From the IMG/VR virus record IMGVR_UViG_3300035675_000001: a stretch of 64,000 nt of DNA. One strand, 5' to 3'. Below, in pieces: positions 1 to 64,000 of this stretch. The translations under genes were made by a program, and so were the position numbers. The notes under the pieces were generated by a model. The model was not told where the DNA came from. It searched no databases and saw only the letters and a program-made list of their open reading frames with translations. Each line of letters begins with the position of its first letter. Positions within the stretch are counted from its first letter, which is position 1. Origin of the DNA: a virus (Duplodnaviria; Caudoviricetes).

Positions 1-1
1 A

Positions 2-325
2 TTACACGGCTGGCCCCGCAGAGGCTTGGGGAGGTAGGGGAGCTGGATCACGCGGAGCTGGGTATCCAAGGAGCGCCAGGGTTTCCGCGTCCGGCTCTGG
101 CTCCTGCGCGAAGCTGGTCGCGTCGTTGTTCATCAGGGTGACTACGCGCCTGCCGATCTCGTCCTGCTTGCGGGCCGCTCTGGCTTCCATCCAGCCCAGT
201 GACCCTTTGCCGGTCAGGAAGCCCCAGCCCCGCATGTCCAGGACGCGCTCGTTCTTGGCGTCGTAGATCATCTGGCCTTCGTCATCGTAGCGGAAGGGCG
301 GGGTCCAGGGGGCGTAGGGATTCAT
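2..325 (-). CDS. hypothetical protein
   Basis: ORF ending TAA at 2-4; ATG at 325 (MNPYAPW...) chosen because it avoids overlap with the neighbouring gene. Confidence 0.6.
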   Translation of the reverse strand: MNPYAPWTPPFRYDDEGQMIYDAKNERVLDMRGWGFLTGKGSLGWMEARAARKQDEIGRRVVTLMNNDATSFAQEPEPDAETLALLGYPAPRDPAPLPPQASAGPAV

Positions 326-354
326 AAAGCAGGCTTTCGACAAAGCGGGTTGTG

Positions 355-1119
355 TTAAGCCGCAGCGCCTTTGCTTTCGACAACAGGCTTCCGGCCTCTG
401 CCGCCCCACTCGGAGCTGCTGGAGCCAGCGCCCTTTTTCTTGTGGCGATCCGGGATGGTCCCTGGAGGCGGGGGCACGCAGGGCTTGCTTTCCAGGACCG
501 GCTCACCGGCCAGGCGCTTGCGGATGATCTCGTTGACGGCCTCCATCTCCAAGCCATCGGTGCGCCAGACGCGCCAGCGCCTTTTCTTCTTGTCGTGCTC
601 CTCCAGGTTGGCAATGCGGACGGTGACCTCCATGCCCAGGCTGCGGGCGATGTTCTTGACGCTGGTGGGCTGCTTGTCGGTGACGAAGCTGTCGCCGATC
701 TTGCCGGTCGTGGCCAGCTTGCGGAGGACTCCGGTCAGGACGCCTGTGGCGTGGAGCCGGGGAGGGATCAGGACTACGGCTTCTTCGATCTCGTGCTCTT
801 TCATAACGATGGAACTTTGGGGAACCTGGTTGTGGTAGTAGCGGTTGATCCGGGCGCACATGTGGCACTGGTAGGCATACTGGCTCTTGCTGTTGCCGCA
901 GGTCGGGCAATGGATGCTGACCAGCCGGGTGTAGCGCCTCTTGAAAACCTGCTTGGCCTGGCTGAGCATGGCAGCCAGTTCGTCGTTGTTGGCCTGGCGT
1001 GCGGCGACGGTCTTCTCCTTCCAGACGCGGAGGGCGAAGTTGTAATCTTCCTCGCTACGAATCTCGAAATCATGATCCAGGCCGCACAGCTCTTTAGCAT
1101 GGCGGAAATAGAATCGCAC
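355..1119 (-). CDS. hypothetical protein with CxxC...CxxC zinc finger
   Basis: CPTC-x10-CHMC motif, basic C-terminus, same-strand gene run. Confidence 0.65.
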   Translation of the reverse strand: MRFYFRHAKELCGLDHDFEIRSEEDYNFALRVWKEKTVAARQANNDELAAMLSQAKQVFKRRYTRLVSIHCPTCGNSKSQYAYQCHMCARINRYYHNQVPQSSIVMKEHEIEEAVVLIPPRLHATGVLTGVLRKLATTGKIGDSFVTDKQPTSVKNIARSLGMEVTVRIANLEEHDKKKRRWRVWRTDGLEMEAVNEIIRKRLAGEPVLESKPCVPPPPGTIPDRHKKKGAGSSSSEWGGRGRKPVVESKGAAA

Positions 1120-1125
1120 TGCGTG

Positions 1126-1377
1126 CTAACTACTGGCCGCGTTCAACTTGTCGGCGACCAGCCGGACCACGTTCTCGACCGTGCGGGGCTGGATGTCTCT
1201 CGGCTCGATGGCGATGTTGAACTCGTCGCCCAGGGACACGCAAAACTCCACGGTGTCCAGGCTATCCATCTGGAGTTCGGTATCCAGGTGGGTGCCCAGC
1301 GTGATGTCGCTTTCAGGCTTGAGCTGGGTGCTCGCCAGAACCTTTCGCGTCCGCTCGAATATCTCTTGCTGCGTCAT
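1126..1377 (-). CDS. acpP: acyl carrier protein
   Basis: 83 aa acidic protein MTQQEIFERTRKVLA...LQMDSLDTVEFCVSLGDEFNIAI...TVENVVRLV with the DSL phosphopantetheine site; GTTCTACT motif 4 nt upstream of ATG 1377. Confidence 0.85.
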   Translation of the reverse strand: MTQQEIFERTRKVLASTQLKPESDITLGTHLDTELQMDSLDTVEFCVSLGDEFNIAIEPRDIQPRTVENVVRLVADKLNAASS

Positions 1378-2008
1378 GCCCAGTAGAACCGCTTTCGAGC
1401 CGGAGCTTGCCGCTGATCTCTTTGGCCAGCTCGATGGCCTTGTTACGGTCGGCCACATCCCGACTGGTGCGCTTGCCTTTCTCGCGCCATTTGAGCCGGA
1501 ACTGATTCCGACGAATGGCATAGACGCAGACCATCGCGTCATCGCTCCCAGCCACATGGATGGTGCCCACGCGGTTCTCCAGCTCGTTTCGCACTTCTGC
1601 CAAAGCAACCTTGTTGCTCCGGCAAGAACTCTCGGCGGCGAACACGCGCCGGGTCAGTTCGTTATCGTGGGCCGTGATGATTCCGGTGCAGTCTTTGATG
1701 ATGGTGTCCCGCAGCTTGGCCGAGCGCAGAGTCAGGTCATCGAACTGCGCTCTCAACGGCTCAACTTGCGCTTTGACCTGCTCCTCCACCAACCGTTTCA
1801 TCTCCGCAAAGCAGTCCTTCCGCAGCATCTCCATTTTGTTGTCGATCATGGCTACCCACTTCTTGTCGAGTTCCTTGATCGCCTCTTTGAGTTCAGCCGC
1901 TTCGCCGCTGTGTTTGGTATCAGGCGATCCGAAGCTGCGCTCGATCACGCGCACGCACTTGTCGCCTTCGTATTCCTTAATGACTTCTCTCAAGATAGTC
2001 TCGTTCAT
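1313..2008 (-). CDS. coiled-coil hypothetical protein
   Basis: 231 aa, helical K/E-rich; GTTCTACT 6 nt upstream. Confidence 0.65.
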   Translation of the reverse strand: MNETILREVIKEYEGDKCVRVIERSFGSPDTKHSGEAAELKEAIKELDKKWVAMIDNKMEMLRKDCFAEMKRLVEEQVKAQVEPLRAQFDDLTLRSAKLRDTIIKDCTGIITAHDNELTRRVFAAESSCRSNKVALAEVRNELENRVGTIHVAGSDDAMVCVYAIRRNQFRLKWREKGKRTSRDVADRNKAIELAKEISGKLRLESGSTGHDAARDIRADAKGSGEHPAQA

Positions 2009-2014
2009 ACGGCG

Positions 2015-2056
2015 AGTAGAACGTAAATGGAAATTGTTTACAAGTTTTTGTTTACA
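2015..2056 (-). promoter_or_regulatory. putative phage middle-type promoter: tandem TGTAAACA boxes plus GTTCTACT
   Basis: minus strand TGTAAACA-N6-TGTAAACA-N12-GTTCTACT-N6-ATG; same architecture at 27516-27541, 30676-30700 and 47354-47380. Confidence 0.5.
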
Positions 2057-2094
2057 GCCTCCCTGCTCCCGTCAAGAGTATATCGCCGAATGCG

Positions 2095-2289
2095 TTAAGC
2101 CATCGGATCGAGCTTGTCTTGCAGCTCCCGCTCGAATACCAGGACGATCTCCTTCACCGTGACTTCGCCCTTGGCAACCGCCTGGTCGATCTCGCCGACA
2201 CCCAGCTCCGGGTCGGCCTGGCGGTTTCGCAGCAGGAGGTCAGTCACGACGTGGGCCGTCGCATCCAGGACTTTTTGCCTTCGGCTCAT
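2095..2289 (-). CDS. small hypothetical protein
   Basis: MSRRQKVLD...; 64 aa, fits the gene run. Confidence 0.5.
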   Translation of the reverse strand: MSRRQKVLDATAHVVTDLLLRNRQADPELGVGEIDQAVAKGEVTVKEIVLVFERELQDKLDPMA

Positions 2290-2314
2290 TGCGAAAATTG
2301 TCAATGGTGTTCAT

Positions 2315-2791
2315 TCAGGATACGTGTTCCCCGTGGAACATTTTCTGCAACCGAGCCTTGTCAAGAAGGGGTTGCAGGTGCCACTGGTCCTCCGGCATGA
2401 CGAAGGGCACGCAGCCCTTGCGCCGGGCCATCACGTAGCCGTCCACGCACGCCATGCAGCGCATCTCCCCGTGGGCGTCGCTGATACGGTCACCGGGCTG
2501 CGGATGCGCCAGAGTGGCTGCCAGGCGCTTGTAGTGGGCCTTGTCGATCTCCATGCCCTCCATCCGCATCAGCTCCAGCCTGGCCCGCTGGGCTTCTGCC
2601 AGCTTGGTATCCGGGCGCAGCCGGTTGTTGAAGCGGACCCTGGCCAGCTCGATGTAGCCCTCCATGCGCCACTCGGTCGGGTATTTGCCGCTCACCTTGC
2701 GGCTCGACCAGATGATCGTGTTCCGGTCCTCACTCCACTCCTCAAAGAGCGGCTGGCCTTTGAACAGGACGCCGGTGATGATCTTCTTCAT
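2315..2791 (-). CDS. hypothetical protein
   Basis: ATG (MKKIITG) overlaps the TGA of the upstream gene (ATGA coupling). Confidence 0.6.
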   Translation of the reverse strand: MKKIITGVLFKGQPLFEEWSEDRNTIIWSSRKVSGKYPTEWRMEGYIELARVRFNNRLRPDTKLAEAQRARLELMRMEGMEIDKAHYKRLAATLAHPQPGDRISDAHGEMRCMACVDGYVMARRKGCVPFVMPEDQWHLQPLLDKARLQKMFHGEHVS

Positions 2792-2985
2792 TGGAAGCCG
2801 ATGCGGTCGCCATACTTCTCGATCATCTTGAGGATGGCCTCGCGCTGTTTGGGGCTGAACTGGAACGAGTCGATATTGCTTTCGATGAACTGGGCTTCCC
2901 AGCCGGAAACCTCCACCGGGGCATCGTCCAGCTCTTGCAGAAATCGGCTCAGCTCGCCGTCCGTGTAGTGAGCTTTCATCTTCAT
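2788..2985 (-). CDS. small hypothetical protein
   Basis: ATGA-coupled to both neighbours. Confidence 0.55.
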   Translation of the reverse strand: MKMKAHYTDGELSRFLQELDDAPVEVSGWEAQFIESNIDSFQFSPKQREAILKMIEKYGDRIGFQ

Positions 2986-3305
2986 CCTTTCTTCCACTTC
3001 TCACTCGGATCATCGTCGCCGCCCTGGCGCAGCCGCTCGTCGATTTCCTTGTTGCCCGTGGCGAAGTTGGGCGGCACCTGGGGCAGTGGTTCCTGGCGCT
3101 GGCCCTGTTGCTCCTGCTGGATGAACAGATACATCCCATTCTTGCTCACGCACAAGCCAGCCACTTCGGCGCTGGTCATGACGACGGCACCCTCAAACGG
3201 CCCGCGCTCCGCTTCGCTGACTTCGGTAACCAGCCTGATCTCAATGCTCAGGAAGGCAGTCGGCAACTGCTGGATCGCGTTAACGAGTTGTCCAAGTGTC
3301 AACAT
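2982..3305 (-). CDS. hypothetical protein
   Basis: GTTCTACT 4 nt upstream of ATG. Confidence 0.55.
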   Translation of the reverse strand: MLTLGQLVNAIQQLPTAFLSIEIRLVTEVSEAERGPFEGAVVMTSAEVAGLCVSKNGMYLFIQQEQQGQRQEPLPQVPPNFATGNKEIDERLRQGGDDDPSEKWKKG

Positions 3306-3321
3306 GCAGAGTAGAACGGAA

Positions 3322-3798
3322 TCACTCGACCGGCGTGACCGTTACAATCTGGCGCAGGTATAGCCGGTTGGTCGGCGGCAGGCACGGGTCCACGATGGGA
3401 TGAAGGAACGGCGGGTAGGGGAAGGGCCTGGGCTTGGCGAGCAAGAAGACCTCGTTGCTGGGGTCGCTCTCCAGGCCGCTGGCATCGCAAGCCGTGGCCA
3501 TGAAGTAGTAGGTCACGCCAATCTCAAAGGTGTTTGTTATTTTTGCACAGTGACTTGTAGGGCACAAGCACTCCACCCAGCGGATGTTGTTGCTGGCATA
3601 GCCGTTGTAGCCCAGGCCCACAGACAGGTTGGTGTAGTAAACGCCGCTGTTGGTCCCCCAATAGATTTTGAACGTAGAGATTTTGGGTATCTCCGCCTCC
3701 GGGTAGTCCCACGCCAGGGCAACGCCGACCTTGTTGGTTGTCTGTCCCAGCCCGGTCAGGGCGGAGATCAGCCAGATGAGTGAGATGAGCTTTCTCAT
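3322..3798 (-). CDS. secreted fibronectin type III-like domain protein
   Basis: N-terminal signal peptide; LAWD...FKIYWGTNSGVY...TYYFMATACDASGLESDPSNEV is an FN3 pattern. Confidence 0.7.
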   Translation of the reverse strand: MRKLISLIWLISALTGLGQTTNKVGVALAWDYPEAEIPKISTFKIYWGTNSGVYYTNLSVGLGYNGYASNNIRWVECLCPTSHCAKITNTFEIGVTYYFMATACDASGLESDPSNEVFLLAKPRPFPYPPFLHPIVDPCLPPTNRLYLRQIVTVTPVE

Positions 3799-6700
3799 TG
3801 GGGATGGTGGTAAACGAAAGGCTTGAGCATCCGATGCCAGCGGTTGACAAAGCTGCGCTCTGCCTCGTGGCCGCGCTCTTTGCTCTTGAGGATGTTTACA
3901 ATCTCTGTCCGGTAAAAGTTGGTGATGGCGTCTTTCAGCTCTTGCAGCCGGTTGAAGTCGAAGTTGAAGGACTTCCAGTGGGCGCTCTTACCGATCCGGC
4001 TGTGGGGCGGAACCTCGACCACCAGGTAAGCTGTCGTGCTCAGCCACTTGATGTGGTAGTCCGGGTCTTCCTCGCTGCTCATGGACATGATCTGAACGGT
4101 CACGGAGCCGCTGTAACCGTGCTCGGCGTTCTTGGCCTCCATCCGGTAAATCCGGTCAGGGTGCTCATCATGAAGTCCGCGCCACTTCTCCTCGGTCCAG
4201 ATGAAGTGCTCCGGCGATACCGCGTCCTTCCAGTCGATGTCATCCTCCGCCGCCTCATACACCCGCTTGAAAGCAGGCTGCTGCTCGGCCCAGGCCAAAC
4301 CCTTCTCAACCGCCGCGTTCCAGTCCGGGATGCCGGGCACGACCAGGGCGTCGATCATCTGCCGGTGAAGGTTCTTGCCCGCCACGCCGGTCTCCTTCCA
4401 GAGCGTGAACTGGAACCTCTGCTCCCGGTTCTGGCCATACTTGTCCACCAGGTTGCCAATGTCCAGGGCGAGACCGCCAGGGTGAACGAACTTCTTCTGG
4501 ACGACCATGTTGGCCTTGGGGTCATTCAGGAATTGGTAGTGGTGGGCTGTGAAAGCATGGCCCTCGCCTGCGCCCTCCCAACCACTGTCGCCCGTCACTT
4601 CCTTCCAGCCAATGTCCTCGTCGGACTCCTCAACCCAATGGTCCCGGACCTCGCGGAAGTAGGGGCTGCGGTTGGCCCAGTCGATAGCGCCCTTCAAGGC
4701 ACCGTCCATGTTCAAAGCCGCGATCTCCTGGCGCTCCTTCACGTCCAGGTGGTGTTTCAGCTCGACCGAATAGATGTGGTGCCCGGTCCCCGGATTGATC
4801 GGGTTATCGACCGTGGTGCGATACTGGAGCAGCAGGCGGAATCCCGTCTCCGGGTGCTTGGCCATCGCCATCGAGTGGCCCTGCGGCCCGATCATCCAGC
4901 CGTCCAGCTCCCCCACGGCGTCCTTCCAGTCAACCTCGTCCTCACCCTCCTGGGTAGGCAGCAGCTTCATCTTGCGGGCGATTTCCCGGACCAGCTTGTC
5001 ATTGTCCAGGCCCAGGGGCGGCAGGTCATCCAGCGGAACCCACTTGACCTTCTCGGCATCGTCGCCCGCCGTGGCCCTTTCGCCGTCCGGCAGAGTCGTG
5101 CCGTAAACGGTGACCTGCTTCTTGCCGGTCTCATTGGGCATGTCCTTGATGTAAACGAGGCGACCCAGGTCGAGCTTGGTCTCCTCCTTCATCTCCCGGT
5201 GCGCGGCATCTTCGATGGACTCGCCTTCATTCGCGTGCCCACCTGGGATCACCCACTCTCCCTCAGCCGGGGGATACTCGCGCTTGCAGACCAGGCACTC
5301 GAATCCCTTGTCACTCCGCTTGCGGAAAACGGCCACGATGGCGACGCGGCTCTTGTCGTCGCCCTCCTCACTGTTCTCGATCAGGTCTTCCCCGTGGACA
5401 TCCGGGATGCCTGTCATCCGGCTGGCCTCCTCGCGGGTGACGAACTCTCCACGCCTGGTCAGGAAGCCGATCTCCACCTGCTCCCAAATCCGGTTGTAGG
5501 CGTCGTTGTCCACTTCGCCCAGGGCTTCCAGGTCAGCCAGGCTTTTGACCTTGCCGAACATGCCTTGCTGGAGGAATCGCTCCATCGCTTCGGAGTGCGT
5601 GGACCCTGTGGCGACCTGGCGGGTGCGTTTGTGCAGCACAGCAGGCTCGACAAGCGGCCTATTTGTCGCCTCATGCACAATGTCTTGCGGGCTTGTCAGC
5701 GTGCTGAACCTACCTGTTTTTGGATCGTAACTTGTCACACTCTTGTCAACTGCAAGTGCTTCTGCCAGAGCATCCAAGGACTTGTTAGCATACCACTCAC
5801 CTTTGACAGATACAAAACCTTGTTGCTCAGACTCTTGCACGCTACGCAGCGTTCCGCCTTGTTCGAGCAAGCGATTGACAAGACCAGCCTGACAAGACTC
5901 GACTTTGCCCCAGCCGTCGATGCTCAAGATGTGCTTTGGAACGATCAGATTGAAGGTGTCCACCCCGGCAGGCACCGCCCTGATCGACTTCATCTGCTTG
6001 TCATTCAGACCCAGCTTGCGGATAGCGTCTTTGACAAGAAGCATGTCCTGGAGCAACCAGCCCGGCCAGTGAACATGGAACGCCTTGCTATGGCCCGACC
6101 AGGGGAACAAGAATGTGCTCTGCGCCCCGGCTCCCATGATGGCAGCTTCGATGTCGTTTCGCTTGAGCTTGAATGGACCCGCGACATCTTTCCAGGTCGC
6201 GCCCTCGTCGTCTTCAACTGCCTCCGCAACTTGGCTCTCCTCGATGCCACGGTGGTAGAAGTTCAGCTCGATCCTGCCCAGGTCTTTCCGATAGTCCCAG
6301 CTCACCCAGTCCGGGCGGATGCCCACGTCTTCGATCACTTGCGCTGCGATTTGCAGCGCGTCCACATCCTCCTGGTTGGGCACCCACATCCCACGGAAGG
6401 TCATCCAATCCCCCTCCCAAAAGTTGGTGACGCCGGTCAGACCGTTGTTTGCCATCGCTTGCTCAACTTCTTGCAGAGTTGGCTTGCGGGCCGGAACTAC
6501 GTCCTTCCAGTCAGCTTCCTCGTCACTCTCGATGATGTCGCCGCCGCCAATCCCCAGGATGTCCGTGGACAGGGTGCCGGTGCCGGGGTGGTAGAAGAAG
6601 TCACGGCTGTCGCTCCTGCCGCCGCCCAGGTAGTCGAGGGCCAGCTCGTCGATCTCGCGCTTCATCTGCTCCGGGTCCAGACCCTTGGCAGCAAAGCCGT

Positions 6701-9011
6701 GAATGTAACCCGCCCGCTGGGGCACGCGCAGGCTGTGGCTGACGATCTGCCAGCCGCGATCCTTCATGGCTTGCAGAAAAGCCTTCCAGTCAGCACCGAT
6801 AACAAAGCTGTCCCTGGGCTTGCCCTTGGTCACGCTGACAACAAGGTCGTCCTCGTCATCATCAGCAAGTGCTTCTGCAACATCCTTCTTGACCTCTGGA
6901 ATGTCGAACAGGTGGAACCAGAGCTTGCCAGTATGGCGGTTCCGCTTCATGTCGGTGTCGTCCCAGCCCACGTTCGGAGCGCCGACCGCCTGGGCCAGCT
7001 CAACCGCTGCTTGCTCTGGTGCTTGCTGGAAATCAGGGGGCACCACTCCGCTCACATACACGGTCTTGGAATCCCAGTAGCCCTCGATCTGCGTGTAGCC
7101 CTTGTCCTGGAGCACCTGCATAGCCTGGCTGACAACCAGGTCGTTCGGATGGCCCATTGTGTCCTTACCACCAAGGTCATCGTCGTCAGCAAGTGACTCC
7201 GCAACAACAGCAGGGTGGTAGATGTTGAACGAGAACTTGAACATGGGCCGGTAGAGCGGAGGCTTGCCCGGCTTGACCTCGGTGCCGTGAGTCACCCGGC
7301 TTGCGCCCAACGTCTCGCGCAGCTTGTCAGCCGCCAGCTCCGGCATATCGGCCTTGGAGTTGCCAGGCACCTTGCCGGTCACGACCAGCCAGCCATTGGG
7401 GTGCCGGTAGCCACGGAGTGTCGCGTAGCCGCAGTCCCGCAGGACCATCATGGCCTGGTTGAGCAGCACGTCGCCCGGCTCGCCCATCGTGTCCACAGGC
7501 TTGCCGATGTCGTCGTCATCGTCCTCCAGGCTCTCCTCGATCTCTTTGAAGGCCGTGATCTCCGGGTCACCCACGAACCAGGTGATGTCCCAGGCTCCCA
7601 GGTCAGACTTCCAGCGGGTAGTGTAGTCGATGTCGTCGGTGCCCAGGATTTCGTAGAGGCTGGACTTGATCTGGCGGCAGAAGTTCTCCAGCTCCGGGGT
7701 GGATACTCCGCTCACGGTCCAGGGCTTGTTGTAGGTCGGGACGATGATGGTGTCCACGATCCGCTTGGGCTTGCCCAGGTCGCCCCAGCCCTCGTCGGAA
7801 GGTTCCTCGATGACCTTGTAAATCTTCAACCCGGCCAGCCCGAACAGGTGCCGGATCATGGCCCCCTTCTCGGTCGGGGTATGCAGCTCCTTGCCGCTGA
7901 TGTCGTCGTCTTCCAGGGACTCCTCTTGTGGGCCAGGAGGCCAGTCCAGGCTGGTGTCACCCCTGGCGCGTGCGGCATCGAGCCGCCTCTGCTCGGCCTT
8001 GTTGCGCTTGTCAGCCTCTTGCTCCTTCTGGCGCTTGTCATTCAACCACTGCTCGATGGAGTTGATGACCTGCTCGTTGCTGTCCGATTTGACGATGATC
8101 GAGAACCAGGTCGAGCCTTGCTCGGAATAGAAACCGGCCTTGCGGAGCGCCAGGTCCATCATGGCGTGGAGCGTGTAGCAACAGGAATCCAGGGCGAAGT
8201 AGGGCATGTGGTCGCCGCCGTCGTGGACGACGATGAGCACGCCGCCCTCACCATACTGCTCGCCCTTGGCCTTCCACTGCTCCGGGGTGTAGAAGACGTG
8301 CTTGTGCCCGCCCGAATACATGGCGTCATGGTGGTCGAGCACGCCAACGATGATCTTCCAAGCCCGCTCGGCATCCGGCGAGGCCCCTTCCGGCAGCGCG
8401 AAGTCTGGCGGGATGGGAGGCCCATAGACTTCCTTCTCGTCCGCGAAATCCGCTTCCGACGCCTCGACCACGACCAGGGAGAGGTTCCACATGTTGTTCC
8501 ACTGGTCGAGCGCCAGCTTGTTCTCCCGGACCACCACGCCCTGCGGAAGCTCGGCGCGGACCAGCCCGGCCAGCTCCTTGCCCATCTGCTCGCAGTTCTC
8601 CCGGAGCATCTTTCGGCTCTCAGCCTCCGGCAGCGTGAGCTTGATGGTGAGAAACTGCCCGGCCAGATGCCGGTCGCCGACGCGGCGGTCGCGGCTCCAC
8701 TCGAACTCGAACAGCAGGCCGCTCTGATGGAACAGATCACCGACTTTGTTTACAAAATCTTCGCCCAGCCTGGCCTTGAGGTCACTGCCCTTGGTGCCGA
8801 TCACCGGCACTGACTCCGCCAAGCGCACCCACTCGCCGCCTACGGGCAGGTTGACTACCTGCTGGTCCTCGTGGTTGAACACGTCGCCCTGGGAGTAGCT
8901 GACCCAGCCGTCATCGTTCGACCAGTAATCCCCAGCCTGGTTGCGGATCATGAAGCGCGGGTAAACCGCCACTTCCTTCATGTCGAAGTCTTGTTCCAGG
9001 ATCGTGCTCAT
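3795..9011 (-). CDS. 1738-aa modular protein with repeated acidic linkers and a Nudix hydrolase domain
   Basis: Nudix box GGHANEGESIEDAAHREMKEETKL (GX5EX7REUXEE) at about 5175-5245; about 10 acidic linkers. Confidence 0.8.
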   Translation of the reverse strand: MSTILEQDFDMKEVAVYPRFMIRNQAGDYWSNDDGWVSYSQGDVFNHEDQQVVNLPVGGEWVRLAESVPVIGTKGSDLKARLGEDFVNKVGDLFHQSGLLFEFEWSRDRRVGDRHLAGQFLTIKLTLPEAESRKMLRENCEQMGKELAGLVRAELPQGVVVRENKLALDQWNNMWNLSLVVVEASEADFADEKEVYGPPIPPDFALPEGASPDAERAWKIIVGVLDHHDAMYSGGHKHVFYTPEQWKAKGEQYGEGGVLIVVHDGGDHMPYFALDSCCYTLHAMMDLALRKAGFYSEQGSTWFSIIVKSDSNEQVINSIEQWLNDKRQKEQEADKRNKAEQRRLDAARARGDTSLDWPPGPQEESLEDDDISGKELHTPTEKGAMIRHLFGLAGLKIYKVIEEPSDEGWGDLGKPKRIVDTIIVPTYNKPWTVSGVSTPELENFCRQIKSSLYEILGTDDIDYTTRWKSDLGAWDITWFVGDPEITAFKEIEESLEDDDDDIGKPVDTMGEPGDVLLNQAMMVLRDCGYATLRGYRHPNGWLVVTGKVPGNSKADMPELAADKLRETLGASRVTHGTEVKPGKPPLYRPMFKFSFNIYHPAVVAESLADDDDLGGKDTMGHPNDLVVSQAMQVLQDKGYTQIEGYWDSKTVYVSGVVPPDFQQAPEQAAVELAQAVGAPNVGWDDTDMKRNRHTGKLWFHLFDIPEVKKDVAEALADDDEDDLVVSVTKGKPRDSFVIGADWKAFLQAMKDRGWQIVSHSLRVPQRAGYIHGFAAKGLDPEQMKREIDELALDYLGGGRSDSRDFFYHPGTGTLSTDILGIGGGDIIESDEEADWKDVVPARKPTLQEVEQAMANNGLTGVTNFWEGDWMTFRGMWVPNQEDVDALQIAAQVIEDVGIRPDWVSWDYRKDLGRIELNFYHRGIEESQVAEAVEDDEGATWKDVAGPFKLKRNDIEAAIMGAGAQSTFLFPWSGHSKAFHVHWPGWLLQDMLLVKDAIRKLGLNDKQMKSIRAVPAGVDTFNLIVPKHILSIDGWGKVESCQAGLVNRLLEQGGTLRSVQESEQQGFVSVKGEWYANKSLDALAEALAVDKSVTSYDPKTGRFSTLTSPQDIVHEATNRPLVEPAVLHKRTRQVATGSTHSEAMERFLQQGMFGKVKSLADLEALGEVDNDAYNRIWEQVEIGFLTRRGEFVTREEASRMTGIPDVHGEDLIENSEEGDDKSRVAIVAVFRKRSDKGFECLVCKREYPPAEGEWVIPGGHANEGESIEDAAHREMKEETKLDLGRLVYIKDMPNETGKKQVTVYGTTLPDGERATAGDDAEKVKWVPLDDLPPLGLDNDKLVREIARKMKLLPTQEGEDEVDWKDAVGELDGWMIGPQGHSMAMAKHPETGFRLLLQYRTTVDNPINPGTGHHIYSVELKHHLDVKERQEIAALNMDGALKGAIDWANRSPYFREVRDHWVEESDEDIGWKEVTGDSGWEGAGEGHAFTAHHYQFLNDPKANMVVQKKFVHPGGLALDIGNLVDKYGQNREQRFQFTLWKETGVAGKNLHRQMIDALVVPGIPDWNAAVEKGLAWAEQQPAFKRVYEAAEDDIDWKDAVSPEHFIWTEEKWRGLHDEHPDRIYRMEAKNAEHGYSGSVTVQIMSMSSEEDPDYHIKWLSTTAYLVVEVPPHSRIGKSAHWKSFNFDFNRLQELKDAITNFYRTEIVNILKSKERGHEAERSFVNRWHRMLKPFVYHHPQ

Positions 9012-9505
9012 GTCGCAGCTTTTTTCAAGATAGCCGTGGTGCTCACATTGGGCACCGGGCGGACCAGCCGGATGACGCAGTTCATCCCCAAGGCAGCTTC
9101 CCGCTCGCCCGCGTCCAGGGTCTCCATCGTGTAGTCACCGCCCTTCACCCAAACGTGGGGCCGGGCGTGTTGCAAGAAACTGGTCGCCCGCAGGTCATCG
9201 AAAATGTAAACAATATCCACCGCTTCGAGGGCAGCGATCACTGCGGCCCGGTCGTGCTGGCTGTTGACCGGGCGCGTCGGACCCTTCAACTGCCGAACCG
9301 ACGCATCGCTGTTGACCCCGACAACCACGAACTCGCCTTCCATCCGCGCCTGCTCCAGCAGGTAGATGTGGCCCGGATGAAGGATGTCGAAGCAGCCGTT
9401 GGTCGCAACCACGCGGCAGGCTTTGGGCAGCATGGCCCGCCAGGCGATCAAACCTGCCAGGTCCATGATCTTCTCCTCGGCGGAGCTGTAGTAGTCAGTG
9501 TCCAT
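9008..9505 (-). CDS. rfaE2: ADP-heptose synthase adenylyltransferase (HldE C-terminal / RfaE2-like cytidylyltransferase family)
   Basis: TNGCFDILHPGH (HxGH), VGVNSDASVRQLKGPTRP, VKGGDY motifs. Confidence 0.85.
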   Translation of the reverse strand: MDTDYYSSAEEKIMDLAGLIAWRAMLPKACRVVATNGCFDILHPGHIYLLEQARMEGEFVVVGVNSDASVRQLKGPTRPVNSQHDRAAVIAALEAVDIVYIFDDLRATSFLQHARPHVWVKGGDYTMETLDAGEREAALGMNCVIRLVRPVPNVSTTAILKKAAT

Positions 9506-10034
9506 GCTGTTTAAGAACCTGGAGCCAGTAGGTCACGTCCTCCGGCGTCATGGTGTCGTAGATGGTGGTGTGGCCCTCGTGCGGTTCCTCCAGGGATTCG
9601 ACCCAGGCTTTGAAGTGCGGGTCGCGGGCCAGGGCGCTCTCGAACGCCTGGTAGAGCTGGCCGACCTGGGTCCGGCGCTCGTGCTCCTTCACGAACGGAA
9701 CGGCCACGCGCATGGCTGCCGCCCGCAGGGACTTGGGCGACAACATTCCGGCCCAACCGCTTTCCCTGGTGAACTCGCGTGGCCAAGGCTCGATGTGGGG
9801 GCCACGGATGCGAAGCAGATAACGAGCGCCGGTGCGGTGCTCCAGGGTGACCGTGTATTCGCCAATCTGCCGGACCCAATCCCGGCCTTCTTCTGGCATT
9901 TCCTCCATGAAGGCGTGAACAATCTGGCTGGCAAGTCCCTCTGCCGAAGTGTCCTGATAGACCTCTTTGAAATCAATATCGTCCTCCTCCGCTTCGAGAA
10001 GGCCGTTCAAGATCAATTCGGTTTCGCTTCGCAC
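9495..10034 (-). CDS. hypothetical protein with N-terminal acidic tag (LLEAEEDDIDFKEV)
   Basis: GTG start 4 nt after GTAGTTA motif. Confidence 0.7.
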   Translation of the reverse strand: MRSETELILNGLLEAEEDDIDFKEVYQDTSAEGLASQIVHAFMEEMPEEGRDWVRQIGEYTVTLEHRTGARYLLRIRGPHIEPWPREFTRESGWAGMLSPKSLRAAAMRVAVPFVKEHERRTQVGQLYQAFESALARDPHFKAWVESLEEPHEGHTTIYDTMTPEDVTYWLQVLKQHGH

Positions 10035-10693
10035 GCCTTAACTACCCCCGGAACTTTGTGGGGGTGGGTTATGGCCCAGGGCGTCAGGTCGGCGGGCAGC
10101 CAATCGTGTTTACAGAGGGAGATGATCTCGGCGTGGTTGCCCCAGGACATGCCGCACGCCCGGAGGCCCCACATGATGATCCGATCCGTGGACAAATACC
10201 CCTTCCACTCCGCCCAGTCGTAGTCGTAGTCCCTCTTGAACGCCCAGGTCTTCCAGTCGGTCAGGGCCGGAAAGGTGAACACCTTGCTGTCGTAGAGCTT
10301 TTGCGCGGATGTGCGCCAAAAAGCCTGGCAGCCGCCCTGGATGTGCTCCTGGACCTCGCCTTTGCCCAGCAGGCTGCCGAAGCAGTCCACATCCGGGATG
10401 TAGCTCAACTTGCGGCTGATCCTGGCATCGGGGTCAAACTTGAAGATGATGTCGCCGGTCTCGCGCAGCGCCTCCTCGAAGAAGCTGTGCCACCAGTTCC
10501 CGCCCTCCGGCTGGACCTTGAGCGGCTTGGGCCGCTGGACAAACTTGGCGGGCACTGCTGCCAGATCAGTGCGGGGCTGATCCGCAACGATAACGACGGA
10601 CCCACCAGGGTAAGCCTTCCAGATCAGGTCAACGCAGAAGGTGATAAGGTCAAGGCTCTCCGAAGCAACAGTTACCACGAAAATCGGTTTCAC
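10013..10693 (-). CDS. glycosyltransferase-like protein (GT-A fold)
   Basis: beta-strand then KFDPDA DxD-like motif, HIQGGCQ; family not resolvable by eye. Confidence 0.5.
   Translation of the reverse strand: MKPIFVVTVASESLDLITFCVDLIWKAYPGGSVVIVADQPRTDLAAVPAKFVQRPKPLKVQPEGGNWWHSFFEEALRETGDIIFKFDPDARISRKLSYIPDVDCFGSLLGKGEVQEHIQGGCQAFWRTSAQKLYDSKVFTFPALTDWKTWAFKRDYDYDWAEWKGYLSTDRIIMWGLRACGMSWGNHAEIISLCKHDWLPADLTPWAITHPHKVPGVVKACEAKPN
10039..10045 (-). promoter_or_regulatory. GTAGTTA putative late-promoter motif
   Basis: same heptamer 4-7 nt before starts at 22064, 26629, 35046, 38029, 39026, 46744, 56452 and (ATAGTTA) 15603. Confidence 0.6.
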
Positions 10694-10705
10694 GGGACAG
10701 AGAAC

Positions 10706-10728
10706 AAAAAAGCCCCACCGAGCAGGGC
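10706..10728 (-). terminator. intrinsic terminator
   Basis: GCCCTGC-TCG-GTGGGGC stem (with G-U pairs) followed by T6. Confidence 0.6.
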
Positions 10729-10861
10729 CTTGTCACTTCCAACCGGATGGCGTATCGGCGTTGCCGCCGACCACTTCACTTCCATCCTTCGCTCCAAACG
10801 CCTGGGAGAGTGAGTTCCCGACTTACGGGGCTGGAGTGAAAGGCATAAGCGCCCGATGGGG

Positions 10862-11308
10862 CTAAGTGTTGACCACCGTGAAAGGTGGGTCTTTGCGGTA
10901 GTCGATCCAACTGCCAGAGGGACGGTATCTCGCCAGAAAGCCGAGGTTGGCTTCCTTGGTCGCCATGCGTAGCGCGATGATGACCTGGGGCGGGAGCGCC
11001 TTGAGATAGTCGTCCCACCAGTTGAACCAACGCCAGAAGAAGCTGGAGAACTGCCCGTAGCGTTCCACGGGCAGCACGATGTCAAAGCGCGTGGTTGAGT
11101 CAGCCACATAGCAGAGCTGACTCAACAGCGCGTTGAATTTTTGGCCGAACTCCTCGTTGCTCAACTCCTCTTTGTGGAGCGCAGCGTGGATGGTCTTGAG
11201 TTCATTCACCAAGCCAAAGCAGGCCATGAACACGGAGACCTCGGCGGCATTAACCGCGAACTCTTTGTCTTCGGTTCGGACCTTCTTTGGCTTGGTGGTG
11301 GTTTTCAT
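10862..11308 (-). CDS. hypothetical protein
   Basis: 148 aa, ATGA-coupled to the upstream gene. Confidence 0.65.
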   Translation of the reverse strand: MKTTTKPKKVRTEDKEFAVNAAEVSVFMACFGLVNELKTIHAALHKEELSNEEFGQKFNALLSQLCYVADSTTRFDIVLPVERYGQFSSFFWRWFNWWDDYLKALPPQVIIALRMATKEANLGFLARYRPSGSWIDYRKDPPFTVVNT

Positions 11309-11580
11309 GCGACCAGTTGTTTCTCGTCTTCCAGAGAGAAGAACTGAAACGCACGAGCAATTACCTCGTCGCGTCGCATGTTTACCGCATCAAGGCCCTG
11401 CTTGGCCAGTTCGGCAACCATGTTCACGGTGAGGTTGCTATACCGCTTCTGGATGCCCCTTCGATTTTTGAGAGTGCGCGTTCCAGACTCGCGCATCTTG
11501 CTCTTGAAAAATGGATCACCGGAGAGCACCTGCTCAACGACATCCATTCGTCCGGGAGCTGATAGACTTGTGATGTTCAT
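11305..11580 (-). CDS. small hypothetical protein, possibly DNA-binding
   Basis: ATG (MNITSLS) 9 nt after a sigma70-like -10 box. Confidence 0.55.
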   Translation of the reverse strand: MNITSLSAPGRMDVVEQVLSGDPFFKSKMRESGTRTLKNRRGIQKRYSNLTVNMVAELAKQGLDAVNMRRDEVIARAFQFFSLEDEKQLVA

Positions 11581-11589
11581 ATCGTGTGA

Positions 11590-11619
11590 ATAATATCGTT
11601 TACAATTTCTTTTCGTCAA
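11590..11619 (-). promoter_or_regulatory. sigma70-like early promoter
   Basis: TTGACG-N18-TATTAT. Confidence 0.6.
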
Positions 11620-11684
11620 GGGCAATCCGTTATTGTTTACTTTCTAAAGTCCTATTTCACAGCCAGTTGGCATGGGGTATTCAC

Positions 11685-12068
11685 CTACCCCGCAGCCGTA
11701 ACCGTTTGGCTTTGTTCAGCATCCACTATGATGTGGACGGCTGCGAATAACTTTTTCGACACCCGGCCCACCCGCCACGGCTGCACGTCCACCTGGAGGC
11801 GCTTGTAGAGCCTGGGATGCGTTTTGTCCGCAACCATCTTGATCCAGGTGCGAATCTGGCGCTCCGACATTTTGTAAGCCCCGCCGCCCGGCATGGGCTT
11901 CTCATAAACGGCCAGGTCCAGCTCATAGCGGTGGTTACGCCGCCGAGCTGTCGCATTGCCGAAAACCCCGCCGAGCTGTCTCTGGAAAAAGGCAACGACC
12001 CGGCGCAGCCGGGTCGCGTCACTGATCTCTCGCTCGGTCAGAGCTGTAAAGTAGCGTCGCACGCTCAC
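11685..12068 (-). CDS. hypothetical protein
   Basis: GTG start overlapping the upstream stop. Confidence 0.55.
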   Translation of the reverse strand: MSVRRYFTALTEREISDATRLRRVVAFFQRQLGGVFGNATARRRNHRYELDLAVYEKPMPGGGAYKMSERQIRTWIKMVADKTHPRLYKRLQVDVQPWRVGRVSKKLFAAVHIIVDAEQSQTVTAAG

Positions 12069-12631
12069 GTCTTATCTACGGGGGTTACCAGCGCGGAGCG
12101 GTCGATGCCGCGCACCCAGTAGAAGGGGTCGATCACCTGGCCGTCCTCCTGGTCGCGCACCGCGCCCTTGTGGGGGGAGTCATAACGCAAAACTGTAAAC
12201 AATCTCTTGTTCCAGCGAATCACGTCCCCTGGTTCAAATCCACGGCTGCGGACCTTCACCTGTCGGCCCTTCCAAAAATCCACGATCTGCTTCACGCGCT
12301 GCTTGGACAGGGGCACCAGAGTCTCCTTACCGTTAACGACTATCCGGCGCGGGTTGCGGCGTCCCACATCCTCCAGGGTAATGCCCGGCTCCGTCGCGTC
12401 GCGCAGAATCTTCATGGTCCGAGCGTCAGGCACCTGGAGCTTGCGCCCGCCGTGGGGTCGGCCCTGGCACTTGGCAATCCTGGCCAGGTTGTTGACGGTC
12501 GAGAGGCTGACCTCGTGCTTCTTGGCGATCTCCGCAAGGCTGTAGCGGAAGTCACCGTTGGGCAGCTTCTCCTTGTAGTCCTCGATGATTTGCACCTGGA
12601 CCTTACCGCTGATGTATCTGATTCGTTTCAT
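12065..12631 (-). CDS. helix-turn-helix DNA-binding protein with sigma70 region-4-like segment
   Basis: SLAEIAKKHEVSLSTVNNLA HTH; TLEDVG...LSKQRVKQI resembles region 4. Confidence 0.6.
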   Translation of the reverse strand: MKRIRYISGKVQVQIIEDYKEKLPNGDFRYSLAEIAKKHEVSLSTVNNLARIAKCQGRPHGGRKLQVPDARTMKILRDATEPGITLEDVGRRNPRRIVVNGKETLVPLSKQRVKQIVDFWKGRQVKVRSRGFEPGDVIRWNKRLFTVLRYDSPHKGAVRDQEDGQVIDPFYWVRGIDRSALVTPVDKT

Positions 12632-12637
12632 AGGTAG

Positions 12638-12664
12638 AAAAAAGGGGCTGGCCCGGCCAGCCCC
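12638..12664 (-). terminator. intrinsic terminator
   Basis: GGGGCTGGC-CGG-GCCAGCCCC perfect 9-bp stem plus T6. Confidence 0.8.
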
Positions 12665-12681
12665 ATGTAGAACGGATTGGA

Positions 12682-13389
12682 CTACTTCTCCTCGCCTTCG
12701 GCTGCCTTGGGGCAAGGAACAAAATTGGTCTGGTTCTTGACGACCTCGCTGATCTTCTGGTTGGTCTCCAGGTCGAAGTCCATCCAGCGCCGGTTGTGGA
12801 AGTCCGGGAGGGGCTGGACCGACTCGCTGGTCGAGAGGGGGTTCGGGACACCCAGCTCCTTACTGACCGCCTCCAGGGCTGCGAAAATCTTGTCGTAACG
12901 CTTCTGGTCGAACCGACCATCGGCACCCAGGAACACGGTGCTGTCGAACGTGCCGACCATCGTGCGGATCAAGTAGTCGTTGATGTCGGGCTTCCTGCCC
13001 GCCTTGGTGCGGATTTCACCAAACAGGGCCTCGGCCATCGCGGGAGCCACGGCGCTGTATTTGCTCGTGAAGGTGACGCGGGTCACTTCCTCGGCGTCGT
13101 CCTGGAGCTTCACGCTGGAGATCGCGTCCCAGGGGCGCTCGCTGTTGTGCCGGAACAGTTCGGCCAAGGCGTCGGGCAGCATGACCGGCTTGAGGTCTTT
13201 CATCAGCTCCTCGGCCTCCTTCATGACCGCAGCCGCCTCGTTGTAGCGCGTGGGGTAGTCGCCCTCGACGATGATGGTGGGGATGTCGCCCTTCTTCACA
13301 GCCTTCTGGATGGACTTGACCTTGATGGGAGCGAGGACGTTCTTGGGGGTGCCGTTTTTCTTCGTAGTTTTGGTAGCCATATCTTTCAT
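12682..13389 (-). CDS. hypothetical protein (early)
   Basis: 235 aa between a sigma70 promoter and a terminator. Confidence 0.75.
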   Translation of the reverse strand: MKDMATKTTKKNGTPKNVLAPIKVKSIQKAVKKGDIPTIIVEGDYPTRYNEAAAVMKEAEELMKDLKPVMLPDALAELFRHNSERPWDAISSVKLQDDAEEVTRVTFTSKYSAVAPAMAEALFGEIRTKAGRKPDINDYLIRTMVGTFDSTVFLGADGRFDQKRYDKIFAALEAVSKELGVPNPLSTSESVQPLPDFHNRRWMDFDLETNQKISEVVKNQTNFVPCPKAAEGEEK

Positions 13390-13415
13390 TCGTTGATTGT
13401 TAAACTGACTGGTAA

Positions 13416-13444
13416 AACGTAAACTATCTTGAGTTCGGTGTCAA
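13416..13444 (-). promoter_or_regulatory. sigma70-like early promoter
   Basis: TTGACA-N17-TACGTT. Confidence 0.65.
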
Positions 13445-13463
13445 TAGGGTTCGTGCATTTTGT

Positions 13464-14288
13464 TCAGAGATTCGAGTGCGGGCGTTTCCAGCCGCCCCAG
13501 GAGTCGGACTTGAAGCTGACGGCATCCAGGGCCTTGATGTTGGTGATGGCTTCCTCGACCGTGGTCACGCGGAAGCTGGCTTCGAGCTGGCAGTCCATGC
13601 GCTTATACTCCACGTCGAAATACCACTCGCCGCCCTCGTTCACGCGGCCACTGTCGGCCAGGCGCAGGTGCCGGGCGTCGGTCGTGGTGACGCCTGCGTC
13701 GCGGAGGGACTTCTTGAACGCGGCCTCGAAGCCCTTGCGCTCGGCGTCGCACTTCTCCTGGAAGCGATTCTGCGCGGCCCGGCCCAGGGCGAGCTTCATC
13801 TTCTCGCGGATGTGCTTGGCCAGATTCTTGATGGCCAGGTTGGTGACCGGCTTGTCGCTGCCCGCGATGCGGACGTTGCCGTCGTAGAAGCTGATCTCGA
13901 CCGTGGCGTCCTTGTCGTTGGGGTGGACGATCTCGTAGGTGTCGCCATGACCGTGCTTGTAGCGTTCCCAGCAGTTGGCGGTCGCGGCAGCCACGTTGGC
14001 CACGAGCTTTTCGCGGAAGGCAATGCGGAGGGCGTTGCCGAAACTGGCGGAGAGGCCCAGGTGCTCGTCCACTTCCACGGGTTTGCCCGTGATGGAGAAG
14101 ACGCCGTTCAAGTAGGTGATGGCCAGCTCCAGCTCGCCCTGGCGGGCGATCCAGCAGAGAGCGCCTTCGGGCACGTTCTGCGGAGGAAGGGTGGAGTCCC
14201 AGGCGTGGATGGTGCAGTTGGCGCGGTCCATCGCAGGCTTCATGATGTCGTCGGTTACGTTTAGAGCTTTCATAGTTTTGTCGTTCAT
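13464..14288 (-). CDS. hypothetical protein (early)
   Basis: ATG (MNDKTMKAL) 10 nt after the -10 box. Confidence 0.7.
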   Translation of the reverse strand: MNDKTMKALNVTDDIMKPAMDRANCTIHAWDSTLPPQNVPEGALCWIARQGELELAITYLNGVFSITGKPVEVDEHLGLSASFGNALRIAFREKLVANVAAATANCWERYKHGHGDTYEIVHPNDKDATVEISFYDGNVRIAGSDKPVTNLAIKNLAKHIREKMKLALGRAAQNRFQEKCDAERKGFEAAFKKSLRDAGVTTTDARHLRLADSGRVNEGGEWYFDVEYKRMDCQLEASFRVTTVEEAITNIKALDAVSFKSDSWGGWKRPHSNL

Positions 14289-14298
14289 TCTGATGAAG

Positions 14299-14327
14299 AA
14301 TGTAAACGAAACCCCGTTCGCCGTCAA
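14299..14327 (-). promoter_or_regulatory. sigma70-like early promoter
   Basis: TTGACG-N17-TACATT. Confidence 0.65.
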
Positions 14328-14394
14328 GAGGGAACGTGTAAAAAGATGAAAAAAGTTTCAGCGTTGGAAGTCGCTGAAAACAAGGAAGATGGGA

Positions 14395-15603
14395 TCAGAC
14401 GGTGACCTGGACCGTCACAAAACTCTGAATCGGAATCACCGCAGTCGCGTTGAATCGGTCGAAAACTGTGAGGTTTCCGGTGATGGTGCGCGGCCCGCCC
14501 GCGAGCGCATCATCGCTGTAGTAGTCGTATTGGTCAGGCCGGAGCATGACCGTCTTGCCCCACAACTGAACATTGGGCGGCTCCCAAAAATCCCAGCGGT
14601 AGTTGAGCAGCAGATTATTCCGGTCAGTCGCCGTGCCGGTGAAGTGGACGTAGCTGGTATTCAGGATCGAATAAACCCCACCCACGACCGGAGCATCGGT
14701 TGAAACTGAATGGATGACCGGCGTCTGCGAAGCGTTGAGCTGGACCGTTTGCTTCAACTCAATCGACTGGCCGGTCGCCACGTTGAGCACGGTGCAACGA
14801 GCGGTCTTGAGGCCAGGATATTGAGCCGCGACGCCAATCACGATCTGGCTGCGGTAGGAGCCGTTGGAGAGCTGGGCCGGGGTTTGGACGGTGGTATAGT
14901 TGAACGTCCACCCGTCGTAGGTCTGGAGCGACCAGGTGAACTGGAGCTGCCCTGGGTTCAGGTCGATGGCATAGACCGTGAAGGTCACTGTCTGGCCAGG
15001 ACCGATTACCACTTCGCCCAGGTTGTTCGTGTTGCTGATGATCGAATTGCTGATGGCCGATCCGCCGCCCGTCAGACCGGTGGGCGCGTAGCCCCGGATC
15101 GAATAGTCGAGCGCCGTCACACCCGCGTTGGCATCCGTAATCCGCTGGGTGAACGTCAGGTTGTTGTTGACGTTGGGCCAGGTGTAATAGTTCCGGTAGG
15201 TGCCCGCCGAAGGGATGGTGGTCGTCCCGGAACCGATGAACTGGTTGCCGACATACCAGGCAAAGCTTAGCGCCCCGGCTGCTTCGGGGTCATACGACCT
15301 GGTTTCCATCTGCGTGGAAAACGGAAACAGGCGGTCATTGGCAGTGATAACGGCGTTGCCGATGATGACCGGGGGAGAGTTGACCGTGACGCTCGTAGTC
15401 AGCGTGCTGTAAGCCCCGAACTCGTTGCAGTATTGGCAGGTGACCGGAAGGTTGACGCCGCCGACGTTGAGCTTCTTGTCAACGGTGGGGACCACGGTCA
15501 CATCCACCGTGTTGTCCCACCACTTCCAGACGTAAGTCAGGTTGTTGCCGCCCGGAGGGGCAGCCGCAACCGTGAACGTCTTGATGTCGCCTACATTGTT
15601 CAT
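14395..15603 (-). CDS. virion structural protein with PKD/Ig-like beta repeats
   Basis: T/V/N-rich beta strands, LTYVWKWWD and LNYRWDF PKD-like motifs; coupled to the baseplate wedge gene. Confidence 0.6.
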   Translation of the reverse strand: MNNVGDIKTFTVAAAPPGGNNLTYVWKWWDNTVDVTVVPTVDKKLNVGGVNLPVTCQYCNEFGAYSTLTTSVTVNSPPVIIGNAVITANDRLFPFSTQMETRSYDPEAAGALSFAWYVGNQFIGSGTTTIPSAGTYRNYYTWPNVNNNLTFTQRITDANAGVTALDYSIRGYAPTGLTGGGSAISNSIISNTNNLGEVVIGPGQTVTFTVYAIDLNPGQLQFTWSLQTYDGWTFNYTTVQTPAQLSNGSYRSQIVIGVAAQYPGLKTARCTVLNVATGQSIELKQTVQLNASQTPVIHSVSTDAPVVGGVYSILNTSYVHFTGTATDRNNLLLNYRWDFWEPPNVQLWGKTVMLRPDQYDYYSDDALAGGPRTITGNLTVFDRFNATAVIPIQSFVTVQVTV

Positions 15604-18600
15604 GTGATAACTATGGGTCCGTAAACCGGGAGCGTGGGCACGGGCGGATCAGAGATGACCGCTGGCGTGTTCATCACGATGTCTTCCTTCCGCTCAACGG
15701 TCGTAGCCGTCAGCACATTGGACATGGGGTAGCGGGACTGGAACGTCTCGTTGGAGCTGTAAATCCTGGACTCGTGCGTGTAGCTGTAGGCCGTTCCCCA
15801 GCTCGTGATCGCCGCCATCCAGCCGCCCGGCGTGGCCGGGAAGTCCGTGCCCGTGGTGCTGACCTCAGTGATCGAGCTGCCGGTCGCCGTGAGCTTGAGC
15901 TGGTAGAGCGTGGTGTTCAGCCGGACCATGCGGTAGCCGTAGATGGCGAGCTGGCGGGCCGTGCCCCGGCGCTCATCGCGGAGCGCGTTATACCAGTTGA
16001 TGTCCAGCAGCCAGGAGTTGCCGCTGTAGCCGAGAGTGTTGCCGGGCAGCACATGCGGCAGGGTGAAGTCGAACGTGTCCGTGCTCTGGAAGTTCGCACC
16101 GGTCTTGCCCGCGCAGAGCGTCGCCTCAAACGGGATGTCACCAACCGTGATGATGACTTTGAACCCATCAAAGTTCTCATCCACCTGGCCGATGTTGCCA
16201 GAGTCAATCTCCAGGCGGTAAAAGCCCGGCAGCGCCGTCTCGTCGTTCTCGAAGGAGATGTTGCCGTCCACGTTGAGTGCTGGAAGGCTTAGGCTGACAC
16301 CGAAACTTGTCGGGTTGGCCCAGTTGGAGTAAGCCTGCGCCTGCGTCGCGCTGGTCACGACCTCCTCGTTCCCATACATGAAAATCCAGGGCGCATTGAC
16401 GGTGCCCGCGTAAGCAGCGGCATAGACCTGGCCCGACGTGTTGACCCGAAGCTGCTTGCTGTAGCCCGTGTCCGTGAGCACCACTTCCCCGCCCGTGGGC
16501 TGCTCGGAATAGAGAAGCTTGGCCGGATGGTAAACCTTGGCCACACCAGGGCTGGCCAGCCGGATGTCGTAGGTGCCCGATGAGGGGAGGACGCTGCCGC
16601 CCAGGATGCGACCTTTAGGCAGGACCGTCCAGAGACCGTTGTCCGTGGTCGAATCGGTTCCAGCTACGACCAGGAGTTGGCGCGGGAAGATGGTCCCGTA
16701 GCTGGTTACGCCGTAGCAATGCGTGCCGCCAATGCCCGCCGACTGGACGAGCTGGAGCAACGGAGCATAAGTGCCCTCGGTGCCACTGAGCATCAGCTCG
16801 GCATCGGAGCGTTGGGTGAACAGCTTTTGAGCTGACAGGCCGAACGCCTGAGTGCCGCTTCGGACGACCTTGATTTCGTAAACGTAACTGTCGTCGCCTT
16901 CGACCCAAATGCGGTCCCGGCAGGGGTTCGTCGCCATCATGGCGTTGGGCCACGGAATCGTAGTGCCCGTGCTGAACCAGGTCGGGATAATGCCGTATTT
17001 GGTGCTGCCGGACTCCAGCAGTTGCATGACCTGCGGCGGAGGATTGTCGAACATCCAGGCGTCGTTCATCCCGTAGCCCTGGCCCTTCCAGCCAGAAACG
17101 ACCACGGTGCCTGCGGCGGTCAGGGTATCCCATTGCTCGCCGAGCACCTGCCTGACAGGCAGGGTTGGGCCGCTGCCGATGCCAGTCTCTTTGAACCGGG
17201 ACTGAGCCTGGTATTGGCCGGTCGCGTCATAGCGCGAGACCCAGGCTTCCGAAGGCGTCTCGATGGACGAGGGCAGCAGGTCTGGCATGACATACCCGCT
17301 GTCGAGCACCTTGACCCCGTAGCGGTCATAGTCGTTGACACACGTCAGGTAAGCCGGGCGGTAAAGGCACGCGGTCGGGTTTGGATCGTGGTAGCGGACC
17401 AGCTCCAGCTCCTCGATGGTCTTGACGGAGTTCCACACCCGCAGGTCGTGGATGCGGTAATCCAGGGTGGTGCCCACAACGCCGACAGATTGATCCTCGG
17501 TCCAGATGTGGTCGGTGTAGGTTTGGGCATCCACCTGCGCGACCGGAGTGCTCATCGTGGCCTGGTAGCAGGTCCAGGCGCTCACGCCGTCGTAGGTGAA
17601 GGAGAAAAAGTTCCAGCCAGGAGAAGCCATGCCGCTGAGAAGCACCCAGTTGGTGTTCCCATCGCTGTCCACGCTGCCGACATTCAGAATGTTCGAGAAC
17701 GTGATCTTGATGCTGCCCACCTGGATGAGATAGGGAGCTGGCAAAGCCACACCTTCCGGCACCATCAACCAGAAACTCACGGTAACCGGCCCGCTCAGGT
17801 CTCGGCTATGAGGGTCGGACCTGAAATCCAAACCAGGAGGCACCCGCAAGTGCCAGCCGCGCCATTGATCGAACTCGCGCCCAAAAGGCGTCGCGTTGAG
17901 CGGAATCATGTCCGTGCTGATGACAGAGTGGTCAATCAGCGGCGGTGCGTCAAACGGATGCTCGTTGAAGGGGAACCAGCCCACGAGATTATCGCGGTGG
18001 TGCCTGCCGAAGAACTTCACCGGGTCGGCAACCAGGACGCCTTGAACAAGGCCGAAGTGGTAGAGCCTCCAGCCCGGCTCAAACGCCCAATCCATGTCAT
18101 CGACACTGTGGTCAACACCCAGGTTGGCCGAGTGGTAGAAGTCAGTGGCTTCCTGAGAGAGCGTCCGGCGCGGCAGATCGTCCCGCTGGCGCGGGTCAAT
18201 ATGGTCGAGCGGGATGAAGGTGCCGTAATAGGCGACCGCCATCTGGCCCGGCACATAAGGCGTCAGTGGCCGCTCGTTGACCATGAAGCTGGGCGGGTTC
18301 GGCCCCAGCTTGTTGAGCGTGACATCATACTGCGCCCCGGTCTGGCTGAACACCGCAATACTCTGGCCAACCTGGGTCACGGTCACGTCCGGGGTGGGCG
18401 GGTTGTAAGTCGCCCGGTCGATCAGCTCGCCGCCGTTCACCAGGTCACGCCGCCACGGATACTCGTCAGACAGGTCCAGCATCGGCTCGTCGAGCTGGTC
18501 CTCCGGCCTCTCCTGGTAGGCCCGAACACAGTCAGGCTTGGTCAGGGTCCAGTTGTCCACCACGACATTGTTGATGGTCTGCACCATCCCGTTGAGACTG

Positions 18601-21600
18601 GTTGGCGTGGCCGTCATCAGCATCGCGCCGTAGTCGGTGCGGTGCGTCGTATCATACGGATAGACGGGAGAAGTGTTGTATTGGACCTGGACGTAAGGGT
18701 CAGTGTGCGCCGTGCCCGACGTGTTCCAGGTCTGGTTGTTCTGCCCGCCAAATCCAATGATGATGCGCGTGATGCCGCCGTTGAGCGAGCGGGCGTAGGC
18801 ATGAACGTGCCCGTGGAGGGTCAGGTCCACTCCCCATTCTTTCCAGGGCCAATCCGTGCGCGGGTAATCGCCATACTTGTGGCCACTGTTCCACGCATCC
18901 GAGTTCCAATTCGGATGGTGATACATCACGACCTTCCAGGGAGCTTGGGACCGCCTGATCCAGTCCTTGATCTGCTCAGCCTGGACGCTGTTCATCCGGT
19001 CGAGTCGGACGCGGCCAGTGACGAACGCCACGGTCTTGTCGGCAGTAAAGCTGGCTTGGATCACGTCACCGCCGTAATACCGCTTGCCTTCGTAATCGAC
19101 GTAATTGTTGCCGGGGTTGGCGATGACGCGATAACGCCGGGCCTTGCGTAGCACAACCCACGGCGTGGCAGGGTCGATCCTGGGTTCACCCCACACATAC
19201 ATGAAGGGCACCGTTCCGTTGGCCTTGAAGGTCTGATCGCCGTAGTAGGTGCCTCCGCTGTAGATGACAAACTGTGGGGCATCGTTGATGCCGTCGTCGC
19301 CGTAAGAGTCGCTGGTCTTGACCGTGTAGGTGCCATTGGCATCGACCTGAATCGGGTTGCCCAGGTAGGGCAGTTTGACGTTGGCCCCAATCGGGCTGAA
19401 AGGCGCTTCGCACCAGTTGCCATCCGGCTCAGCAGGCTTGCGATTATTGTCGATGAAGCCTGGGTCTTCCACCGAGTTGTAGCCGTCCGCAACCACGAAC
19501 AGCTCGACGTGGCCGATGCGGACGCGGTAGTAGCGCCCGTTACCTGGCAGGTAATCGTAGTAGTTGGTTTCGAGGCTGTTGTCCCAGCCGTTATCCGGCT
19601 CAGCCCGACGACGCACCGTGGCCCCGTTGTAAGCCAGGAAGTCCGTGACACCGCTGACCCCAACGAAAATCTGGCCGTAGGTGTAAGTGCCGCCGTTGTA
19701 AACCACGTATTGGGGTCCAACCGAAGTTGGGTAAACCCGGTAGGTCTGGTCGTAGCCCTTGATGTTCCCGCTCTGGATGTTGTCCTCGGCAATCGGGGAA
19801 TCGGGGTTCTGGTAATCGTGGTTGCCGTAGCAAACAAAATACTTCTTGGCGTCGATGAAGTCCTGAACGTAAATCTGCGCCGGGTAGAACTCACCAGGCA
19901 AGCCGTCGTAGTATTGGTTGTCCCCGGCATAGAAGTAAGCGTCCGGGTTCCAGCCGCGCACCAGGTTGCTGACCGCTGCCTGGGGAGCGCCGTAAATTCC
20001 ACCATCCGCGCTGACCGCGATATAAGTCGGGTCAGACCAAATCGAGGGCTGCTCGCGCACAACCTCCGTCGAGGTCGGCGCGTAGTTGGCATAGACATTG
20101 ATCGCCGAGCTGAGGCCGAAACCAATCGGGAAGTTGAAAAACCACGTCGAGTTGGAGTAGTCGTAAGTGCCCGTCAAGTTCAGGTCGTAGCTGCCGATTC
20201 GCAGGAAGTCAGAGTTGTAGGGGTCGCTCTCGTGCGTCAGCATCGAATCGACGTTGACGAAATGCGGGTTTTTGACCACCGGAGGAACCGGCGCTCCAGT
20301 CAGCTTCCAGACGTTGAAGAAGGCAAACGGAGTGCCCACCAGAACAGTCCAGTGCATGAGCGTGCTATCCGCAATGATGGGCGGAGAGACATCGAACCAG
20401 TTAAGGAAATCGTAAGTGCCCTTGACCTGGTAGATGTCACCCACGATGGCAGTGAAATCGAAAGCGAACGCCCTGGTGTTGCTGATGCTGAACTGAACCT
20501 CGTAAGGCGGATACGGATAGTCGGCAAGCGTGCCCCAGTATTGCACCTGGCCCGACGTAGCCGAAAAGACCGTGCCGAAAGAGCAGTAGTCGGCATAGCC
20601 CACCTGGTCTTTGATGAGATAGCCGGTGCTGACATTGCGCGGCCTGCGGGTCGCGGGCCGGACCTCCTCCATTGCCTGGATCACCTGGAGTCCAGCGGCG
20701 GTGACCTCGGTGTAGTTGAGCTGCTGGTCGCCCAGGTCAGCCTGCCTGCGATACGTGATGGCAGTCTGCGACGAAAGCGGATCAGTCTCGGTCAGCCAGT
20801 CGCGGACAATGGTTCCTTGGGCGAACGAGCCATTCATCCAGGGCCGGTAGGGCGAAAGCGCCTGCGACCCGAAGTTGGCCAGGGTGCCATTGGCCTGGAG
20901 GTCTTTGTTGGGATCGACGGTGGAGACGCCGAACAACTGCTCCGCCCGGTCGAAGTCGATGGTCAGACTCAGGTCGTAGTAGGAGCTGCGATACTTGATC
21001 GAAGACAACTGCTGCGTCACGGAGAGCACCCGGTGCGTGCCGTTGTCCGTGCCGTTGAGCAGTTCCGTGACCTGGATAGCCGTGTGGTTGAAAGCCGATC
21101 CCGCCGAAATTGCCTCGAAGCGCAGGCCGGTGCCGGACGGGTTGACGTAGGCTTTGGTCTCCGGCCCGCCGCCTGTCAGGATATAGGGCGAGAGCGAAGG
21201 GTCCGGGTCCATCGGCGCGGTGCCGATGATGCTGACCTTGAAGAAGGGGTTGAAGCCGTTGACGACCTGCGTGTAAAACTCGGTGCTGTTGGTGCCGTTG
21301 CGAGCCGTGGCCGTGCCGGTCCAGGTGTAGTAGGGGCCATCCGTCAGGTTCCAGGGATCATAGAAATTGTCACGGACCTGCTTCGGATAGAAGTCAGGAA
21401 CCTCGGAGAAGTCCTGGTCGTTGCGCGGATCGCCGATGTCGTTGGCGATGCGGGGGCTGAGCCGCTGCCAGAGCGGGGTCATCCGCACGTCGTCGTAGCC
21501 CAGGAGCCGCCCCAGGGTCTCAAACGACTGAGCCGTGCCCTTGAACTGGAGCCGGGGGAACCAGGTGCTCAGCAGCCTGCGGGCGTCGGAGTCGGCGTTA

Positions 21601-22064
21601 GCCGGGTCCAAAGCCGCTGACCGGTAGAGCACTGCGCCCACCGTTGCCGCCAGGTATGGGAGCACGTTGGCTTCCACCAGGCGGAGGCTGTCCACACCGT
21701 AGGCCGCGCTGAGAAGGACGTGTTCCTCGTCAAGCTTGAGCTGGCCTGCGACCCATTCCAGCAGCTCAGGCGTGGCGTCCTCCGGGGTATCGTCTTTGAT
21801 TTCAAGAGAGCGACTGTAAACTTTTCCCTTCGGCGACTGGACCTGGGCAATGACGGCGTTGGGCGGTGCGCCGGAGACATCAGACTCCGGCAACCCTTGG
21901 CCAGTGAGGAGAAGTTCGAGCTTTCCAGTGTAAGCGCGGAGGTCGTCAACGCGGTCCTGGTAACCGCCGACGACAGCTTGAATCAAAGCCTGCTCATCGA
22001 GGCTGATTATTCCTTCTGGCAGAAGGCCATAAAGGAAGTCTTCGCTTAAATTCTGCAACGACAT
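15600..22064 (-). CDS. 2154-aa baseplate wedge/tail protein with metallophosphoesterase and LamG-like domains
   Basis: N-terminal RLQFKGTAQSFETLGRLLGY (wedge/P2 gpI-like KGT); SADGG, GDNQY, GNHDY, YHHP, HGHVH phosphoesterase motifs; VTVSFWL...FTYDG...IHDLRVWN LamG pattern. Confidence 0.7.
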   Translation of the reverse strand: MSLQNLSEDFLYGLLPEGIISLDEQALIQAVVGGYQDRVDDLRAYTGKLELLLTGQGLPESDVSGAPPNAVIAQVQSPKGKVYSRSLEIKDDTPEDATPELLEWVAGQLKLDEEHVLLSAAYGVDSLRLVEANVLPYLAATVGAVLYRSAALDPANADSDARRLLSTWFPRLQFKGTAQSFETLGRLLGYDDVRMTPLWQRLSPRIANDIGDPRNDQDFSEVPDFYPKQVRDNFYDPWNLTDGPYYTWTGTATARNGTNSTEFYTQVVNGFNPFFKVSIIGTAPMDPDPSLSPYILTGGGPETKAYVNPSGTGLRFEAISAGSAFNHTAIQVTELLNGTDNGTHRVLSVTQQLSSIKYRSSYYDLSLTIDFDRAEQLFGVSTVDPNKDLQANGTLANFGSQALSPYRPWMNGSFAQGTIVRDWLTETDPLSSQTAITYRRQADLGDQQLNYTEVTAAGLQVIQAMEEVRPATRRPRNVSTGYLIKDQVGYADYCSFGTVFSATSGQVQYWGTLADYPYPPYEVQFSISNTRAFAFDFTAIVGDIYQVKGTYDFLNWFDVSPPIIADSTLMHWTVLVGTPFAFFNVWKLTGAPVPPVVKNPHFVNVDSMLTHESDPYNSDFLRIGSYDLNLTGTYDYSNSTWFFNFPIGFGLSSAINVYANYAPTSTEVVREQPSIWSDPTYIAVSADGGIYGAPQAAVSNLVRGWNPDAYFYAGDNQYYDGLPGEFYPAQIYVQDFIDAKKYFVCYGNHDYQNPDSPIAEDNIQSGNIKGYDQTYRVYPTSVGPQYVVYNGGTYTYGQIFVGVSGVTDFLAYNGATVRRRAEPDNGWDNSLETNYYDYLPGNGRYYRVRIGHVELFVVADGYNSVEDPGFIDNNRKPAEPDGNWCEAPFSPIGANVKLPYLGNPIQVDANGTYTVKTSDSYGDDGINDAPQFVIYSGGTYYGDQTFKANGTVPFMYVWGEPRIDPATPWVVLRKARRYRVIANPGNNYVDYEGKRYYGGDVIQASFTADKTVAFVTGRVRLDRMNSVQAEQIKDWIRRSQAPWKVVMYHHPNWNSDAWNSGHKYGDYPRTDWPWKEWGVDLTLHGHVHAYARSLNGGITRIIIGFGGQNNQTWNTSGTAHTDPYVQVQYNTSPVYPYDTTHRTDYGAMLMTATPTSLNGMVQTINNVVVDNWTLTKPDCVRAYQERPEDQLDEPMLDLSDEYPWRRDLVNGGELIDRATYNPPTPDVTVTQVGQSIAVFSQTGAQYDVTLNKLGPNPPSFMVNERPLTPYVPGQMAVAYYGTFIPLDHIDPRQRDDLPRRTLSQEATDFYHSANLGVDHSVDDMDWAFEPGWRLYHFGLVQGVLVADPVKFFGRHHRDNLVGWFPFNEHPFDAPPLIDHSVISTDMIPLNATPFGREFDQWRGWHLRVPPGLDFRSDPHSRDLSGPVTVSFWLMVPEGVALPAPYLIQVGSIKITFSNILNVGSVDSDGNTNWVLLSGMASPGWNFFSFTYDGVSAWTCYQATMSTPVAQVDAQTYTDHIWTEDQSVGVVGTTLDYRIHDLRVWNSVKTIEELELVRYHDPNPTACLYRPAYLTCVNDYDRYGVKVLDSGYVMPDLLPSSIETPSEAWVSRYDATGQYQAQSRFKETGIGSGPTLPVRQVLGEQWDTLTAAGTVVVSGWKGQGYGMNDAWMFDNPPPQVMQLLESGSTKYGIIPTWFSTGTTIPWPNAMMATNPCRDRIWVEGDDSYVYEIKVVRSGTQAFGLSAQKLFTQRSDAELMLSGTEGTYAPLLQLVQSAGIGGTHCYGVTSYGTIFPRQLLVVAGTDSTTDNGLWTVLPKGRILGGSVLPSSGTYDIRLASPGVAKVYHPAKLLYSEQPTGGEVVLTDTGYSKQLRVNTSGQVYAAAYAGTVNAPWIFMYGNEEVVTSATQAQAYSNWANPTSFGVSLSLPALNVDGNISFENDETALPGFYRLEIDSGNIGQVDENFDGFKVIITVGDIPFEATLCAGKTGANFQSTDTFDFTLPHVLPGNTLGYSGNSWLLDINWYNALRDERRGTARQLAIYGYRMVRLNTTLYQLKLTATGSSITEVSTTGTDFPATPGGWMAAITSWGTAYSYTHESRIYSSNETFQSRYPMSNVLTATTVERKEDIVMNTPAVISDPPVPTLPVYGPIVIT

Positions 22065-22070
22065 CTCGCA

Positions 22071-22880
22071 TTAACTACAGTAGCCGTAGCCGTAGCGATT
22101 CGGAGAAGGCGGAACTTGAAGCGGTTCTCCGTCAGGTGTGAACGGCTTCGTTGTGCGCCCCTGCCAGTTCGCGCCCATCTTGACGGCCTCAGACTCCAGG
22201 TGGAACACGCGGACGGTAGGCAGCAGGTGCCTCTTGATGCGAGGCCAGCGGGCAGCCCACTGAACGTCCATATTCTCGGCGCTGCCTTCGGTGTCCGGGT
22301 AGCGCAGCTCGTGCTGGCGCATGTATTGGCTGTGCCAGAGCTGGAAATAGCCGATGGGGCAATATCCCCACTGCTTGTGGATGAGGTTGGCCCCGATGGG
22401 GTAATCAGCCGGAGTGCTGACCAGGTAGCGGTATCCGAACTGCGGATCGTCGTGCCAGTTTTGCTTGAGCTTGCGCCAGGTGTCGTAGCCAACCACGTTG
22501 CAGCGTTCCGCGCCGTAGATGCAATCCCGCTGGAGGAAGGACTTATCCAGCATGTTGCGAAAGCCCAGCGGCAAAACAACGTCAGCATCCATTTGGAGGA
22601 TGAAACCCTTTTGGCGCAAGGCACCCAGGCCGAAGTTGATCGCCGCGCCCTTGTTGAAGTCATCACCCTTCTCGGTGAAGCAGTCGGTGGGGACGCATTC
22701 GACGGACCACTTTCGGCAGACCTCTTTGGTCACGGTATCCTCGTGGCTGGTGACCACGACCACACGGTCCAGGTGTGAGAGGTTCATTGGCAGACTCTCT
22801 GCCAAGAAGTCCCCGTAGTTGAGGCAGACAATTACTGCTTCCAACCGGCTGTCATAGAATGATTTTGGCTGATCGCTCAT
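22071..22880 (-). CDS. glycosyltransferase, family 2-like
   Basis: VIVCLNYGDFL, FNKGAAINFG, LQMDAD DxD motif, GYFQLW. Confidence 0.7.
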   Translation of the reverse strand: MSDQPKSFYDSRLEAVIVCLNYGDFLAESLPMNLSHLDRVVVVTSHEDTVTKEVCRKWSVECVPTDCFTEKGDDFNKGAAINFGLGALRQKGFILQMDADVVLPLGFRNMLDKSFLQRDCIYGAERCNVVGYDTWRKLKQNWHDDPQFGYRYLVSTPADYPIGANLIHKQWGYCPIGYFQLWHSQYMRQHELRYPDTEGSAENMDVQWAARWPRIKRHLLPTVRVFHLESEAVKMGANWQGRTTKPFTPDGEPLQVPPSPNRYGYGYCS

Positions 22881-22947
22881 ATTGATGTTTGGGCAGAAAA
22901 GCCGGGCCAAGGCAACATGGTATTTTTCGTAAACTTTTCTTACCCTA

Positions 22948-25092
22948 TTAGTCTATCACGTTCGGCTTGCCCAAAAACAGACGGGTTTTTCGGGCATTGT
23001 CGCCTTTTCCGCTGAATAGAACGGCTTTCACAAGGAACCGCATCGCCCCAGGAGAACTGGAATCAAGCAGTGGCTTGCCGATGAGTTCCCGGCAGCAGCC
23101 CTTCTGGATGTAGGCCACGGTCAGGTGAGGTCTGTATTCGGAGTGAGTGTCGGTGTGGGGCAGCTCGTTGACCCTGGCGTTCAGCGCCCGCAGGGCCTCG
23201 CTTTCCACGTCGAACTTGAGCACGTCATACTTGTCGCTCGACTCAAACATCGAGCAGCCCATGATCTGGATTTCAAAAGGCTGGGTCTCCTCGATGATCC
23301 GCAGCAGCTCCCCGGTCGGCTCTGAGTCATGGAGGCCCCACTTCACGGTGACGTGCGGCTCGGTCTCCCGGCCAAAGCCCGGCTCGTCCGCGTAAAGCTC
23401 CTCGTCGAGCACATACATCTGGCCCCAGTGGATCACGGCGTCACCCAGCTCCGGGGGTGCCGGTGCCATCAGGCACGAATACTCGCGCCCTTCGCACAGG
23501 CTCTCCAGTTCCAGGCGCATCTGCTCCTGGTCCTGCTCTGGATACATCCATCGCCGCATCAATTCAGGGTCCGTGGCTTCCACCACGTTGTCCACGCTCA
23601 CCGACTGGTCGCCGCCCGTGTCTTCACTCCACTCCTCCCCGGCCCGGTCTCGCGCCTCGTCGAACAGAGCATAGAACCGATCATTGTCCTCAAAATCGTA
23701 AAGCGCCTCCTCCATGTCCGGGAATTTCTGCTCCAGGCCGCGACGGTAGCTGCGCTTGATCCAGTTGCTCCAGGCTTGTTGGCGCTTCTCCTCCTGGAGC
23801 TGCGTGTGCCCCTCCTCATCGAGCAGGGGGTAATTCTCCCGGCTGTCATAGTCCTTGCGGAACTCCTCGAACGAGTCACCGGGAATCTCCGGGATGTCCT
23901 CCTCGTAAAAGCCCAGCTCTTTGCCGTTGTAAGAGAGCGCCCTGACCTTGAGCCAGGGGTAGTGCTCTTTGAAGTAGTTCAGGTTGGCCTGCTCGACCAG
24001 ACCGCCGCTGAAATCAGAGTGGGAAGCCACGGAGAACCAGCCGTCCCGGTCGTTCTGATTCAGGTTTTCGTTGGCCCAGGCCAGGATCGCTTCCGCGTGT
24101 GAACCCTTGTCGTGCTTGATGAGGTCGGTCAGGTCATCCTCATCCTCAATGCCCTCGAACATGTCCAACTGCTGCTGTGGCGCGGGCTGGTCCCCTAGCT
24201 TGAACTGGAGCTGATTACGGTCGGGATACATGGCCGCGTGGAGCTTCGGCCAGGTGACCAGCTCTACCACACGGTCAACATTGACCGAAGGTTTATGGGA
24301 CGTGTCCGTGTCCCAAAACTCCTCGGCTTCTGAGGCCATCCGGTTGAAAAAGTTGAGACCGTGAGGTCCGAAAAGAAAAGTCTCGATCTCGGCCTGCGGG
24401 TTTTCGGACTTGAACTGACCGCCGAATCTTTCCGCCAACGAGTCCGCAAACTCCTTAGCATAGGTCTCCCTCCAGGCCCTTCCGATGGCTTGCTCGGCGA
24501 CCTCGCTCATGATGTCGTCGTCCAGCACCCGGCCTTGAATTGACTGTTTGACGTAACCCCGGAACGGATTCCAAAGCGGCATCCAATCCAGCTTGTCCGG
24601 TTCCAGGAACACCCGGAAATTTAGCTCGCTGCCATCCTCCTCCAGCCAGGGGAAGTTGCGAACGAAGAACAGGTGGTTGGCGTGCTCCACCGTGCCAGGA
24701 TACGCTTGGCTGTAGGTCGTGCCCGGTATCTCCCACATTTTTCGATCTTCGTCCCAATAGAGGTTTTGACGCGCCCACTCCTCGCGGGACTCATATTCCC
24801 TGCTTCCGGCCAGCTCTTTGACATCCAGGTCCGGGTCGTCCTCCATCGCTTCCCCGACGTAGGGCTTGATCTGATGAAGGTGAACCAGGGCATGACCGTG
24901 CTGCGGGTGGGCAACCCACAGGGTCTTCCTGTCCGCGTTGCGCGAATGGACCGTAGCGACCTTCCAGACACGGCCCCATTCTGCCGTGCCAGGGAGGATG
25001 TCCTGGAGGTAGGCCAGCACCTTGCGGCCCGGCGCATACCAATCGTCGGCCAGGTTCGCCACGTCCTTGAAGTCGTCGAGTTCGTCGTTCAC
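22948..25092 (-). CDS. 714-aa modular protein with acidic linkers and C-terminal 2H phosphoesterase (Acb1/LigT-like)
   Basis: two HxT motifs, EPHVTVKWG and RPHLTVAYI, about 75 aa apart. Confidence 0.75.
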   Translation of the reverse strand: MNDELDDFKDVANLADDWYAPGRKVLAYLQDILPGTAEWGRVWKVATVHSRNADRKTLWVAHPQHGHALVHLHQIKPYVGEAMEDDPDLDVKELAGSREYESREEWARQNLYWDEDRKMWEIPGTTYSQAYPGTVEHANHLFFVRNFPWLEEDGSELNFRVFLEPDKLDWMPLWNPFRGYVKQSIQGRVLDDDIMSEVAEQAIGRAWRETYAKEFADSLAERFGGQFKSENPQAEIETFLFGPHGLNFFNRMASEAEEFWDTDTSHKPSVNVDRVVELVTWPKLHAAMYPDRNQLQFKLGDQPAPQQQLDMFEGIEDEDDLTDLIKHDKGSHAEAILAWANENLNQNDRDGWFSVASHSDFSGGLVEQANLNYFKEHYPWLKVRALSYNGKELGFYEEDIPEIPGDSFEEFRKDYDSRENYPLLDEEGHTQLQEEKRQQAWSNWIKRSYRRGLEQKFPDMEEALYDFEDNDRFYALFDEARDRAGEEWSEDTGGDQSVSVDNVVEATDPELMRRWMYPEQDQEQMRLELESLCEGREYSCLMAPAPPELGDAVIHWGQMYVLDEELYADEPGFGRETEPHVTVKWGLHDSEPTGELLRIIEETQPFEIQIMGCSMFESSDKYDVLKFDVESEALRALNARVNELPHTDTHSEYRPHLTVAYIQKGCCRELIGKPLLDSSSPGAMRFLVKAVLFSGKGDNARKTRLFLGKPNVID

Positions 25093-25514
25093 GGCCAGTT
25101 CGTTCCTTCCGTTCCGTTGACCACGATGGTCTGCGAATCATTCTGCCAGTAGGGCGGACGATTGGCAGTGCCCCAAATCTCGATGTATTTCTGCCGCCAG
25201 GTGCCGATGTCGTTCGTCCCGATGTAAATGTAAACCGAGAAGCTGTCCGGCCCGCCGACATCCACGGAGAAGCGTCCCCAAGGATACTTGTTCATCAGCC
25301 ACTCCACCCGATTCAAGTCGGCCACGCCCTGGCCGGGGAAGACATTGCAGTCCCCGTTGCCCAGCTCACGGTCGATGGGGGCCTGCTGGAGCTGGGCGTT
25401 GATGAGCCAACTGCCCCGCGTGGCCAGATACATGATCTGCTCATAGCTGAGCATGGGCCGATGCTGGGCGTTGATCTGCCAGACGTTGTTGTAGATGGCG
25501 ATTTTCGGGATCAT
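25089..25514 (-). CDS. hypothetical protein
   Basis: overlap-coupled to both neighbours. Confidence 0.6.
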   Translation of the reverse strand: MIPKIAIYNNVWQINAQHRPMLSYEQIMYLATRGSWLINAQLQQAPIDRELGNGDCNVFPGQGVADLNRVEWLMNKYPWGRFSVDVGGPDSFSVYIYIGTNDIGTWRQKYIEIWGTANRPPYWQNDSQTIVVNGTEGTNWP

Positions 25515-26629
25515 GCTTGTCCTTGCCGCGCTCGGTATTCCAGCTCCCGGTTGAACATGTTGCCGCCCTCCAGGTAACCCTCGCGGTCCAGGATCGCCAA
25601 GATTTCGCGTTCATTGCCGGTCGTCCGGCTCATCTCCATCTCATCGAAGGTCGTCCGCAATTCCCACAGGTCGTCATCGAGCTGCGTGACCAGCACGTTC
25701 ATGTGCGGGTTGATCGGGAAGACGTAATGATGGCTGCCCGCTTCACGCCAGACACCTTTGGCCAGCTCAGCCTGGATGAGCGGACCCAAGCCCAGGTTGC
25801 CGCCCAGCAGCTCCTTGGTGCTCTCGTCGTCATCATCCAGGGATTCATTCCAGACGCCGGTGCCGTAGTCCGCAAGCTGTTCGCGCCACTCCCTGAAATC
25901 CTTGCGCTTAATCATGGACTTGGCGTTCTCCAGGCTGTTGGCGCTCTGCCGGTGGAGCATGAGGCCCTGCGGGGTCTGCTCGGTTTTGACGAACTCGTAG
26001 ATCACATACTGGGTCCAGGTGGACATCTCCCCGAAGTGGCCGTGAGTGCGCCGGACGTTTTTGAGGACCAGGTAGTTCCCGTATTTGTAAATCTTCTTGG
26101 TGCCGAACCACTTGTTGTTCTTCCGGCTGAAAAACTCCGGCTCCGCAGCCTTCATGTCCTCAAGGCTGGCCACAGGTTCGCCGCCCCAGGCGACCTCCTT
26201 CACGTCGAAATCGCCATCGCTCTCCTGGAGTGCCCGATTCCGGTAATCGACCGTGCCCGATGGCTCTCCGTTAACGATTAAAGGTGCCCCATAGAGGTTC
26301 CGCCAGCTCCTCAAGGCCCACTTTAGCACCCCAAAGCTGGCAAAGCGGCCCAACCAATACCAGTTGTTGGTGAAATCAACCCGAATGCCGCCCTCTCCCT
26401 TGTCAAGCTGTTGAATACGAATCAGTTTGACCGGCATCCTGGAAACGTATTCCCGGATTCCCCGCAGGTTCCGGCTTTTCCGCATCGGATGACCGTTTTC
26501 ATCGTAGAGGTAGTGGACCTCTCCGTAGGTCTCAGGCCAGGCCGTATCCCGGAAGGTGTGGGCCGCATCCTTCCAGGAAGCCTCGTCGTCATCTGCCTCA
26601 AGCAGTTGCCTGATGATTTGGTCGATCAC
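25511..26629 (-). CDS. modular hypothetical protein with acidic linkers
   Basis: GTG start (VIDQIIRQLLEA) exactly 4 nt after GTAGTTA; three acidic tags. Confidence 0.7.
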   Translation of the reverse strand: MIDQIIRQLLEADDDEASWKDAAHTFRDTAWPETYGEVHYLYDENGHPMRKSRNLRGIREYVSRMPVKLIRIQQLDKGEGGIRVDFTNNWYWLGRFASFGVLKWALRSWRNLYGAPLIVNGEPSGTVDYRNRALQESDGDFDVKEVAWGGEPVASLEDMKAAEPEFFSRKNNKWFGTKKIYKYGNYLVLKNVRRTHGHFGEMSTWTQYVIYEFVKTEQTPQGLMLHRQSANSLENAKSMIKRKDFREWREQLADYGTGVWNESLDDDDESTKELLGGNLGLGPLIQAELAKGVWREAGSHHYVFPINPHMNVLVTQLDDDLWELRTTFDEMEMSRTTGNEREILAILDREGYLEGGNMFNRELEYRARQGQA

Positions 26630-26636
26630 GCCATAA

Positions 26637-27509
26637 CTACGTCTTGGCTTCCAGGACGGACTGCTCCAACCGATCAAATTCCGCCTGCTGGTCTTTGGTG
26701 ATCCACCGGTCTGTGTCCAAGGGCCTCTCCTGTTCAATGGCAATCTTGTCGATGTGCCTGATGAAGAATCCCAGGTCGCGCTTGGCTTTGATCTGGTAGA
26801 ACATCGGGTCGTTGTCATCCGGCTGGTCAACTCCGTCCACATTCATCCACATCCGGTAAGCGTAGGCGACCAGCTCGTTCCCACCGATGTCCTGGGTCCG
26901 GCAGACTTCCTCCACCCGCTCCTGGTATCCGCGCTTCATCATGAAGGGCAGTCCGAAGCGAGCTTGGAATCCCTTGCTCCACTTGTTCAGGAATCTTTGA
27001 GCGTGTTGGAAAGCCGTCTTCTCCGCCGAAGGCGCAACACCACCAGCACCACTCTGACCGGAACCACTGCCCGCGCCAGCGGCAGTGGTTTTGGTCTTTG
27101 GTGATTGTTTAAGACTGGGGAATCTTAGTGCCCGGCTGTCCGGGGCCGGTAATCCGGGCATGGTGAGACCTTTTTTGACCGGCCCACCCATGCCCGGTAA
27201 ACCGGGCATAGAAGGCACAATTAAAGTGTAAACATTTCCCTTCCAGACACCACCAAGCCGCTCTTTTTCAACGAACAGAAACCCCTTCTTCTGGAGTTCA
27301 TACTGGTAGGTTTGCAAGGTTGACCTGGCGCAGCCCATGTTCGATTTCAGGGTATCCTGACTTGGAAAAGGCTGCGGACTATCGGGGCTGGCATAGCTCT
27401 GGAGTATGCCCCACAGCACCCGCGCACCAAATGACAGCTCTGCGTTCCTCAAAACGCTCTTAGCGGGAATGGAGCTGTGCCACTCCGCGCCGTATTTCAA
27501 CATACTCAT
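26637..27509 (-). CDS. winged HTH protein, phage replication-initiator-like
   Basis: LSFGARVLWGIL...FPSQDTL...GCARSTLQTYQYELQKKGFL (HTH_36-like); low-complexity linker containing DNA repeats. Confidence 0.6.
   Translation of the reverse strand: MSMLKYGAEWHSSIPAKSVLRNAELSFGARVLWGILQSYASPDSPQPFPSQDTLKSNMGCARSTLQTYQYELQKKGFLFVEKERLGGVWKGNVYTLIVPSMPGLPGMGGPVKKGLTMPGLPAPDSRALRFPSLKQSPKTKTTAAGAGSGSGQSGAGGVAPSAEKTAFQHAQRFLNKWSKGFQARFGLPFMMKRGYQERVEEVCRTQDIGGNELVAYAYRMWMNVDGVDQPDDNDPMFYQIKAKRDLGFFIRHIDKIAIEQERPLDTDRWITKDQQAEFDRLEQSVLEAKT
27128..27209. repeat. palindrome/iteron-like repeats within the initiator-like gene
   Basis: ATGCCCGGT-AA-ACCGGGCAT (27190-27209) and near-copy CCGGTAATCCGGGCAT (27146-27161). 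Confidence 0.55.
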
Positions 27510-27544
27510 TCGACCAGTAGAACGGGGTCGAAAGCGTTTACCTT

Positions 27545-29350
27545 TTAGTCAAGACGTTTGAACTCTTTCGCACGTCCGATGCTGTCGGGTCCGAGGCAGG
27601 GATGATAGAAAGTGTAGCCGCGAATGTCGTGGAGCTTGTTGAAGACGCGCTTGGAGCCGCGCCGGAGGGCCGGGTGCTGGACATCAATAAAGGCCGTGAT
27701 GAACGCTTCGTTGTCGCCCTGCTTCTTGCGGATGAACCGCCCGATGATCTGGTTCATGACCTCGGCGTCCCCGATGTAGTCGGCGATCACGCCGCCGCGA
27801 ATCTCGTTGATCGAGACGCCCTCTTTGACCAGCGGGCTGATGAGCACGCCGCCAGGGTGGGACCGGAACCAAGCGAACGCCTGGTCGCGTTCCTTGGGGG
27901 TATGCTCGCTGAACAGCACCTTCACGTTGTCCTGGCCGATGGCGTTGCCAATCATGGTTTCCAGGACCAGGACGTGCATAGTCCGGGTGCAAACCACCAG
28001 GGTCGGAAAGTTGCGCTCCTGGCTGTAGTGCTTGGCCCAGGCCACGATCAACTCGTTGCGCTCCTTGAAGCTGATGATGGACTTGTCGATGGTCCGATCC
28101 AGCAAGCAGTAGCGCGAGTCCACGTTGTAGGTGGTCGAGGAGCCGTCGAACTGGATGACGTGGAAGCCGTCCACGGTGACCGGCTTCTCGACCTCGATCC
28201 ACTTGGCCTTCTTCTGCGTGTCCACGTCCCCGTTGCTGGTATAGACCTCATTCTCCTCCACGCCCTCCAGCTCGCGGACCTTCCGCATCTTGATCTGGCC
28301 GCTCTCATCGCGCTCATAAACCGGGCCGACGTAGGTGCCATGCTTCCATTCGCTGCCGACCAGCGCCCAGGCCGGGGTGTCCGGGTCAGCCTGGTGCGGG
28401 ACGCTCTTGAAGCGGTTGTGCCAATCCCCGTTTTGAACCAAGTAGATGGTGGGCTTGGCTGAGCGCCCGATGTCGATGTAGGTGCTGACCGGGACCACGT
28501 AGCGGATCGGCCCCAGGAGGCCCTGAATCTTGTTGGCCAGGGCCGGGTCGCTGTCGCGCTTGGAGTCAGAAGCGCCCAGCCGAAAGAAGGCTGGAATTTG
28601 CATCATGATCTTGCTGCTCGTGGGAGCGCAGACGTGATGACTCTCGTCGTAGAGGACGGCGATGAAGTTGTTGAACCACTTTTCGGCGATCAACTCTTGA
28701 CGGTGTGCCCACAGCATAGCCACGGTGCAGATCACCATGTCCTTGCCGGTCTTGTCGTTCTTGCTGCCGCCGAACTGGGTGATGTGGAAGCCGGGCATGA
28801 ACGCCTTGATGTCCTTGTAAGCCTGGCGGACCAGGCGCTCGCTCTGCGTGATGTAAAGGATGCGGGCGTCGCTAAACTTGGCGATAATCATGCCCGCTGC
28901 TGCCGCGAACATGGCCGTCTTGCCGCCGTTGACGGCGATCTTGTTGACGCCCATCCCGTGGGAGAGCCAGAAGGCCACGCTCTCGCGCTGGTATTCGTCC
29001 AGGTCGAAGTCAGAGGCCAGGAGGTCCACGGGGATGTCGTCGGAGGTAATGGAGGCGAAGGGCGACTTGAGACACTGGCTGGTGTCCACCTGGTAGCCCA
29101 GCTTTTGGGCCAGCTCGATGATGGTGTCCCGGTGCCCGCGCAGGCAGTTGGCCCGCTCGTCGTTGGAGAAGGTGATAGGGCAGACGTAGCCGTCCCACCC
29201 GTCCTGGCCATCGGTCAGGACGTAGGCTTTGTAGGAGGGGGCGTGCTCGAAACCCTTGGGACGAAAGCGCAGCTTACTGGCCAGGTTGCTCAGCTCCGAG
29301 CTGTCGCCAACCAGCTTGATGTGTGTTGGACCTTCAATGACACGAATCAC
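27545..29350 (-). CDS. superfamily 2 DNA helicase (UvsW-like)
   Basis: AVNGGKT Walker A, LYDESHH DExH, VKEGVSI, QIIGRFIR motif VI. Confidence 0.85.
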   Translation of the reverse strand: MIRVIEGPTHIKLVGDSSELSNLASKLRFRPKGFEHAPSYKAYVLTDGQDGWDGYVCPITFSNDERANCLRGHRDTIIELAQKLGYQVDTSQCLKSPFASITSDDIPVDLLASDFDLDEYQRESVAFWLSHGMGVNKIAVNGGKTAMFAAAAGMIIAKFSDARILYITQSERLVRQAYKDIKAFMPGFHITQFGGSKNDKTGKDMVICTVAMLWAHRQELIAEKWFNNFIAVLYDESHHVCAPTSSKIMMQIPAFFRLGASDSKRDSDPALANKIQGLLGPIRYVVPVSTYIDIGRSAKPTIYLVQNGDWHNRFKSVPHQADPDTPAWALVGSEWKHGTYVGPVYERDESGQIKMRKVRELEGVEENEVYTSNGDVDTQKKAKWIEVEKPVTVDGFHVIQFDGSSTTYNVDSRYCLLDRTIDKSIISFKERNELIVAWAKHYSQERNFPTLVVCTRTMHVLVLETMIGNAIGQDNVKVLFSEHTPKERDQAFAWFRSHPGGVLISPLVKEGVSINEIRGGVIADYIGDAEVMNQIIGRFIRKKQGDNEAFITAFIDVQHPALRRGSKRVFNKLHDIRGYTFYHPCLGPDSIGRAKEFKRLD

Positions 29351-29389
29351 ACCAGCAGTATCCAGCCTTGCTGGAAAATGTAAACAAAA

Positions 29390-30667
29390 TTAAGCTGCGG
29401 GCGTCGGCAGCGGAACAATCTGTTTGCAGGCGTCGATCACATCCTGTGGTGACACGGCTCCCAAGCACTCGCAAACCGTCCGGTTAGGCCGGGGCGGGCA
29501 ATACTTGGGGAACACGCCGCTGTAAGCGAAGCAGGGGGAGAATGGGCAGGCTTCGCGCTTCCAGACCGGGATGTGATTCTTGTAATACTTCACGCGCTTG
29601 CCAGGGTCGCACAGACCCCACAGGCCGACGCAGGGCACGTCCATCGCTCCGGCGACGTGAACCATCATGGAGTCCGGGGCAACCACCAGGGATGCCTTGG
29701 TGGTCAGCGCCCACAGCTCCCGCAGGGACGGCGAGCAGTAAAGCTGGATGTTCTGGCGCAGGCAGCCGGAACCTTTGCACTTGGGGCAGATGTCATGGAC
29801 CGGCGCGGGCGGCGTAACCTGGGTTCCGTTTTCCGTGACCGTGGTTCCGCTGTCCGTAACTTCGGGCGCTTTTTCCACCCGGCCACTGCCGCCACACTTG
29901 GCGCACATGACGGCCTTGCGGTAAGGCTCCGGGATGAACTCGTCGTAGAGCGCCAGCCAGTGCATGTCCGGGTAGGCGTCTGCCAGCTTGCTCAGGATGA
30001 AGGCGCTGTCGTTGGGCGGCAGGCACCGCACCTGGTTCGCCGCCGAGAGCTGATACATGCCGAGCTTCTTGCCCTGGAAGATGTTTGCCGATTGCATCTC
30101 CAGGAAGGTGAAGTTCGGGCGCACGACCTTGCTCTTGGCGTCGATGGTGTCGGGGTTAACCCCGGCCTTGTTGAGCATCACGTCCAGGGGATGGAGCTGG
30201 TCCTGGTGCTCGTCGGTGTTGACCACGGCTTCCAGGAGGAAGTAGTAGTCGAACATCTTGAACTGCTCGTGCTGCATGGGAAGGGTCTGGATGGACTTGA
30301 GCCAGGGGAAGTTCCACCAGCAGGTCTGGTTGCCTGGGTCGGTCAGAACGTGGACCTCGAAGCCGTAGCTGGACATGATCCGGGCAAACGGCCAGGTCAT
30401 GATCTGGTCCCCATAGCCGCCGCTGCCGTTGTAAATCAGGAGGCGCTGGGTGCCAGGCTTGCGGGCCAGGGCATTGAAATTGGCGATTCGGCTTTCAATC
30501 CGGCTCACCTTGAAGGCACGCTGGTTGACAGCCTGCTCCTGGATGATGCGGTTGAACTGCTGCTGGGGCAGGATGTATTCGCGGCCTGCCTCAAAGGTCA
30601 TGGTCGCGGCACCCGCCGACTTTTTGAAGTTGATCGAGACCGGTTCGGCAAATGTTACCAGATTCAT
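29390..30667 (-). CDS. glycosyltransferase family 9-like (heptosyltransferase fold) with inserted CxxCxGxG zinc finger
   Basis: GGYGDQIMTWP and VAPDSMMVHVAGAMDVPCVGLWG are GT9 signatures; CAKCGGSG...CPKCKGSG. Confidence 0.8.
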   Translation of the reverse strand: MNLVTFAEPVSINFKKSAGAATMTFEAGREYILPQQQFNRIIQEQAVNQRAFKVSRIESRIANFNALARKPGTQRLLIYNGSGGYGDQIMTWPFARIMSSYGFEVHVLTDPGNQTCWWNFPWLKSIQTLPMQHEQFKMFDYYFLLEAVVNTDEHQDQLHPLDVMLNKAGVNPDTIDAKSKVVRPNFTFLEMQSANIFQGKKLGMYQLSAANQVRCLPPNDSAFILSKLADAYPDMHWLALYDEFIPEPYRKAVMCAKCGGSGRVEKAPEVTDSGTTVTENGTQVTPPAPVHDICPKCKGSGCLRQNIQLYCSPSLRELWALTTKASLVVAPDSMMVHVAGAMDVPCVGLWGLCDPGKRVKYYKNHIPVWKREACPFSPCFAYSGVFPKYCPPRPNRTVCECLGAVSPQDVIDACKQIVPLPTPAA

Positions 30668-30755
30668 ACTTCTCTACAGAACGCGGACGTTTTTGTTTAC
30701 TTTTTTGGATCGGTCGCCCGCCCTGTAGATACATCGGGGCCGTGTGCCCTCGCTT

Positions 30756-31187
30756 ATGGTCATTAAGAAAAAGAAAGACACGTTCAACGATTACTCGGTG
30801 GAACTGAGCTGGGGCCAGCTCAACGCCATCTACCGGGCGCTCGAACAAGACCACGCTGATCCTCTTGCGGATGAGCTTTTTGCTGAGCTTGGCTGGTATC
30901 TCCAGAACGTCCCCGGACCCGGTGAGGACGAGGAGGAATACAAGGAGGCCAAGGACGCCGAGAAGCAGGCCATCGAGGGCGGCGAGGAAGCAGGTATGCC
31001 TGGTGAACAGCGCAACCCTGACCTTATCGGCCAGGAGATTGGGGCCGAGGAGCCGGAAGGCGCTGAGGGTCCAGTCGAGGGCCAACCTGCGCCGGGCGGC
31101 GAAGAAATGCCGCAGGCCGGAGAACCTGCCGAGCGACCGGAAGCTGCCGAAGCCGATCAATTCCTGGAACGTCCACCCGTTGGTTGA
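30756..31187 (+). CDS. hypothetical protein with acidic C-terminus
   Basis: ORF; first gene of a plus-strand block. Confidence 0.6.
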   Translation: MVIKKKKDTFNDYSVELSWGQLNAIYRALEQDHADPLADELFAELGWYLQNVPGPGEDEEEYKEAKDAEKQAIEGGEEAGMPGEQRNPDLIGQEIGAEEPEGAEGPVEGQPAPGGEEMPQAGEPAERPEAAEADQFLERPPVG

Positions 31188-31203
31188 GTTCTATTTGGCG
31201 TGA

Positions 31204-31833
31204 ATGAGTGCCAATACCTCACTACTGACGGACGCCTCCCGGCTATCCGCGACGCAGAACACGGAGAACTACGCCGAGGGCGTTGCCGTCCACATCAACG
31301 GCGACTGGTCTCAGCACTATCAGTTCGTCGTGATTCCGCAGGCGTGGATTGATTCGTGCGGCAACACCATCCCCGGCAGCCAGCGCCTTCGCATCCCGCT
31401 GACGGCTTACAACACGGATGTCAACGTCGTGGTGCCCATTATTCCGTTCATCCCGCCCACCAGCGGCGTGGCTCCGTCGATCATCACACCCCCGACCGCC
31501 AAGAATATCGGCTACGGCGAAACGGCCCGATTTGCAGTGATTGCAGACGGCACGCCGATGCTGACCTATCAGTGGTATCACAACGGCAATCTCATCCAGG
31601 GGGCCACGTCCAACCAACTTGCCGTCACCAACGCTGCTCTGGACGATGCGGGCCTGTATTCCTGCACCATCAGCAACGACTTCGGCCAGATTACAACCAC
31701 GCCCGTCCAACTGTATGTCCAGTGGGCGCAGCGCAACTGGCGCGAAACCACGTTTTGGGAGGATGTGGTGGACTTCTTCGACAGTGGGCCACTCTACGGC
31801 CTGCCGCCCGGCACGGTTGATGGACCCCTATGA
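31204..31833 (+). CDS. immunoglobulin I-set domain protein, probably virion-exposed
   Basis: PSIITPP...ARFAVIADGTPMLTYQWYHNG...DAGLYSCTISNDFG. Confidence 0.8.
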   Translation: MSANTSLLTDASRLSATQNTENYAEGVAVHINGDWSQHYQFVVIPQAWIDSCGNTIPGSQRLRIPLTAYNTDVNVVVPIIPFIPPTSGVAPSIITPPTAKNIGYGETARFAVIADGTPMLTYQWYHNGNLIQGATSNQLAVTNAALDDAGLYSCTISNDFGQITTTPVQLYVQWAQRNWRETTFWEDVVDFFDSGPLYGLPPGTVDGPL

Positions 31834-32924
31834 GCCAGAAACAATTAGTCACTCAGGGTGAGGTCAAGAACACGATCAGTGGTCTGGACGCGCTGGCCAA
31901 CAACCTGAACGATCACGTCAACGCCAGCATGTCCAAATCACATGGCTGGACGGGGATGGATCAGGAGTATTTCGATTCTGGCGGCTGCTGGCACACAGAC
32001 ACTCCTGGCCGCGTGCTCCGCATCGTGGTGGGCGACCAGATTTACTACGCCCCCGCTCAGCTCTCTGGCGGGCTGGACGGCTACCCCGATCCGGTCCTGC
32101 CGCCTTACACCGGCATCATCTCCCCACAGCAAGCCGACCCCACCCTCGACCTGACGGTGGGCAGCCCGGCTATCGCAAGCCTGGTCACCGAATTTGCCGG
32201 AGAACTGAACGTCGTCGCAGGCGCGTCAGACACGACGCTGCTTAGCCACGCAGGCACGGAGCCAGAGCGCGTCCACGGAGCCTTGTCCGGTATGCTGCGC
32301 TACACCCGCGACAACGCCGGAGCACGCCATATCGTGGGACGCCGCGTGGTCAATCTGACCATCGCCGGTGTGAAGTGGTCAATCGTCTGCGACTACGAGC
32401 CGCTGGGACCAACGCAGCCTACCCGTTTTGTCAACACCTGTCCGCAGATCATCGCCAAGATCGGCGAGAGCAACCTCAGCGACCAGGGCAACTGCTACTG
32501 GAAAGACGAAGCCGGGGATGGCGACAGCATGAACGATTACGTGGCCGAGCTGGAGGTTGTCGGGACGCCGCCGATCCAATACAAGTGGCAATACTGCACC
32601 AACGCCACGACCCCTATCTGGACGGACGTGGTATCTGGCGGAACCTACAGCGTGAACAACGGCTTTTCATTTACCGTTCTTGCTGATGCGGCCCATGCTG
32701 GCGATGAATGGATCGTTGGTCTGCCCTCTGGCGCGACGACGGTGAATCCACCGGCCTCGACCAAGCTCCGCATTGCGATCAGTCACGGCGGAAGCAACGC
32801 CAACGGCACGAATTTCGGCTACGGCATCCGCATGGTTGCAGACAATTCGGCCATCCCTGATGGCTCGATCATCTACAGCGACATGCTCTCGATGGCCATG
32901 ATCGACCACACGGGCTGCTGCTGA
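31830..32924 (+). CDS. putative virion structural protein with Ig-like segment
   Basis: VVGTPPIQYKWQY Ig-like strand; ATGA-coupled. Confidence 0.55.
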   Translation: MSQKQLVTQGEVKNTISGLDALANNLNDHVNASMSKSHGWTGMDQEYFDSGGCWHTDTPGRVLRIVVGDQIYYAPAQLSGGLDGYPDPVLPPYTGIISPQQADPTLDLTVGSPAIASLVTEFAGELNVVAGASDTTLLSHAGTEPERVHGALSGMLRYTRDNAGARHIVGRRVVNLTIAGVKWSIVCDYEPLGPTQPTRFVNTCPQIIAKIGESNLSDQGNCYWKDEAGDGDSMNDYVAELEVVGTPPIQYKWQYCTNATTPIWTDVVSGGTYSVNNGFSFTVLADAAHAGDEWIVGLPSGATTVNPPASTKLRIAISHGGSNANGTNFGYGIRMVADNSAIPDGSIIYSDMLSMAMIDHTGCC

Positions 32925-32926
32925 TT

Positions 32927-33379
32927 ATGCCTGATGTAATTTGTAAACAACTTGAAGCACGGGGTCTGATGACCCCGAACGAACACCAGCTCATCCGTTT
33001 CATGTTGGTTTGGGACTCGCAGAATCCCTTCGCCTCCATGATGGCCAACTTCTACCTGGGCAAAGGCCGCATCCTGGTGGACAAGATGCTCGCAGGTAAC
33101 CACGATTGGAACGAGTCAGCCCAGCGCAACAAAGAGATCATCAAGTTCATCGAGGAAAAGAAGTGGCCCGAAGCTTCGATAGGCTACGGCGACATGCTCG
33201 TGGACTACATGACCAAATACTGGCCCGACTGCGACAATGTGTTTTGGAAAAAAGCCGTCGTGCTCTACCAGGAAGCTAAAGAGCGCATGGCCAAAGGCGA
33301 GCCAGTGGTGGGCGTTTGGCCAACTAAGGCCGATGGTCCTCCACCGGCCTTCCCGTTCAAGCTGACCCGCACTCAGTAA
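32927..33379 (+). CDS. hypothetical protein
   Basis: 150-aa ORF in the plus-strand block. Confidence 0.6.
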   Translation: MPDVICKQLEARGLMTPNEHQLIRFMLVWDSQNPFASMMANFYLGKGRILVDKMLAGNHDWNESAQRNKEIIKFIEEKKWPEASIGYGDMLVDYMTKYWPDCDNVFWKKAVVLYQEAKERMAKGEPVVGVWPTKADGPPPAFPFKLTRTQ

Positions 33380-35046
33380 GTTTTCAGCGCCAGCATGGAC
33401 ATGTAAACCATGCAATACTGGTCGCTCGGATTGGTGATCGTAAACTTATTGTCGAACTGCCGGAGCCGAGGCCCGGAGACGGTCCCGTTCAAGGAGAATC
33501 CCGGAACATTGGTATCACCGCCCAGGGGAATAGTCGCCTGGGTTCCATAGCTCTTGACCGTGCCCGCGTTAGCGAAGCTCAGAATGGCGTCAGTGTTCGT
33601 CCAATTCACCGAAGCCGGAGAGGTCGAAAGCGTGTCAGGCATGACGAGCGTGATCGAACCCAGCCATTTGGCGTAATAGTAAAACTTCAAGAAGGCCAGC
33701 CCGTGCCCAACTGCCGCATCGCTCACCTTGTATTCCTGGAAGGTCACGATAGCCGTGCCCGGATACGAAAGCGGGATGTTGAGGTAAGGGCCGTCAGGAC
33801 CACTTGCAGCCTTGTAGTCGGCCTCGACGTAAACGGTGCCGGTGCATGTTCTGAACCCATAGGCCGTGGTGGGGGCGCTGAACATCAGGTTCCAGCTCGT
33901 GTTCGGAGGAGCCGTAGTCCACTGAATCGGACCAGTCGGAGGCAGGACCGCGATGTAAGTTTGGGTCTCTCCACCGACCACATAGGTCACCACATCATTC
34001 AGGATGTAAGGCTGCGACGGGTTATCGGTCGGAGGGTTGCCCCAGGTGCCACGGTAGGTTGGACCGTTGGAGCCTTTGGCAGCGATCAAATCCCACTCAG
34101 CCGGATACGTGATGGGATCGTGGTTCGTGATCGGGAGCGGCGAAACGCAAACATACGAGCTGCCCAGGTATTCCACTCCCTCGTCCTCATTGTAAGTCGT
34201 GGCCGGGCTGTAAACGCCCTTCCAGTCGAACCCAGGATCACCCTTCTTGGCCAGGAAATCCCACCAGAGATCGCCGCCTCCACCCACCGGGACGTTGCCG
34301 ACGTTGCCTGCTGCTTTGGATTTGAACGCTGAGCCGTCGTAGTAAACCACGTCGGTTGCGGTGTAGGCCGTGGAGACCACCCAGGTAGATTGCCAGGTCA
34401 GCCCAGGCGATCCGGCAGGACCGGTCGGACCAGCTCCGCCGCTAGGCCCCGGAGGACCAGCGGGTCCGGGCGGGCCGGAAGGCGCAATCGAAGCCGACGC
34501 CAGCAGAAAGCCAGACGTGGCTCCCAGGGGGCGCATGGTGAGCAGGATCGAAGCGATCATCTCCAGCGTGGAACCGCCACGGTTCTTGAGCGTGATGATG
34601 AACTCGCCCGCCGAGAAGAAAATGGTGCCGCCCGTGTATTCGGTGGACGTGCTGACCACCTGAGCGCCGGTGGAATTGCCGAAGCTGTTCGGGGTGTAGT
34701 AAATGTCCAGCTCCGCACTGGAGGAGGCCGGGATCGAGGTCACGACCGCATTGAGCACGCGGCACTCAAAGCCGGGCGGGATGCGGAAGTTCTGGATGAT
34801 CTCCTCGGCATTGGGTGGGAGCGTGGTCCGCAGCACCGGCATGGGGACAAACTGCTCCTTATTGTTTACAACTTCGATTACCTCGTTGACCTTCTGCGCG
34901 ATGGCCACGTCACGCTGAGCCAGGTGCCGGGTCGGGCGCGAAATGCCTGGAACGTCCATCGCATCACCCTCGGTGAAGTGACGCACGTCGTTCTCGCCGT
35001 AGTTGATTGCTGCGGCATCTGGAATGCTTAGTGGGTCGATTGCCAT
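33373..35046 (-). CDS. tail fibre-like protein with collagen repeat and carbohydrate-binding repeats
   Basis: GPPGPAGPPGPSGGAGPTGPAGSPG; three W-x5-Y-x3-DVV-x-Y-x-G-type repeats. Confidence 0.7.
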   Translation of the reverse strand: MAIDPLSIPDAAAINYGENDVRHFTEGDAMDVPGISRPTRHLAQRDVAIAQKVNEVIEVVNNKEQFVPMPVLRTTLPPNAEEIIQNFRIPPGFECRVLNAVVTSIPASSSAELDIYYTPNSFGNSTGAQVVSTSTEYTGGTIFFSAGEFIITLKNRGGSTLEMIASILLTMRPLGATSGFLLASASIAPSGPPGPAGPPGPSGGAGPTGPAGSPGLTWQSTWVVSTAYTATDVVYYDGSAFKSKAAGNVGNVPVGGGGDLWWDFLAKKGDPGFDWKGVYSPATTYNEDEGVEYLGSSYVCVSPLPITNHDPITYPAEWDLIAAKGSNGPTYRGTWGNPPTDNPSQPYILNDVVTYVVGGETQTYIAVLPPTGPIQWTTAPPNTSWNLMFSAPTTAYGFRTCTGTVYVEADYKAASGPDGPYLNIPLSYPGTAIVTFQEYKVSDAAVGHGLAFLKFYYYAKWLGSITLVMPDTLSTSPASVNWTNTDAILSFANAGTVKSYGTQATIPLGGDTNVPGFSLNGTVSGPRLRQFDNKFTITNPSDQYCMVYMSMLALKTY

Positions 35047-35061
35047 AACGGTTTAACTACC

Positions 35062-35406
35062 TCAGCCATACCAGTTCAGGTGCCGAGTGCTCATCCACTC
35101 GCGGTAAATCTTGAACCTGTAGCGGATACGGGGGTCAAGGATGTATGTCTGCTTCTGTTTGACGACGCCCTTTCCAGGCGTTCGCCGAAATCCCATCGTC
35201 ACCTGGCGGGCCTCCTGCCACTGCGGGACCAGAGCACCGAGCCGCCCAATGGTGACTTTGCTGCCATCCGCCACGCCCTCCTCGAAGGTGGAAACCATCG
35301 TCCGGTAGAGCTGGCAGGCCACGTCGTAGGTGACACCGCACTCCTGCATCCACTTGCGGATGAAGTCGCGGCGGTTAACCGTTTGGCGCTTGCCGGTCAG
35401 GCTCAT
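35062..35406 (-). CDS. HU/IHF-like DNA-binding protein
   Basis: NRRDFIRKW...MVSTFEEGVADGSKVTIGRLG...YRFK follows the HU fold pattern. Confidence 0.65.
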   Translation of the reverse strand: MSLTGKRQTVNRRDFIRKWMQECGVTYDVACQLYRTMVSTFEEGVADGSKVTIGRLGALVPQWQEARQVTMGFRRTPGKGVVKQKQTYILDPRIRYRFKIYREWMSTRHLNWYG

Positions 35407-36113
35407 GTGGTGAAGGGCAGGGAAAGGTTGAATGTGGCCTGGTTCATCTTCGAGAGGAAGATGGCGTTGACCAGGACTTCACGCGGGGAAGGCCGAAGCA
35501 CTTCCAGGGATTCAAGGCTGACTCGCGGCTCGAACTGGTTGATCGCCTCGTCGATCTCCTGCTGGATCAACGACTGGACGTTGCCATCGTTTGGCTCGAA
35601 CACGGCCCGCCGCAGATTCGTGCCGTAGGTCGGGTTCATGACCCGCTCGCCCTTGGATGTGATGAGCAGCATTTTCACCGAAGACTTGAGCACATCCAGG
35701 TTGAAACCGGTGTCGAAGTTCCACTCCTGCTCGTTGGGGAAGCCATCGTCCATCGGCAGGATTGGACCGAACAGATACTTGTCCACGGTGGGAACAAGCT
35801 GCTCTGGCTGAATGGTAACGGTGCTGTAATAGGCCGTCTGATTCGGCGTGGGCTGGAGGTAGTTCCAAGCCAGGATGGTGATGAAGTAGGTGCCCAGGCG
35901 CAGGTTCCTGGTCATGTCCAGGGAGATGGGCTTATGCCCCGGAGTGAACTGAACGGGCGGCGTTCCGTCGTTCCAGTCCAGGCTCGCGCCCACCATGTTG
36001 ATGGCCGGGTTGCTGTCCGTGACCACGGCAATGACGTGGACCGAGCCATAGTTCCTGCCCGGCAGAACCATCAGATTCTCCTGCTTGGCCAGGTTACAGG
36101 TGATCGTCAGCAT
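35403..36113 (-). CDS. baseplate wedge gp25/GPW-like protein with N-terminal PKD-like extension
   Basis: LKSSVKMLLITSKGERVMNPTYGTNL...QFEPRV. Confidence 0.85.
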   Translation of the reverse strand: MLTITCNLAKQENLMVLPGRNYGSVHVIAVVTDSNPAINMVGASLDWNDGTPPVQFTPGHKPISLDMTRNLRLGTYFITILAWNYLQPTPNQTAYYSTVTIQPEQLVPTVDKYLFGPILPMDDGFPNEQEWNFDTGFNLDVLKSSVKMLLITSKGERVMNPTYGTNLRRAVFEPNDGNVQSLIQQEIDEAINQFEPRVSLESLEVLRPSPREVLVNAIFLSKMNQATFNLSLPFTT

Positions 36114-38029
36114 TACATCCTCTCCGGGTAGAATTGCCGATACGGCTGCTCCGTCTTGGCCTCGTTGAGCGGGCCGGGACCAGAGCCGGTGACGGTCTGG
36201 CCTGTTTCAGACTGGCGTTTCAGCTCCATCGGGTGCCGCCCGTAGGAGGAGATAATCACGTCCCAGCTTCCGATCTCCGCCTTCATGTCCATGCCTTTTC
36301 TGCTGAACATGTTCTCGTGGAGCTTGCGCTTGCCACGGCTGCGGGAGGGAGCCGCTTCGCCCTTGATGCCCTGGCGAAGCTCCTCGACCAGCGCAACAAC
36401 ATCGGGCGACTGGCGCACCTTGTCTTCGATCTCGCGCAGGATGCGGTAGCTGTAAGGCGCGGGTCGTTTTTGTAAACTTTCCATAGCTGGCTCCTCGATT
36501 TCAGAGGGGAGCGCAGTGATGAACATGTTCACGACCTCATCGGGCAGGCGCATGTAGCGTTTGAAGATGGTCTCGACCCAGGCTTCGCGGGGCAGGTTGT
36601 ATTTGGCCATCACGTCGGCCAGGACATCGAGCACTTCGGCCTGCTGGCGCAGCATCTCCAGCTTCATCTGGTCTTCCAGGCTGCCGATGGGCGGCATCAT
36701 GGCCTTGATGTCCAGCTCGCGGATGTCTTTGCCCTTGAGCACCGCGTGGAAGTAGCCGAGCCAGGTGTAGCCGTTGATGACCGGGCGGCGGATGCCCTTG
36801 ATCTTCCGCAGGAACCTCATGTCCTGGGCAAGCAGCGCCTTGCCGCTCATGGCCTGGTCCCCACCGGCGCTGCCGCTCTTGGCACCAAACCAGGAGCGCG
36901 GCATACCGATGATCGAGTAAAAGAGGTCGGTCAGCAGCTCGATGTCGTAAACGTCGGGGATGTTCTGCGTGCCCTGGAGCTTTTCGATGGTGTGCTCGAA
37001 GCCGGTGGGCTTGGCGACCCACAGGATCGTGTCCAGCGACCAGGCGTTGTAGAAAGCCTGGAAGCCCATCGGGTCCGTGAGGTCTTGCGTCAGGCCGTTA
37101 CTGCCCTGGTTCTGGAGGCCAAAGGACAGCTTGCTGCGGAGGGTCTGCTTCCACCGCTGGACCGTCTTCATCTGCTCCATCGGCGGCTGATCCTTGGTGT
37201 CGATGTTGATGACGTAGCGGTCGGGCTGGACCTGGGCGCGGTGGACGACCATCTGGTCAATAGCCAAGCGCAGCTTTTTGTAAATCCCCTGCGCCTCGTC
37301 AAAAATCGGTTCGCCGTGCTCGCTGATGCGGAGCCGATACATGCGCCGGAAGTGGAGCATGTCCCACGGATACCACAGCTCCTCGACGTTTTGGCCGTCG
37401 CTGATGGCCACGCGCTCGATGGGCGTCTTGTTGTCCGGGTGGACGAACGCAGCTTCCTTGCTGGGCTTGTGGCCGGTCCAGCGGAACCCGACCACCTTGC
37501 GATTGCGCTCCAGCCAGTAGCGGCGAATGTCCATCGGGTGGATGAAGCTCATCCCCAGCACACCTTCGCCGGGCGCGTATTCCAGCTTCTCGAAATGGTT
37601 GCCCAGGGAGGCGACGTAGTAAATCTGCGAGGGCAGCAGCTCCTCCGTGTTCAGATTGACCAGCATCCCGTTCAGTTCATCCTCGAACTCGCGGTCGTTG
37701 CACTGATACCAGATCGAGGCCGGGCTGTTCTGGTCGGTCTGAGTAGCTTCGTCAACAATTTCTACCAGGGCGGCTGCCATCAAGTCCCATCCGGCCATCT
37801 CGTCCCAAAGCTGGAGCATGGCGTCGAAGGTGACAGGACGCCGCATGTAGGCGTTGAACCTTGACCAGACATCCGGGTTGGCGACCCTGCCCGCCTCCTG
37901 GAACTCCTTGAACAGCTCTTGATCTGCTGTGGGCGTGCCTGCCCGTGGAACGAGACTTCCGGTTGGCTGCCCGGATGTCCCGATCATCCCCAGGTATTTC
38001 AGCAGGCTTGTTGCAGTCGTGTTTGCCAT
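36113..38029 (-). CDS. portal protein (T4 gp20-like)
   Basis: KKLRLAIDQMVVHRAQVQPDRYVINIDT and DIELLTDLFYSIIGMPRS resemble gp20 core motifs; GTAGTTA 7 nt upstream. Confidence 0.75.
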   Translation of the reverse strand: MANTTATSLLKYLGMIGTSGQPTGSLVPRAGTPTADQELFKEFQEAGRVANPDVWSRFNAYMRRPVTFDAMLQLWDEMAGWDLMAAALVEIVDEATQTDQNSPASIWYQCNDREFEDELNGMLVNLNTEELLPSQIYYVASLGNHFEKLEYAPGEGVLGMSFIHPMDIRRYWLERNRKVVGFRWTGHKPSKEAAFVHPDNKTPIERVAISDGQNVEELWYPWDMLHFRRMYRLRISEHGEPIFDEAQGIYKKLRLAIDQMVVHRAQVQPDRYVINIDTKDQPPMEQMKTVQRWKQTLRSKLSFGLQNQGSNGLTQDLTDPMGFQAFYNAWSLDTILWVAKPTGFEHTIEKLQGTQNIPDVYDIELLTDLFYSIIGMPRSWFGAKSGSAGGDQAMSGKALLAQDMRFLRKIKGIRRPVINGYTWLGYFHAVLKGKDIRELDIKAMMPPIGSLEDQMKLEMLRQQAEVLDVLADVMAKYNLPREAWVETIFKRYMRLPDEVVNMFITALPSEIEEPAMESLQKRPAPYSYRILREIEDKVRQSPDVVALVEELRQGIKGEAAPSRSRGKRKLHENMFSRKGMDMKAEIGSWDVIISSYGRHPMELKRQSETGQTVTGSGPGPLNEAKTEQPYRQFYPERM

Positions 38030-38087
38030 ACGCTTTTAACTACCAAAAAGAACGGGAACCCTGGTCAACGATTCCGTTCTATCGAGC

Positions 38088-38300
38088 ATGGCTGAAAAGA
38101 AGCTCAAAGAACACATCGTGTCCTTTCGGATTCCGAAGGAACAGGCAGCTATCGTGACCAAGATGCTGGAGGACCAGCCCATCCTGGGCGTGAAGTCCAT
38201 CAACCAGTTTTTCCGCAAGATTGGGCGGGATCACTTGGCCGGTCGCCTGGCCTACAAAAACCCGGAGCACGCGACGGTCGATACAGACGTTCTCGACTAA
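38088..38300 (+). CDS. ribbon-helix-helix-like DNA-binding protein
   Basis: EHIVSFRIPKEQAAIV beta-strand plus helices; GTTCTAT 5 nt upstream. Confidence 0.55.
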   Translation: MAEKKLKEHIVSFRIPKEQAAIVTKMLEDQPILGVKSINQFFRKIGRDHLAGRLAYKNPEHATVDTDVLD

Positions 38301-38611
38301 ACCCGCTGCGCTTTGTGCGTCAAGGGGTTGATCTCGAAGAACACGTCCAGGCCGAACGTCGAAGTGCTTTCATGGTCGGCGACCCGGCACGGTATCCTCA
38401 CCGTGATCTTGTCCGGGTCAATTTTTTCGACCACGGCCAGTTCCACATTCAGCGGCTCGTCCTGCTGCTGGATCGTTTCCAGCAGCGTTTCACGAAAACA
38501 TCCAGTCCGGCATTCAGCTTGAATCCAGGCTGTCAAAGGGGGCTTCGGAGACGGGTCATCTTCGACGAAGGTGCCCGCAATCTTCCTGGCGGTCTCAGAA
38601 GGCGTAGTCAT
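38297..38611 (-). CDS. hypothetical protein
   Basis: ATG (MTTPSETARK). Confidence 0.55.
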   Translation of the reverse strand: MTTPSETARKIAGTFVEDDPSPKPPLTAWIQAECRTGCFRETLLETIQQQDEPLNVELAVVEKIDPDKITVRIPCRVADHESTSTFGLDVFFEINPLTHKAQRV

Positions 38612-39026
38612 ACTCCTCACCCGGAAAGTCCTCCGGCCTGACCTCGATCTGGACGCCGGTGCGGGCCTGCCCGTCCTTGACGAACCGAAAGAGCTTAGGC
38701 TCACGCGGAGAAGCTATTAGCCGGATGAGAGGAGTCAGGACTTCCTGGGGAAGTCGTCGGAAGGAAAGCTGGACAATCACGCCATCGGCAGGAGCTTTGG
38801 TTTCTTTCTCCTCCTCCGCCTCATTGAACACCCCGTCCTCCACTTGGTCGTCAGTATCGGCTTCGATGCCGGGCTTGAAGACCGTCACGTCGGCGAGGTT
38901 GGCCATGAGAGCGGGCTGCGATTGAAGCCGCAGCATGAGCCGGTTGACATAGACGGCGATCTTCTTGTCGATGTTCGCGTCTGCCAGCTTCTCGATCAGC
39001 AAAATGGCCAATTCACGGTCGGTCAC
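38595..39026 (-). CDS. hypothetical protein (late)
   Basis: GTG 4 nt after GTAGTTA. Confidence 0.65.
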   Translation of the reverse strand: MTDRELAILLIEKLADANIDKKIAVYVNRLMLRLQSQPALMANLADVTVFKPGIEADTDDQVEDGVFNEAEEEKETKAPADGVIVQLSFRRLPQEVLTPLIRLIASPREPKLFRFVKDGQARTGVQIEVRPEDFPGEEYDYAF

Positions 39027-39274
39027 GCCCTAACTACGTCTTCGGAGCGGAATTTATTGCGGGCACCAAAATACTCGCGTAGCGCCTGCGATACCAGCCG
39101 TCGAAGCCAGTCTTTGGGCAAACGGGACCGACCGGTAGAGAACAGTGGAGATACCTCTGACGTGACCTCACACACTTCTTGACCGTTCACCTGTAAGCAA
39201 TAAAGCTTCACGAACATAACTCGCACACCTACCAGAACGGATTGGGAGTAGCCTCCAGTCGCATCTAAGCGCAT
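39023..39274 (-). CDS. small hypothetical protein
   Basis: 83-aa ORF, start uncertain. Confidence 0.35.
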   Translation of the reverse strand: MRLDATGGYSQSVLVGVRVMFVKLYCLQVNGQEVCEVTSEVSPLFSTGRSRLPKDWLRRLVSQALREYFGARNKFRSEDVVRA

Positions 39275-39315
39275 TACCGATCAATTTGTCATCGCTATAA
39301 ACCGTTCTTCCCTCC

Positions 39316-40353
39316 ATGAGAGCTTTAGTTTACGCGGATTTGCAGGCCACGGACGGGCACGAGCGGTGTTTTGGTGACCCCACCAAATCCCTGCAACTCT
39401 ATCGCATTGAACGGTTTTTCGACCAAATCGAGCGCATCTACAAGGAGCACCAGTGCGACGCGCTTTGGGACTTGGGGGACACGACCGACGACCGGACGGC
39501 GGTCCCCGTGCCGGTCATCGACCTGATGTGCGACCGGCTGGAACGATTCCTGGGCCGCTGGAACTTGAAGCTGGTCGGCAACCACGAGCAGTTCCTCCGG
39601 GACACCAAAATCCACGCCGGGAAGATGTTTCGAGCCTATTTCCACGTTGTGGACGGCTGCGAGCTGATTCCGTGCGAAAAAGTAAACATTTTGTGCATCA
39701 GCTACCACGATGACGAAAGCACGGTCCAGAACTTCCTGCGGCTCCACCGGGCCAAGCGCCCCGTGCTGCTCTTGGGCCACTTTCAGGTTTCGGGGTGCCA
39801 GCTCCCTGGCGGCATCTCCATAGCCGGGCTGGGCAAGGAGTCGCTTGATTTTGTAAACATTGGCCTGCTTGGGCACATCCATCGGCCCCAAACCATCGGC
39901 AGCAAGCTTCACTACGTCGGATCACCCTTCCAGCAGGACTGGGGCGAGTCTGGCGAGGCCAAGCGCGTGGCCATCGTGGACATCCAGGGCGACAAGATCG
40001 ACGTGTCCTGGGTGCCCCTGGAGGGCTTCCCGGCCTATCGTCAAGTGGCGTTCGCCGATTTCATCTCCGGCGTCAAAGCGGACTCCGAGGACCGCTACAA
40101 GGTCGTGCTCCGAAGCGTCGAGGAGACCGAGAAGTATTACGCCCACCCCCTGGCCAACCGCGCCGACGAGGCCATCTACGACTACCAGCAGACGGTCGAA
40201 ACCAACGGGACCGAGACCGGCGAGCCAATCCCACGCTCCAAGCAGGACATCATGCTGCGATACCTAAGACAGAATCCGCCGCAGGATGCGGGGATCGTCC
40301 TGGAAGACGACGCCATGCTGGCCTACGGGGATCAGATTTCGTCCGGCACATGA
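39316..40353 (+). CDS. SbcD/Mre11-like recombination nuclease (T4 gp47-like)
   Basis: ADLQ, LGDTTD, GNHE, GHFQV, GHIH metallophosphoesterase motifs. Confidence 0.85.
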   Translation: MRALVYADLQATDGHERCFGDPTKSLQLYRIERFFDQIERIYKEHQCDALWDLGDTTDDRTAVPVPVIDLMCDRLERFLGRWNLKLVGNHEQFLRDTKIHAGKMFRAYFHVVDGCELIPCEKVNILCISYHDDESTVQNFLRLHRAKRPVLLLGHFQVSGCQLPGGISIAGLGKESLDFVNIGLLGHIHRPQTIGSKLHYVGSPFQQDWGESGEAKRVAIVDIQGDKIDVSWVPLEGFPAYRQVAFADFISGVKADSEDRYKVVLRSVEETEKYYAHPLANRADEAIYDYQQTVETNGTETGEPIPRSKQDIMLRYLRQNPPQDAGIVLEDDAMLAYGDQISSGT

Positions 40354-40595
40354 AGAAGTTCATTCCGCTGGCCCTGCTGGCGCTCACCGGGTGCATACCG
40401 ATGGGTAAGAGCACCCACCTGGTTCTCGGCGTGGGGGTGTTCCGGGTTCAGAGCACCAATGAGGTCACGGTCGTCAAAGCCAACACCCTGGGGGTCCACG
40501 CTGGAGCCGGTCGGTTGAACGTCGGCCTGTCCAGCGTCATGACGGCCAGCATCCCAACCAACAGCAACACGATCCTGGAGATCAAGGGTAGATAG
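40350..40595 (+). CDS. small lipoprotein
   Basis: MKK...LALLALTGC lipobox. Confidence 0.7.
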   Translation: MKKFIPLALLALTGCIPMGKSTHLVLGVGVFRVQSTNEVTVVKANTLGVHAGAGRLNVGLSSVMTASIPTNSNTILEIKGR

Positions 40596-40600
40596 AGGGT

Positions 40601-41014
40601 ATGAGAAAGCTGCACATGTTGCTCATCGGAGCCGCCCTGGCATTGGCTGCCACTGGCTGCCAAGGTCTCAAGTCCGTGGTGACCACGACCCAAACGGGCC
40701 TGGGCATCAGCATCTCGGAAAACCCCTCCACGCAGCTCTACGAAGCTCGCCTGGGCTATTTCCGAAACGAGTTCGCCTTCGTGCCCGGCGACACCAACTG
40801 CCCGGCCACGGTGCCTGACGTGATGATGGAGATTCGCATGGAGAACATCTTCAAAGGCGGTCTCGTCTATCAACGCCTGGCGGTCGGCAAGAACGCAGTC
40901 CAGCAGCCCGGCGCTTCGCTCATGTTCGCCAGGGACAAGGATGGCGGCTTGAACAGCAACGTGGTTGACGCCATCAGCCAAAAGGTCCGCAACATCCCCG
41001 AAGCCCCGAAATGA
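40601..41014 (+). CDS. lipoprotein
   Basis: MRK...LALAATGC lipobox. Confidence 0.7.
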   Translation: MRKLHMLLIGAALALAATGCQGLKSVVTTTQTGLGISISENPSTQLYEARLGYFRNEFAFVPGDTNCPATVPDVMMEIRMENIFKGGLVYQRLAVGKNAVQQPGASLMFARDKDGGLNSNVVDAISQKVRNIPEAPK

Positions 41015-41169
41015 ACACACGAGTTTTCCGCATCGACCTGGTGACTGAGCCGGACCTCGCCGCCGCCATCCAGGCAGCCTGCGACAAGCAGCTCACCGAA
41101 GGGTTCAAGCTCGCCTCGACCTTCGTCTGGAAGACCGACCTGGTTCTGATCTTCCAGAAAACGTCGTAA
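41011..41169 (+). CDS. 52-aa protein (DUF4177-like pattern), absent from the ORF track
   Basis: MNTRVFRIDLVTEPDLAAAIQAACDKQLTEGFKLASTFVWKTDLVLIFQKTS; ATGA-coupled. Confidence 0.55.
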   Translation: MNTRVFRIDLVTEPDLAAAIQAACDKQLTEGFKLASTFVWKTDLVLIFQKTS

Positions 41170-41305
41170 ACATTTTCTACCCCATCGAAGCGCATTAACT
41201 TCCAATGCGCTTAGGCAACTGAAAACGGGGTCGCGTGGTTACGAGTGGTTAGAGCACTCCAGGCCAAGCCGGGGGTGCCAGAACGAAACAACAAACACAT
41301 AACGT

Positions 41306-41872
41306 ATGAATCAAGCATCATTAGTTCCGTTTGGGACAGACGCATCCCGGCTGGCTGGCTACGCACAGACAGCAAATGAGCGCCTGGGCGCGGTGGACTT
41401 CATCTTCGAGAACACGGGCAAAGTCGCGGCCTACATCCGCGTCAAAGCCTACGTGGCCCCGACGACCACTCCGTCCGGCTATGCCGACGTGAATCCGATC
41501 TACGCGGGCGTCATGCCCAGTGGCGGCGAAGCCGCGACGTTGGGACCGGAGATTTACGTCAACGCCGGTGGCGTCGTCACCCGCAGCTACAACCTCCTGA
41601 GCAAGCGCATCGGCTTCTTCGGGTCAGGTGTCAAAGCCACGGTGAACGGCCAGGTCATCAGCTCGACCACGGTCAACATCTCGGCTGTCCTCCGCAACAA
41701 GAGCGACATCCGGGGAGCGCAAATCGACATCAGCCAGGTCGGTCGCCAGGGCTGGGGCTTCGATCCCGCGTTCAACACCCCGAACCTCACCAAGAAGTGG
41801 GGTCAGCTCGATGCCACGACGGGTCAGCTCAATCCGAACGACCCGAACTACAACGAGCCGCTGCCGAGCTAA
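41306..41872 (+). CDS. hypothetical, probably abundant structural protein
   Basis: strong C-ending codon bias, A-rich leader, own terminator. Confidence 0.65.
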   Translation: MNQASLVPFGTDASRLAGYAQTANERLGAVDFIFENTGKVAAYIRVKAYVAPTTTPSGYADVNPIYAGVMPSGGEAATLGPEIYVNAGGVVTRSYNLLSKRIGFFGSGVKATVNGQVISSTTVNISAVLRNKSDIRGAQIDISQVGRQGWGFDPAFNTPNLTKKWGQLDATTGQLNPNDPNYNEPLPS

Positions 41873-41910
41873 GCCTTTCACTCAAGGGCAAGTCGTTATA
41901 CAGTCGCAAA

Positions 41911-41935
41911 GCCGGGCCGAGTGGCCCGGCTTTTT
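41911..41935 (+). terminator. intrinsic terminator
   Basis: GCCGGGCC-GAGT-GGCCCGGC plus T5. Confidence 0.8.
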
Positions 41936-41947
41936 GTTCTTTCTGGC

Positions 41948-42559
41948 GTGAAGAAAGAGATCGGTTTCATCGCCAGCGAGTCTGGAGCGGTCGTCAAATA
42001 CGACCCAAAGATTCATGCGGTCCAGCAGTCTGTGCCGCCAGCGGGTCCGTTGACCAAGCACCAGCGAGCCACGCTTTACTTCAAGGCGCTGCGGGCTGCC
42101 AATGCCCTGCTCAGAGAAGTCGGGTTCCACACCGTAGCCGACGTGGGCCACAGCGGCTTCTGCATCGAGATGGACGGGTTCATCCTGGAGATGATGGTCA
42201 AGGAGCCTCCGCGCCTGGCCCACGTCACCAGCTACCCTGGCTACGAGTATGACCCCAAGAAGATCAACGCCAAGGTCACGATGGCGTGCCCCACCGAGGA
42301 CAATGAATACGTGATCCAGGTCATCGCCTCCTACCGGCGCGGGACCATGCCCCCGTTCTACATCGTCGTGGCCAAGGATTCACCCGACGTGCTCAAAGAA
42401 GCCTTCCGCAGCATCCTGTTCGCGGCCCGCGACTTCATCCAGAAAGACCCCAACCTGATGGCAAAAATCCAGGCCGCGATGGCAAACCGCGACCTGGATA
42501 AAGACCTGGAACGATTAAGCGCGGCAGACAAGTTCTTGCCGCCGCCGATGTCAGATTAG
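41948..42559 (+). CDS. hypothetical protein
   Basis: GTG start (VKKEIG) 7 nt after GTTCT. Confidence 0.6.
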   Translation: MKKEIGFIASESGAVVKYDPKIHAVQQSVPPAGPLTKHQRATLYFKALRAANALLREVGFHTVADVGHSGFCIEMDGFILEMMVKEPPRLAHVTSYPGYEYDPKKINAKVTMACPTEDNEYVIQVIASYRRGTMPPFYIVVAKDSPDVLKEAFRSILFAARDFIQKDPNLMAKIQAAMANRDLDKDLERLSAADKFLPPPMSD

Positions 42560-45500
42560 CGTGATCGCCACGTTGACGGCCACGGCCCTTCCTAGCGGCC
42601 CATCCGGGCTGGTGTTGAGAAGGTGGTAGGTGCCAGTGTTCTGGTCCTTGAGCACCAGTCCAGAGCTTCCTCCGCCGTCGAGGTTGATGGCGTTATAGAC
42701 CTTGTAGTCTTGGATGAGGATGTCCGCGATGTCGCCGACTCTCATGCCGCCCTGGCCTCCGCTGGACCCGCTGACGCCTTCCACCACGCAGATAACAAGC
42801 GTTTGCTGATCGAGGGTGACTCCGGCGACGGTGCGGGCACGGATCAAGTCATACCAGGAGTTGCTGTTGCTGTAGCCGCTGATGGCACTGAGCTGTCCGG
42901 CATTGGTGCCGTAAATCGGGATCGTCTTGACGCCATTGGTGATGACCTGGGCGCTGCCACTGACCGTGTTTACAAGCTGCATCGCTTCGAGGATGTGCTT
43001 GTTGTCACCGAACGCCGGGTTGCGATGAACAACAGCCGCGTGGAAGTTCGCGTCGAAGTTGAGCGCCGGAGCGTAGGGCAGTATCGCGTAGCTCTGGTTC
43101 GGGTATCCGAAGCCGATGGGCTGCGGCTCGAACGGCGAGAATTTATTCGTGCTCGAAACAGTGAAGCCGACGCTCGCTGCGTTCAAGTCAAAGGACGGGA
43201 ACGGCAGGAAGAAGTTGCCGTTGAACGCCAGGTCGGAATAGACCATTTGGGCGAAGTCAAGGGTCGTCTGCCGAACCGTGTCTCGCGTGCCTCCAGGATA
43301 CGTCACGTAAACATTGGCGTGGCGCATATCGACCACGGCGATGAACATGCGGGTGCCGTCAGGCAGCGCCCTGGACTCAACAGTCACGCCCTCCTTGGGG
43401 ACGAAGCTGCCGCTGAAATTCCACTCCAGCAGGTCAAACGCTGCGCCAGGCTCAGTCCCAGCCCAGGTGTAGATGCCCCCGTCATGGATGACCGTAGCGT
43501 AGCGTTCCACTGGAGGCGCAGCCACGACGATGCGCGTGCCACTGTCCGAAATATAAGCCGAAGGCCAGCGATAGAGGTAGGCATTCTCAACCACCCGCAA
43601 GCTGTTGCGCTCGACTTCGGGAACCCGGTTGGTGGGCGGAGGCGTTCCGTAGCGCACGAGGCTTTGGAACGGATTGGCAGCCAGGATGTGCGGCAGCTCG
43701 CCTTCTTCACCAAGCCACACATCCATGTCGCCATTGAATCCCGCGTCCTCGCGCCCTGCGTAAAGTTTGAAGACCAGCGGCCCGGCCAGCGGCGTGTTGC
43801 TGCCATACCAGGTCGAGGGATAAGGGAGTGCCGGAACTGAATCGTTGATGCCACGGCAGCGCACCAAAACGTATTCTGCGCCTGCCGATTGGACCGTCAA
43901 AATGCTGTCAGGATTGATCTCACTCGCAGTGATGTCCACGGGCAGCGTGCCGTAGAAGCGATACTCGCTGCGGTCAGTCAAACCCGTGAAGCCCACCGAG
44001 CGGATCGGAGTCGGGCTGGCAGGATAGAGAGTCCCTGCCGCGTAAAGGCGGGGCCGTGGCACCCAAGGCTTCCAGGTCACGTTGACCGCCGCCTTCTTGG
44101 CATACATGCGGAACGCGAGCACGTCTCCGGGCAGAACGTCGATGATGATGTTCCGAATGCCTTGGCGGAGCACAAAGTAAGAAGGCACGCTGTTGCGGTA
44201 GCGCACGATTTGCTTTTCGCTGTCGGCACTGACCGTAATCGACAGCGTGCCTTGGCCCGCGACGCTGAGGAAAGGCTGCTCAGGTCGGTTGGCCGTAATT
44301 CCGACAGTCTCCTCGCCCGTGGTCAACCCATTGATGCCGTCGTTGTAGGTCTCCGGGACGACAGCGAAGAATGGCATCCCATTGTCCACATGGTTCATGT
44401 AAACATCCACGTCGCGCTGGTTCTCCGGGTCACGGTAGCGGAACACCATACCGCCCGAAACGGACCCCGTGCAGATCACATCCTGGCAATCGTAAACAAC
44501 TTCCACGTCACTGCGGAGCACGGGCTGGTAACCAGTCGTGAAGGGCAGGCTGCCGTAGAGGCCGTAGCAGGTGCCTTGGAAGCAGACGTAATCAGGCGGA
44601 ACAGTCGTGCCGGGGTAAGGGATCACCAACGGACTGCTGGTGCCGTTGCAAGCCACAAAGCCGTAGGGCACTCCGCACATGCTTCCGTTGGTATAGGCCA
44701 CATACGGATCGTGCGGCGGGAACGTGCCGTAGAGCGTGCCGACCCACTCCTCGATCAAGCAGGGATTGCAGTGGCAGAGAGTCACGTTGTCGGCAGGGGC
44801 CACGAACGGAGCCGGGTCGTAGAGCGGCTGAGGAACGTGCATCTTGTGATCCACGTTTTCCTGGCCGTAGCAGAACATGCCCACCGGAGCGCACTTCGGA
44901 TCGTAGCAAGCCACGATGTCAGCGACCATCGGGTAGATCGTGCCGGACACGTCAACCGTGTAGGTGCCGCTGGAGCTGGTGGTCGTGCCCATCATCACAT
45001 CGACGAGGCCAGTGTTGTGGTAGCACGCGCCGTCGAACCGGGCGAAGGGAGCCGATGTCGTTGAATAGATCGTGCCCTCCAGAGGAACAGGGTCGGGTCG
45101 AACAGTGCCCATAGGCCAGGTGCCCAGGTCAGCGCCAGTTTCGTCCAGCGTCACGATCCCGACCAGGCCATTGTCGATGAAGCAGCCATCAGAAATGTCA
45201 ACGTCTGCCTCTCCGATCTTGAGGTAGGTCTCCAGATCAGGACTGAAAGCGTCGGCAGTGATGGGAACACTGACAGTCTCGGTCCCATACCCGCCCGCCG
45301 TCAGAAGACGCAGGGTGACGACCGTGCCCTGGTTCACAAAGCCATTGGCCAGGTAAACGGCGACTTTCCCGGATACCCGGCGCGGGCGCTGGATGATCGT
45401 CGGGTAGGCGGGCATCATGAACGAAATTGTAAACGGGCGTGCGTTCTCGATGGCGTAGGTGCTGTTGGCATCCACTTCAAGCACACCTGGAACAGTCGGA

Positions 45501-46744
45501 TCGTAGGACGTGACCCAATTCTGGTTCGTGTAGAACATCCGATGCGTCTCGTCAGAAAGGTCTGGCAGGCCATCCAGGCTCAAGGGCATCGGGAGAGTAT
45601 TCGGGATGTCCGTGCGGTAGTGCTGGAGCGTCGCCGGGCTGCTGCCCATGCGCTGCTCAGTCGTATCCGTGTCGGTCAGCAGGTCCAGATCGCTGAACAC
45701 GACCGCAAACCGCCGCGCCCGCATCCCCGCACCGCCCACCGAAGACGAACCGGGGCACGGCTGGAAAGCGTAAACCTCCTGGCGGTCATAGAAGCACTTG
45801 ATGCGGATGCGAAAGCGGAACGGCAAAATCGGACCAATGTGCGTGGCGAAGCTTTCGGTCGAAAGCTGGAGCCGAATGTCAGCCGGAGCAGGGATGATGA
45901 ACGTGTTCTCCAGGAACTCATACGGCAGGTCAACCGCGCCGGGCGGCTGGCCCAGGACAGACCAGTTGCCGGTTGGGGTTCGGACGAGCACTTGGTCGGG
46001 AGGATTGACCGATTCCGGGTCCAGCTCGACCTGGAAATAGGTCGTGCCCGGCAACAGGTAAATCTCCTCCGCCATCGCGGAAACGGACATTCCGATGGAG
46101 GACGAAAACGCAGCCTCGCCGATCTGCTCGCCGGTATAGACGTAGCCGAGAAACTGCTTGGTCTTGCCTGGCAGCGGGCGCAGCGCGGACTGGACTTCAA
46201 AATCACCTGCTACGACTGTTGAGCTGTCGCCGGTGATGATGTTGTTCTGGAAGTCAGTGATGCGGGCCACGATCCGATAAACGCCGTGGTCAGCGTTCTG
46301 GTAGTGGACCTTGTTGGTGTCTCCCGAAGCCTGCCAAATGCTGTTCCGGTAGAGGTTCCAGGTAACTGATTGGTAGCCCAAGCCTTGCGGGCTGGAAAAG
46401 AGGATGTCGGCGTCAATCGTGTCGCCCTTGGCGTATTTGAGCTGGCTCCAGTTGATCCAGGTCTCTACCGGGCCGGTGGGGTAGCCCATGACCTGGACCG
46501 TGAATGCCTGAGTCTGGCTGGTCGAATCGGGCTTGACCGCCATGACGCTGATGATCGTGGTCACCGGCGAAACCGGCGTGAACACGACCTTGGAACCCGT
46601 TCCCTCAGCAATCTTTACCGTCGTCCAGACAGTCCAAACTGTTTGGAGCGGCACTACCCCGTCAACCAGGATGTCCAGCTCTACCGCAACTCCGGCAGTC
46701 AGGATCGGCGGTAACGGATCGCCATTGAGCGTCAGCGTTATCAT
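42551..46744 (-). CDS. 1397-aa virion protein with C-terminal phosphodiester glycosidase (NAGPA/DUF2233-like) domain
   Basis: ARTVAGV...VVEG...AINLDGGGSS; FNGNFF; N-terminal PKD-like repeats; GTAGTTA upstream. Confidence 0.75.
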   Translation of the reverse strand: MITLTLNGDPLPPILTAGVAVELDILVDGVVPLQTVWTVWTTVKIAEGTGSKVVFTPVSPVTTIISVMAVKPDSTSQTQAFTVQVMGYPTGPVETWINWSQLKYAKGDTIDADILFSSPQGLGYQSVTWNLYRNSIWQASGDTNKVHYQNADHGVYRIVARITDFQNNIITGDSSTVVAGDFEVQSALRPLPGKTKQFLGYVYTGEQIGEAAFSSSIGMSVSAMAEEIYLLPGTTYFQVELDPESVNPPDQVLVRTPTGNWSVLGQPPGAVDLPYEFLENTFIIPAPADIRLQLSTESFATHIGPILPFRFRIRIKCFYDRQEVYAFQPCPGSSSVGGAGMRARRFAVVFSDLDLLTDTDTTEQRMGSSPATLQHYRTDIPNTLPMPLSLDGLPDLSDETHRMFYTNQNWVTSYDPTVPGVLEVDANSTYAIENARPFTISFMMPAYPTIIQRPRRVSGKVAVYLANGFVNQGTVVTLRLLTAGGYGTETVSVPITADAFSPDLETYLKIGEADVDISDGCFIDNGLVGIVTLDETGADLGTWPMGTVRPDPVPLEGTIYSTTSAPFARFDGACYHNTGLVDVMMGTTTSSSGTYTVDVSGTIYPMVADIVACYDPKCAPVGMFCYGQENVDHKMHVPQPLYDPAPFVAPADNVTLCHCNPCLIEEWVGTLYGTFPPHDPYVAYTNGSMCGVPYGFVACNGTSSPLVIPYPGTTVPPDYVCFQGTCYGLYGSLPFTTGYQPVLRSDVEVVYDCQDVICTGSVSGGMVFRYRDPENQRDVDVYMNHVDNGMPFFAVVPETYNDGINGLTTGEETVGITANRPEQPFLSVAGQGTLSITVSADSEKQIVRYRNSVPSYFVLRQGIRNIIIDVLPGDVLAFRMYAKKAAVNVTWKPWVPRPRLYAAGTLYPASPTPIRSVGFTGLTDRSEYRFYGTLPVDITASEINPDSILTVQSAGAEYVLVRCRGINDSVPALPYPSTWYGSNTPLAGPLVFKLYAGREDAGFNGDMDVWLGEEGELPHILAANPFQSLVRYGTPPPTNRVPEVERNSLRVVENAYLYRWPSAYISDSGTRIVVAAPPVERYATVIHDGGIYTWAGTEPGAAFDLLEWNFSGSFVPKEGVTVESRALPDGTRMFIAVVDMRHANVYVTYPGGTRDTVRQTTLDFAQMVYSDLAFNGNFFLPFPSFDLNAASVGFTVSSTNKFSPFEPQPIGFGYPNQSYAILPYAPALNFDANFHAAVVHRNPAFGDNKHILEAMQLVNTVSGSAQVITNGVKTIPIYGTNAGQLSAISGYSNSNSWYDLIRARTVAGVTLDQQTLVICVVEGVSGSSGGQGGMRVGDIADILIQDYKVYNAINLDGGGSSGLVLKDQNTGTYHLLNTSPDGPLGRAVAVNVAITLI

Positions 46745-46763
46745 CGACCTAACTACCCACGGA

Positions 46764-47348
46764 TCACTCCGTGCCCAAAGCGCCGTAGATGAACTGCTGA
46801 TCGACGAAAACGAGGTCGGTGCGCTCGATGCTCATGGGGTTGACGCGGCCCTTGTCCGGGAAGACTTCCTGGCCCTTGAAAAACTCGTGCTTCACGTCTT
46901 TGCCCCACTGGAGCACGCTGAAATGCAGGTTTTCCTTCTTGGCCTCCTCTGCATTATCCGGCAGAACGATAAGGCTTTCGTGCCGGACGCTGGGTTCGAG
47001 CAACATGAAGCGCCCGACGATCTGGAAGGCGTCCAGGGCGATTTCGTCCCGCGTCAGCTTGGCGAGAATGTCCTCAACATGGAGGAAGCAGTTCAGAACG
47101 CCCTTGATGTCAAAGGTGATGGTCTGAGCGAATGCCTGGGGGAGCTGGAACAGCACAAGGTCGCCCGGCGTGTAAACTTCCTTGGTGCTGTATTTGCCCT
47201 CCGGCCCGTAGCCCTCCAGGGCACCGACCGCGATGACTTCACCGATCTCGTAAAGCTTGGCGCGATTGGGAGGCAAATGGATTGCCCCTTTCAACTTGGC
47301 AGCGTGCTGCTTCACCACGACTCGACCCGGCATAGCGTTCAATTTCAT
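46764..47348 (-). CDS. groES: GroES-like co-chaperonin, apparently two tandem domains
   Basis: MKLNAMPGRVVVK...GAIHLP...GEVIAVG...GDLVLF...EDILA; second half VGRFMLLE...LIVLPDNA...VLQWG...KGQEV. Confidence 0.7.
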   Translation of the reverse strand: MKLNAMPGRVVVKQHAAKLKGAIHLPPNRAKLYEIGEVIAVGALEGYGPEGKYSTKEVYTPGDLVLFQLPQAFAQTITFDIKGVLNCFLHVEDILAKLTRDEIALDAFQIVGRFMLLEPSVRHESLIVLPDNAEEAKKENLHFSVLQWGKDVKHEFFKGQEVFPDKGRVNPMSIERTDLVFVDQQFIYGALGTE

Positions 47349-47375
47349 ATTCGGGTAGAACGCGGTTGAAATTGT

Positions 47376-48431
47376 TTACAAATGTGCTCCGGCTCCGCGC
47401 TGGCCAGGGAGGTCGGTGCCCAGGCGCATAATCTCCCGGTCCACGCTGTGGGGCCTCTCCCGCTCGGTGACGGCGTAGAGCGCAGCATCCACGTCGTCGT
47501 TGGCGTCATTGGTCAGCCGGGCCGTGCCGTCCGCGTTTTTCCCGTGCGGCATCTTGGCAACCGATACAGGCATCACAGAGCTGAGCCGCAGCGCAGTCTC
47601 CACGGCCAGGCCGGTGGAATCGCTGTCGTAGAGGATGCAAAACTCCTTGATGTGCCGGTAACGCTGAAACTTGGCTACCTGGGACCGGCTGAGACGATGC
47701 GTGAAGATACAGACCGGGACGATGTGCTGGATGTCCAGCTCCCGCAGCTTGCGGCGGATCGAGAGCGTGTTCAGGATCGACTCGACCACGATTACCAGGC
47801 TGATATTCGGGTCGGCCAGCGCGTCCAGGTTGTAAACCCAGTAGCTCGGCCCATAGGGCACTTCCTTTTTGCTGGGGAACTTCTTGGTGGTCTCGAAGCC
47901 CTCGTCGGAGTAGGTGCGGCCCTGGTAATAGACGCAGCGCACGCCCTCATAGACCGGGAAGATGCAGAAAGGCTCCCAATTTCCTGTCCGCGTGAATCCG
48001 GCCCCCGCTTCCTCCAGGTCTTCGATGCCCAGGTGCTTACGCTCGGCCATGTCCTTGCAGAAACGCCAGTAGCAGCTCTTTCGGTTCTTGGCCAGCGGGC
48101 TGAACCCCTCCGGCAGCTCGATGTTCTGGACCGGCGTGACCGCCTGCTTCATGTCGCCCCGGAGCGTCTGGCCGAACTCGTCAAACCCGGCGCTGCCATC
48201 ATCCGTCCAGCTCAGCCCCTTCAACTTGAACAGGGCGGCAACGTGGTGCGGCTGGGGGTCGTGGCAGCGCCAGCAATGCGACCGTAAGGTCTTGACGTTG
48301 ATGCTGCGATTTCCCGTTCTATCTCCACAGCCAGGCACGGGGCAGACGATGTAGATTTCATCGTCCGTCGTGCGGTCTTTGATGACCTCAAAGACGTTGC
48401 CAATCTCGCGTTTGACCCTATCCGGCGACAT
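47376..48431 (-). CDS. DNA primase (zinc finger plus Toprim)
   Basis: CPVPGC...HCWRC zinc-binding domain; VIVVES and ILYDSD Toprim motifs. Confidence 0.85.
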   Translation of the reverse strand: MSPDRVKREIGNVFEVIKDRTTDDEIYIVCPVPGCGDRTGNRSINVKTLRSHCWRCHDPQPHHVAALFKLKGLSWTDDGSAGFDEFGQTLRGDMKQAVTPVQNIELPEGFSPLAKNRKSCYWRFCKDMAERKHLGIEDLEEAGAGFTRTGNWEPFCIFPVYEGVRCVYYQGRTYSDEGFETTKKFPSKKEVPYGPSYWVYNLDALADPNISLVIVVESILNTLSIRRKLRELDIQHIVPVCIFTHRLSRSQVAKFQRYRHIKEFCILYDSDSTGLAVETALRLSSVMPVSVAKMPHGKNADGTARLTNDANDDVDAALYAVTERERPHSVDREIMRLGTDLPGQRGAGAHL

Positions 48432-48453
48432 GCTGTAGTTAAGAACGAAGTTT

Positions 48454-48645
48454 ATGGAACTGAACCAGATGATCGACATTTCGAGGAAGTTCGAGCAGGA
48501 CCAGCAGCAGGCTGCCATCGCCCAGGATGGCCAGAACAAAGCTGCGTTCGCCCTGAACTTGATCCAGCGGATGCCGCAAGAACCGACGAAGCCCGAAGAA
48601 CCGCCGAAAATCCCGTCCCTGGGAGCCTTGGCCATTCCGAGCTGA
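48454..48645 (+). CDS. small hypothetical protein
   Basis: 63 aa; GTAGTTA 12 nt upstream. Confidence 0.5.
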   Translation: MELNQMIDISRKFEQDQQQAAIAQDGQNKAAFALNLIQRMPQEPTKPEEPPKIPSLGALAIPS

Positions 48646-48646
48646 C

Positions 48647-49519
48647 ATGAAACCGCAAGGTGTCTGCATCGTTGCGATGGGTGAGCCATGCTTTGGCGTT
48701 TACGCCTACAACCTGGCTGTCACCATCAAGTTCCGCGACCCCTCCGCACAGATTGCCGTGTTTTACGAGCCGCGCACCCTGTGCGGCCTGGAGCCGCAGG
48801 AGATCAATGTCTTTGACGAGCTGATCGAGCTGGGGCCACGGCACGAATACACCTACCAGGGGCGGATCAATCCCCTGGGATTCAAGCTCCGCGCCCACCT
48901 GTTCTCGCCCTTCGAGCGCACGATCCTCCTGGACGCCGATAGCGCCTGGTTCGGACCCCGGACGGTGACCTCTTTCTTTGAAAACGAGATGGCCGGGCTG
49001 GACTTCGCCACAGTCAGCCACGGCGTCAGCCACGCCACGAGGCCAATGGCCCTGGGCAACGTGATCGACCACGGCCCGCTCTGGCAGGTCCAGAAGGCAT
49101 TCGAGATTCCCGATGGCCGGACGATCCATGAGTGCTACACCCAGTGGTTCTACCTGGTTCGGAATGAGCGCACCGAAGCTTTCCTCAAGCGAGCGATCAG
49201 CCTTTACGACGACTGCCAGATGGGCCTGCGGATGCGCGGCTCGGCCTGGCGCAACTCGGTCGTAAACGATGAGCTGGTCCTGTCCGCCGCCACAGCCCTG
49301 TGCGAAATAGCTCCTGGCCGCATTCCGTTTCATCCCACCACGGACGGCTCGACCAAGGAGCTGACCCCGGAACAGCAAATTGTAAACATTGTCGGCGAGG
49401 ACACCACGGAGAAGTCCATCCAGGCGCTCAAGATTTACACCTTCATCACCGACGCCATCCGCGACATCGGTTTCCGCTGGCTGCCTAAGCCGTGGCAGCC
49501 AAAGTTTTATCCCTATTAG
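48647..49519 (+). CDS. nucleotide-diphospho-sugar transferase-like protein
   Basis: FERTILLDADS DxD motif, KLRAHLFSPF, NDELVLS. Confidence 0.65.
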   Translation: MKPQGVCIVAMGEPCFGVYAYNLAVTIKFRDPSAQIAVFYEPRTLCGLEPQEINVFDELIELGPRHEYTYQGRINPLGFKLRAHLFSPFERTILLDADSAWFGPRTVTSFFENEMAGLDFATVSHGVSHATRPMALGNVIDHGPLWQVQKAFEIPDGRTIHECYTQWFYLVRNERTEAFLKRAISLYDDCQMGLRMRGSAWRNSVVNDELVLSAATALCEIAPGRIPFHPTTDGSTKELTPEQQIVNIVGEDTTEKSIQALKIYTFITDAIRDIGFRWLPKPWQPKFYPY

Positions 49520-50210
49520 CAGCGCGGTCGCGCAGCTCGTGGTAGATCGGCCATAAGGCGTCCGGGCACTTGGCGTCTGTGACGTGCGATAGCTTGGGTT
49601 CGATGAAATCCTGGCGGATGGGGTAACCCAGCAGCGTTTCCAGAAAAGTCATCGCGTTTCCGTTCATCAGCTCGTCGTGCTCGACGTAGAAGAAGGTGCC
49701 ATCGTCGTTGGCCAGGACATGCTGATAAGCGTTGGCCCACATACCCTCCAGTGCGGTCCTCTCGCGTGAAATAGAGGGATGGTCCGCCCGGAGCCGCAGG
49801 GCGCTGTCCACGAAATCGGAAGGATTGCGAAACAGCACGATATTGACGTGCGGCTGAACGAAGAAGGGCTTCCAGGCCAGGTAGGTGAAGGCAAAGCGCG
49901 GGTCTTTGAAAGCATACGGCTGGAACCAGAAGTAACGCCGCATGTTCATCGGCACAGGGAACTTGGCCAGGGGCATCCGCTCACGGGCTTCCAGCGGAAT
50001 CGGCGCAATCAGAATGCCGCTGTAGTCGCAGCTTTGTTTCAAAAGCTCGTTGTTCCAGTGGCAGATGTGGTGATCTTCAAAATAGCCGTGTGGCATCTGG
50101 CTGGTAGCTCCAACCGGGTGAAGCCCGGTGAACACTCCTGACTTGGCCAAGGCACCGGCCAGGGCAGACGTGCCGCACCTGCCTGAACCGAAGATAAGAC
50201 AGTTCCTCAT
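49485..50210 (-). CDS. sulfotransferase family protein
   Basis: IFGSGRCGTSAL (5'-PSB loop), FKDPRF, LFRNP..VDS (3'-PB). Confidence 0.75.
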   Translation of the reverse strand: MRNCLIFGSGRCGTSALAGALAKSGVFTGLHPVGATSQMPHGYFEDHHICHWNNELLKQSCDYSGILIAPIPLEARERMPLAKFPVPMNMRRYFWFQPYAFKDPRFAFTYLAWKPFFVQPHVNIVLFRNPSDFVDSALRLRADHPSISRERTALEGMWANAYQHVLANDDGTFFYVEHDELMNGNAMTFLETLLGYPIRQDFIEPKLSHVTDAKCPDALWPIYHELRDRAANRDKTLAATA

Positions 50211-50857
50211 GACTTATGCACTTTCGTTGACCACCCATCACGCACGCAGGCCAGCATTCTCTGGCGCAGACCCTCCAAGCCAACCGGGTTCAGAGCTGCC
50301 CAGTAGTGAATCATCCAGGCGTCCGGCCAGAAGTTGGAGTCCTGGTTGCAGATCAACCACTCCGGGATGAACGAAATCTTGCTGCGGAAATCCGGGAAAT
50401 AGTGCATGAGGCACTTGATGGCATTCTGCTCCCAGGTGTCGTGCGTGTCGAACGGATCAGCCGGAACGATGGACCCCAGGTGAGGGAGCATGTCGAACAA
50501 CGACTTTGACCAGGCGCAGTTTTTGACCAGGAAAATGCCGAAGCAAACGCCCCACTTATCGAGGGAGACGAGCAGCGGCTTATCCCACGAAAAGGTCTTG
50601 ACCACATCCTCCAGCTTGATGTCGTCGCGCACCATGAGCGCATCGGCATCGAGCCACAGCAGCCAATCACAGTCGTCCATCTGTGAGCGGACAGCGGTGA
50701 TTTTGTTCCAGGACGCAGGTTGCTTCGGATTGAACAGCGACCGGTAGCACACGAACTCGTAGCCGTGCTTGAGGGCATACGCCTGGGTTATCGGGGCGCT
50801 GATGTCACCCAGCATCGCCCGTCCCTCGTCGTAGAGCATGACGACTTTTATCTTCAT
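50207..50857 (-). CDS. GT34 (GMA12/MNN10-like) glycosyltransferase
   Basis: SWNKI...DWLLWLDADAL...GIFLVKN...WEQNAI. Confidence 0.75.
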   Translation of the reverse strand: MKIKVVMLYDEGRAMLGDISAPITQAYALKHGYEFVCYRSLFNPKQPASWNKITAVRSQMDDCDWLLWLDADALMVRDDIKLEDVVKTFSWDKPLLVSLDKWGVCFGIFLVKNCAWSKSLFDMLPHLGSIVPADPFDTHDTWEQNAIKCLMHYFPDFRSKISFIPEWLICNQDSNFWPDAWMIHYWAALNPVGLEGLRQRMLACVRDGWSTKVHKS

Positions 50858-51624
50858 CAGTAGTAGAGCCACTTGGGATGGCGCGATTGAGGCTCGGTCA
50901 TTTTGCGGGCGACCAGGATCAAGCACTCCTCGCGGATCACTTCCGGGAAATTGTTGGCTTTCAGGTGATCCATCGTGTGCTGGTCCGTGTCGCTGAAATC
51001 CACCGCGTAGTTGCAGCCCTTGATTTCCACCACCTGGTATCCGCTGGCTTCGGCCAGGTCTTTCAGCTCGCCGGGGGAGTATTCCCTGGCCAGGCGCGGT
51101 TCGCCTGAGATGATGTAGTTGCTGAAAAACCCAGGGTGAAATCCGTTGAGCACCTTCCAAACAGCTTTGATCGAAACCGCGTTGGGCACGGTCAGAATCA
51201 GAGTGCCGTTGGTCTTCATGATGCGGTTGATCTCATACATCATCCACATCGGATCGCGCTGCATGTGGGGCAGGACTTCGCAGCAGAGCACCGTGTCGAA
51301 CATCCCGTCGCGGTAGGGGAAGTTGTCTTTTTCCGCGTCGAAGTAATCCATCTGGCACTGGAACTCTTTGCCCTCGCGGGAAAAGATGCTGGCCGACCGC
51401 TTGCCTTTGCCCAGGTAGCAGGCATAGACATCCTGGTAGCCGCCGAGGACTTTGCAGACGGGGGCCATCTGGAGAAAGCTCCCCATGTCGAGGAGGTTTT
51501 TGCCCGGCCCTCCCTCCGGCACCTTTTCCAGAGTTCGGAGCATACGGATGCGGTGCCCCTTGACGTAATTCTCCTGATCCTCTGTGTGGGTCCAGTCGAT
51601 TATCTGAGCCAATTCAAGATTCAT
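50857..51624 (-). CDS. class I SAM-dependent methyltransferase
   Basis: LLDMGS motif I, FDTVLCCEVLPH, LILTVPN. Confidence 0.8.
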   Translation of the reverse strand: MNLELAQIIDWTHTEDQENYVKGHRIRMLRTLEKVPEGGPGKNLLDMGSFLQMAPVCKVLGGYQDVYACYLGKGKRSASIFSREGKEFQCQMDYFDAEKDNFPYRDGMFDTVLCCEVLPHMQRDPMWMMYEINRIMKTNGTLILTVPNAVSIKAVWKVLNGFHPGFFSNYIISGEPRLAREYSPGELKDLAEASGYQVVEIKGCNYAVDFSDTDQHTMDHLKANNFPEVIREECLILVARKMTEPQSRHPKWLYY

Positions 51625-53909
51625 AGCTTCTGCAAATCGTTGACAATTCCATCATCAAAGAACGCCATCCGGCATCGGCAATCGTTTTCACCGAAGGTGA
51701 CCAGCCAGCCGTCTGCTGCCCGAATGGCCCCGCAGGGGAAGATCACGGAGTGCTGGGAGGGCCGGTCGTGCTGAACCGATTCCTCCTCCCCGGCCAGGAG
51801 GGGGAACTTGGACATCAGCACTGGCTTGAACGGAGGGTGAGGCTCGAAGGCGTAAACGCCGATAAAGTATTGACGGATGGGTCCGTAGGACTCCTCCCGG
51901 ATGTTGATGCTCGAATGAAAGAAGGACCAGAGCAGCCCGTCGTGAAGCACCGGCGATGAACCGCCACGCAGCTCGCCCCGTTTCCAGTCGTAGTCGTAGC
52001 GGGTCTCGTGAACAAACTTGGTGGTGTGGTCCTCCAGGTTGACCTCGATGACCTTGTGAGGAGCGATGCCGTAGGAAGCGAACATCCGGCCCTCGGCCTC
52101 GAAGAAACACCAGTTCTTCTCCGGCCTGGTGTGATACCAGGGGCGCTCCAGGTAGAAGCTTTCCGCCGTGGTCATGTCGTCGTTAAGGCGGGCGATCCCG
52201 ACCTCATGTGCGTCGGTATATGTGAGCCAGAGATTTTCTTTGTAAACGAAAAATCTTGGGTCTTCCACGCAGTAGTTGCCAAACTTGGAATGGAGGTCCA
52301 GAACCTTGGTGGACTCCAGGATCGGGTTCCACTCCCGGTCCAGCTCGCTGACCGCGACCATCGAGAGCCGGAACCAGGGGATACACTCGCACCGGTAGGC
52401 CAGGAACTTTCGCCCCTTCCAGATGGCCAAGCTGGGGTTGAACCAGGCTTCCACCCGGCCCTTCCGCCCGAAGGTCCACTGGATGACGTTGCGCTTCATC
52501 GGCGGCGGGATGGGAATGGCCTGGAGCATCCGGCTCGTCTCGAACAGGTGTGTAGAAGCCATGTCGATGCTCCGGCGCAGCCCATTGATCGTGGCCGGAA
52601 CGCCGTTGTGGGTATAGAAAGACTCGAACTTCTTGGGCGTCTCAATGACGTTGATCTCCTGGGCCTGGTGAACCAGTTTGCGCTGGTGCCACTTCTCCTT
52701 GCGCCGGGGATTGGGCGGCAGATGCTTTAGCTCAGGAATGTAAACAAACCTGTCTTGCCCGTAAATCGCGTTGGGCCGCTTGAACTTGCAGTTGGCGAGC
52801 TGGGGGTAGGTTTCCTGAATCGTGTTGACCTTCAAACCCTCGGCAATGGCGTAAGGGCAGCTCTGATTGCCGATGAACAGATGGCACCCCGCGATCAGCC
52901 TGGCCAGCTCCAGCAGGTTGGCCGTGGGAACGTGCGGGATCAGGCCGTAGTCGGCCACGAAGGAAGCATACTCCTCGCCGGTGCCGACGAACACCATGTC
53001 TCGCCGAAATTTGTTTACAATCTGGTGCCAGGGGAAGTCTTGATTGCGCCAGCGATGACTGCGGTGAATGACCACGCTGCGCTTGAGGACGATGGGGTCC
53101 ACGTCCAGCCAAGGCATCAGATCATTGAAAAACGTCCCGGCGCTCAGACAGCACGCATCGAGGGACTGCTCCACCAGGTTCTTGCCCAGCCCGCCGAAGT
53201 TGCGAAACAGGTTCAGGTCGTAGTTCACAATCGGCATCTTCTCGACGTAAAAGACCGACTTCACGTAGGGCTGAGCCAGCATGAGCGGAGCGAGGTTCTT
53301 CACGACCTTGGGGGACATGACCTCCCGCAAATCAGGCTTGGGGTTGAGCCTGATCTCCGGCCCCAGGTAGAAAATGCCAAAGCCCATGACTTTCATGGCG
53401 GGCATGGAGTAGATGATGTCGCCCAAGTTGCCGCTGTGGTAGAGCCTCCAGCCCTTGGGGTCGTGGTTGCCCTCCATGCGCTCGACCAGGCCCACCGCGC
53501 CGACTTCCCGTGTCTTCATCAGGGGCGAGCTGAGGGCCGGATAAGACCTGCGGAAGAATGAGGAGCTGTAGATCGGCTCGTCCATCGCGTGGCGCAGGTC
53601 CACCCGAAGAAGCGGTTGGGTCAGCCTGGCATGGATGCCGAGCACTTCCTGGTGATACCAGAGGCCCGGCGTCCAGATGACGCAGACCTGGCCGCTGGAA
53701 ATACGCACCCCTGCCGCAACCGGTGATTCGCCGTTGCTGGGCTTGACCTGGAGGCCGTCACCGATGTCCTTGTCGAGAAGGTTTACAAAAACCAATTCAC
53801 GGTGCGGGTGCGTCTGGCGCTGAAAGCTTTCATGGATGGATCGCAGAGACCCTACGGTCTTCTCATCCACCACCACGATTGTCGAAACCAAGACTGACGC
53901 ATCTATCAT
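51621..53909 (-). CDS. three-domain protein: GT2-like, GT9-like and beta-propeller glycosidase-like (GH130/GH43 clan)
   Basis: HSGNLGDIIYSMP...FIGNQSCPYAIAEG (GT9-like); FNPSL, EDPRF, EKNW, LRGGS, VIFPCG (propeller). Confidence 0.7.
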   Translation of the reverse strand: MIDASVLVSTIVVVDEKTVGSLRSIHESFQRQTHPHRELVFVNLLDKDIGDGLQVKPSNGESPVAAGVRISSGQVCVIWTPGLWYHQEVLGIHARLTQPLLRVDLRHAMDEPIYSSSFFRRSYPALSSPLMKTREVGAVGLVERMEGNHDPKGWRLYHSGNLGDIIYSMPAMKVMGFGIFYLGPEIRLNPKPDLREVMSPKVVKNLAPLMLAQPYVKSVFYVEKMPIVNYDLNLFRNFGGLGKNLVEQSLDACCLSAGTFFNDLMPWLDVDPIVLKRSVVIHRSHRWRNQDFPWHQIVNKFRRDMVFVGTGEEYASFVADYGLIPHVPTANLLELARLIAGCHLFIGNQSCPYAIAEGLKVNTIQETYPQLANCKFKRPNAIYGQDRFVYIPELKHLPPNPRRKEKWHQRKLVHQAQEINVIETPKKFESFYTHNGVPATINGLRRSIDMASTHLFETSRMLQAIPIPPPMKRNVIQWTFGRKGRVEAWFNPSLAIWKGRKFLAYRCECIPWFRLSMVAVSELDREWNPILESTKVLDLHSKFGNYCVEDPRFFVYKENLWLTYTDAHEVGIARLNDDMTTAESFYLERPWYHTRPEKNWCFFEAEGRMFASYGIAPHKVIEVNLEDHTTKFVHETRYDYDWKRGELRGGSSPVLHDGLLWSFFHSSINIREESYGPIRQYFIGVYAFEPHPPFKPVLMSKFPLLAGEEESVQHDRPSQHSVIFPCGAIRAADGWLVTFGENDCRCRMAFFDDGIVNDLQKL

Positions 53910-55636
53910 ACGCGGACAACCTGTAACCCGGCCACATAGCCGACGATTTCAATTCTGATTACGGAGCCTGGAACCACGTCCAGTCCGGTAAAAAGAACGA
54001 AGTTGTCGTTCTGTGTCCACGAGGTTACCCCGGTCGGGGCGGTCGTCGCGTGAAGGATGGTTCCGCCGTCCACTTGGACGTAGTAGTCCGAACCAGCCGT
54101 TCCGAACTTCTGATCGCTGTAGAGGTAAAGCTGGTAGGTGCCGGGCGGCAGGCCGTGAAGCCGGAAAATGCTGTCGTAAGGAACCCCGCCCATGTCGTAG
54201 CCGCCGATCCAGGTCTGGAGCATCCCGTTCCAGGTCGGGGTCACGCCGCTGTTGTTGACCAGGGGCGCAATGCGCTCCAACCAGATCGGGGTGTCGGTTT
54301 GGACCGCATCCTTGAGGTAGATGTAGGGCGTGGCGGAATAGGTGAAGCAGACTTCCGGCGCAAAGCTGTAATCGTAACCGCAGAAGCAGTTTCGGTAATC
54401 CTTGGTGAACGCCACGGGCACGTAGTTGTTCCAATAGTCGCCCGTGGTGCCGACCACGGCAGGCCCCCAGTAGCGAGCGGTGGTGATGCCGTTTTCCAGG
54501 TCGAAATCGTCCGTGAGCAGTGTCGTGGCCGTGGTCAGGTTTTCGAGCGAGATGGAATCCAGGAGCGAGCCGTAAGCCTGGCCAGGGTCCGTTTCCAGCG
54601 CGATCTTTCGGAACGAGATTTTGCCGGTAGAGCCGTCCCCGACGAAATCGACGTAGTAGTCCTGGAACGGCTGCATGTAGTCGGTGATGTCGATGGTCGA
54701 ATCCACCAGCGCCCCCGCTTTGTAGTTCAGGATTTCGTGGGCGCGGGCCAGGCGTTGGTTGCCCGCCGCCCGCCAGCTCAGGCGGAACGTCTGGCCGAGA
54801 GTGAAAGTGAAAGTGGTCTTGCTCTCCAAGCGCCCATACCAGCTCATGCTGCCGCCCGCGTTGCCGCTGCCGGACATGTCAATGTAGAGGCCGTTGCCGG
54901 GCAGGAAATCGTAGAAGCCCCGGCCAATCAGATCAACCGAGCCATTGTCCACGACATCCCAGTTGGTGAAATTCGAGTAGCCCAGTGCGCCACGCCCCTC
55001 GGTCACAGTGCCGTCGCTGCCATTGAAGTCGATGTTGACCAGCACCGGCTTCTGATAGCCCAAAATGTTTACAAAATAGTGAATGCCTCCCACAATCACC
55101 TGGCGGATGATCGTGGTGAAGGACCGAGGCAGCCTGTCGGCAGCCTCTTTGATGTAGCCGGTGCGCCCAACCGCGTGCGTGCCGTCCTGGAGCTGGAAAT
55201 GGCGGCTGACCGAAGCAGGGTCGTATGCCTTGCCATACCACTTGATCTGGAAGAACAGCTCATCGGTGAGCAGGTAGCCGATGATGTCGCCGCGTTCGAC
55301 CGGCTGGGCCGTCTGGACCGCGCAGGTGAGCAGGCCGTGGACCGTCGTCCACACGTCATTGCCGTGGTCAATGGTGATTTCGTAGGTGGGCTGAAAGCCG
55401 AGCTGGCTCCCGGACGTGTATTTCCAGGTCGGAAAGATGAGCTTGATCGAGATGACTTTGCCCGCGCCCGGAGCGACGCAAGGCTCGCCCGTTTCAAACC
55501 GGTAAACGCAGCCCAGGTTGACCTCGCCCTCAACGGAGAAGTCTTCCAGCAGGAACAACTTCTTCCGGCTGGGAGGCCGAAGCTTCTGGAGCGTCCATCG
55601 CGCTGGCAACTTCAATGGTGACAGGTCTGGAATCAT
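53906..55636 (-). CDS. baseplate hub-like protein with degenerate M23 peptidase fold and carbohydrate-binding-like C-terminus
   Basis: ITIDHG...VHGL...VERGDIIG...LFFQI...YDP M23-like scaffold. Confidence 0.5.
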   Translation of the reverse strand: MIPDLSPLKLPARWTLQKLRPPSRKKLFLLEDFSVEGEVNLGCVYRFETGEPCVAPGAGKVISIKLIFPTWKYTSGSQLGFQPTYEITIDHGNDVWTTVHGLLTCAVQTAQPVERGDIIGYLLTDELFFQIKWYGKAYDPASVSRHFQLQDGTHAVGRTGYIKEAADRLPRSFTTIIRQVIVGGIHYFVNILGYQKPVLVNIDFNGSDGTVTEGRGALGYSNFTNWDVVDNGSVDLIGRGFYDFLPGNGLYIDMSGSGNAGGSMSWYGRLESKTTFTFTLGQTFRLSWRAAGNQRLARAHEILNYKAGALVDSTIDITDYMQPFQDYYVDFVGDGSTGKISFRKIALETDPGQAYGSLLDSISLENLTTATTLLTDDFDLENGITTARYWGPAVVGTTGDYWNNYVPVAFTKDYRNCFCGYDYSFAPEVCFTYSATPYIYLKDAVQTDTPIWLERIAPLVNNSGVTPTWNGMLQTWIGGYDMGGVPYDSIFRLHGLPPGTYQLYLYSDQKFGTAGSDYYVQVDGGTILHATTAPTGVTSWTQNDNFVLFTGLDVVPGSVIRIEIVGYVAGLQVVRV

Positions 55637-55645
55637 GTTATCCCT

Positions 55646-56452
55646 CTAAGTAGCTTTCTGTGGTATCTGCTGGATGTCGTCAGCGTAAAACGTGGCAGCC
55701 AGCGTCACGACCTTGGCCGTGTCGTAGGACATTTCGCTGAGCTTGAACGATCCCAGCCAGCACCGGGTCAGCCGGAATTGAGAGGAGAATTGAAGGTCGT
55801 TGATGATCGAGTTTGCTCCGATAGCCGCAGAAGCCGCCAAGCCCACTGTTTGAATTGTTGAGTAGCCAAAAAGACCGGCCAGGGCGTTTCCCTGCTGGAT
55901 CAACGCTTGCGCCGGGCCAGTGTCGAGCACCTGGGGGTCCACCCCGCGCAGGAGCAGCAGTCTCACATCGAAAGCGTAGTCGATCCGGTAGTCGGCGTTG
56001 AGCCGGATCGCATACTCGCTGGACATGGCCCCGCGCCCGGCGCGGACGACTGCTCTCCAGCCGTCAAGCATCTGGTAAACGTCTGATTTGTAGGGGGTAG
56101 TGTTGGCTGTCCCGGCGCTACCGGCAGTGTAGCAATCCAGGATGAAGGTCATGGAGATCGGTTCCAGGGCTTCGTCCCAGGAGGGGGTGGGGTAGGGCCT
56201 GGAATCGCGCCGAATCGGCTCAGCCCTGGTCTTGAGTTCAGGCAGCGTCACGTTCTGAACAAAGTAGGAAGCCAATTTGGGCGGCAGATAATACGGGGCC
56301 AGCCCAGGGGTCATGTCCTCAGAGCGCGTGAGCATCTGGTTCAAGCCCTGGAGGGCGTCCTTGAAATCAACGATCCACAGGTCAGAGCGTTGAATCTCAA
56401 CGCCCTTTAGCGTGCCCCACGGATTCGTCTGATTGTCGATTACGCTTCTCAC
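55646..56452 (-). CDS. tail-tube-like baseplate protein (T4 gp48/gp54-like)
   Basis: FVQNVTLPEL...WDEALEPISMTF...CWLGSFKLSEMSYD...LAATFYAD; GTG 4 nt after GTAGTTA. Confidence 0.55.
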   Translation of the reverse strand: MRSVIDNQTNPWGTLKGVEIQRSDLWIVDFKDALQGLNQMLTRSEDMTPGLAPYYLPPKLASYFVQNVTLPELKTRAEPIRRDSRPYPTPSWDEALEPISMTFILDCYTAGSAGTANTTPYKSDVYQMLDGWRAVVRAGRGAMSSEYAIRLNADYRIDYAFDVRLLLLRGVDPQVLDTGPAQALIQQGNALAGLFGYSTIQTVGLAASAAIGANSIINDLQFSSQFRLTRCWLGSFKLSEMSYDTAKVVTLAATFYADDIQQIPQKAT

Positions 56453-56471
56453 GCTGTAACTACTCTTGGAT

Positions 56472-57566
56472 ATGAGCTTGCTCGGAACATACGCCGGTCT
56501 GGTTGAGGACAACAAAGACCCGGAAAAGCTTGGCCGGTTAAAGGTCAGGGTTCCACATGTTTACGGGGCAGTTGGCGGCGTTTTTGGTGCGATCAGCACC
56601 GAAAACCTGCCCTGGTCGATGCCTTCCGGCCTGCCCAACGGCCTTTCGCAGAACAGCGGCGGCTTCGACTGGCTGCCCGAAGTCGGGGACCAGGTGCTCG
56701 TCCGGTTTTTGGACGGAGAGCCGGAGAAGCCCGTTTACGAGTGGTTCATGCAGACGCAGAAGGCGGCTGAGACCTTCAAGCTCCACCAATACAAGGACGC
56801 CACAGGCGCGATCCCCGGCAGCGGGGGAGGCAAGCCCAAACGGGGCGCTATGGTCCGCTACGGCCACACGGTGGAGTGGAACGCAGACGGGCTGATATTG
56901 ACGACCAGCAAAGGCTATCGGCTGCTCCTGACCGATGCCAGCAGGGCCGGGAACGACGGCGACATCCAGCTCGCCTCGGCGATGGGCCAATACCTGGAGT
57001 TCGACGACCTGCTAAACCAGTGCAACTTGAACGTCAACCTGGACTGGCAGATCAACGTCGGGAACCAGATTTACTCCCTGTCCGACTCGGTGAGCATCAA
57101 CACGATGAGCAACGAGATCGAGATGGTCTCCGGCAGCTACATGTCCATCGACACCCTGGACAACCTGGAGGCGATTGTCGGCGGCGATTGGCGGATGGAT
57201 GTGACCGGTGACACCTACTGGACGATGGTTGGGGACGTGACCATCGACGTGACCGGCAGTTGGATCATGACGGTCGTCACTGACCTGGACCTGAGCGTCC
57301 TGGGCAACGCCTTCGCAACCATCACCGGCAATCTCGAACTGACCAGCATTGGGACCACGACCCTTGACTTTTCCAGCCTGTTCCTCGGCACCGGTTCAAC
57401 AGAGTCTTTTGTTCTTGGAAATCAATTACTTACCTACCTGACACAACTGGTCAGCCTGCTCCAAGCGCACCAGCACCCCGAACCAGACGGCACCACGTCT
57501 CCGACCGCGACGGTATTCCCAACGCCTACTGCTGCCCTGCTGAGCCAGGTCATCAAGGGTCGTTGA
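56472..57566 (+). CDS. baseplate central spike (gp5/VgrG-like OB fold plus beta-helix)
   Basis: VEDNKDPEKLGRLKVRVP, LPEVGDQVLVRF; 8-residue V/I-x-G beta repeats; HQH near the tip. Confidence 0.85.
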   Translation: MSLLGTYAGLVEDNKDPEKLGRLKVRVPHVYGAVGGVFGAISTENLPWSMPSGLPNGLSQNSGGFDWLPEVGDQVLVRFLDGEPEKPVYEWFMQTQKAAETFKLHQYKDATGAIPGSGGGKPKRGAMVRYGHTVEWNADGLILTTSKGYRLLLTDASRAGNDGDIQLASAMGQYLEFDDLLNQCNLNVNLDWQINVGNQIYSLSDSVSINTMSNEIEMVSGSYMSIDTLDNLEAIVGGDWRMDVTGDTYWTMVGDVTIDVTGSWIMTVVTDLDLSVLGNAFATITGNLELTSIGTTTLDFSSLFLGTGSTESFVLGNQLLTYLTQLVSLLQAHQHPEPDGTTSPTATVFPTPTAALLSQVIKGR

Positions 57567-57602
57567 AAAAGTTTACAAAACTTTCCCGTTCTACTGGGGT
57601 GT

Positions 57603-58523
57603 ATGGCATTTCAATCGAAGTTGAAAAGCCTGCAACCGCGCAGGCTACAATACCAGAAGCGGATCAAGCTGCTCTCTGGCGGCTACGTTAAGCCAGACGC
57701 TTTCCCAAACGGCGAGATCAACGTCTTTCCCTGGGATGCAAACGTCGATGACTGGCTGGCTGAACGTGTCCGCAAGGGCAACCAAAACACGGTCCTGTTC
57801 GACCTCTGCGCCCAGGTGTGCGACCTCAACGGTTGCCCCCTGGAAAGCTTCGTGGTCGGGGACGTGAACACTGTGCTCCTGGTCGCCCGGTCGCTGCGCT
57901 ACAACGGCAGCAAGGTCGAATACGAGACCACCTGCCCGAAGTGCGGCAACACCGAAGTCGCCGCCATTCAAGTGCCAGATGAGCTGGGCCGCGTAGGCGA
58001 GAAGGACCAAAGCTACCAGGGCTTTGACACCATCACGCTGCCGGACTCCGGCGATGAGGTCCAAATCCGGCCTCTCCAGGTCAAGGACGAGGGCATCATC
58101 ATGAGCCGTGATACGGCCTCCAAGCAGCTCATGACGGATCGCGTCATGCACATCCTGATGCCGGTCGTGGCCATCAACGGCGGCAACCCGGACGCCTGGG
58201 AGGACGTGGTGCGCTGGTATAACGCGCTGTCCCCGCGAGACGCAGAACTGCTGGAAGACGCCGAGAACGAACTCTACCCACACCTGGACACCGCGATCCC
58301 GCATCAGTGCGACCGGTGCCGCCACAAGTTCAAGCATACCTTGGACTTTACCACCGAGTTTTTTCGTTCGAGCCTCAAGCCAAGCCACGGAAATGCGGTG
58401 GCACCAGATGTTCGATCTGGCGTGGAACGGCAAGGGGCTAATACTGAACCTGCGGGAAGTCCCGGACCAAATCCTGGAACAGATGGTGGAGTGGGCAAAC
58501 GAAAAGATCGAAGCGGAAAATGA
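57603..58523 (+). CDS. baseplate hub assembly chaperone (T4 gp26-like)
   Basis: LLVARSLRY...TCPKCG...IRPLQVKDE...CDRC...EFF. Confidence 0.65.
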   Translation: MAFQSKLKSLQPRRLQYQKRIKLLSGGYVKPDAFPNGEINVFPWDANVDDWLAERVRKGNQNTVLFDLCAQVCDLNGCPLESFVVGDVNTVLLVARSLRYNGSKVEYETTCPKCGNTEVAAIQVPDELGRVGEKDQSYQGFDTITLPDSGDEVQIRPLQVKDEGIIMSRDTASKQLMTDRVMHILMPVVAINGGNPDAWEDVVRWYNALSPRDAELLEDAENELYPHLDTAIPHQCDRCRHKFKHTLDFTTEFFRSSLKPSHGNAVAPDVRSGVERQGANTEPAGSPGPNPGTDGGVGKRKDRSGK

Positions 58524-58548
58524 GCAGATCAAAAGCCCGCCGCCATGA
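58393..58548 (+). CDS. 51-aa ORF overlapping the gp26-like gene in the +1 frame (gp51/GT-like), absent from the ORF track
   Basis: MRWHQMFDLAWNGKGLILNLREVPDQILEQMVEWANEKIEAENEQIKSPPP; its TGA overlaps the ATG of the next gene. Confidence 0.55.
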   Translation: MRWHQMFDLAWNGKGLILNLREVPDQILEQMVEWANEKIEAENEQIKSPPP

Positions 58549-59429
58549 ACGACCTGATCGTTGATGGAAATTCACTCTTTGCCCGCTGCTGGTTCGCCGT
58601 AAAAAGCGACCCGGAAGCGACGCGACGGGTGTTTGTTCAATCCGTGCTCCAGCTCCTCGACGAGCGGGATGGCCGGATCGGGCTGACGATCAATCGGACC
58701 CTGTTTGCCTGGGACGGCAAGGCCAAGACCGACAAGAATCACAAGGACAAGGGCGAGGAATACGACCGCTGCCGTCGCAAGATTCAGGAAGACCTCTACA
58801 CCCTGTTCGATACGGTCCACGGCTACCATAAGGAATACGAAGCCGATGACATCGTGGCGACCGCCGTGTTCAACTCCACAGCCCGCCAGGTCTTCGTAGT
58901 CAGCGGCGATAAAGACCTCATGCAGCTCCAGGGCGGCAACGTCAGCTACTACTGCCTGAACAGCAAAGCTGTCGTGCCCTCGCGCACGATCTGCCACAAG
59001 TTCTGCGTCAAGCGCCCCTCCCAGGTCGCCCTGGCCCTGGCCATCATCGGCGATGCCAACGATGGCATCAGCGGCGTGCCCCGCTGGGGTCCGAAGAAGT
59101 CCGAGAAGCTGTTCGAGGCCGTGACCGAAGCAATGAACTTCGAGTCAGCCCTGGCAACCATCCAGGCTCAGATTCCAGAAGACCTGCTGCCCTACTTTCT
59201 GGACTCGCTGGACAAGACCCTTCTCCACAATGACGTGCCCGGCGTGCCGGAGCCTGCGGAGCTTCGTTTCTGCACGACTGATGAGCTGATGAGCTTGGGG
59301 ATCGAGAAAATCGCACAGGGCTACGAGCGCGTAGCCATGCAATACGAAGGCGGAAATCAGGAGGAAGCGATGGCCGCAATGCTCAAGCGGCCTACGGATT
59401 CGCCGAGCGCCCGCAGAGCACCTGAATAG
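58545..59429 (+). CDS. 5'-3' exonuclease / RNase H (PolA N-terminal, T4 Rnh-like)
   Basis: LIVDGNS, YEADDIVAT, SGDKDLMQL, GDANDGISGV. Confidence 0.9.
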   Translation: MNDLIVDGNSLFARCWFAVKSDPEATRRVFVQSVLQLLDERDGRIGLTINRTLFAWDGKAKTDKNHKDKGEEYDRCRRKIQEDLYTLFDTVHGYHKEYEADDIVATAVFNSTARQVFVVSGDKDLMQLQGGNVSYYCLNSKAVVPSRTICHKFCVKRPSQVALALAIIGDANDGISGVPRWGPKKSEKLFEAVTEAMNFESALATIQAQIPEDLLPYFLDSLDKTLLHNDVPGVPEPAELRFCTTDELMSLGIEKIAQGYERVAMQYEGGNQEEAMAAMLKRPTDSPSARRAPE

Positions 59430-59769
59430 CCACAGTCTGAGTCTGGCTGTTCGTAAAGGTGAACGCATTGGGCGTGTCCGACAGCAGCGCGACCTGGCCG
59501 GTGCCAGTGAAGATGTGCGGGGCATTCAGCACCACAGAAGGTCCACCATCCACGGAATAGGTCACAGCGCCATTATACACGCCTGCCATGATGGCCAGGA
59601 AGGGCACGTCGCCAGGATTGCTGCCGGGCTGAACGGCGATGGTTCGGCTGGTCAACCCACCCAGGACGAAATTCACCTTGTCGTAAGCCTCAACGGTGAA
59701 GCTCTGGTTGAGCGTGAGCGGGGCCTCGCCGGAGGCGGTGATGGTGGTTACGACTGTGATTCCGTTCAT
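59392..59769 (-). CDS. putative structural protein
   Basis: beta-rich; downstream in the sheath-tube operon. Confidence 0.5.
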   Translation of the reverse strand: MNGITVVTTITASGEAPLTLNQSFTVEAYDKVNFVLGGLTSRTIAVQPGSNPGDVPFLAIMAGVYNGAVTYSVDGGPSVVLNAPHIFTGTGQVALLSDTPNAFTFTNSQTQTVAIQVLCGRSANP

Positions 59770-59775
59770 AGCTGT

Positions 59776-60129
59776 TTACAAGTTGAGGATTGGAACCGCC
59801 CCGCCAGAGTCGCGGTTGAAATAGCGGGTGATGGCGAACTCCAGAAACGCACCACCGGAGGCGTTGCCGATCATCTGCACCTTCGGGTTCGAGGACTCGA
59901 CCTCGATCAGCTTGGTTTCGTTCGGGGAAAGCGTGTTGTAGAAATCGCTGCCGCTCGCGCCCATGTCCACCCAAGACACGCCGTTCCACTCCTGGAACCG
60001 GTAGTTCATCGTGTTGACACCGGAGTTCTTGAGAACGATGGCGGCATCAATCGGGGCGGGCTGAATGATGGTAAAGAGCGTGCCAACGGCCTCGCCGACG
60101 ACCTGTGAATCAGTGATGTGGACTACCAT
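59776..60129 (-). CDS. putative structural protein
   Basis: beta-rich; same operon. Confidence 0.5.
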   Translation of the reverse strand: MVVHITDSQVVGEAVGTLFTIIQPAPIDAAIVLKNSGVNTMNYRFQEWNGVSWVDMGASGSDFYNTLSPNETKLIEVESSNPKVQMIGNASGGAFLEFAITRYFNRDSGGAVPILNL

Positions 60130-60132
60130 AAA

Positions 60133-60669
60133 TCAGAAGCGTATCCGCCAGGTTAAGGTTGGGGAGAAGTCGGACGTTTTGTTGATCCCGACGCTGCGGA
60201 CTTTCCGCGCCAGGAGCGTGTTGTTGCCGGAAAACAGGCCGAACTCCGTCAGGAGGTAGCCGTTGGCGTCGCCGACCGCGATATTGAATCCAACCCGCAT
60301 GACAAATGCCGTCAGGAAATCGACGCTGGTGATTAGCGCGGTGGTCGCGCCAAAACCCGATGCCAGCGGGATGGCAGCCTCCAGGGCTACGTCAGTCACC
60401 CTGGCCGCAGTGAGGCCGGTCCCAACGCCGAACTTCTGGACCGTGTAGTTCTCGATGGGAGCGCGGAAGCCGAAAGCGTAAGCGAGGAGCTGGCGACCTT
60501 GATCGAGGAACAGGTTGCTGCCGAGGCAAACTTCATCCTGGCCAACATCCCACCCACCCGGCGTTCGTTCCGGGTTGATCCATCCGTAATCACAAGCTTT
60601 GCGGAGTGGCAATTCCTTACCATCCGCAAGCGTGATCTTGGAAACGGTGATTAGACCTTCTGCTCGCAT
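60133..60669 (-). CDS. tail fibre/baseplate attachment-type protein
   Basis: NLFLDQGRQLL...GVGTG...DVALE...LTEFGLF...LLARKV. Confidence 0.55.
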   Translation of the reverse strand: MRAEGLITVSKITLADGKELPLRKACDYGWINPERTPGGWDVGQDEVCLGSNLFLDQGRQLLAYAFGFRAPIENYTVQKFGVGTGLTAARVTDVALEAAIPLASGFGATTALITSVDFLTAFVMRVGFNIAVGDANGYLLTEFGLFSGNNTLLARKVRSVGINKTSDFSPTLTWRIRF

Positions 60670-61412
60670 TATTCAGCGCCAGGGGCCTCCAAGAGCCGGT
60701 CAGCCAACGCCTGGATCGAACCATCAACATCCAGGTGCTCCATCGAGGGCTGCATCGGGTTGATGGCAGCCTTGGACGGAACGCCACAGGCTTTCGGGGG
60801 CACCTTGTTGTATTGCTGGCGGAAATTCATTCGGCCTTCGTTGCCGAGACGGCGACGCATCGGCGGACGAACCGGGACGCGACCAGCAGCGGCAGCCATA
60901 CCGCCGCCAAAGCTCTCTTTCACGTCCTTCTCCGGCGCGTCATCCTTGGACTTGTCGCTCTTGCCCTTGCCTTCCTTGTTCTGCTTCATGCGGGTGCAGA
61001 AGCCACAGGTGCAACCGGCCTTGTGCCCGCCCTCGGACAACAGCGCGGCCACATCGTCCTCATCGCCGTCGATGAGCTGGCGCAGAGTCTCCTTCATGGC
61101 CTCCTTGCTGATCTTCTCGCCCTCGTCGTCGCTCTTGCCATCACCCTTGGTGGTGTAGTCCTTGCCGGACGTGGGAGCGTGCGAAGGGGCGGCGGCAACA
61201 GGGGCAGGAATCGACCCCGAAGGCTGCTTGTAAGCCTTCTTGACAGTCTCGCCCTCGTCCTCACTCTTGCCCTGCCCCTTGGTTGTGGCGTCCTTGCCAC
61301 TGGTGGGTGCGTGCGAAGGAGCGGGTGCGACAGGAGCCGGGATGCTGTCTTCACTGACCCTGCGGCCATGCCGGGCATCATCCAACCTGGAGATAAATTC
61401 GTGCGCTTTCAT
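60669..61412 (-). CDS. low-complexity protein with a tandem 37-40 aa repeat
   Basis: SIPAPVA(P/A)APSHAPTSGKD(A/Y)TTKG twice; HKAGCTCGFC. Confidence 0.65.
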   Translation of the reverse strand: MKAHEFISRLDDARHGRRVSEDSIPAPVAPAPSHAPTSGKDATTKGQGKSEDEGETVKKAYKQPSGSIPAPVAAAPSHAPTSGKDYTTKGDGKSDDEGEKISKEAMKETLRQLIDGDEDDVAALLSEGGHKAGCTCGFCTRMKQNKEGKGKSDKSKDDAPEKDVKESFGGGMAAAAGRVPVRPPMRRRLGNEGRMNFRQQYNKVPPKACGVPSKAAINPMQPSMEHLDVDGSIQALADRLLEAPGAE

Positions 61413-61415
61413 GTG

Positions 61416-62024
61416 TTAAGGGATCGGAACGATCATTGAGTCGATGTTGACGGGGTAGTAGCGGTCAATCTGGATGCTGAGCTGGCAGTCCACTTTGCCG
61501 CTCGTCGTCATATCGGCATCCGAGAACTTGAAGCCCTTCAAGAGCACGCCTTCCAGGCGATACTTGAGGCCGTTTTTCATCGTGTTGGGCGATGACTGGG
61601 GGACGCCCCGAATGTCGCCGTTCTGTGCGACCTGGTTGGGGACGATCCAGATAAAGAACCCGTCCGTCTTGACCATGCTGGTCAGACCGACACCGCCCGT
61701 GAGCGGATTGCGAATCAGCCACATCCACTTTTCCAGGGCTGTGGCGATGTCCGTGGCGAACGCATAGCGAACAGGCACTTCCACGGCAGGCGTTGGGGTG
61801 TCGCCGCCGATCTGGAAGTTCGTCTGCTGCATGTATTTCACCGGGATCACGTCAATGCTGCGCTCCGGGAACGGGAATTTCTCCACGGCAAACTCCACCT
61901 GGTCGGTCCAGTTCATGCGGAGCTGCTGAGGCAGATTGATGCTGAACTTGAACAGGTCTTGACGCTGCAAGTCCAACCGAGAGTCCTGGCTCCCGAACGT
62001 GTTCTTGAATAGCATTCTGCTCAT
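61416..62024 (-). CDS. tail tube protein
   Basis: directly follows the sheath; LQRQDLFKF...FPFPERSIDVIPV...DCQLSIQID. Confidence 0.75.
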   Translation of the reverse strand: MSRMLFKNTFGSQDSRLDLQRQDLFKFSINLPQQLRMNWTDQVEFAVEKFPFPERSIDVIPVKYMQQTNFQIGGDTPTPAVEVPVRYAFATDIATALEKWMWLIRNPLTGGVGLTSMVKTDGFFIWIVPNQVAQNGDIRGVPQSSPNTMKNGLKYRLEGVLLKGFKFSDADMTTSGKVDCQLSIQIDRYYPVNIDSMIVPIP

Positions 62025-62029
62025 AAATC

Positions 62030-64000
62030 TTAGCCAGTTACATTGGTGAGGTCTGCGCCGGACTCGCGGACGATTGCGTTGATGTAGATGCGCTCGACGG
62101 CATCAGTCGGGATGACGTAGAGATCAACGATCACTTCGCGCCGGTTCCGCGTGGCGGCGTTGTTGTTCGACTCGTCACAGACGAGGTTGTAGGCTTCGAC
62201 GCCCCGGAGGCTCTTGACGCCATCGAGGAACTGCGTCATCGCCAGCTCAATCTGGTTGAGCAGCGTCACGTCGTTCGGGTCGAACACGAACCGGCGACCG
62301 ATGACCGCCAACCCCTGGACGATGTATTCGACCAGGACCAGGTTGTGAATCGCAGTGAGCTTGCTCTCCTTGCGCTGGAGAGTGCGCTCGCCGTAAACCA
62401 TGATGGACCCGTTCCGCTGGATGATCGGATTGACCGAGTTGCCGGAGCCATACATGGCCTCCTTGGCATTGTCGGACAACCGAGGGAACATGACCGAGGT
62501 CGCCTCGCTGATGATGCCCCGGTTCTCACCGGCAGCGGCATACCAGGGCTGGTCGTGCAACCAGGTGTAGGCCATCGCCCGGAGCGCCCCGATGCACGGG
62601 GGAACGAGCTTGGGCTGCTGGGTGATGGGGTCGTTCATCGTGAACCAATTCCAGAAGCACGCCAGGTAAGCCGTGTCGAGCTTGCCGCGAGACTGGAATT
62701 TGCCCTGGCCGTTGTGCCAGTCGATGGCGTCCCACACGTTCATCGGCACTCCGTTGTAGGAGGCCGGAACGTCGATGAGGCCGATGGACTTGGTGACGTA
62801 GGCCGTGTCGCGCATCTGCGTCTGGACCGGAACCATCGTCGCGTCCGCCGAGGTCACGCCAGGGGCGCACAGCGTGGTGATGTAAATGTTGTCGGTGTCC
62901 TCGTAGGACTTGAGGCCCGTCATGGTGTCGTCCACCGGGTTCAGGGTGCCGACGAAATCCGAAGCTTGCGCGGCCTCGCCGTTGTAACCGCTGGCGAAAG
63001 CACCGCCCGGCAGAGGCACGCCATACTTGGCCGTGTTGGTCGGGGATTGCGGGACCGGCAGCGTCGGGCTGCTGTTCCACGGATCGACCGTGTTGGCTGG
63101 AACCACGCTGCCGAGCAACTTGATGGTGATGTAGCTGGAAGGCGTGTCGGTGTTGATCGTGGCCTCGAACTCCAGGGGCGGAGCCGTGGTGGGGAAGGCG
63201 CTGTCGATGCCCAGGTTGTCGTAAACTTCGACCAGGGCCGAATCCCAGTAGATGCTGAACTTCTTGGTGCCCGCCTGAGTGCCGGGGCTGACCTTGACCT
63301 GCAACCCGCTGATGGGGTTCGAGTCGGTCGTATTGGCCCAGGTGCCTTCGGTCGCGGCGTAAATCAAGCACGAGTTGGTCTTGCCGGAGACCTTCTCCAC
63401 CGTAGCCGCGTCGTAGCGGTCCTGGAGAGGAAGCGCCTGGTAGCCACGTTCGGTGTCATCCGTGGCCTGGATTTCAATGGTCGCCGCTCCGCTGATGATC
63501 GGGTTGACCCTGGTCACGTAAACCTCATAGGTCGGGAACTTGCCCGCCTGGCTAATCCGAAGGAGATCACCTACGGCGATGTCGGTCGGATTGGTCGTGA
63601 CGCTGAAATAGTAGTTGCCCTTTTCACCGGAAACCGTGCCGAGAGTGGCAATGGCGGTGTAGGTGTAACCCTGGAGGACGCCCTGGGCTTTGCTCGCCGG
63701 GTTAGCGTAGTAGCTGAACTTGAGCGTGCCGTTCGTGTAGGTGTCGGCCAACGTCACCGATTCGAGGGTGACCGTGGTCCCGGAAACGCTGAGCACCTTC
63801 GCGTTCAGAGTGCTCTGCTTGCCGTCCTCCGTGATCGAGACGTAATACAGGCCGGTCGGAGAAGGCGTTTGGGTGGAATCCACCAGCGGAGCAGCATTTG
63901 TGGTGAAAGTCGAGGCTCCCGCAGTGCCCGTGACCGCGTAGCTGACAGTGCCAGCAGGCAGGTCTTTGTAGAGCAAGCCCACGCGCACGACCATGCAACC
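62030..64000 (-). CDS. tail sheath protein (5' end outside the window)
   Basis: LCAPG, YLACFWNW, PWYAAAGENRG, VNPI...VYGERTLQ, RRFVFDPND, VDLYVIPTDAVERIYIN sheath C-terminal motifs. Confidence 0.9.
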   Translation of the reverse strand, partial: GCMVVRVGLLYKDLPAGTVSYAVTGTAGASTFTTNAAPLVDSTQTPSPTGLYYVSITEDGKQSTLNAKVLSVSGTTVTLESVTLADTYTNGTLKFSYYANPASKAQGVLQGYTYTAIATLGTVSGEKGNYYFSVTTNPTDIAVGDLLRISQAGKFPTYEVYVTRVNPIISGAATIEIQATDDTERGYQALPLQDRYDAATVEKVSGKTNSCLIYAATEGTWANTTDSNPISGLQVKVSPGTQAGTKKFSIYWDSALVEVYDNLGIDSAFPTTAPPLEFEATINTDTPSSYITIKLLGSVVPANTVDPWNSSPTLPVPQSPTNTAKYGVPLPGGAFASGYNGEAAQASDFVGTLNPVDDTMTGLKSYEDTDNIYITTLCAPGVTSADATMVPVQTQMRDTAYVTKSIGLIDVPASYNGVPMNVWDAIDWHNGQGKFQSRGKLDTAYLACFWNWFTMNDPITQQPKLVPPCIGALRAMAYTWLHDQPWYAAAGENRGIISEATSVMFPRLSDNAKEAMYGSGNSVNPIIQRNGSIMVYGERTLQRKESKLTAIHNLVLVEYIVQGLAVIGRRFVFDPNDVTLLNQIELAMTQFLDGVKSLRGVEAYNLVCDESNNNAATRNRREVIVDLYVIPTDAVERIYINAIVRESGADLTNVTG

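Follow-up and report, generated by a model that had tools for sequence, protein, structure and literature searches.

Proteins that are packaged in the heads of T-even phages are among the closest known counterparts of the system described here: the T4 internal proteins start with a capsid-targeting sequence of 10 residues (PMC3012670), the published motif of the T4 gp21 protease is L/I-X-E (PMC9026906), and the cargo acts against host defences after ejection (PMC3012670, PMC9026906). The polyvalent proteins (Iyer, Burroughs, Anand, de Souza, Aravind 2017; PMC5512222) are large late proteins that combine many unrelated, rapidly shuffled effector-type domains; their processing has been proposed to occur via embedded zincin-like peptidases, and no inter-domain tag shared among them is described, the word 'linker' being absent from the text (PMC5512222). 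In phiKZ, 201phi2-1 and SPN3US, ejection or inner-body proteins are cut by gp21-related proteases, and many head-internal proteins of these phages are cut after Glu in a three-residue motif, some of them at multiple sites (PMC10052503, PMC9026906). By analogy only, RNA-virus polyproteins and retroviral Gag spacers also present repeated protease sites between functional units of one chain.

Here we describe an acidic tag, with the consensus [L/V/I]-x-E-[A/S]-(D/E)4-6-x-x-[W/F/V]-K-[D/E]-[V/L], which is found in about 19 copies in four minus-strand genes (3795-9011, 9495-10034, 22948-25092 and 25511-26629) of an uncultured wetland jumbo phage; the window is the whole stretch of 64,000 nucleotides that was analysed. 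Similarly to the T-even proteins IPI-III and Alt, a short N-terminal peptide ends at L/I-x-E in phages with a gp21/gp23-type head, and diverse, hypervariable cargo is located behind a conserved, putative targeting element. In contrast to T4, the signal is also internal, with up to ~12 copies per chain, a long acidic block and h-K-[DE]-h are located C-terminal of the putative cut, the putative cargo is acidic where that of T4 is basic, and the protease is fused to a scaffold; the resemblance to the T4 targeting sequence is one of architecture and not a demonstrated homology. As in polyvalent proteins, NUDIX, peptidase and acetyltransferase-like modules are present here and in orthologues, with delivery alongside the DNA predicted in both cases; Pfam detected none of the polyvalent hallmark domains (MuF, DdrB-ParB, MPTase) in the present proteins. 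In phiKZ, 201phi2-1 and SPN3US, cutting occurs at S/A/G-x-E, but most tags described here (55 of 63) have L/V/I at P3; furthermore, the multiple cuts in those phages destroy long propeptides of 111-254 aa instead of separating functional modules, and no shared acidic tag has been described for these phages. RNA-virus polyproteins and Gag belong to another realm, depend on a different protease and yield replication or structural proteins, not injected cargo.

Sequence and distribution of the tag

Every peptide that the original prediction quoted in support of a signature shared by four genes is present in the translations, and the observation is stronger than first described. Under a simple pattern (at least five D/E among the 11 residues that precede K-[DE]-h, with 200 residue shuffles as the null), the window contains 13 copies in five proteins compared to 0.39 expected (largest shuffle, 2), and the related phage G003 (238 kb, 96% complete) contains 31 copies compared to 0.88 expected. 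Two of the window matches to the simple pattern, in genes beyond the four, were judged to be due to chance. Within the window, matches to a tag HMM are restricted to the four named ORFs, and none was found in wrong-frame ORFs. At least 31 tags are present in 14 ORFs of G003, and 8, 8, 12 and 4 tags were identified in G006, G008, G009 and G007, respectively. The tag consensus is retained even between contigs with orthologues of only 34-50% identity. The tag was not found outside this clade in two IMG/VR pattern scans, nor on known structural proteins (capsid, portal, sheath); one tagged gene is located in the head-tail block of G001. No GenBank relative is closer than 30% capsid-protein identity.

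When anchored on the Lys, tag DNA shows a mean identity of only 51%, with GAC/GAT and GAG/GAA codons mixed. Selection on the tag acts on the protein, not on a DNA repeat. The [LIV]-x-E motif is located upstream of 33 of the 44 tags; the corresponding figures are 12 of 52 for acidic clusters other than tags and 10% for random 11-mers. The extended form [LIV]-x-E-[ASG] is located upstream of 23 of the 44 tags and 2 of the 52 other clusters (Fisher p = 4e-8). About 25% of the tags lack [LIV]-x-E, which counts against a model of cargo cleavage. The Lys is the sole invariant column among 12 paralogous units compared. Most of the conserved tag residues, Lys included, are C-terminal to the putative scissile Glu, in contrast to the T4 targeting peptide; a gp21-type site alone is insufficient to explain the tag.

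Tagged genes, modules and operons

The tagged genes, their tags and adjacent features are listed below.

3795..9011 (-): P0001, 1738-aa tagged polyprotein, ~12 tags
8970..9002 (-): P0001 N-terminal tag ILEQDFDMKEV, residues 4-14; pLDDT <50 at residues 1-17
8424..8474 (-): P0001 tag VVVEASEADFADEKEVY, residues 180-196; pLDDT <50 at residues 190-200
7884..7928 (-): P0001 tag QEESLEDDDISGKEL, residues 362-376; pLDDT <50 at residues 353-379
7497..7541 (-): P0001 tag IEESLEDDDDDIGKP, residues 491-505; pLDDT <50 at residues 483-504; P0005 homology stops here
7161..7205 (-): P0001 tag VAESLADDDDLGGKD, residues 603-617
6846..6881 (-): P0001 degenerate tag VAEALADDDEDD, residues 711-722, without K-[DE]-h
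6498..6536 (-): P0001 tag IIESDEEADWKDV, residues 826-838; disordered in AlphaFold; P0006 and P0007 homology blocks begin here
6204..6548 (-): P0001 tag-plus-module unit, residues 822-936; AlphaFold model
6183..6230 (-): P0001 tag VAEAVEDDEGATWKDV, residues 928-943
5349..5384 (-): P0001 degenerate tag LIENSEEGDDKS, residues 1210-1221, immediately N-terminal of the NUDIX domain
4992..5345 (-): P0001 NUDIX hydrolase module, residues 1223-1340; Pfam PF00293, E 9.4e-19; PDB Nudix matches
4914..4955 (-): P0001 tag TQEGEDEVDWKDAV, residues 1353-1366; homology blocks stop here
4596..4634 (-): P0001 tag VEESDEDIGWKEV, residues 1460-1472
4218..4262 (-): P0001 tag VYEAAEDDIDWKDAV, residues 1584-1598
9008..9505 (-): untagged cytidylyltransferase-like gene; Pfam PF01467, E 1.4e-18
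9495..10034 (-): P0002, 179-aa single-module tagged protein
9960-10001 (-): P0002 tag; N-terminal peptide ends LLE, then AEEDDIDFKEV
10039..10045 (-): GTAGTTA, at the head of the gene string 10034 to 3795 and 4 nt before the P0002 start
22948..25092 (-): P0003, 714-aa tagged protein
25060-25086, 24811-24858, 24130-24162 (-): P0003 tags DELDDFKDV, VGEAMEDDPDLDVKEL and MFEGIEDEDDL
23110..23367 (-): P0003 2H phosphoesterase module, residues 576-661; Pfam PF13563, E 2.7e-9
25089..25514 (-): 141-aa gene without a tag, flanked by the two tagged genes; 74% identity to its G003 orthologue
25511..26629 (-): 372-aa tagged protein, short form of P0004, three tags
26564-26605, 26192-26230, 25808-25852 (-): tags LLEADDDEASWKDA, LQESDGDFDVKEV and WNESLDDDDESTKEL of the P0004 short form
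26634..26640 (-): GTAGTTA, 4 nt before the GTG start (26629)

P0001 consists of a conserved N-terminal region of ~345 aa, four paralogous ~100-aa alpha/beta modules, the NUDIX domain, which is present in 4 of 4 homologues, and unique C-terminal modules. The tag copies quoted previously for this protein all stand; the list was incomplete, with VVVEASEADFADEKEVY, in which all 5 orthologues retain V-E followed by A/S as well as the Lys, and the degenerate LIENSEEGDDKS missed. P0003 contains two paralogous ~230-aa modules and a C-terminal 2H phosphoesterase in which both H-x-T motifs (HVT, HLT) were found; the similarity of this module to Acb1 is insignificant (E 0.34).

In AlphaFold models, the tags are disordered linkers flanked by compact domains of 80-130 aa, and the pTM of 0.31 implies no fixed inter-domain packing. 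For example, residues 822-936 of P0001 are modelled as a disordered tag (pLDDT ~50) followed by a compact alpha-beta-beta-alpha-beta-beta domain (core pLDDT >90), for which a fold search returned no informative match. The tags had been proposed to separate unrelated modules of about 90-130 aa. The separation holds, with tag spacing mostly 102-143 aa (range 76 to 394 aa), but not all modules are unrelated: besides the four P0001 modules, the 22948-25092 and 25511-26629 proteins each contain a pair of paralogous modules. In an all-against-all comparison, most tagged modules are mutually dissimilar, and those of G003 are mostly singletons. Homology breakpoints between orthologues cluster at tags (of 88 breakpoints, 24 are no more than 15 aa away from a tag, compared to 9.6 expected; maximum of 19 in 1000 trials), and therefore module content varies among relatives while the tags persist, in line with the original prediction. 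In the 25511-26629 family, the third tag is a swap point, with orthologues carrying different modules or none.

The internal proteins of T4 are basic. P0001 has a net charge of -97, with most of the net negative charge located in the tags, and such acidic cargo counts against packaging of the T4 kind.

The GTAGTTA motif occurs in 10 copies compared to 0.78 expected; portal, fibre and baseplate-like genes as well as tagged genes have it 4-8 nt ahead of their start. It was correctly identified as heading the tagged operons: the copies at 10039-10045 and 26634-26640 precede both gene strings (from 10034 and 26629), in which ORFs overlap by 4-11 bases, and the second copy also backs the GTG start of the fourth gene. 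The cytidylyltransferase-like gene is located between P0002 and P0001 and is translationally coupled; a glycosyltransferase-like enzyme is another untagged member of the tagged operons. Because untagged, cytoplasmic-type enzymes share these operons, membership in them is no indication of packaging. NUDIX, 2H and ART-type domains belong to classes predicted to be head-packaged in myoviruses (PMC9503650; PMC5512222); this prediction and the occurrence of GTAGTTA upstream of virion genes were counted in favor of a cargo role.

The N-terminal leader, the head protease and the rival explanations

Every tagged protein opens with a tag, in agreement with the proposed T4-like placement of a targeting signal (PMC3012670). 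Eighteen N-terminal tags follow a short amphipathic peptide that ends h-h-E, and the leader before most N-terminal tags is 10-17 aa long. The assignment of a gp21-type protease relies on close relatives, as the window does not encode one: G003, G001 and G006 (sheath identity 66-81%) encode a Peptidase_S77 prohead protease (T4 gp21-type) fused to a scaffold-like domain, together with a gp23-type capsid protein. The scaffold part has a net charge of +13, a pI of 9.8 and 16 [LIV]-x-E sites, and the N-terminus of the capsid protein contains KLAE followed by T. The predicted site, [ILV]-x-E/[SAG], agrees with L/I-X-E (PMC9026906) and is enriched at tags.

The tagged proteins might be packaged and remain uncut, as intact polyvalent proteins delivered by the virion, with the N-terminal tag responsible for head targeting and the internal tags functioning as conserved acidic disordered spacers between small domains strung together like beads; the DNA and the negative tail lumen would repel a chain of this kind, which could thread through the tail at ejection. 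We consider this unlikely. The disorder of the tags between compact domains with a pTM of 0.31, the location of most net negative charge in the tags, the lack of [LIV]-x-E at a quarter of them, and the packaging of some known polyvalent proteins, such as the virion RNA polymerase of N4, into heads in unprocessed form (PMC5512222), are all compatible with this scenario, but a pure spacer requires neither an invariant Lys with flanking [W/F/V]...[V/L] nor a specifically enriched [LIV]-x-E-[AS], and the clade possesses a protease whose family specificity fits the site. An acidic run followed by aromatic-K-[DE]-h also resembles a peptide docking motif, so that the tag might be bound in the infected cell, independently of the capsid, by a hub protein of the phage or the host or by another protease, and might serve to recruit, regulate or process late cytoplasmic multi-domain enzymes. 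The untagged metabolic enzymes in the same operons, the Peptidase_C39 module in some orthologues and the lack of the tag on capsid, portal and sheath would fit such a role. However, the window protein lacks the C39 module, and no C39-like peptidase was found in G003 (96% complete, at least 31 tags); moreover, the strict N-terminal placement and the leader ending h-h-E correspond to a T4-type head-cargo architecture, the start-proximal motif is common to virion genes, and a tagged gene is located within the G001 head-tail block. Accordingly, docking outside the capsid also appears improbable.

The paralogy of the four P0001 modules and of the module pairs in the other two multi-module proteins could suggest that the tag has no dedicated function and was inherited as the N-terminal border of a single domain family that became duplicated, or that it is an artefact of composition or of a DNA repeat. 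This explanation is extremely implausible and is effectively refuted by the module comparison, the structure model, the shuffles and the tag DNA identity: most tagged modules are dissimilar, with those of G003 mostly singletons, the tag is outside the folded domain, shuffles yield 0.4-0.9 copies compared to 13-31 observed, and tag DNA is 51% identical with synonymous codons mixed. The retention of the consensus where orthologues are only 34-50% identical also argues against it.

A predicted system of injected cargo

The best-supported model, which we consider about as likely to be right as wrong, is that the tag is a combined capsid-loading and protease-cutting signal of injected effectors in a T4-like head assembly; it is favored because of the tag conservation, the N-terminal and linker positions, the mosaicism, the protease of the relatives and the shared upstream motif. 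The steps that we infer, from targeting and the site of cleavage to packaging, ejection and the roles of the effectors, are as follows. A tagged protein would be made late and steered into the prohead core by the amphipathic leader of 10-17 residues and the acidic block, where the basic scaffold domain of the prohead protease fusion might attract it electrostatically and so aid binding. In the N-terminal tag and in every tag between modules, the gp21-family (S77) protease would then cleave the chain behind the Glu of [L/V/I]-x-E. Many domains of ~10-15 kDa would thereby be freed, among them the NUDIX domain, the 2H phosphoesterase and numerous ORFan modules, all of which would start with an acidic-[W/F]-K-[D/E]-[V/L] stub. 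The released domains would remain inside the capsid until they leave it together with the DNA, to function as early-acting effectors. The tag may thus represent a portable unit located at recombination breakpoints, such that gain, loss, duplication and shuffling of modules would leave loading and processing intact.

The acidic tag and its distribution

The window (64 kb, about 60% G+C) comes from a contractile-tailed phage and, along with helicase, primase and baseplate-like genes, encodes the following virion components:

33373-35046, tail fibre
36113-38029, portal
62030-63994, tail sheath

No megablast match to the window was detected among GenBank phages, and identity to GenBank sheath and capsid proteins does not exceed about 30%. 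The relatives come from IMG/VR (see the table), and the DNA of the phage is found in wetland metagenomes of at least two studies. The 14.6-76.8 kb region of G003 is collinear with the window in inverted orientation.

Table. Related contigs in IMG/VR: size and identity of the sheath protein
G003: 238 kb, 96% complete; 66%
G001: 70 kb; 81%
G002: 26 kb; 78%

Four genes of the window share a short acidic peptide tag:

3795-9011 (-), 1738-aa polyprotein (P0001)
9495-10034 (-), 179-aa protein (P0002)
22948-25092 (-), 714-aa protein (P0003)
25511-26629 (-), 372-aa protein with three tags

All the tag peptides quoted in the original prediction are present in the translations. Two additional tags were identified in P0001 (residues 180-196 and a degenerate copy at 1210-1221), which brings the total to about 19 copies across the four genes. 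A simple tag pattern is found 13 times in the window and 31 times in G003 (0.39 and 0.88 expected from shuffles, respectively), and in the window an HMM built from the tags matches the four tagged ORFs only and no out-of-frame ORF. Aligning 68 tags from six sources at the Lys gives the profile L-L-E-[S/A]-[E/D]-[E/D]-D-D-[F]-D-[W/V/F]-K-[D/E]-[L/V]-x-G-P.

In G003, the tag is present in 14 ORFs scattered across 55-155 kb; further copies were detected in G006 (102 kb; 8), G007 (4), G008 (8) and G009 (12), with a recurring chance match discounted. In an IMG/VR-wide scan with two back-translated tag patterns, multi-tag loci were found in this clade only, the remaining matches being isolated chance matches. 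Tagged proteins account for about 15% of the called coding residues in the window and about 11% in G003, and the tag is absent from capsid, portal, sheath, helicase and primase proteins. The tag is real, highly non-random and clade-wide. Nucleotide and translated searches with P0001 (megablast and tblastn against GenBank phages), a search with P0001 for related loci in IMG/VR and a PHROGs search with the large ORFs neighbouring the tagged genes gave nothing useful.

Two loci of the relatives deserve mention in their own right. Five adjacent small genes with one or two tags each (G003, 150379-154835) recall the hypervariable internal-protein locus of T-even phages. In the closest relative, the gene for a tagged protein (IVLEDDDEEEGIGFKDVY; G001, 21349-22296) lies between those for the capsid and the sheath; this protein has no homologue in G003.

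Tag structure and the shuffling of modules

The tag DNA is only 51% identical, with synonymous codons mixed, so that selection acts on the peptide; a DNA repeat or recombination artefact is thereby ruled out. Internal translation starts within tags are likewise ruled out because the residue preceding the Lys is most often Trp (15 of 68), whose codon does not serve as a start. Nor is the tag a piece of a repeated domain, given that it is disordered, lies outside the fold and separates mostly unrelated modules. The SSB C-terminal-tail motif, which the combination of acidic and aromatic residues brought to mind, requires a free C-terminus; mimicry of this motif was set aside since the tags are never located at one.

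All tagged proteins begin with a tag. In 18 N-terminal tags, an amphipathic leader of 10-17 aa that ends in h-h-E (h, hydrophobic residue; for example, x-I-I-x-x-L-L-E) and is followed by A/S/D precedes the acidic block. The internal tags lack the leader but retain [L/V/I]-x-E, which is found ahead of 33 of 44 tags compared to 12 of 52 other acidic clusters; when A/S/G is required next, the counts are 23 of 44 and 2 of 52 (p = 4e-8). Of 63 tags, 55 have L, V or I at position P3 (L28, V18, I9; A2). The Lys is the sole invariant column among 12 paralogous tag-module units and is likewise invariant in two orthologous tags. In the AlphaFold model of one such unit, for which the 12 paralogues served as the alignment, an alpha-beta-beta-alpha-beta-beta core is predicted with pLDDT above 90, compared to about 50 for the tag. 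In the model of the 510 N-terminal residues of P0001, four of the stretches with pLDDT below 50 (1-17, 190-200, 353-379 and 483-504) coincide with its four tags, and the pTM of 0.31 indicates that the domains do not pack against each other.

P0001 consists of about 12 tag-delimited modules, including a NUDIX domain (PF00293, E 9.4e-19, residues 1223-1340; PDB Nudix matches down to 4.6e-10) with a Nudix box that is near-canonical by eye. The other domain identified by Pfam is the 2H phosphoesterase of P0003 (PF13563, E 2.7e-9), which contains both H-x-T/S motifs (HVT and HLT) and belongs to the 2H superfamily; its similarity to Acb1 is insignificant (E 0.34-0.64). Pfam searches with ten tagged proteins of G003 yielded no match, PDB profile searches with the conserved N-terminal modules retrieved spurious de novo TIM designs only, Foldseek, run with the small module on PDB and BFVD, matched nothing beyond a generic two-layer alpha/beta fold, and ESM Atlas feature searches gave nothing useful. 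The tags had been predicted to separate unrelated modules, and this holds in part: most modules of G003 are singletons, unrelated to one another and without a Pfam match, whereas some modules are paralogous.

Four homologues of P0001 were found among 5.8 billion proteins. The N-terminal region (about 345 aa) is retained in all four, as is the NUDIX domain; otherwise they differ, with a C39 peptidase in two, a Cys-rich module in two and divergent C-termini. Among five P0001 orthologues, 24 of 88 ends of homology blocks are at most 15 residues away from a tag, compared to a mean of 9.6 and a maximum of 19 in 1000 trials of random placement. In the family of the 25511-26629 gene, the modules at the third tag differ between the window and G007, and G003 has none there. 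The expectation that module content varies while the tags persist is therefore borne out, both by the orthologue comparison and by the breakpoints at tags.

The Peptidase_C39-like cysteine peptidase module occupies residues 1299-1427 of the orthologue P0006 and 1225-1353 of the orthologue P0007 and is followed by an acetyltransferase-like C-terminal module; the Cys-rich, zinc-ribbon-like module is found in P0007 and in a third orthologue, P0005. P0006 and P0007 are encoded on contigs of 242 kb and 105 kb. None of these three modules is present in P0001. A general role of C39 in tag processing was considered and ruled out because the peptidase is limited to P0006 and P0007 and G003, 96% complete, lacks any.

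Operons and the GTAGTTA motif

The heptamer GTAGTTA is present in 10 copies in the window (0.78 expected), nine of them on the minus strand:

1127-1133 (-), GTAGTTA
10039-10045 (-), GTAGTTA
22072-22078 (-), GTAGTTA
26634-26640 (-), GTAGTTA
35054-35060 (-), GTAGTTA
38037-38043 (-), GTAGTTA
39031-39037 (-), GTAGTTA
46750-46756 (-), GTAGTTA
56457-56463 (-), GTAGTTA

Eight copies lie 4-7 nt ahead of the starts of the portal, the fibre, a 2154-aa protein, a 1397-aa protein, three smaller ORFs and the tagged gene that starts at 10034; one further minus-strand copy precedes the tagged gene at 26629. The motif, often in the form GTAGTTAnnGCGTG, is located 4-7 nt upstream of ATG or GTG, which leaves no space for a Shine-Dalgarno sequence. 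In G003, GTAGTTA or GTATTTA is found in the same position before 24 ORFs, including baseplate-type genes, three tagged polyproteins and one smaller tagged ORF, and another copy lies upstream of the sheath gene. The motif looks like a late promoter for leaderless or near-leaderless mRNAs or an unusual initiation signal. Because it is common to tagged and virion genes, these are probably co-expressed. Untagged enzymes, namely cytidylyltransferase-like and glycosyltransferase-like proteins, are encoded in the same operons, so co-expression alone is no proof of packaging.

Several neighbouring genes merit separate comment. The longest ORF over the fourth tagged gene (25511-26842, -) opens with an ATG at 26842; its first 71 codons are Ser/Thr/Arg-rich, look non-coding and overlap the 3' end of the upstream gene (26637-27509). 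The true start codon is a GTG (26629), which follows GTAGTTA by four bases. Between two tagged genes, and translationally coupled there, lies an untagged cytidylyltransferase-like gene (9008-9505, -; GCFDILHPGH, RfaE-II/HldE type; PF01467), and a glycosyltransferase-like ORF (22071-22910, -) follows the 714-aa tagged protein. Together they point to a sugar-nucleotide or glycosylation route that the phage encodes and expresses alongside the cargo genes. In the 2154-aa protein (15600-22064, -), a Tail_P2_I-like (baseplate) N-terminus occurs together with a calcineurin-like metallophosphoesterase domain (residues 996-1090; Pfam E 2.3e-11), which would place an enzyme inside a virion tail or baseplate protein.

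Head maturation and the candidate role of the tag

A Peptidase_S77 (T4 gp21) domain is present in a 539-571-aa ORF of G003, G001 and G006 (PF03420; 58.5, 37.8 and 60.1 bits, respectively) that adjoins the gene for a gp23-type capsid protein (PF07068; about 96 bits in G003 and G001); all these genes lie outside the window. The N-terminus of the capsid protein contains KLAE followed by T. In G003, the ORF is located at:

G003 234232-235848, S77 protease-scaffold ORF

Its 278 C-terminal residues are scaffold-like (net charge +13, pI 9.8, 16 [LIV]-x-E sites). A Pro/Ala-rich linker connects the S77 protease of this clade with the scaffold domain, which is basic and coiled-coil-like; in T4, gp21 and gp22 are separate proteins.

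The best-supported model, to which we give about an even chance, is that the tagged proteins form a T4-like capsid cargo system. The N-terminal targeting peptide and the acidic block would bring a tagged protein into the prohead, the S77 protease would cleave both the N-terminal and the inter-module tags after their Glu, and the released small effectors would be ejected along with the DNA. The gp21 cleavage motif is L/I-X-E (PMC9026906), and gp21 removes the capsid-targeting sequence that residues 1-10 of IPIII form; the T-even internal proteins are diverse anti-defence proteins with only the targeting sequence in common (PMC9026906, PMC3012670). The leaders of T4 cargo (10 residues in IPIII, 7 in Alt) end in L/I-x-E, compared to 10-17 aa and h-h-E in the tagged proteins; the resemblance is limited to length and the h-x-E end, the peptide being too short for a homology test. 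As in T4, a conserved element precedes cargo that is hypervariable between relatives, and a gp21-family protease, a gp23-type capsid protein and a scaffold are present, seen in the genes of the relatives and not in the window. Processing of the phiKZ/SPN3US type involves S/A/G-x-E and long propeptides, 111-254 aa in most SPN3US substrates (PMC10052503), in contrast to the L/V/I at P3 and the short leaders of the tagged proteins.

Polyvalent proteins, which combine 2 to 15 unrelated conflict-type domains per polypeptide (PMC5512222), are the known multi-domain version of such cargo. P0001 has the same multi-domain architecture, to which its orthologues add C39 and other modules, and the gene context is late or virion in both cases, with portal, sheath, fibre and baseplate-like genes in the window. 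The hallmarks of polyvalent proteins are MuF, DdrB-like ParB, zincin MPTase, ART, methylases and helicases, and a shared linker or tag is undescribed there (PMC5512222). Pfam identifies only NUDIX and 2H in the tagged proteins, plus C39 in orthologues. NUDIX, 2H and ART-type domains have already been predicted to be head-packaged in myoviruses (PMC9503650). Two less probable alternatives are that the tagged proteins are polyvalent proteins that stay uncleaved, as beads on a string, and that the tag is a docking motif unrelated to the capsid. A gp21 site does leave the conserved part past the Glu unexplained, that is, the acidic run, the aromatic residue, the invariant Lys and [D/E]-[V/L]; possible functions of this part are binding to the basic scaffold and presentation of the site to the protease, and it may also be a second site, given that h-K-[D/E] followed by h is also of the h-x-acid form. 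The enrichment of [L/V/I]-x-E ahead of the tags speaks for the cargo model. This model is coherent and favoured by the in silico tests; its central steps are a proposal.

More tentatively, and with chances that fall short of even, the tagged proteins could be plug-and-play effector polyproteins in which a single tag serves as a prohead address label, a cutting site for the prohead protease and a recombination joint. If so, dozens of small ORFan effectors (11-15% of the coding capacity) would be loaded into the capsid, separated there by cleavage and injected. No dsDNA phage would have been shown before to process injected cargo as a polyprotein, and the engineered T4 targeting-sequence delivery system would gain a natural counterpart with multiple cargoes; a short portable peptide of this kind could permit multiplexed protein packaging in phage capsids. 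A tag that is a loading and cleavage signal would mark the entire injected-effector repertoire of an uncultured jumbo-phage clade, and each genome would offer over 30 modules, mostly ORFans, as candidates for anti-defence or host-takeover functions with domain boundaries already drawn. Swapping of modules at a conserved joint, with addressing retained, would then be a mechanism of cargo diversification, and both the T4 internal-protein/targeting-sequence paradigm and the polyvalent-protein concept would be extended by a defined, testable sequence signal.

Follow-up and report, generated by a model that had tools for sequence, protein, structure and literature searches.

An HldC-type nucleotidyltransferase and two GT9-fold enzymes encoded by an uncultured wetland jumbo phage

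The jumbo phage studied here, an uncultured one from a wetland, encodes an enzyme of bacterial type that completes the synthesis of activated heptose, together with two enzymes that have the shape of heptosyltransferases. The window, by which we mean the whole 64,000-nucleotide stretch analysed (IMG/VR record IMGVR_UViG_3300035675_000001), gave no match to any other step of the pathway among its scanned ORFs, and the pairing of such a nucleotidyltransferase with GT9-fold genes recurs in other phages. The phage probably draws on the cell-wall sugar supply of its host to decorate something of its own, which would most likely be the virus particle.

The rfaE2 gene and its neighbours

The gene and the features that surround it are as follows.

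9008-9505, minus strand: rfaE2, an intact 165-residue stand-alone HldC/RfaE-domain-II nucleotidyltransferase
3795-9011, minus strand: 1738-residue polyprotein with about nine internal acidic linkers (V/I/L-x-E, then S/A ... DDD ... WKDV) and a NUDIX module
9495-10034, minus strand: 179-residue ORF with a GTG start and an N-terminal acidic tag (LLE/AEEDDIDFKEV)
9514-9519, minus strand: GGTTCT, a variant form of the start-proximal CGTTCT element, 14 nt ahead of the rfaE2 ATG
10013-10693, minus strand: untagged 226-residue protein with a possible GT-A (Fringe/GT31/GT2-like) fold, first gene of the co-directional cluster
10039-10045, minus strand: late-type motif GTAGTTA, 4 nt ahead of the GTG that opens the 179-residue ORF
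10709-10731, minus strand: terminator-like hairpin and T-run just upstream of the 226-residue gene, a 10-pair stem followed by TTTGTTCTCT

Judged by its sequence, the 165-residue protein is a bona fide HldC-type nucleotidyltransferase as far as family is concerned, which agrees with the original prediction of an RfaE2/HldE-C enzyme. A profile search against TIGR02199 (rfaE_dom_II) gives 153.5 bits (E 3e-45), a score that lies under the curated equivalog cut-off of that model (181.5 bits), as do those of the copies in related phages. The protein also matches PF01467 (67.8 bits), phrog_7878 (98 bits) and HldC of B. pseudomallei (BpHldC; PDB 5x9q, E 1.5e-30), whereas models for PPAT, TagD and FAD synthetase reach at most 35 bits. 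The alignment retains the motifs TNG, HPGH, NSD, KG..RP, KGGDY and STT. Among them HPGH (residues 42-45), aligned with HRGH of BpHldC, preserves the (H/T)xGH signature of the cytidylyltransferase-like superfamily, and all four motifs predicted to bind heptose-1-phosphate in the HldC motif set (TNG, NSD, KG and KGG; PMC7993394) are present and aligned. The EXTP motif is not kept and reads DLRA, and the C-terminus is PNVSTT as against FEHDRSTT, with STT alone retained and the adenine-stacking Phe of BpHldC lost. EXTP is absent too from Verrucomicrobial hldC genes lying next to GT9 genes, which read xxTAT or xRAT at this place. Since BpHldC uses beta-glucose-1-phosphate as well (PMC7993394), the phage enzyme may have some breadth of substrate.

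Coupling of the gene to its two neighbours is tight. Its ATG lies within the final codons of the 179-residue ORF, giving an 11-nt overlap (ATGGACACTGA), and its stop overlaps the start of the 1738-residue ORF in an ATGA at 9008-9011. Both flanking proteins bear acidic tags and RfaE2 itself does not; its GC3 of 0.80 is similar to that of the neighbouring genes. For the 179-residue ORF, no Pfam, PHROG or NCBIfam family was matched and no homologue was found in five related phage records. The NUDIX module of the 1738-residue protein (residues 1223-1340) matches PF00293 with 68.2 bits; its best NCBIfam matches are weak and of NadM-Nudix types. The 226-residue protein has no Pfam match, though a structure search of the ESM Atlas places it at TM 0.70-0.75 to clusters of Fringe/Galactosyl_T, GT2 and nucleotide-diphospho-sugar transferases, and we treat a GT-A glycosyltransferase as a lead only. 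The hairpin upstream of it probably marks the start of a transcription unit; terminator-like sites are no more numerous in the region than chance would give.

GTAGTTA occurs ten times in the window, where 0.78 copies would be expected. Nine of the ten are minus-strand copies that stand 4-7 nt ahead of a start codon, and the motif also precedes the portal, fibre, 2154-residue and 1397-residue genes. A second element, GTTCT, is found 13 times within 80 nt upstream of 57 starts; nine of these copies, including that of rfaE2, lie 12-16 nt before the start. The spacing of the GGTTCT before rfaE2 is that of the CGTTCT class, one member of which stands 16 nt upstream of the GT9 core gene described below, and a TGTTCT lies 13 nt upstream of the 226-residue gene, so that rfaE2, the candidate GT-A gene upstream and the GT9 core gene have a start-proximal element of this class in common. 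The original prediction had placed rfaE2 in a late operon. The coupling, the acidic-tagged flanks and the upstream GTAGTTA all hold, but because rfaE2 has its own start-proximal element (9519-9514) it is not purely a late-operon gene.

Two GT9-fold enzymes elsewhere in the window

Three further genes may bear on the use of an activated sugar.

29390-30667, minus strand: 425-residue GT9-fold glycosyltransferase (PF01075), a core gene of the clade that always adjoins a helicase gene
51621-53909, minus strand: 762-residue tri-domain protein, residues 145-425 (52635-53477) of which form a compact GT9-fold domain
50207-51160, minus strand: GT34-family (GT-A) glycosyltransferase (PF05637, 66.3 bits) in the glycan cassette, adjoining the tri-domain gene

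The 425-residue protein matches PF01075 with 37 bits (gathering cut-off 22) in its C-terminal part only, at profile positions 165-244. Its AF2 model (pLDDT 85) has GT9 enzymes as all of its top five PDB matches in Foldseek. The VIA Z is 22.9 for 3tov, 22.2 for WaaF, 20.5 for TibC and 19.8 for WaaC; over 11 GT9 entries it ranges from 17.7 to 22.9 (rmsd 3.2-3.9, 257-291 residues aligned), compared to at most 12.8 for other GT-B enzymes. There are 273 homologues at 48-87% identity, and G86-D87, D332-S333 and H337 are invariant in 24 of them. The protein thus keeps the N-terminal GD catalytic-base position and a PDSxxxH donor loop, which aligns with those of WaaF and 3tov and has M, not G, at its third position. 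It also has an N-terminal beta domain, a variable CxxCxGxG pair and, downstream of the donor loop, four invariant cysteines (374, 379, 390 and 399). TibC, a protein heptosyltransferase of the BAHT family (TibC/AAH), has an N-terminal beta-barrel and, in its C-lobe, a Cys4 iron finger (Cys339/342/358/370), and forms a dodecamer (PMC4358343). It aligns over residues 1-423 of the phage model, though with a Z no better than that of WaaF or 3tov.

A similar fold is seen in the compact domain of the 762-residue protein (AF2 pLDDT 89.6), for which the VIA Z is 15.9 for 3tov, 15.2 for WaaC, 15.0 for WaaF and 14.6 for TibC. Over the eleven GT9 entries it spans 12.0-15.9 with 218-228 residues aligned, the next fold being at 9.4, so the GT9-like calls originally made for both places are right at the level of fold. 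By sequence the domain has no match to PF01075 or NCBIfam, a PDB profile search gave none either, and hhalign against the core family returns a probability of 0.9%. Its family consensus, GNQSxPYAIAEGL, has N204 and Q205 invariant and keeps the GD motif (G19, D20), but the donor loop is NQSxPYA, not DSGxxH. As the canonical Asp and His are lost, the domain may use another donor. The C-terminus of the same protein is weakly GH130-like (21.8 bits, below the cut-off).

Origin and distribution of rfaE2 and the missing steps

The best cellular homologues of RfaE2, at 50-54% identity, come from Verrucomicrobia subdivision 3 / Limisphaerales. In the tree, the window gene forms a 95* clade with four metagenomic relatives at 61-67% identity (P0002-5) and a related jumbo phage (G002), and this phage-only group is nested in a further 95* clade of Verrucomicrobiota, Lentisphaerota, one Omnitrophota row and several viral contigs. 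The phage rfaE2 thus groups with Verrucomicrobiota/Lentisphaerota hldC, which is often coupled to GT9 there: in the four Verrucomicrobial loci scanned for GT9 (L119, L125, L127 and L144), a PF01075 GT9 gene (60-80 bits) adjoins hldC or overlaps with it, and the ORF layout of a further locus, L130, is the same. An hldA-like kinase (340-355 bits) and gmhA are likewise present in five genomes of this kind.

Within the phage clade the gene is patchy, being present in three of five related jumbo phages, and its neighbours differ in every relative, whereas the GT9-fold genes are nearly core. One relative, G001 (96% complete), has both GT9-fold genes and no rfaE2, and another, G004, has rfaE2 and lacks the compact domain, so the coupling is optional and neither transferase strictly needs a phage HldC. 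Here rfaE2 lies 20 kb and 42 kb from the two genes. It looks like an optional booster and not like an obligate partner.

The link recurs beyond this clade. Genes of the rfaE2 type are already widely annotated in phages, and among 48 rfaE2-bearing IMG/VR records, most of them fragments, 13 have a PF01075 match. In unrelated phages rfaE2 abuts GT9-fold genes within glycan cassettes or beside a tail sheath gene. For instance, in a complete 78-kb phage (G021) a gene of the compact GT9 family (E 1.3e-78) overlaps rfaE2, and next in order come a methyltransferase, a GT_PLOD GT-A enzyme, an O-methyltransferase and a B12-radical SAM enzyme. Another record (G008) has the order GT9-like gene, rfaE2, 92-residue ORF and tail sheath. 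In these unrelated phages rfaE2 usually comes with a kinase and almost never with GmhA: a PfkB kinase is found in 33 of the 48 records, and is adjacent in the two cases checked. The present phage and its ten nearest viral relatives have rfaE2 without it.

The upstream steps appear to be left to the host. Among about 60 ORFs scanned in the window, no match was obtained to GmhA/SIS, PfkB kinase, HAD-type GmhB or epimerase families, and the five related jumbo-phage records contain none of gmhA, the kinase, GmhB or HldD (0/5 each). This bears out the earlier remark that GmhA, kinase and GmhB are not in the window and extends it to hldD and to the relatives. Any synthesis of ADP-heptose would therefore rely on host heptose-1-phosphate. 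A heptosylation route of the phage's own, as originally suggested, stands for the final activation step, the only one encoded in the window, which covers part of the phage genome; for the rest it overstates the case, and heptose-1-phosphate must be supplied by host GmhA, HldA and GmhB.

Proposed role, alternatives and known systems

We propose that the 165-residue protein is an active HldC-type nucleotidyltransferase, acquired by the phage lineage from a Verrucomicrobiota-like host, which would top up or substitute the last activation step of the host. The activated sugar would be used by the GT9-fold transferases of the phage, i.e. the clade-core 425-residue enzyme and/or the compact domain of the 762-residue protein, the gene of which lies in the late glycan cassette. 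These would transfer heptose to an acceptor chosen by the phage, most likely a glycan on a virion (tail or baseplate) protein. Substrate, donor-user link in this phage and acceptor are what we infer here, and we give the mechanism as a whole, from phage HldC through a host-derived heptose donor and phage GT9-fold enzymes to a phage acceptor, slightly less than an even chance. A bolder version, which we think unlikely, is that the jumbo-phage clade has a dedicated protein heptosylation system, in which a TibC-like core GT9 and the compact GT9 modify virion or host proteins with ADP-D,D-heptose, and to which some members, the present phage among them, add an HldC that siphons the host LPS precursor. 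HldC would yield ADP-D,D-heptose directly, so that an epimerase could be dispensed with. If true, it would be the first case of protein heptosylation by a virus, outside the bacterial autotransporters.

The enzyme could instead be directed at the host, as an auxiliary gene by which HldC sustains or raises ADP-heptose for the heptosyltransferases of the host LPS core, unlinked to the GT9-fold enzymes of the phage. The outer membrane would then be kept intact late in infection, or the core altered as a receptor, so as to exclude superinfection or lessen readsorption. A patchy gene in a variable region is typical of auxiliary genes, the closest cellular relatives serve LPS-type GT9 genes, many phages, cyanophages included, have RfaE-like genes so annotated, and the 33 kinase-bearing viral records add the kinase only. 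This reading leaves unexplained, however, why rfaE2 elsewhere abuts phage GT9-fold genes in glycan cassettes or beside a sheath gene, and this phage has two GT9-fold enzymes of its own, besides several further glycosyltransferases; we consider it rather unlikely. It is also conceivable, though distinctly improbable, that the same fold acts on another substrate (another beta-hexose-1-phosphate, glycerol- or ribitol-phosphate, or another NTP), with a product that feeds the candidate GT-A gene two genes upstream, in the same gene cluster as rfaE2, or the sugar-related gene set of the genome more broadly. The score under the equivalog cut-off, the loss of EXTP and of the stacking Phe, the use of beta-glucose-1-phosphate by BpHldC itself (PMC7993394) and the altered donor loop of the compact domain are all consistent with this, but the deviating motifs also occur in Verrucomicrobial homologues that adjoin GT9 genes and whose genomes contain hldA and gmhA, and the scores of the models for TagD, PPAT and FAD synthetase are far lower.

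Heptosylation of DNA, an option of the original prediction, is disfavoured, and we give it only the slimmest chance. Here the helicase-adjacent GT9-fold enzyme would put the sugar of ADP-heptose on hydroxymethylated pyrimidines of phage DNA. There is precedent in the phage cluster "contig 53", from which a pathway of a cytidylyltransferase-family enzyme, a HAD/kinase fusion and a GT-B enzyme was reconstituted to give mono- and di-heptosyl-5hmC (bioRxiv 10.1101/2023.12.21.572611), and synteny places the GT9 core gene in the replication module beside the helicase in all relatives. The relatives, however, show no sign of a hydroxymethyl-pyrimidine route: no TET/JBP or C5-methyltransferase was found in the five related records (the TET search being without a positive control), thymidylate-synthase-like genes occur only in G004, the most distant relative, and no gene of these three kinds was matched in the window. 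Restriction sites are moreover strongly purged in the window (GTAC 0 against 232 expected, and five 6-mers all 0), which suggests that the phage DNA is exposed to restriction. That rfaE2 is a mere passenger, recently captured and with no selected role, would suit its patchiness and its unconserved neighbourhood; yet its frame is unbroken, every catalytic motif is in place, the GC3 matches the phage, both neighbours are tightly coupled to it, and a phage-only sub-clade at 61-67% identity points to retention through divergence, making this very improbable.

Should the proposed link between phage HldC and the phage GT9-fold enzymes hold, the phage would tap the LPS precursor pool of its host while encoding only the last, committing step, thereby gaining for its glycans a rare sugar of seven carbons, and heptose would be indicated as a component of phage particle decoration. 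There may be more use in the comparative result than in rfaE2 of this phage by itself: the gene recurs beside GT9-fold genes in unrelated phages, and a large jumbo-phage clade has a very conserved GT9-fold enzyme among its core genes. The rfaE2-GT9 pairs and the core enzyme are concrete and cheap expression targets in the search for the acceptor.

Compared with known systems, the phage protein is of the same size and fold family as bacterial HldC (BpHldC, 5x9q) and likewise stand-alone, as in the split hldA+hldC arrangement; it has TNG, HxGH, NSD, KG, KGG and STT in common with it, and its nearest cellular relatives are coupled to GT9 genes. Unlike the bacterial enzymes, it comes without hldA, gmhA, gmhB and hldD, lacks EXTP and the stacking Phe, scores below the NCBIfam equivalog threshold and is encoded between putative capsid-cargo genes. 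Both GT9-fold proteins have the fold of the heptosyltransferases WaaC and WaaF of LPS and of TibC (PMC4358343), at a sequence identity of only 10-16%. The core enzyme likewise has the GD catalytic-base position and DSxxxH donor loop, in contrast to the compact domain without the loop Asp and His, and its beta domain and four cysteines past the loop recall the beta-barrel and iron finger of TibC, although the cysteine spacing differs and a metal finger is putative in the phage enzyme. The "contig 53" cluster is alike in that its phage GT-B enzyme can transfer heptose only with the help of a phage enzyme of the cytidylyltransferase family (bioRxiv 10.1101/2023.12.21.572611); it differs in having a C5-methyltransferase, TET and a HAD/APH fusion beside a T4-beta-GT-like transferase, none of which was found here or in the relatives, and the present phage purges restriction sites. 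The RfaE/HldE-like genes of cyanomyoviruses and other phages (phrog_7878) belong to the same family and are phage-borne with no GmhA alongside, their function coming from annotation as [quoted passage not shown], though RfaE2 here is only 28-40% identical to them. In mycobacteriophages of the Che8/Corndog/Myrna type, phage glycosyltransferases encoded beside structural genes decorate virion proteins using host nucleotide sugars. Those phages reportedly employ other GT families, with no phage sugar-activating enzyme and no heptose, but the present phage may be likened to them in its glycosyltransferases and in the proposed virion decoration from a sugar supply of the host.

An HldC-type nucleotidyltransferase and its origin

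The 165-residue product of rfaE2 (9008-9505, minus strand), originally predicted to be an ADP-heptose adenylyltransferase, scores 153.5 bits with the NCBIfam model rfaE_dom_II (TIGR02199), under the equivalog cut-off of 181.5, and also matches PF01467 and phrog_7878. Comparison with the structure of HldC from Burkholderia pseudomallei (BpHldC; PDB ID: 5x9q) gives an E-value of 1.5e-30 over residues 8-163, and the motifs TNG, HPGH, NSD, KG..RP, KGGDY and STT are kept in the alignment, all of which upholds the assignment. Five motifs for binding heptose-1-phosphate have been predicted for BpHldC (PMC7993394), and the phage protein retains four of them together with the nucleotidyltransferase signature. 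EXTP is replaced by DLRA and there is no adenine-stacking Phe; Verrucomicrobial homologues, with xxTAT or xRAT at this position, also lack EXTP, so the deviation is a trait of the lineage and not a phage novelty. Identity as a TagD, PPAT or FAD synthetase was rejected, as none of the NCBIfam models for these enzymes scores above 35 bits. The protein might also have been an NMN adenylyltransferase paired with the adjacent NUDIX module, in the manner of NadM-Nudix-like NAD salvage, but no NMNAT model in NCBIfam matches, against 153 bits for rfaE_dom_II. We conclude that rfaE2 is an intact, host-derived enzyme of the HldC type, the substrate of which, judging from sequence, would be heptose-1-phosphate.

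The nearest cellular homologues (50-54% identity) come from Verrucomicrobia subdivision 3, Limisphaerales and allies, and the closest overall are four metagenomic proteins (P0002-P0005) at 61-67%; among the matches listed in a metagenome scan, homologues reached at most 53%. A quick maximum-likelihood tree places the window protein, these four metagenomic proteins and the copy from the related jumbo phage G002 in one clade (95*), nested within another (95*) of Verrucomicrobiota, Lentisphaerota, one Omnitrophota row and several viral contigs. At four Verrucomicrobial loci (L119, L125, L127 and L144) hldC abuts or overlaps a gene with a Pfam GT9 match of 60-80 bits, and a further locus, L130, has the same ORF layout, the GT9 scan having covered the other four. 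Five such genomes further encode gmhA and a kinase of the hldA type (340-355 bits).

The rfaE2 locus

The window (GC content 59.6%; GC3 of real genes 0.7-0.88) encodes a T4-type portal, tail sheath, fibre, helicase and primase and is thus a piece of a large myovirus; 20 kb of it gave no megablast match to a phage collection. As predicted, rfaE2 is coupled between two genes with acidic tags downstream of the element GTAGTTA: it shares 11 nt with the preceding 179-residue ORF and ATGA with the following 1738-residue ORF, and both neighbours contain an acidic peptide, V/I/L-x-E|S/A...DDD...(W/F)K(D/E)V, which we read as a putative T4-type prohead-protease site plus tag. The rfaE2 protein itself has no such tag and should therefore stay in the cell. 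In NCBIfam the NUDIX module of the 1738-residue polyprotein (4932-5414, minus strand) comes closest to bifunctional NMN adenylyltransferase/Nudix enzymes, matching their Nudix half, but only weakly (37 bits, far under the cut-offs).

GTAGTTA occurs 10 times in the window against 0.78 expected; it precedes virion genes and the 179-residue ORF, with 4-7 nt between element and start codon. Of 57 start codons, 9 are preceded at a distance of 12-16 nt by a second class of start-proximal element, GTTCT (mostly CGTTCT), at the three sites below and six others.

GTTCT-class elements before three genes of the window
9514-9519, minus strand: GGTTCT, before rfaE2, within the end of the 179-residue gene, at the spacing of the class
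10701-10706, minus strand: TGTTCT, before the upstream GT-A gene
30678-30683, minus strand: CGTTCT, before the GT9 core gene

Placement of rfaE2 in a late operon thus agrees with the GTAGTTA upstream of the 179-residue ORF but has to be qualified by the GGTTCT before the gene, the spacing of which suggests that rfaE2 may be read in two ways, one using GGTTCT and the other being read-through after GTAGTTA.

GT9-fold proteins and the missing pathway steps

Of the two GT9-like proteins in the window, the 425-residue core protein (29390-30667, minus strand) passes the Pfam GT9 threshold in its C-terminal part only. Its 273 homologues, 48-87% identical, lie on contigs of up to 260 kb; the gene is among the most conserved of the clade and is adjoined by a helicase gene in every relative examined. 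Its AF2 model (pLDDT 85) gives VIA Z scores of 22.9 to 3tov, 22.2 to WaaF, 20.5 to TibC and 19.8 to WaaC, followed by 12.8 for other GT-B enzymes. Residues G86-D87, D332-S333, H337 and Cys374/379/390/399 are invariant. About a third of the homologues lack a DnaJ-like CxxCxGxG pair, which forms a variable insert at residues 254-261 and 294-301. With its N-terminal beta domain and Cys4 cluster the protein is reminiscent of TibC, which has a beta-barrel and an iron finger (PMC4358343), though TibC fits the model no better than WaaF does.

The 762-residue protein (51621-53909, minus strand) has no sequence-level GT9 match in Pfam, NCBIfam, PDB searches or hhalign; alignment of the core GT9 family to its compact domain by hhalign was not significant, and PDB sequence searches with both GT9-like proteins found nothing significant. 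Folded with 29 homologues, the compact domain (residues 145-425; pLDDT 89.6) matches eleven GT9 entries at Z 12-15.9, with the next fold at 9.4. The models thus support the predicted GT9-like domains in both proteins at the level of fold. The donor loop of the compact domain reads NQSxPYA where GT9 enzymes have DSGxxH, and the domain may therefore use a different donor.

The other steps of ADP-heptose synthesis are missing, as had been noted for GmhA, the kinase and GmhB: in Pfam scans of some 60 window ORFs nothing matched SIS/GmhA, PfkB kinase, HAD-type GmhB or an epimerase, and neither gmhA, kinase, GmhB nor HldD was found in any of five related jumbo-phage records (G001-G005; 56-100% complete), which all share the GT9-helicase synteny. 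The enzyme can therefore act only on heptose-1-phosphate made by the host, and a heptosylation route of the phage's own is too strong a reading, as the phage supplies no more than the last activation step of the donor.

Within this group rfaE2 occurs in three of five records (G002, G003 and G004) and is lacking in G001 (96% complete); only G004 is without the compact GT9 domain. Since the presence patterns differ, rfaE2 does not strictly accompany either GT9-fold gene. A conserved neighbourhood is likewise ruled out, as in G002 and G004 rfaE2 is flanked by unrelated genes (PTH2, radical SAM/SPASM, DUF6527); homologues of the 179-residue and 226-residue neighbours occur in none of the five. The patchy distribution and differing neighbours mark rfaE2 as accessory and optional, and its region as variable.

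More widely, over 590 IMG/VR stretches encode relatives of rfaE2. We searched 48 such records, mostly fragments, and found a kinase of the RfaE-domain-I/PfkB type in 33 (next to rfaE2 in both cases checked by coordinates, G017 and G039), a Pfam GT9 match in 13 and gmhA in only two; the kinase is missing from all ten records whose enzymes are nearest to that of this phage. Phages thus commonly carry steps 2 and 4 of the pathway without step 1. In G017 and G039 a stretch of about 3 kb holds the kinase, rfaE2 and a GT9 gene, and in G008 the order is GT9-like gene, rfaE2, small ORF, tail sheath. In the complete 78-kb phage G021, a gene of the compact GT9 family of the 762-residue protein (E-value 1.3e-78) overlaps rfaE2 in the following cassette.

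Glycan cassette of phage G021
L023:8982-13684: tightly packed genes for a compact GT9-fold protein, rfaE2, a methyltransferase, a GT_PLOD-type GT-A enzyme, an O-methyltransferase (Methyltransf_24) and a B12-binding radical SAM protein

That such arrangements recur is the strongest indication that HldC enzymes of phages may feed phage GT9-fold transferases, in glycan cassettes near structural genes.

The acceptor and relation to known systems

Heptosylation of phage DNA, one of the options raised originally, has a precedent in which a cytidylyltransferase-family enzyme, a HAD/kinase fusion and a GT-B enzyme produce mono- and di-heptosyl-5hmC (bioRxiv 10.1101/2023.12.21.572611); apart from this preprint on DNA glycans, our literature searches turned up nothing on the function of HldC in phages or on phage GT9 enzymes. 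Here it is unlikely. Neither TET/JBP (searched without a positive control) nor C5-methyltransferase genes were found in the five relatives, G004, the most distant, is alone among them in having thymidylate-synthase-like genes, and the window has none of the three. Moreover, restriction sites are strongly purged, which suggests that the DNA is exposed to restriction enzymes: GTAC is absent (232 expected), as are CTGCAG, GTCGAC, CTCGAG, GGATCC, GAATTC and GGTACC, and CTAG occurs three times, with GATC, CCGG and GGCC not depleted. Of the thymidylate-synthase-like genes in G004 (22684-23565, 47776-48276 and 188054-188782), one is canonical and two are divergent. G004, whose 230-kb record bears terminal repeats, may therefore modify pyrimidines, unlike the relatives closer to the phage of the window.

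The most likely target would instead be a glycan on a virion protein, as a GT-A-fold gene (10013-10693, minus strand) lies two genes upstream of rfaE2, and GT34 and methyltransferase genes adjoin that of the 762-residue protein in a late cassette behind the baseplate genes. The C-terminal end of a 1397-residue protein (42551-46744, minus strand; GTAGTTA before the gene) is a further sugar-active domain, a NAGPA phosphodiester-glycosidase (54 bits), which is probably on the virion.

The original observation is thus confirmed and its interpretation supported in part. The enzyme is a phage member of a known family, and its proposed role is of a kind already known, auxiliary sugar activation by a phage feeding phage glycosyltransferases. 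What had not been described is comparative, namely the recurring pairing of rfaE2 with GT9 genes in phages, and a GT9-fold core enzyme that is highly conserved across a clade of jumbo phages.

Follow-up and report, generated by a model that had tools for sequence, protein, structure and literature searches.

An uncultured wetland jumbo phage carries, embedded in an operon of virion genes, a cassette that may direct the late synthesis and tailoring of a glycan, with a virion protein as the likeliest acceptor; we put this reading forward tentatively, as somewhat short of an even chance. The cassette itself is real, conserved and physically coupled to virion genes. Taken as a set, its predicted enzymes would suit the synthesis of a methylated, sulfated oligosaccharide; the donor sugars, the product and the acceptor are what we infer.

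Organization of the operon

The window, i.e. the whole 64-kb stretch of viral DNA that was analysed, contains a run of six minus-strand genes headed by a GTAGTTA box:

56466-57566, plus strand: gp5-like OB-fold baseplate spike/hub gene (PF04717, 1.1e-10; phrog_430, 8e-22)
56457-56463, minus strand: GTAGTTA box, candidate late promoter, 4 nt ahead of the GTG start of the tube-like gene
55646-56452, minus strand: p268, tube-like protein
53906-55636, minus strand: p576, M23-like protein, 576 aa
51621-53909, minus strand: p762, three-part fusion, 762 aa
50857-51624, minus strand: MT, methyltransferase, 255 aa
50207-50857, minus strand: GT34, 216 aa
49485-50210, minus strand: ST, sulfotransferase, 241 aa
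49478-49501, no strand assigned: 8-bp GC-rich hairpin in the 35-nt ST/p290 overlap, possible two-way terminator
48647-49519, plus strand: p290, probable GT-A-fold transferase (LLDADS motif; PF11051 at 16.8 bits, below the cut-off)
48454-48645, plus strand: 63-aa ORF leading into p290, behind a second GTAGTTA box
48435-48441, plus strand: second GTAGTTA box, upstream of p290

The order of the six genes after the site at 56457 matches that listed in the initial annotation. The gp5-like gene is divergent from the operon, with 13 nt separating the two start codons. A 9-nt gap with a GAGGGA ribosome site inside it lies between p268 and p576, and the last five genes are linked, as had been claimed, by overlapping stop and start codons at all four junctions (ATGA at p576/p762, p762/MT and GT34/ST, and TGATG at MT/GT34). 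No obvious Shine-Dalgarno sites were seen upstream of p762, MT, GT34 and ST, so translation of these four enzyme genes would depend on termination-reinitiation where stop and start codons overlap and would keep pace with that of the two structural proteins. The transcript would start at the box ahead of the tube-like gene and continue through about 7 kb. Neither a second promoter-like box on the cassette strand nor a convincing terminator was found inside the cassette. The hairpin at its far end is the sole strong hairpin of the region; terminator-like sites overall are not commoner than in shuffled sequence.

The last gene had been described as converging on another glycosyltransferase at 48647. 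The convergence holds, with a 35-nt overlap; the GT-A signal is weak, and p290 is best described as a probable GT-A-fold transferase and variable accessory gene. The window, L005 and L015 have it, L001/L002 and the P0004 contig lack it, and its dN/dS is 0.35. The 63-aa ORF and the second box are kept in L001/L002, L005 and the P0004 contig. A further "GT2" proposed beside the wedge gene (ORF 22071-22952) does possess a GT-A-like QMDADVV motif but yielded no significant family match.

The window contains 10 copies of GTAGTTA where 0.78 would be expected; almost all stand 4-12 nt upstream of a start codon, and copies lie ahead of the genes for the portal, wedge, fibre-like, p1397 and tube proteins. 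The box is kept ahead of the tube-like gene in L001/L002, L005, L007 and L009, down to 33% protein identity, and in L007 it also stands ahead of the sheath gene. The cassette lies behind the box that, in this phage and its relatives, also stands ahead of portal, wedge, fibre-like and sheath genes; late timing of the cassette is what we infer from the motif by itself.

A fusion of glycosyltransferase-like and GH130-like modules

p762, previously interpreted as a GT2/GT9/glycosidase fusion, joins a remnant resembling GT2 to a compact GT9-like transferase and a GH130-like propeller. The second assignment is upheld by fold and the third by fold and profile, while the first reduces to a weaker, DxD-less remnant:

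53580-53909, minus strand: p762 residues 1-110, GT2-like half-domain without DxD (motif-level alignment)
52710-53456, minus strand: p762 residues 152-400, compact GT9-like GT-B module (predicted fold, pLDDT 87)
51624-52448, minus strand: p762 residues 488-762, GH130/GT108-like five-bladed beta-propeller (fold and profile)

Residues 1-110 are predicted with low pLDDT, gave no match in a Pfam search and are joined to different modules in L009; they possibly constitute a docking or regulatory module.

Comparison of the GT9-like module by VIA gave Z scores of 15.4 to WaaF (1psw), 15.3 to WaaC (2h1f), 14.9 to 3tov and 13.8 to TibC (4rap), whereas other GT-B folds did not exceed 8.8, and GT9 structures made up all of the best 30 Foldseek matches. 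The module shares with WaaC, WaaF and TibC, its closest folds (Z 13.8-15.4), an N-terminal G-D motif and a C-terminal nucleotide-sugar half, but spans only about 250 residues compared to their 320-390. Residues H158, G160, G163 and D164 are invariant. The PF01075 profile scored 11.8 bits with p762 residues 130-480 and 11.6 bits with P0016, below the cut-off of 22, and we accordingly name the module "GT9-like" rather than a GT9 member.

The propeller aligns with 4udg at Z 25.8 (rmsd 3.6, 279 residues aligned) and with 9erh at 25.1, versus about 19 for GH43, and its Foldseek E-value is 1.2e-12. A profile comparison with the beta-1,2-mannobiose phosphorylase 7fip gave E 1.2e-16 with the EDPR motifs aligned, as they also are with 9fj8. 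E549, D550, R552, K598, N599, H665 and Y681 are invariant, and EDPR (549-552) is invariant or nearly so; the Asp of this motif is the catalytic residue in GH130. PF04041 scored 21.8 bits with p762 against a cut-off of 26, which the homologue P0007 passes at 36.7 bits. By these measures the propeller is a divergent GH130 relative. It resembles both the GH130 mannoside phosphorylases/synthases and the GT108 mannosyltransferases of Leishmania in its five blades (Z about 25) and in keeping the EDPR Asp, the His and the Tyr, and differs from them in its fusion to a GT9-like module and its 15-18% identity.

These folds bear on what the cassette might act upon. One of the closest folds belongs to TibC, which is a GT9 enzyme with a protein as its acceptor; this counts for a virion acceptor. 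The best-studied GT9 enzymes, in contrast, act on the LPS inner core and not on proteins, and this counts against it. The proximity to the LPS heptosyltransferases WaaC and WaaF instead favors host envelope remodelling, whereby heptose- or mannose-type sugars, methyl and sulfate would be added to LPS core, O-antigen, capsule or exopolysaccharide precursors. This might mask receptors, such that progeny are not lost on debris, or shield the cell from other phages, the place in the baseplate operon being a hitch-hiking accident. Receptor masking, however, is normally an early event, whereas the one promoter-like signal seen for the cassette is the box of the virion genes; furthermore, no flippase, polymerase, lipid-carrier transferase or membrane segment was found, all cassette enzymes looking soluble and GT34 lacking a membrane anchor. 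We regard envelope remodelling as unlikely, with perhaps one chance in a few of being correct.

Hypermodification of DNA is a further known role of phage glycosyltransferases (Pyle 2024, as cited in PMC12619734), and a primase gene adjoins the cassette, so that its transferases might be imagined to glycosylate modified bases as in T-even phages, with methyl and sulfate tailoring the sugar. Against this, the cassette has no base-hydroxymethylase or kinase, the box in front is that of virion genes, and T4 alpha-glucosyltransferase matches the GT9-like module at a Z of 7.0, i.e. generic GT-B background, compared to 15 for GT9. No action on DNA is known for the GH130, GT34 or sulfotransferase families, and we consider hypermodification very improbable.

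The structural proteins and their relationship to p762

The tube-like label of p268 stands on a language-model feature match of 0.94 to phage tail tube clusters in the Atlas (195 of 256 features shared), where the top clusters are all tube families; sequence searches of Pfam, PHROG and the PDB gave no match for it. Single-sequence PDB searches with p268, p576, p762, p241 (the ST product) and p290 likewise returned nothing useful. p268 is kept in all relatives and is a candidate tail-tube-fold protein, probably a baseplate tube initiator or a hub-proximal subunit.

p576 consists of a degenerate M23/LytM domain (about 41-140), a variable middle (about 220-388) and a conserved C-terminal beta-rich domain (389-576). 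It had been called an M23-like hub; the likeness to M23 is sustained, albeit degenerate and at 27.3 bits just under the PF01551 cut-off of 28.7, but the hub label is weaker, a putative one. By-eye alignment indicates that the HxxxD and HxH zinc ligands are absent, the corresponding stretches reading VYRFETGEP and TDELFFQIK, and they are likewise absent from the L005 homologue, a 395-aa protein without the variable middle. Catalysis by this domain is hence unlikely, though the fold may be retained. In L007 the C-terminal part is a separate fn3_3-like ORF. Homologues of p576 are restricted to this phage lineage, and a related-locus search with p576 as query found no locus.

Docking of the p762 N-terminal module on p576 was predicted with a score of 0.55, against 0.00 for the best of three controls, with runs agreeing in at least 72% of contacts and a partner pLDDT of at least 82. 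Of 80 solved complexes, 58 passed the mark used, as did 2 of 110 mismatched pairs; passes scoring 0.60 or less comprised 7 of the 80 solved complexes and both passing mismatches. A prediction at this score is weak, being more often wrong than right unless the pairing is already likely.

The docking, for what it suggests, could also be taken to mean that p762 is itself borne on the virion, seated on p576 at the baseplate. Its propeller would then cleave or bind beta-mannoside-type glycans of the host surface at infection, the GT-like modules would serve as carbohydrate-binding or scaffold elements, and MT, GT34 and ST would be passengers. The translational coupling of p762 to p576 is consistent with this, as is the combination of a constant N-terminal module with varying C-terminal modules, reminiscent of modular tail proteins; GH130 also includes hydrolases (title of PDB 5a7v). 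On the other hand, the invariant H, G, G and D of the GT9-like module, together with strong constraint, suggest catalysis requiring a nucleotide sugar, which is absent outside the cell. Moreover, the GH130-like domain keeps phosphorylase-type basic residues, and in L017/L019 the modules are separate small proteins. A virion-borne p762 therefore strikes us as improbable.

The predicted tailoring enzymes

The labels previously given to the three remaining enzymes were all upheld, those of MT and GT34 above Pfam cut-offs and that of ST through its homologues. MT matches Methyltransf_11 (32.3 bits; cut-off 21.2), Methyltransf_23 (29.4; cut-off 27) and phrog_22502, and by these profiles is a class I SAM-dependent methyltransferase. 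GT34 matches PF05637 at 68.1 bits (cut-off 23) and the xyloglucan xylosyltransferase XXT5 in the PDB (4.4e-4), and its WLDADA motif supplies the DxD, identifying it by sequence as a GT34-family GT-A glycosyltransferase.

p241 by itself gave no match in a Pfam search, although its Atlas score for sulfotransferase is 0.98. Its 1112 homologues are more telling: 33 of the 40 aligned match PF13469 (best 3.1e-10), and the family profile matches 12 sulfotransferase sequences in the PDB, the best being TPST1 (1.4e-5). The 5'-phosphosulfate loop, for which the template is G-x-x-R-x-G-T-S/T near the N-terminus, reads GSGRCGTS at residues 8-15, with G8, R11 and G13 invariant in 40 homologues. The 3'-phosphate motif (template R-x-P-x(5)-S) reads FRNPSDFVDS, with R128, P130 and S136 invariant, in a stretch that aligns with TPST1. 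Sequence evidence thus confirms ST as a PAPS-type sulfotransferase (Sulfotransfer_3, PF13469) with intact PAPS-binding motifs.

Matches to APS kinase, CTP_transf_like, NTP_transferase and SIS_2 are all absent from G002, a 96% complete relative. SIS_2 (the GmhA family) and CTP_transf_like were sought as heptose-related markers, so an ADP-heptose donor, if used, would have to be host-derived.

Conservation and phyletic distribution

Gene order and overlaps are kept in at least five relatives at 58-83% amino acid identity, including the ATGA overlap of p762 and MT. The dN/dS of the operon is 0.11-0.17, p762 being its best conserved gene, which indicates that the cassette is under purifying selection. 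In the far more divergent L017/L019, where the tube protein is 29-33% and the M23 protein about 30% identical to those of the window, the order is tube, M23, N-terminal module, GT9-like, GH130-like and primase, with the N-terminal module forming a separate 177-179-aa gene directly after the M23 gene. The p762 locus thereby passes from three separate genes to one tri-domain enzyme. Homologues of MT, GT34 and ST are limited, among the relatives compared, to the window's own clade, and L007 has the tube-M23 module without any cassette, implying that the glycan is not essential for assembly, which counts against a virion role. Such differences in content, in the fashion of accessory genes, would suit envelope remodelling; the persistence of GT9 and GH130 genes beside tube and M23 genes across very deep divergence, on the other hand, is not what a free metabolic gene usually shows.

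At least 127 relatives in IMG/VR make the compact GT9-like module a viral family, and none was found among cultured phages: megablast and tblastn searches of INPHARED with the region, p576, p762 and two GT9-like representatives gave no match. A sulfotransferase gene lies within 10 kb in 4 of 80 viral loci with the module, all four from this clade, and a general link between the two was rejected. One further case, found apart from these 80 loci, is the unrelated phage contig L010, in which an operon of GT2, MT, GH130-GT9 and sulfotransferase genes with 4-nt overlaps lies downstream of the terminase.

The portal is at most 25% identical to that of any isolate, and the sequencing runs listed as containing the phage sequence are all DNA runs, from wetland, soil or subsurface. 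The moraphages (PMC12619734) were rejected as its lineage, their predicted hosts being Bacteroidota, with no tie to this 60% GC phage.

Proposed mechanism and relationship to known systems

Under the reading that we tentatively prefer, a glycan made for a virion protein, the soluble enzymes would act in the cytoplasm, with nucleotide sugars, SAM and PAPS taken from the host. Two modules of p762, the GT9-like and the GH130/GT108-like one, might assemble a short oligosaccharide together with GT34 and, where present, p290; MT and ST would then cap it. The acceptor would most likely be a surface protein of the virion, made by the phage and modified during assembly, and docking of the p762 N-terminal module on the neighboring M23/beta-sandwich protein might be the way in which it is reached. 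In the fuller version, this lineage makes its own O-methylated, sulfated oligosaccharide and coats a protein of the baseplate or fibre with it, using a compact, virus-specific GT9-like enzyme and a GH130/GT108-like transferase that the docking module delivers to their substrate; this version is itself unlikely, holding roughly a one-in-four place in our estimation. The C-terminal beta-sandwich of p576 could also bind glycan, which would accord with envelope remodelling.

A viral parallel is the chlorovirus PBCV-1 protein A064R, which combines two GT domains with a methyltransferase. This is likewise a multi-domain enzyme joining transferases with O-methylation, and acts in making capsid glycans without host Golgi enzymes; it differs in belonging to a eukaryotic giant virus and in having other folds and no sulfation, and the phage MT is a separate coupled gene. 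The initial annotation had gone further and judged the cassette more like giant viruses than typical phages. This is overstated because mycobacteriophages glycosylate their own virions (Freeman 2023, as cited in PMC12619734 and PMC12801897) and as many as 13 glycosyltransferase genes, along with one for a GH130-type phosphorylase, occur in large T4-like cyanophages (PMC12801897). Phage-encoded glycan clusters are already known, and the cassette is a variant of them.

In mycobacteriophages of the Che8 type, phage glycosyltransferases are, by the citing accounts, thought or shown to decorate virion proteins in the cytoplasm during assembly, as proposed here. They belong to other GT families, and those accounts report no sulfotransferase or GH130-type module; the genes of the window, moreover, are fused into a baseplate operon. 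The clusters of S-SCSM2R, S-SCSM1 and P-SSM2 (PMC12801897) are alike in coming from large T4-like phages with many glycosyltransferases and a GH130-type mannoside phosphorylase. They are, however, read as host-surface modifiers, which lends support to envelope remodelling, and neither coupling to baseplate genes, a GT9-GH130 fusion nor sulfotransferase coupling is described for them.

Phage sulfotransferases recur in viromes, and according to a genome paper it remains unclear what they do in phage genomes (PMC10580990). Here, ST is the last in a series of translationally coupled genes for sugar transferases and a methyltransferase within a virion operon, and this offers a concrete, testable pathway. 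If the coated-protein reading is true, it would provide the first case of a phage encoding a sulfated glycan for its virion, and phage sulfotransferases would gain a function. Should the virions carry such a glycan, it would bear on how they adsorb, how stable they are in humic, polyanionic wetland water and how they evade recognition by hosts or grazers.

Organization of the operon and its signal

The phage in question is an uncultured T4-like jumbo myovirus of roughly 60% GC, whose own contig is apparently 222 kb and whose DNA occurs in wetland metagenomes. The window encodes a T4-type portal, gp25, a sheath, a gp5-like OB protein and a T4_baseplate-family hub protein; the portal shows at most 25% identity to any isolate, and sequence comparison recovered zero matches to the cassette region in cultured phages. 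The relevant genes (p with a number denotes a predicted protein of that length) are:

55646-56452, minus strand, p268, tube-like protein
53906-55636, minus strand, p576, M23-like protein
51621-53909, minus strand, p762, tri-domain protein
50857-51624, minus strand, methyltransferase (MT), 255 aa
50207-50857, minus strand, GT34, 216 aa
49485-50210, minus strand, sulfotransferase (ST, p241), 241 aa
48647-49519, plus strand, p290, convergent gene

The initial annotation described a six-gene run behind a GTAGTTA site, with the last five genes joined by stop/start overlaps and converging on a gene at 48647, and this layout is borne out in full. The 9-nt gap between p268 and p576 contains a GAGGGA ribosome site, while the four following junctions are overlaps (ATGA, ATGA, TGATG and ATGA, in order), and no Shine-Dalgarno site is recognisable before any of the four downstream genes, p762, MT, GT34 and ST. 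These cassette genes would be translated by reinitiation. ST and p290 overlap by 35 nt, and no strong hairpin occurs in the region other than one within this overlap.

The GTAGTTA box lies at 56457-56463 and precedes the GTG start codon of p268 by 4 nt. The window contains 10 copies of the word, where 0.78 would be expected, and copies are found 4-12 nt upstream of the starts of the portal, wedge, collagen-like protein and p1397 genes, among others. Relatives down to 33% protein identity retain it before the tube-like gene, and in the related locus L007 it also precedes the sheath gene. Transcription of the cassette, along with the tube-like and M23-like genes, would start from this box. Only 13 nt (56452-56466; about 21 nt in the close relatives L001/L002) separate the start codons of the tube-like gene and its divergent gp5-like neighbour, so that each promoter must be located within the opposite gene or right at its boundary.

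A second start-proximal word, GTTCTA, is present at 57588 (plus strand) before the T4_baseplate-family hub gene (57603) and at 47361 (minus strand) before a GroES gene (47348), and was not found on the minus strand of the cassette. The latter gene (46764-47348, minus strand) encodes a GroES-like co-chaperonin that, at 194 aa, is roughly double the usual size, with the Cpn10 domain restricted to residues 3-97. A GT2 had also been placed against the wedge gene: the adjacency of this ORF (22071-22952, minus strand) is real, its TAA stop falling within the GTAGTTAA box that belongs to the 2157-aa wedge gene, and its family assignment reduces to a GT-A-like QMDADVV motif with no significant family match. 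A second GT9-type gene (29390-30673, minus strand; 427 aa; PF01075 at 3e-9, above cut-off) is remote from the cassette and adjoins a helicase gene.

Identity of the encoded proteins

The tube-like assignment of p268 comes from language-model features only, which match tail-tube clusters (0.94). In p576, previously called an M23-like hub, an M23/LytM-like domain is detected at 27.3 bits, under the cut-off of 28.7, and is probably degenerate, because the stretches expected to supply the zinc ligands read VYRFET and DELFFQ in a by-eye alignment; the hub role is putative. The middle of p576 is variable, and its conserved beta-rich domain comprises the C-terminal 190 residues, which in L007 are encoded by an ORF of their own that gives a weak fn3_3 match.

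The initial annotation read p762 as a GT2/GT9/glycosidase fusion, and the latter two parts are well founded. Residues 152-400 are modelled as a compact GT-B domain (pLDDT 87), the nearest structures to which are the GT9 enzymes WaaF, WaaC, Veillonella GT9 and TibC (Z 13.8-15.4; other GT-B folds at most 8.8), and the H-S-G-x-x-G-D motif of this module is invariant. Residues 488-762 are predicted to fold as a five-bladed propeller most similar to GH130 mannoside phosphorylases/synthases (Z 25.8), and a family profile matches beta-1,2-mannobiose phosphorylase at 1.2e-16 in an alignment that includes the EDPR motif. As for the GT2 part, residues 1-110 resemble an N-terminal GT2 half-domain that lacks the DxD motif; no family match was obtained and the fold prediction is poor.

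MT and GT34 were correctly named, both scoring above their Pfam cut-offs. The sulfotransferase call for p241 likewise holds: p241 has no direct Pfam match, but among its 1112 homologues 33 of 40 aligned carry Sulfotransfer_3, the family profile matches solved sulfotransferases, and both PAPS-binding motifs are invariant. The convergent p290, also listed as a glycosyltransferase, is a probable GT-A enzyme on the strength of an LLDADS motif and a weak Pfam match. No membrane segments were predicted in any of the cassette-region proteins.

Evolution of the cassette

The operon and its overlaps are retained, with 58-83% identity, in the close relatives L001/L002, L015, the P0004 contig and L005/L016; dN/dS in the operon is 0.11-0.17, with p762 the most constrained gene. 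p290 is present in only some close relatives. Upstream of it, at 48435-48645 (plus strand), a separate GTAGTTA box heads a conserved 63-aa ORF that runs antisense to roughly the initial 80 codons of the longest primase ORF (47376-48689, minus strand); this 437-aa primase reading is probably too long, since gene calls in relatives start later (355-360 aa). in L008 the M23 gene is followed by an additional 374-aa gene and then by the p762 homologue; in L009 the N-terminal module of p762 is fused to different modules, with DUF5672 and methyltransferase genes coming next; and L007 has tube, M23 and primase genes with the cassette absent.

In the deep relatives L017/L019 (tube 29-33%, M23 ~30% identical) the genes run tube, M23, a gene of 177-179 aa equivalent to the p762 N-terminal module, GT9-like, two others, GH130-like, a 220-242-aa ORF and primase. 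The presence of the same GT9-like and GH130-like core in this position indicates an ancient linkage to the tube and M23 genes. Judged by these sequence comparisons, the tri-domain p762 is evidently a later fusion of formerly separate genes. Among the lineage relatives compared, homologues of MT, GT34 and ST were found solely in the window's own clade.

Beyond this lineage, the compact GT9-like module (motifs HSG-x-x-GD ... NQS-x-P) has at least 127 IMG/VR relatives on contigs of 29-63% GC, often stand-alone (~245 aa) or in many different fusions, and no homologue in cultured phages. In a set of 80 loci with this module, only those of the window's clade have a sulfotransferase within 10 kb, and 7 have a GH130-like gene within that distance. 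An unrelated phage contig from an NCBI MAG (L010, 47% GC) bears at 6943-15303 a chain with 4-nt overlaps comprising GT2, Methyltransf_24, an 846-aa GH130-GT9 fusion whose domains are in the reverse order to those of p762, and a sulfotransferase, with another methyltransferase further on. The chain is downstream of the terminase and of a portal-sized gene of 768 aa.

The 96% complete relative G002 encodes one sulfotransferase and has no match to APS kinase, NTP_transferase, CTP_transf_like or SIS_2; hence donors and PAPS would have to be supplied by the host. A cytidylyltransferase-like gene (9008-9532, minus strand; PF01467, 1.6e-18) occurs in the window and is unmatched in G002, implying that sugar-activation genes vary within the clade.

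Potential acceptors of the glycan

LPS is the canonical substrate context of GT9 enzymes, which speaks for a cassette that remodels the host envelope. This alternative also has a cyanophage precedent (PMC12801897), and we consider it unlikely, though deserving of attention. That the cassette modifies phage DNA is highly improbable.

Predicted docking weakly suggests that the N-terminal module of p762 docks on p576 (score 0.55, against 0.00 for the best of three controls; runs agreeing in at least 72% of contacts; partner pLDDT at least 82). Of 80 solved complexes 58 passed the docking mark, as did 2 of 110 mismatched pairs; among these passes, only 7 of the 80 complexes, but both mismatches, scored 0.60 or lower. 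On this calibration, a pass at that level will more often be false than true unless the two proteins were already likely partners. That p762 might itself be a virion-borne enzyme appears improbable. Elsewhere, p1397 (42551-46744, minus strand; 1397 aa, own GTAGTTA box), kept in every relative including L007, L017 and L019, has a C-terminal NAGPA-type phosphodiester glycosidase domain (PF09992, 2.4e-14) and may be a virion-borne depolymerase acting on phosphodiester-linked glycans.

Phage glycan clusters and virion glycosylation are already known; the literature searched yielded no description of a baseplate-operon-coupled cassette ending in a sulfotransferase, of a GT9-GH130 fusion and its split ancestors, or of a virus-only compact GT9-like family. 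A virion protein is favored as the acceptor because of the virion-type signal and coupling to virion genes, the very long association of the cassette core with the tube and M23 genes, the predicted solubility of the enzymes together with the lack of lipid-carrier or export genes in the cassette, and the presence of TibC, a protein-glycosylating GT9, among the closest folds. The enzymes would assemble a short methylated, sulfated oligosaccharide in the cytoplasm. We tentatively propose that the cassette represents late glycan synthesis and tailoring embedded in a virion operon, with a virion protein as its most likely acceptor.
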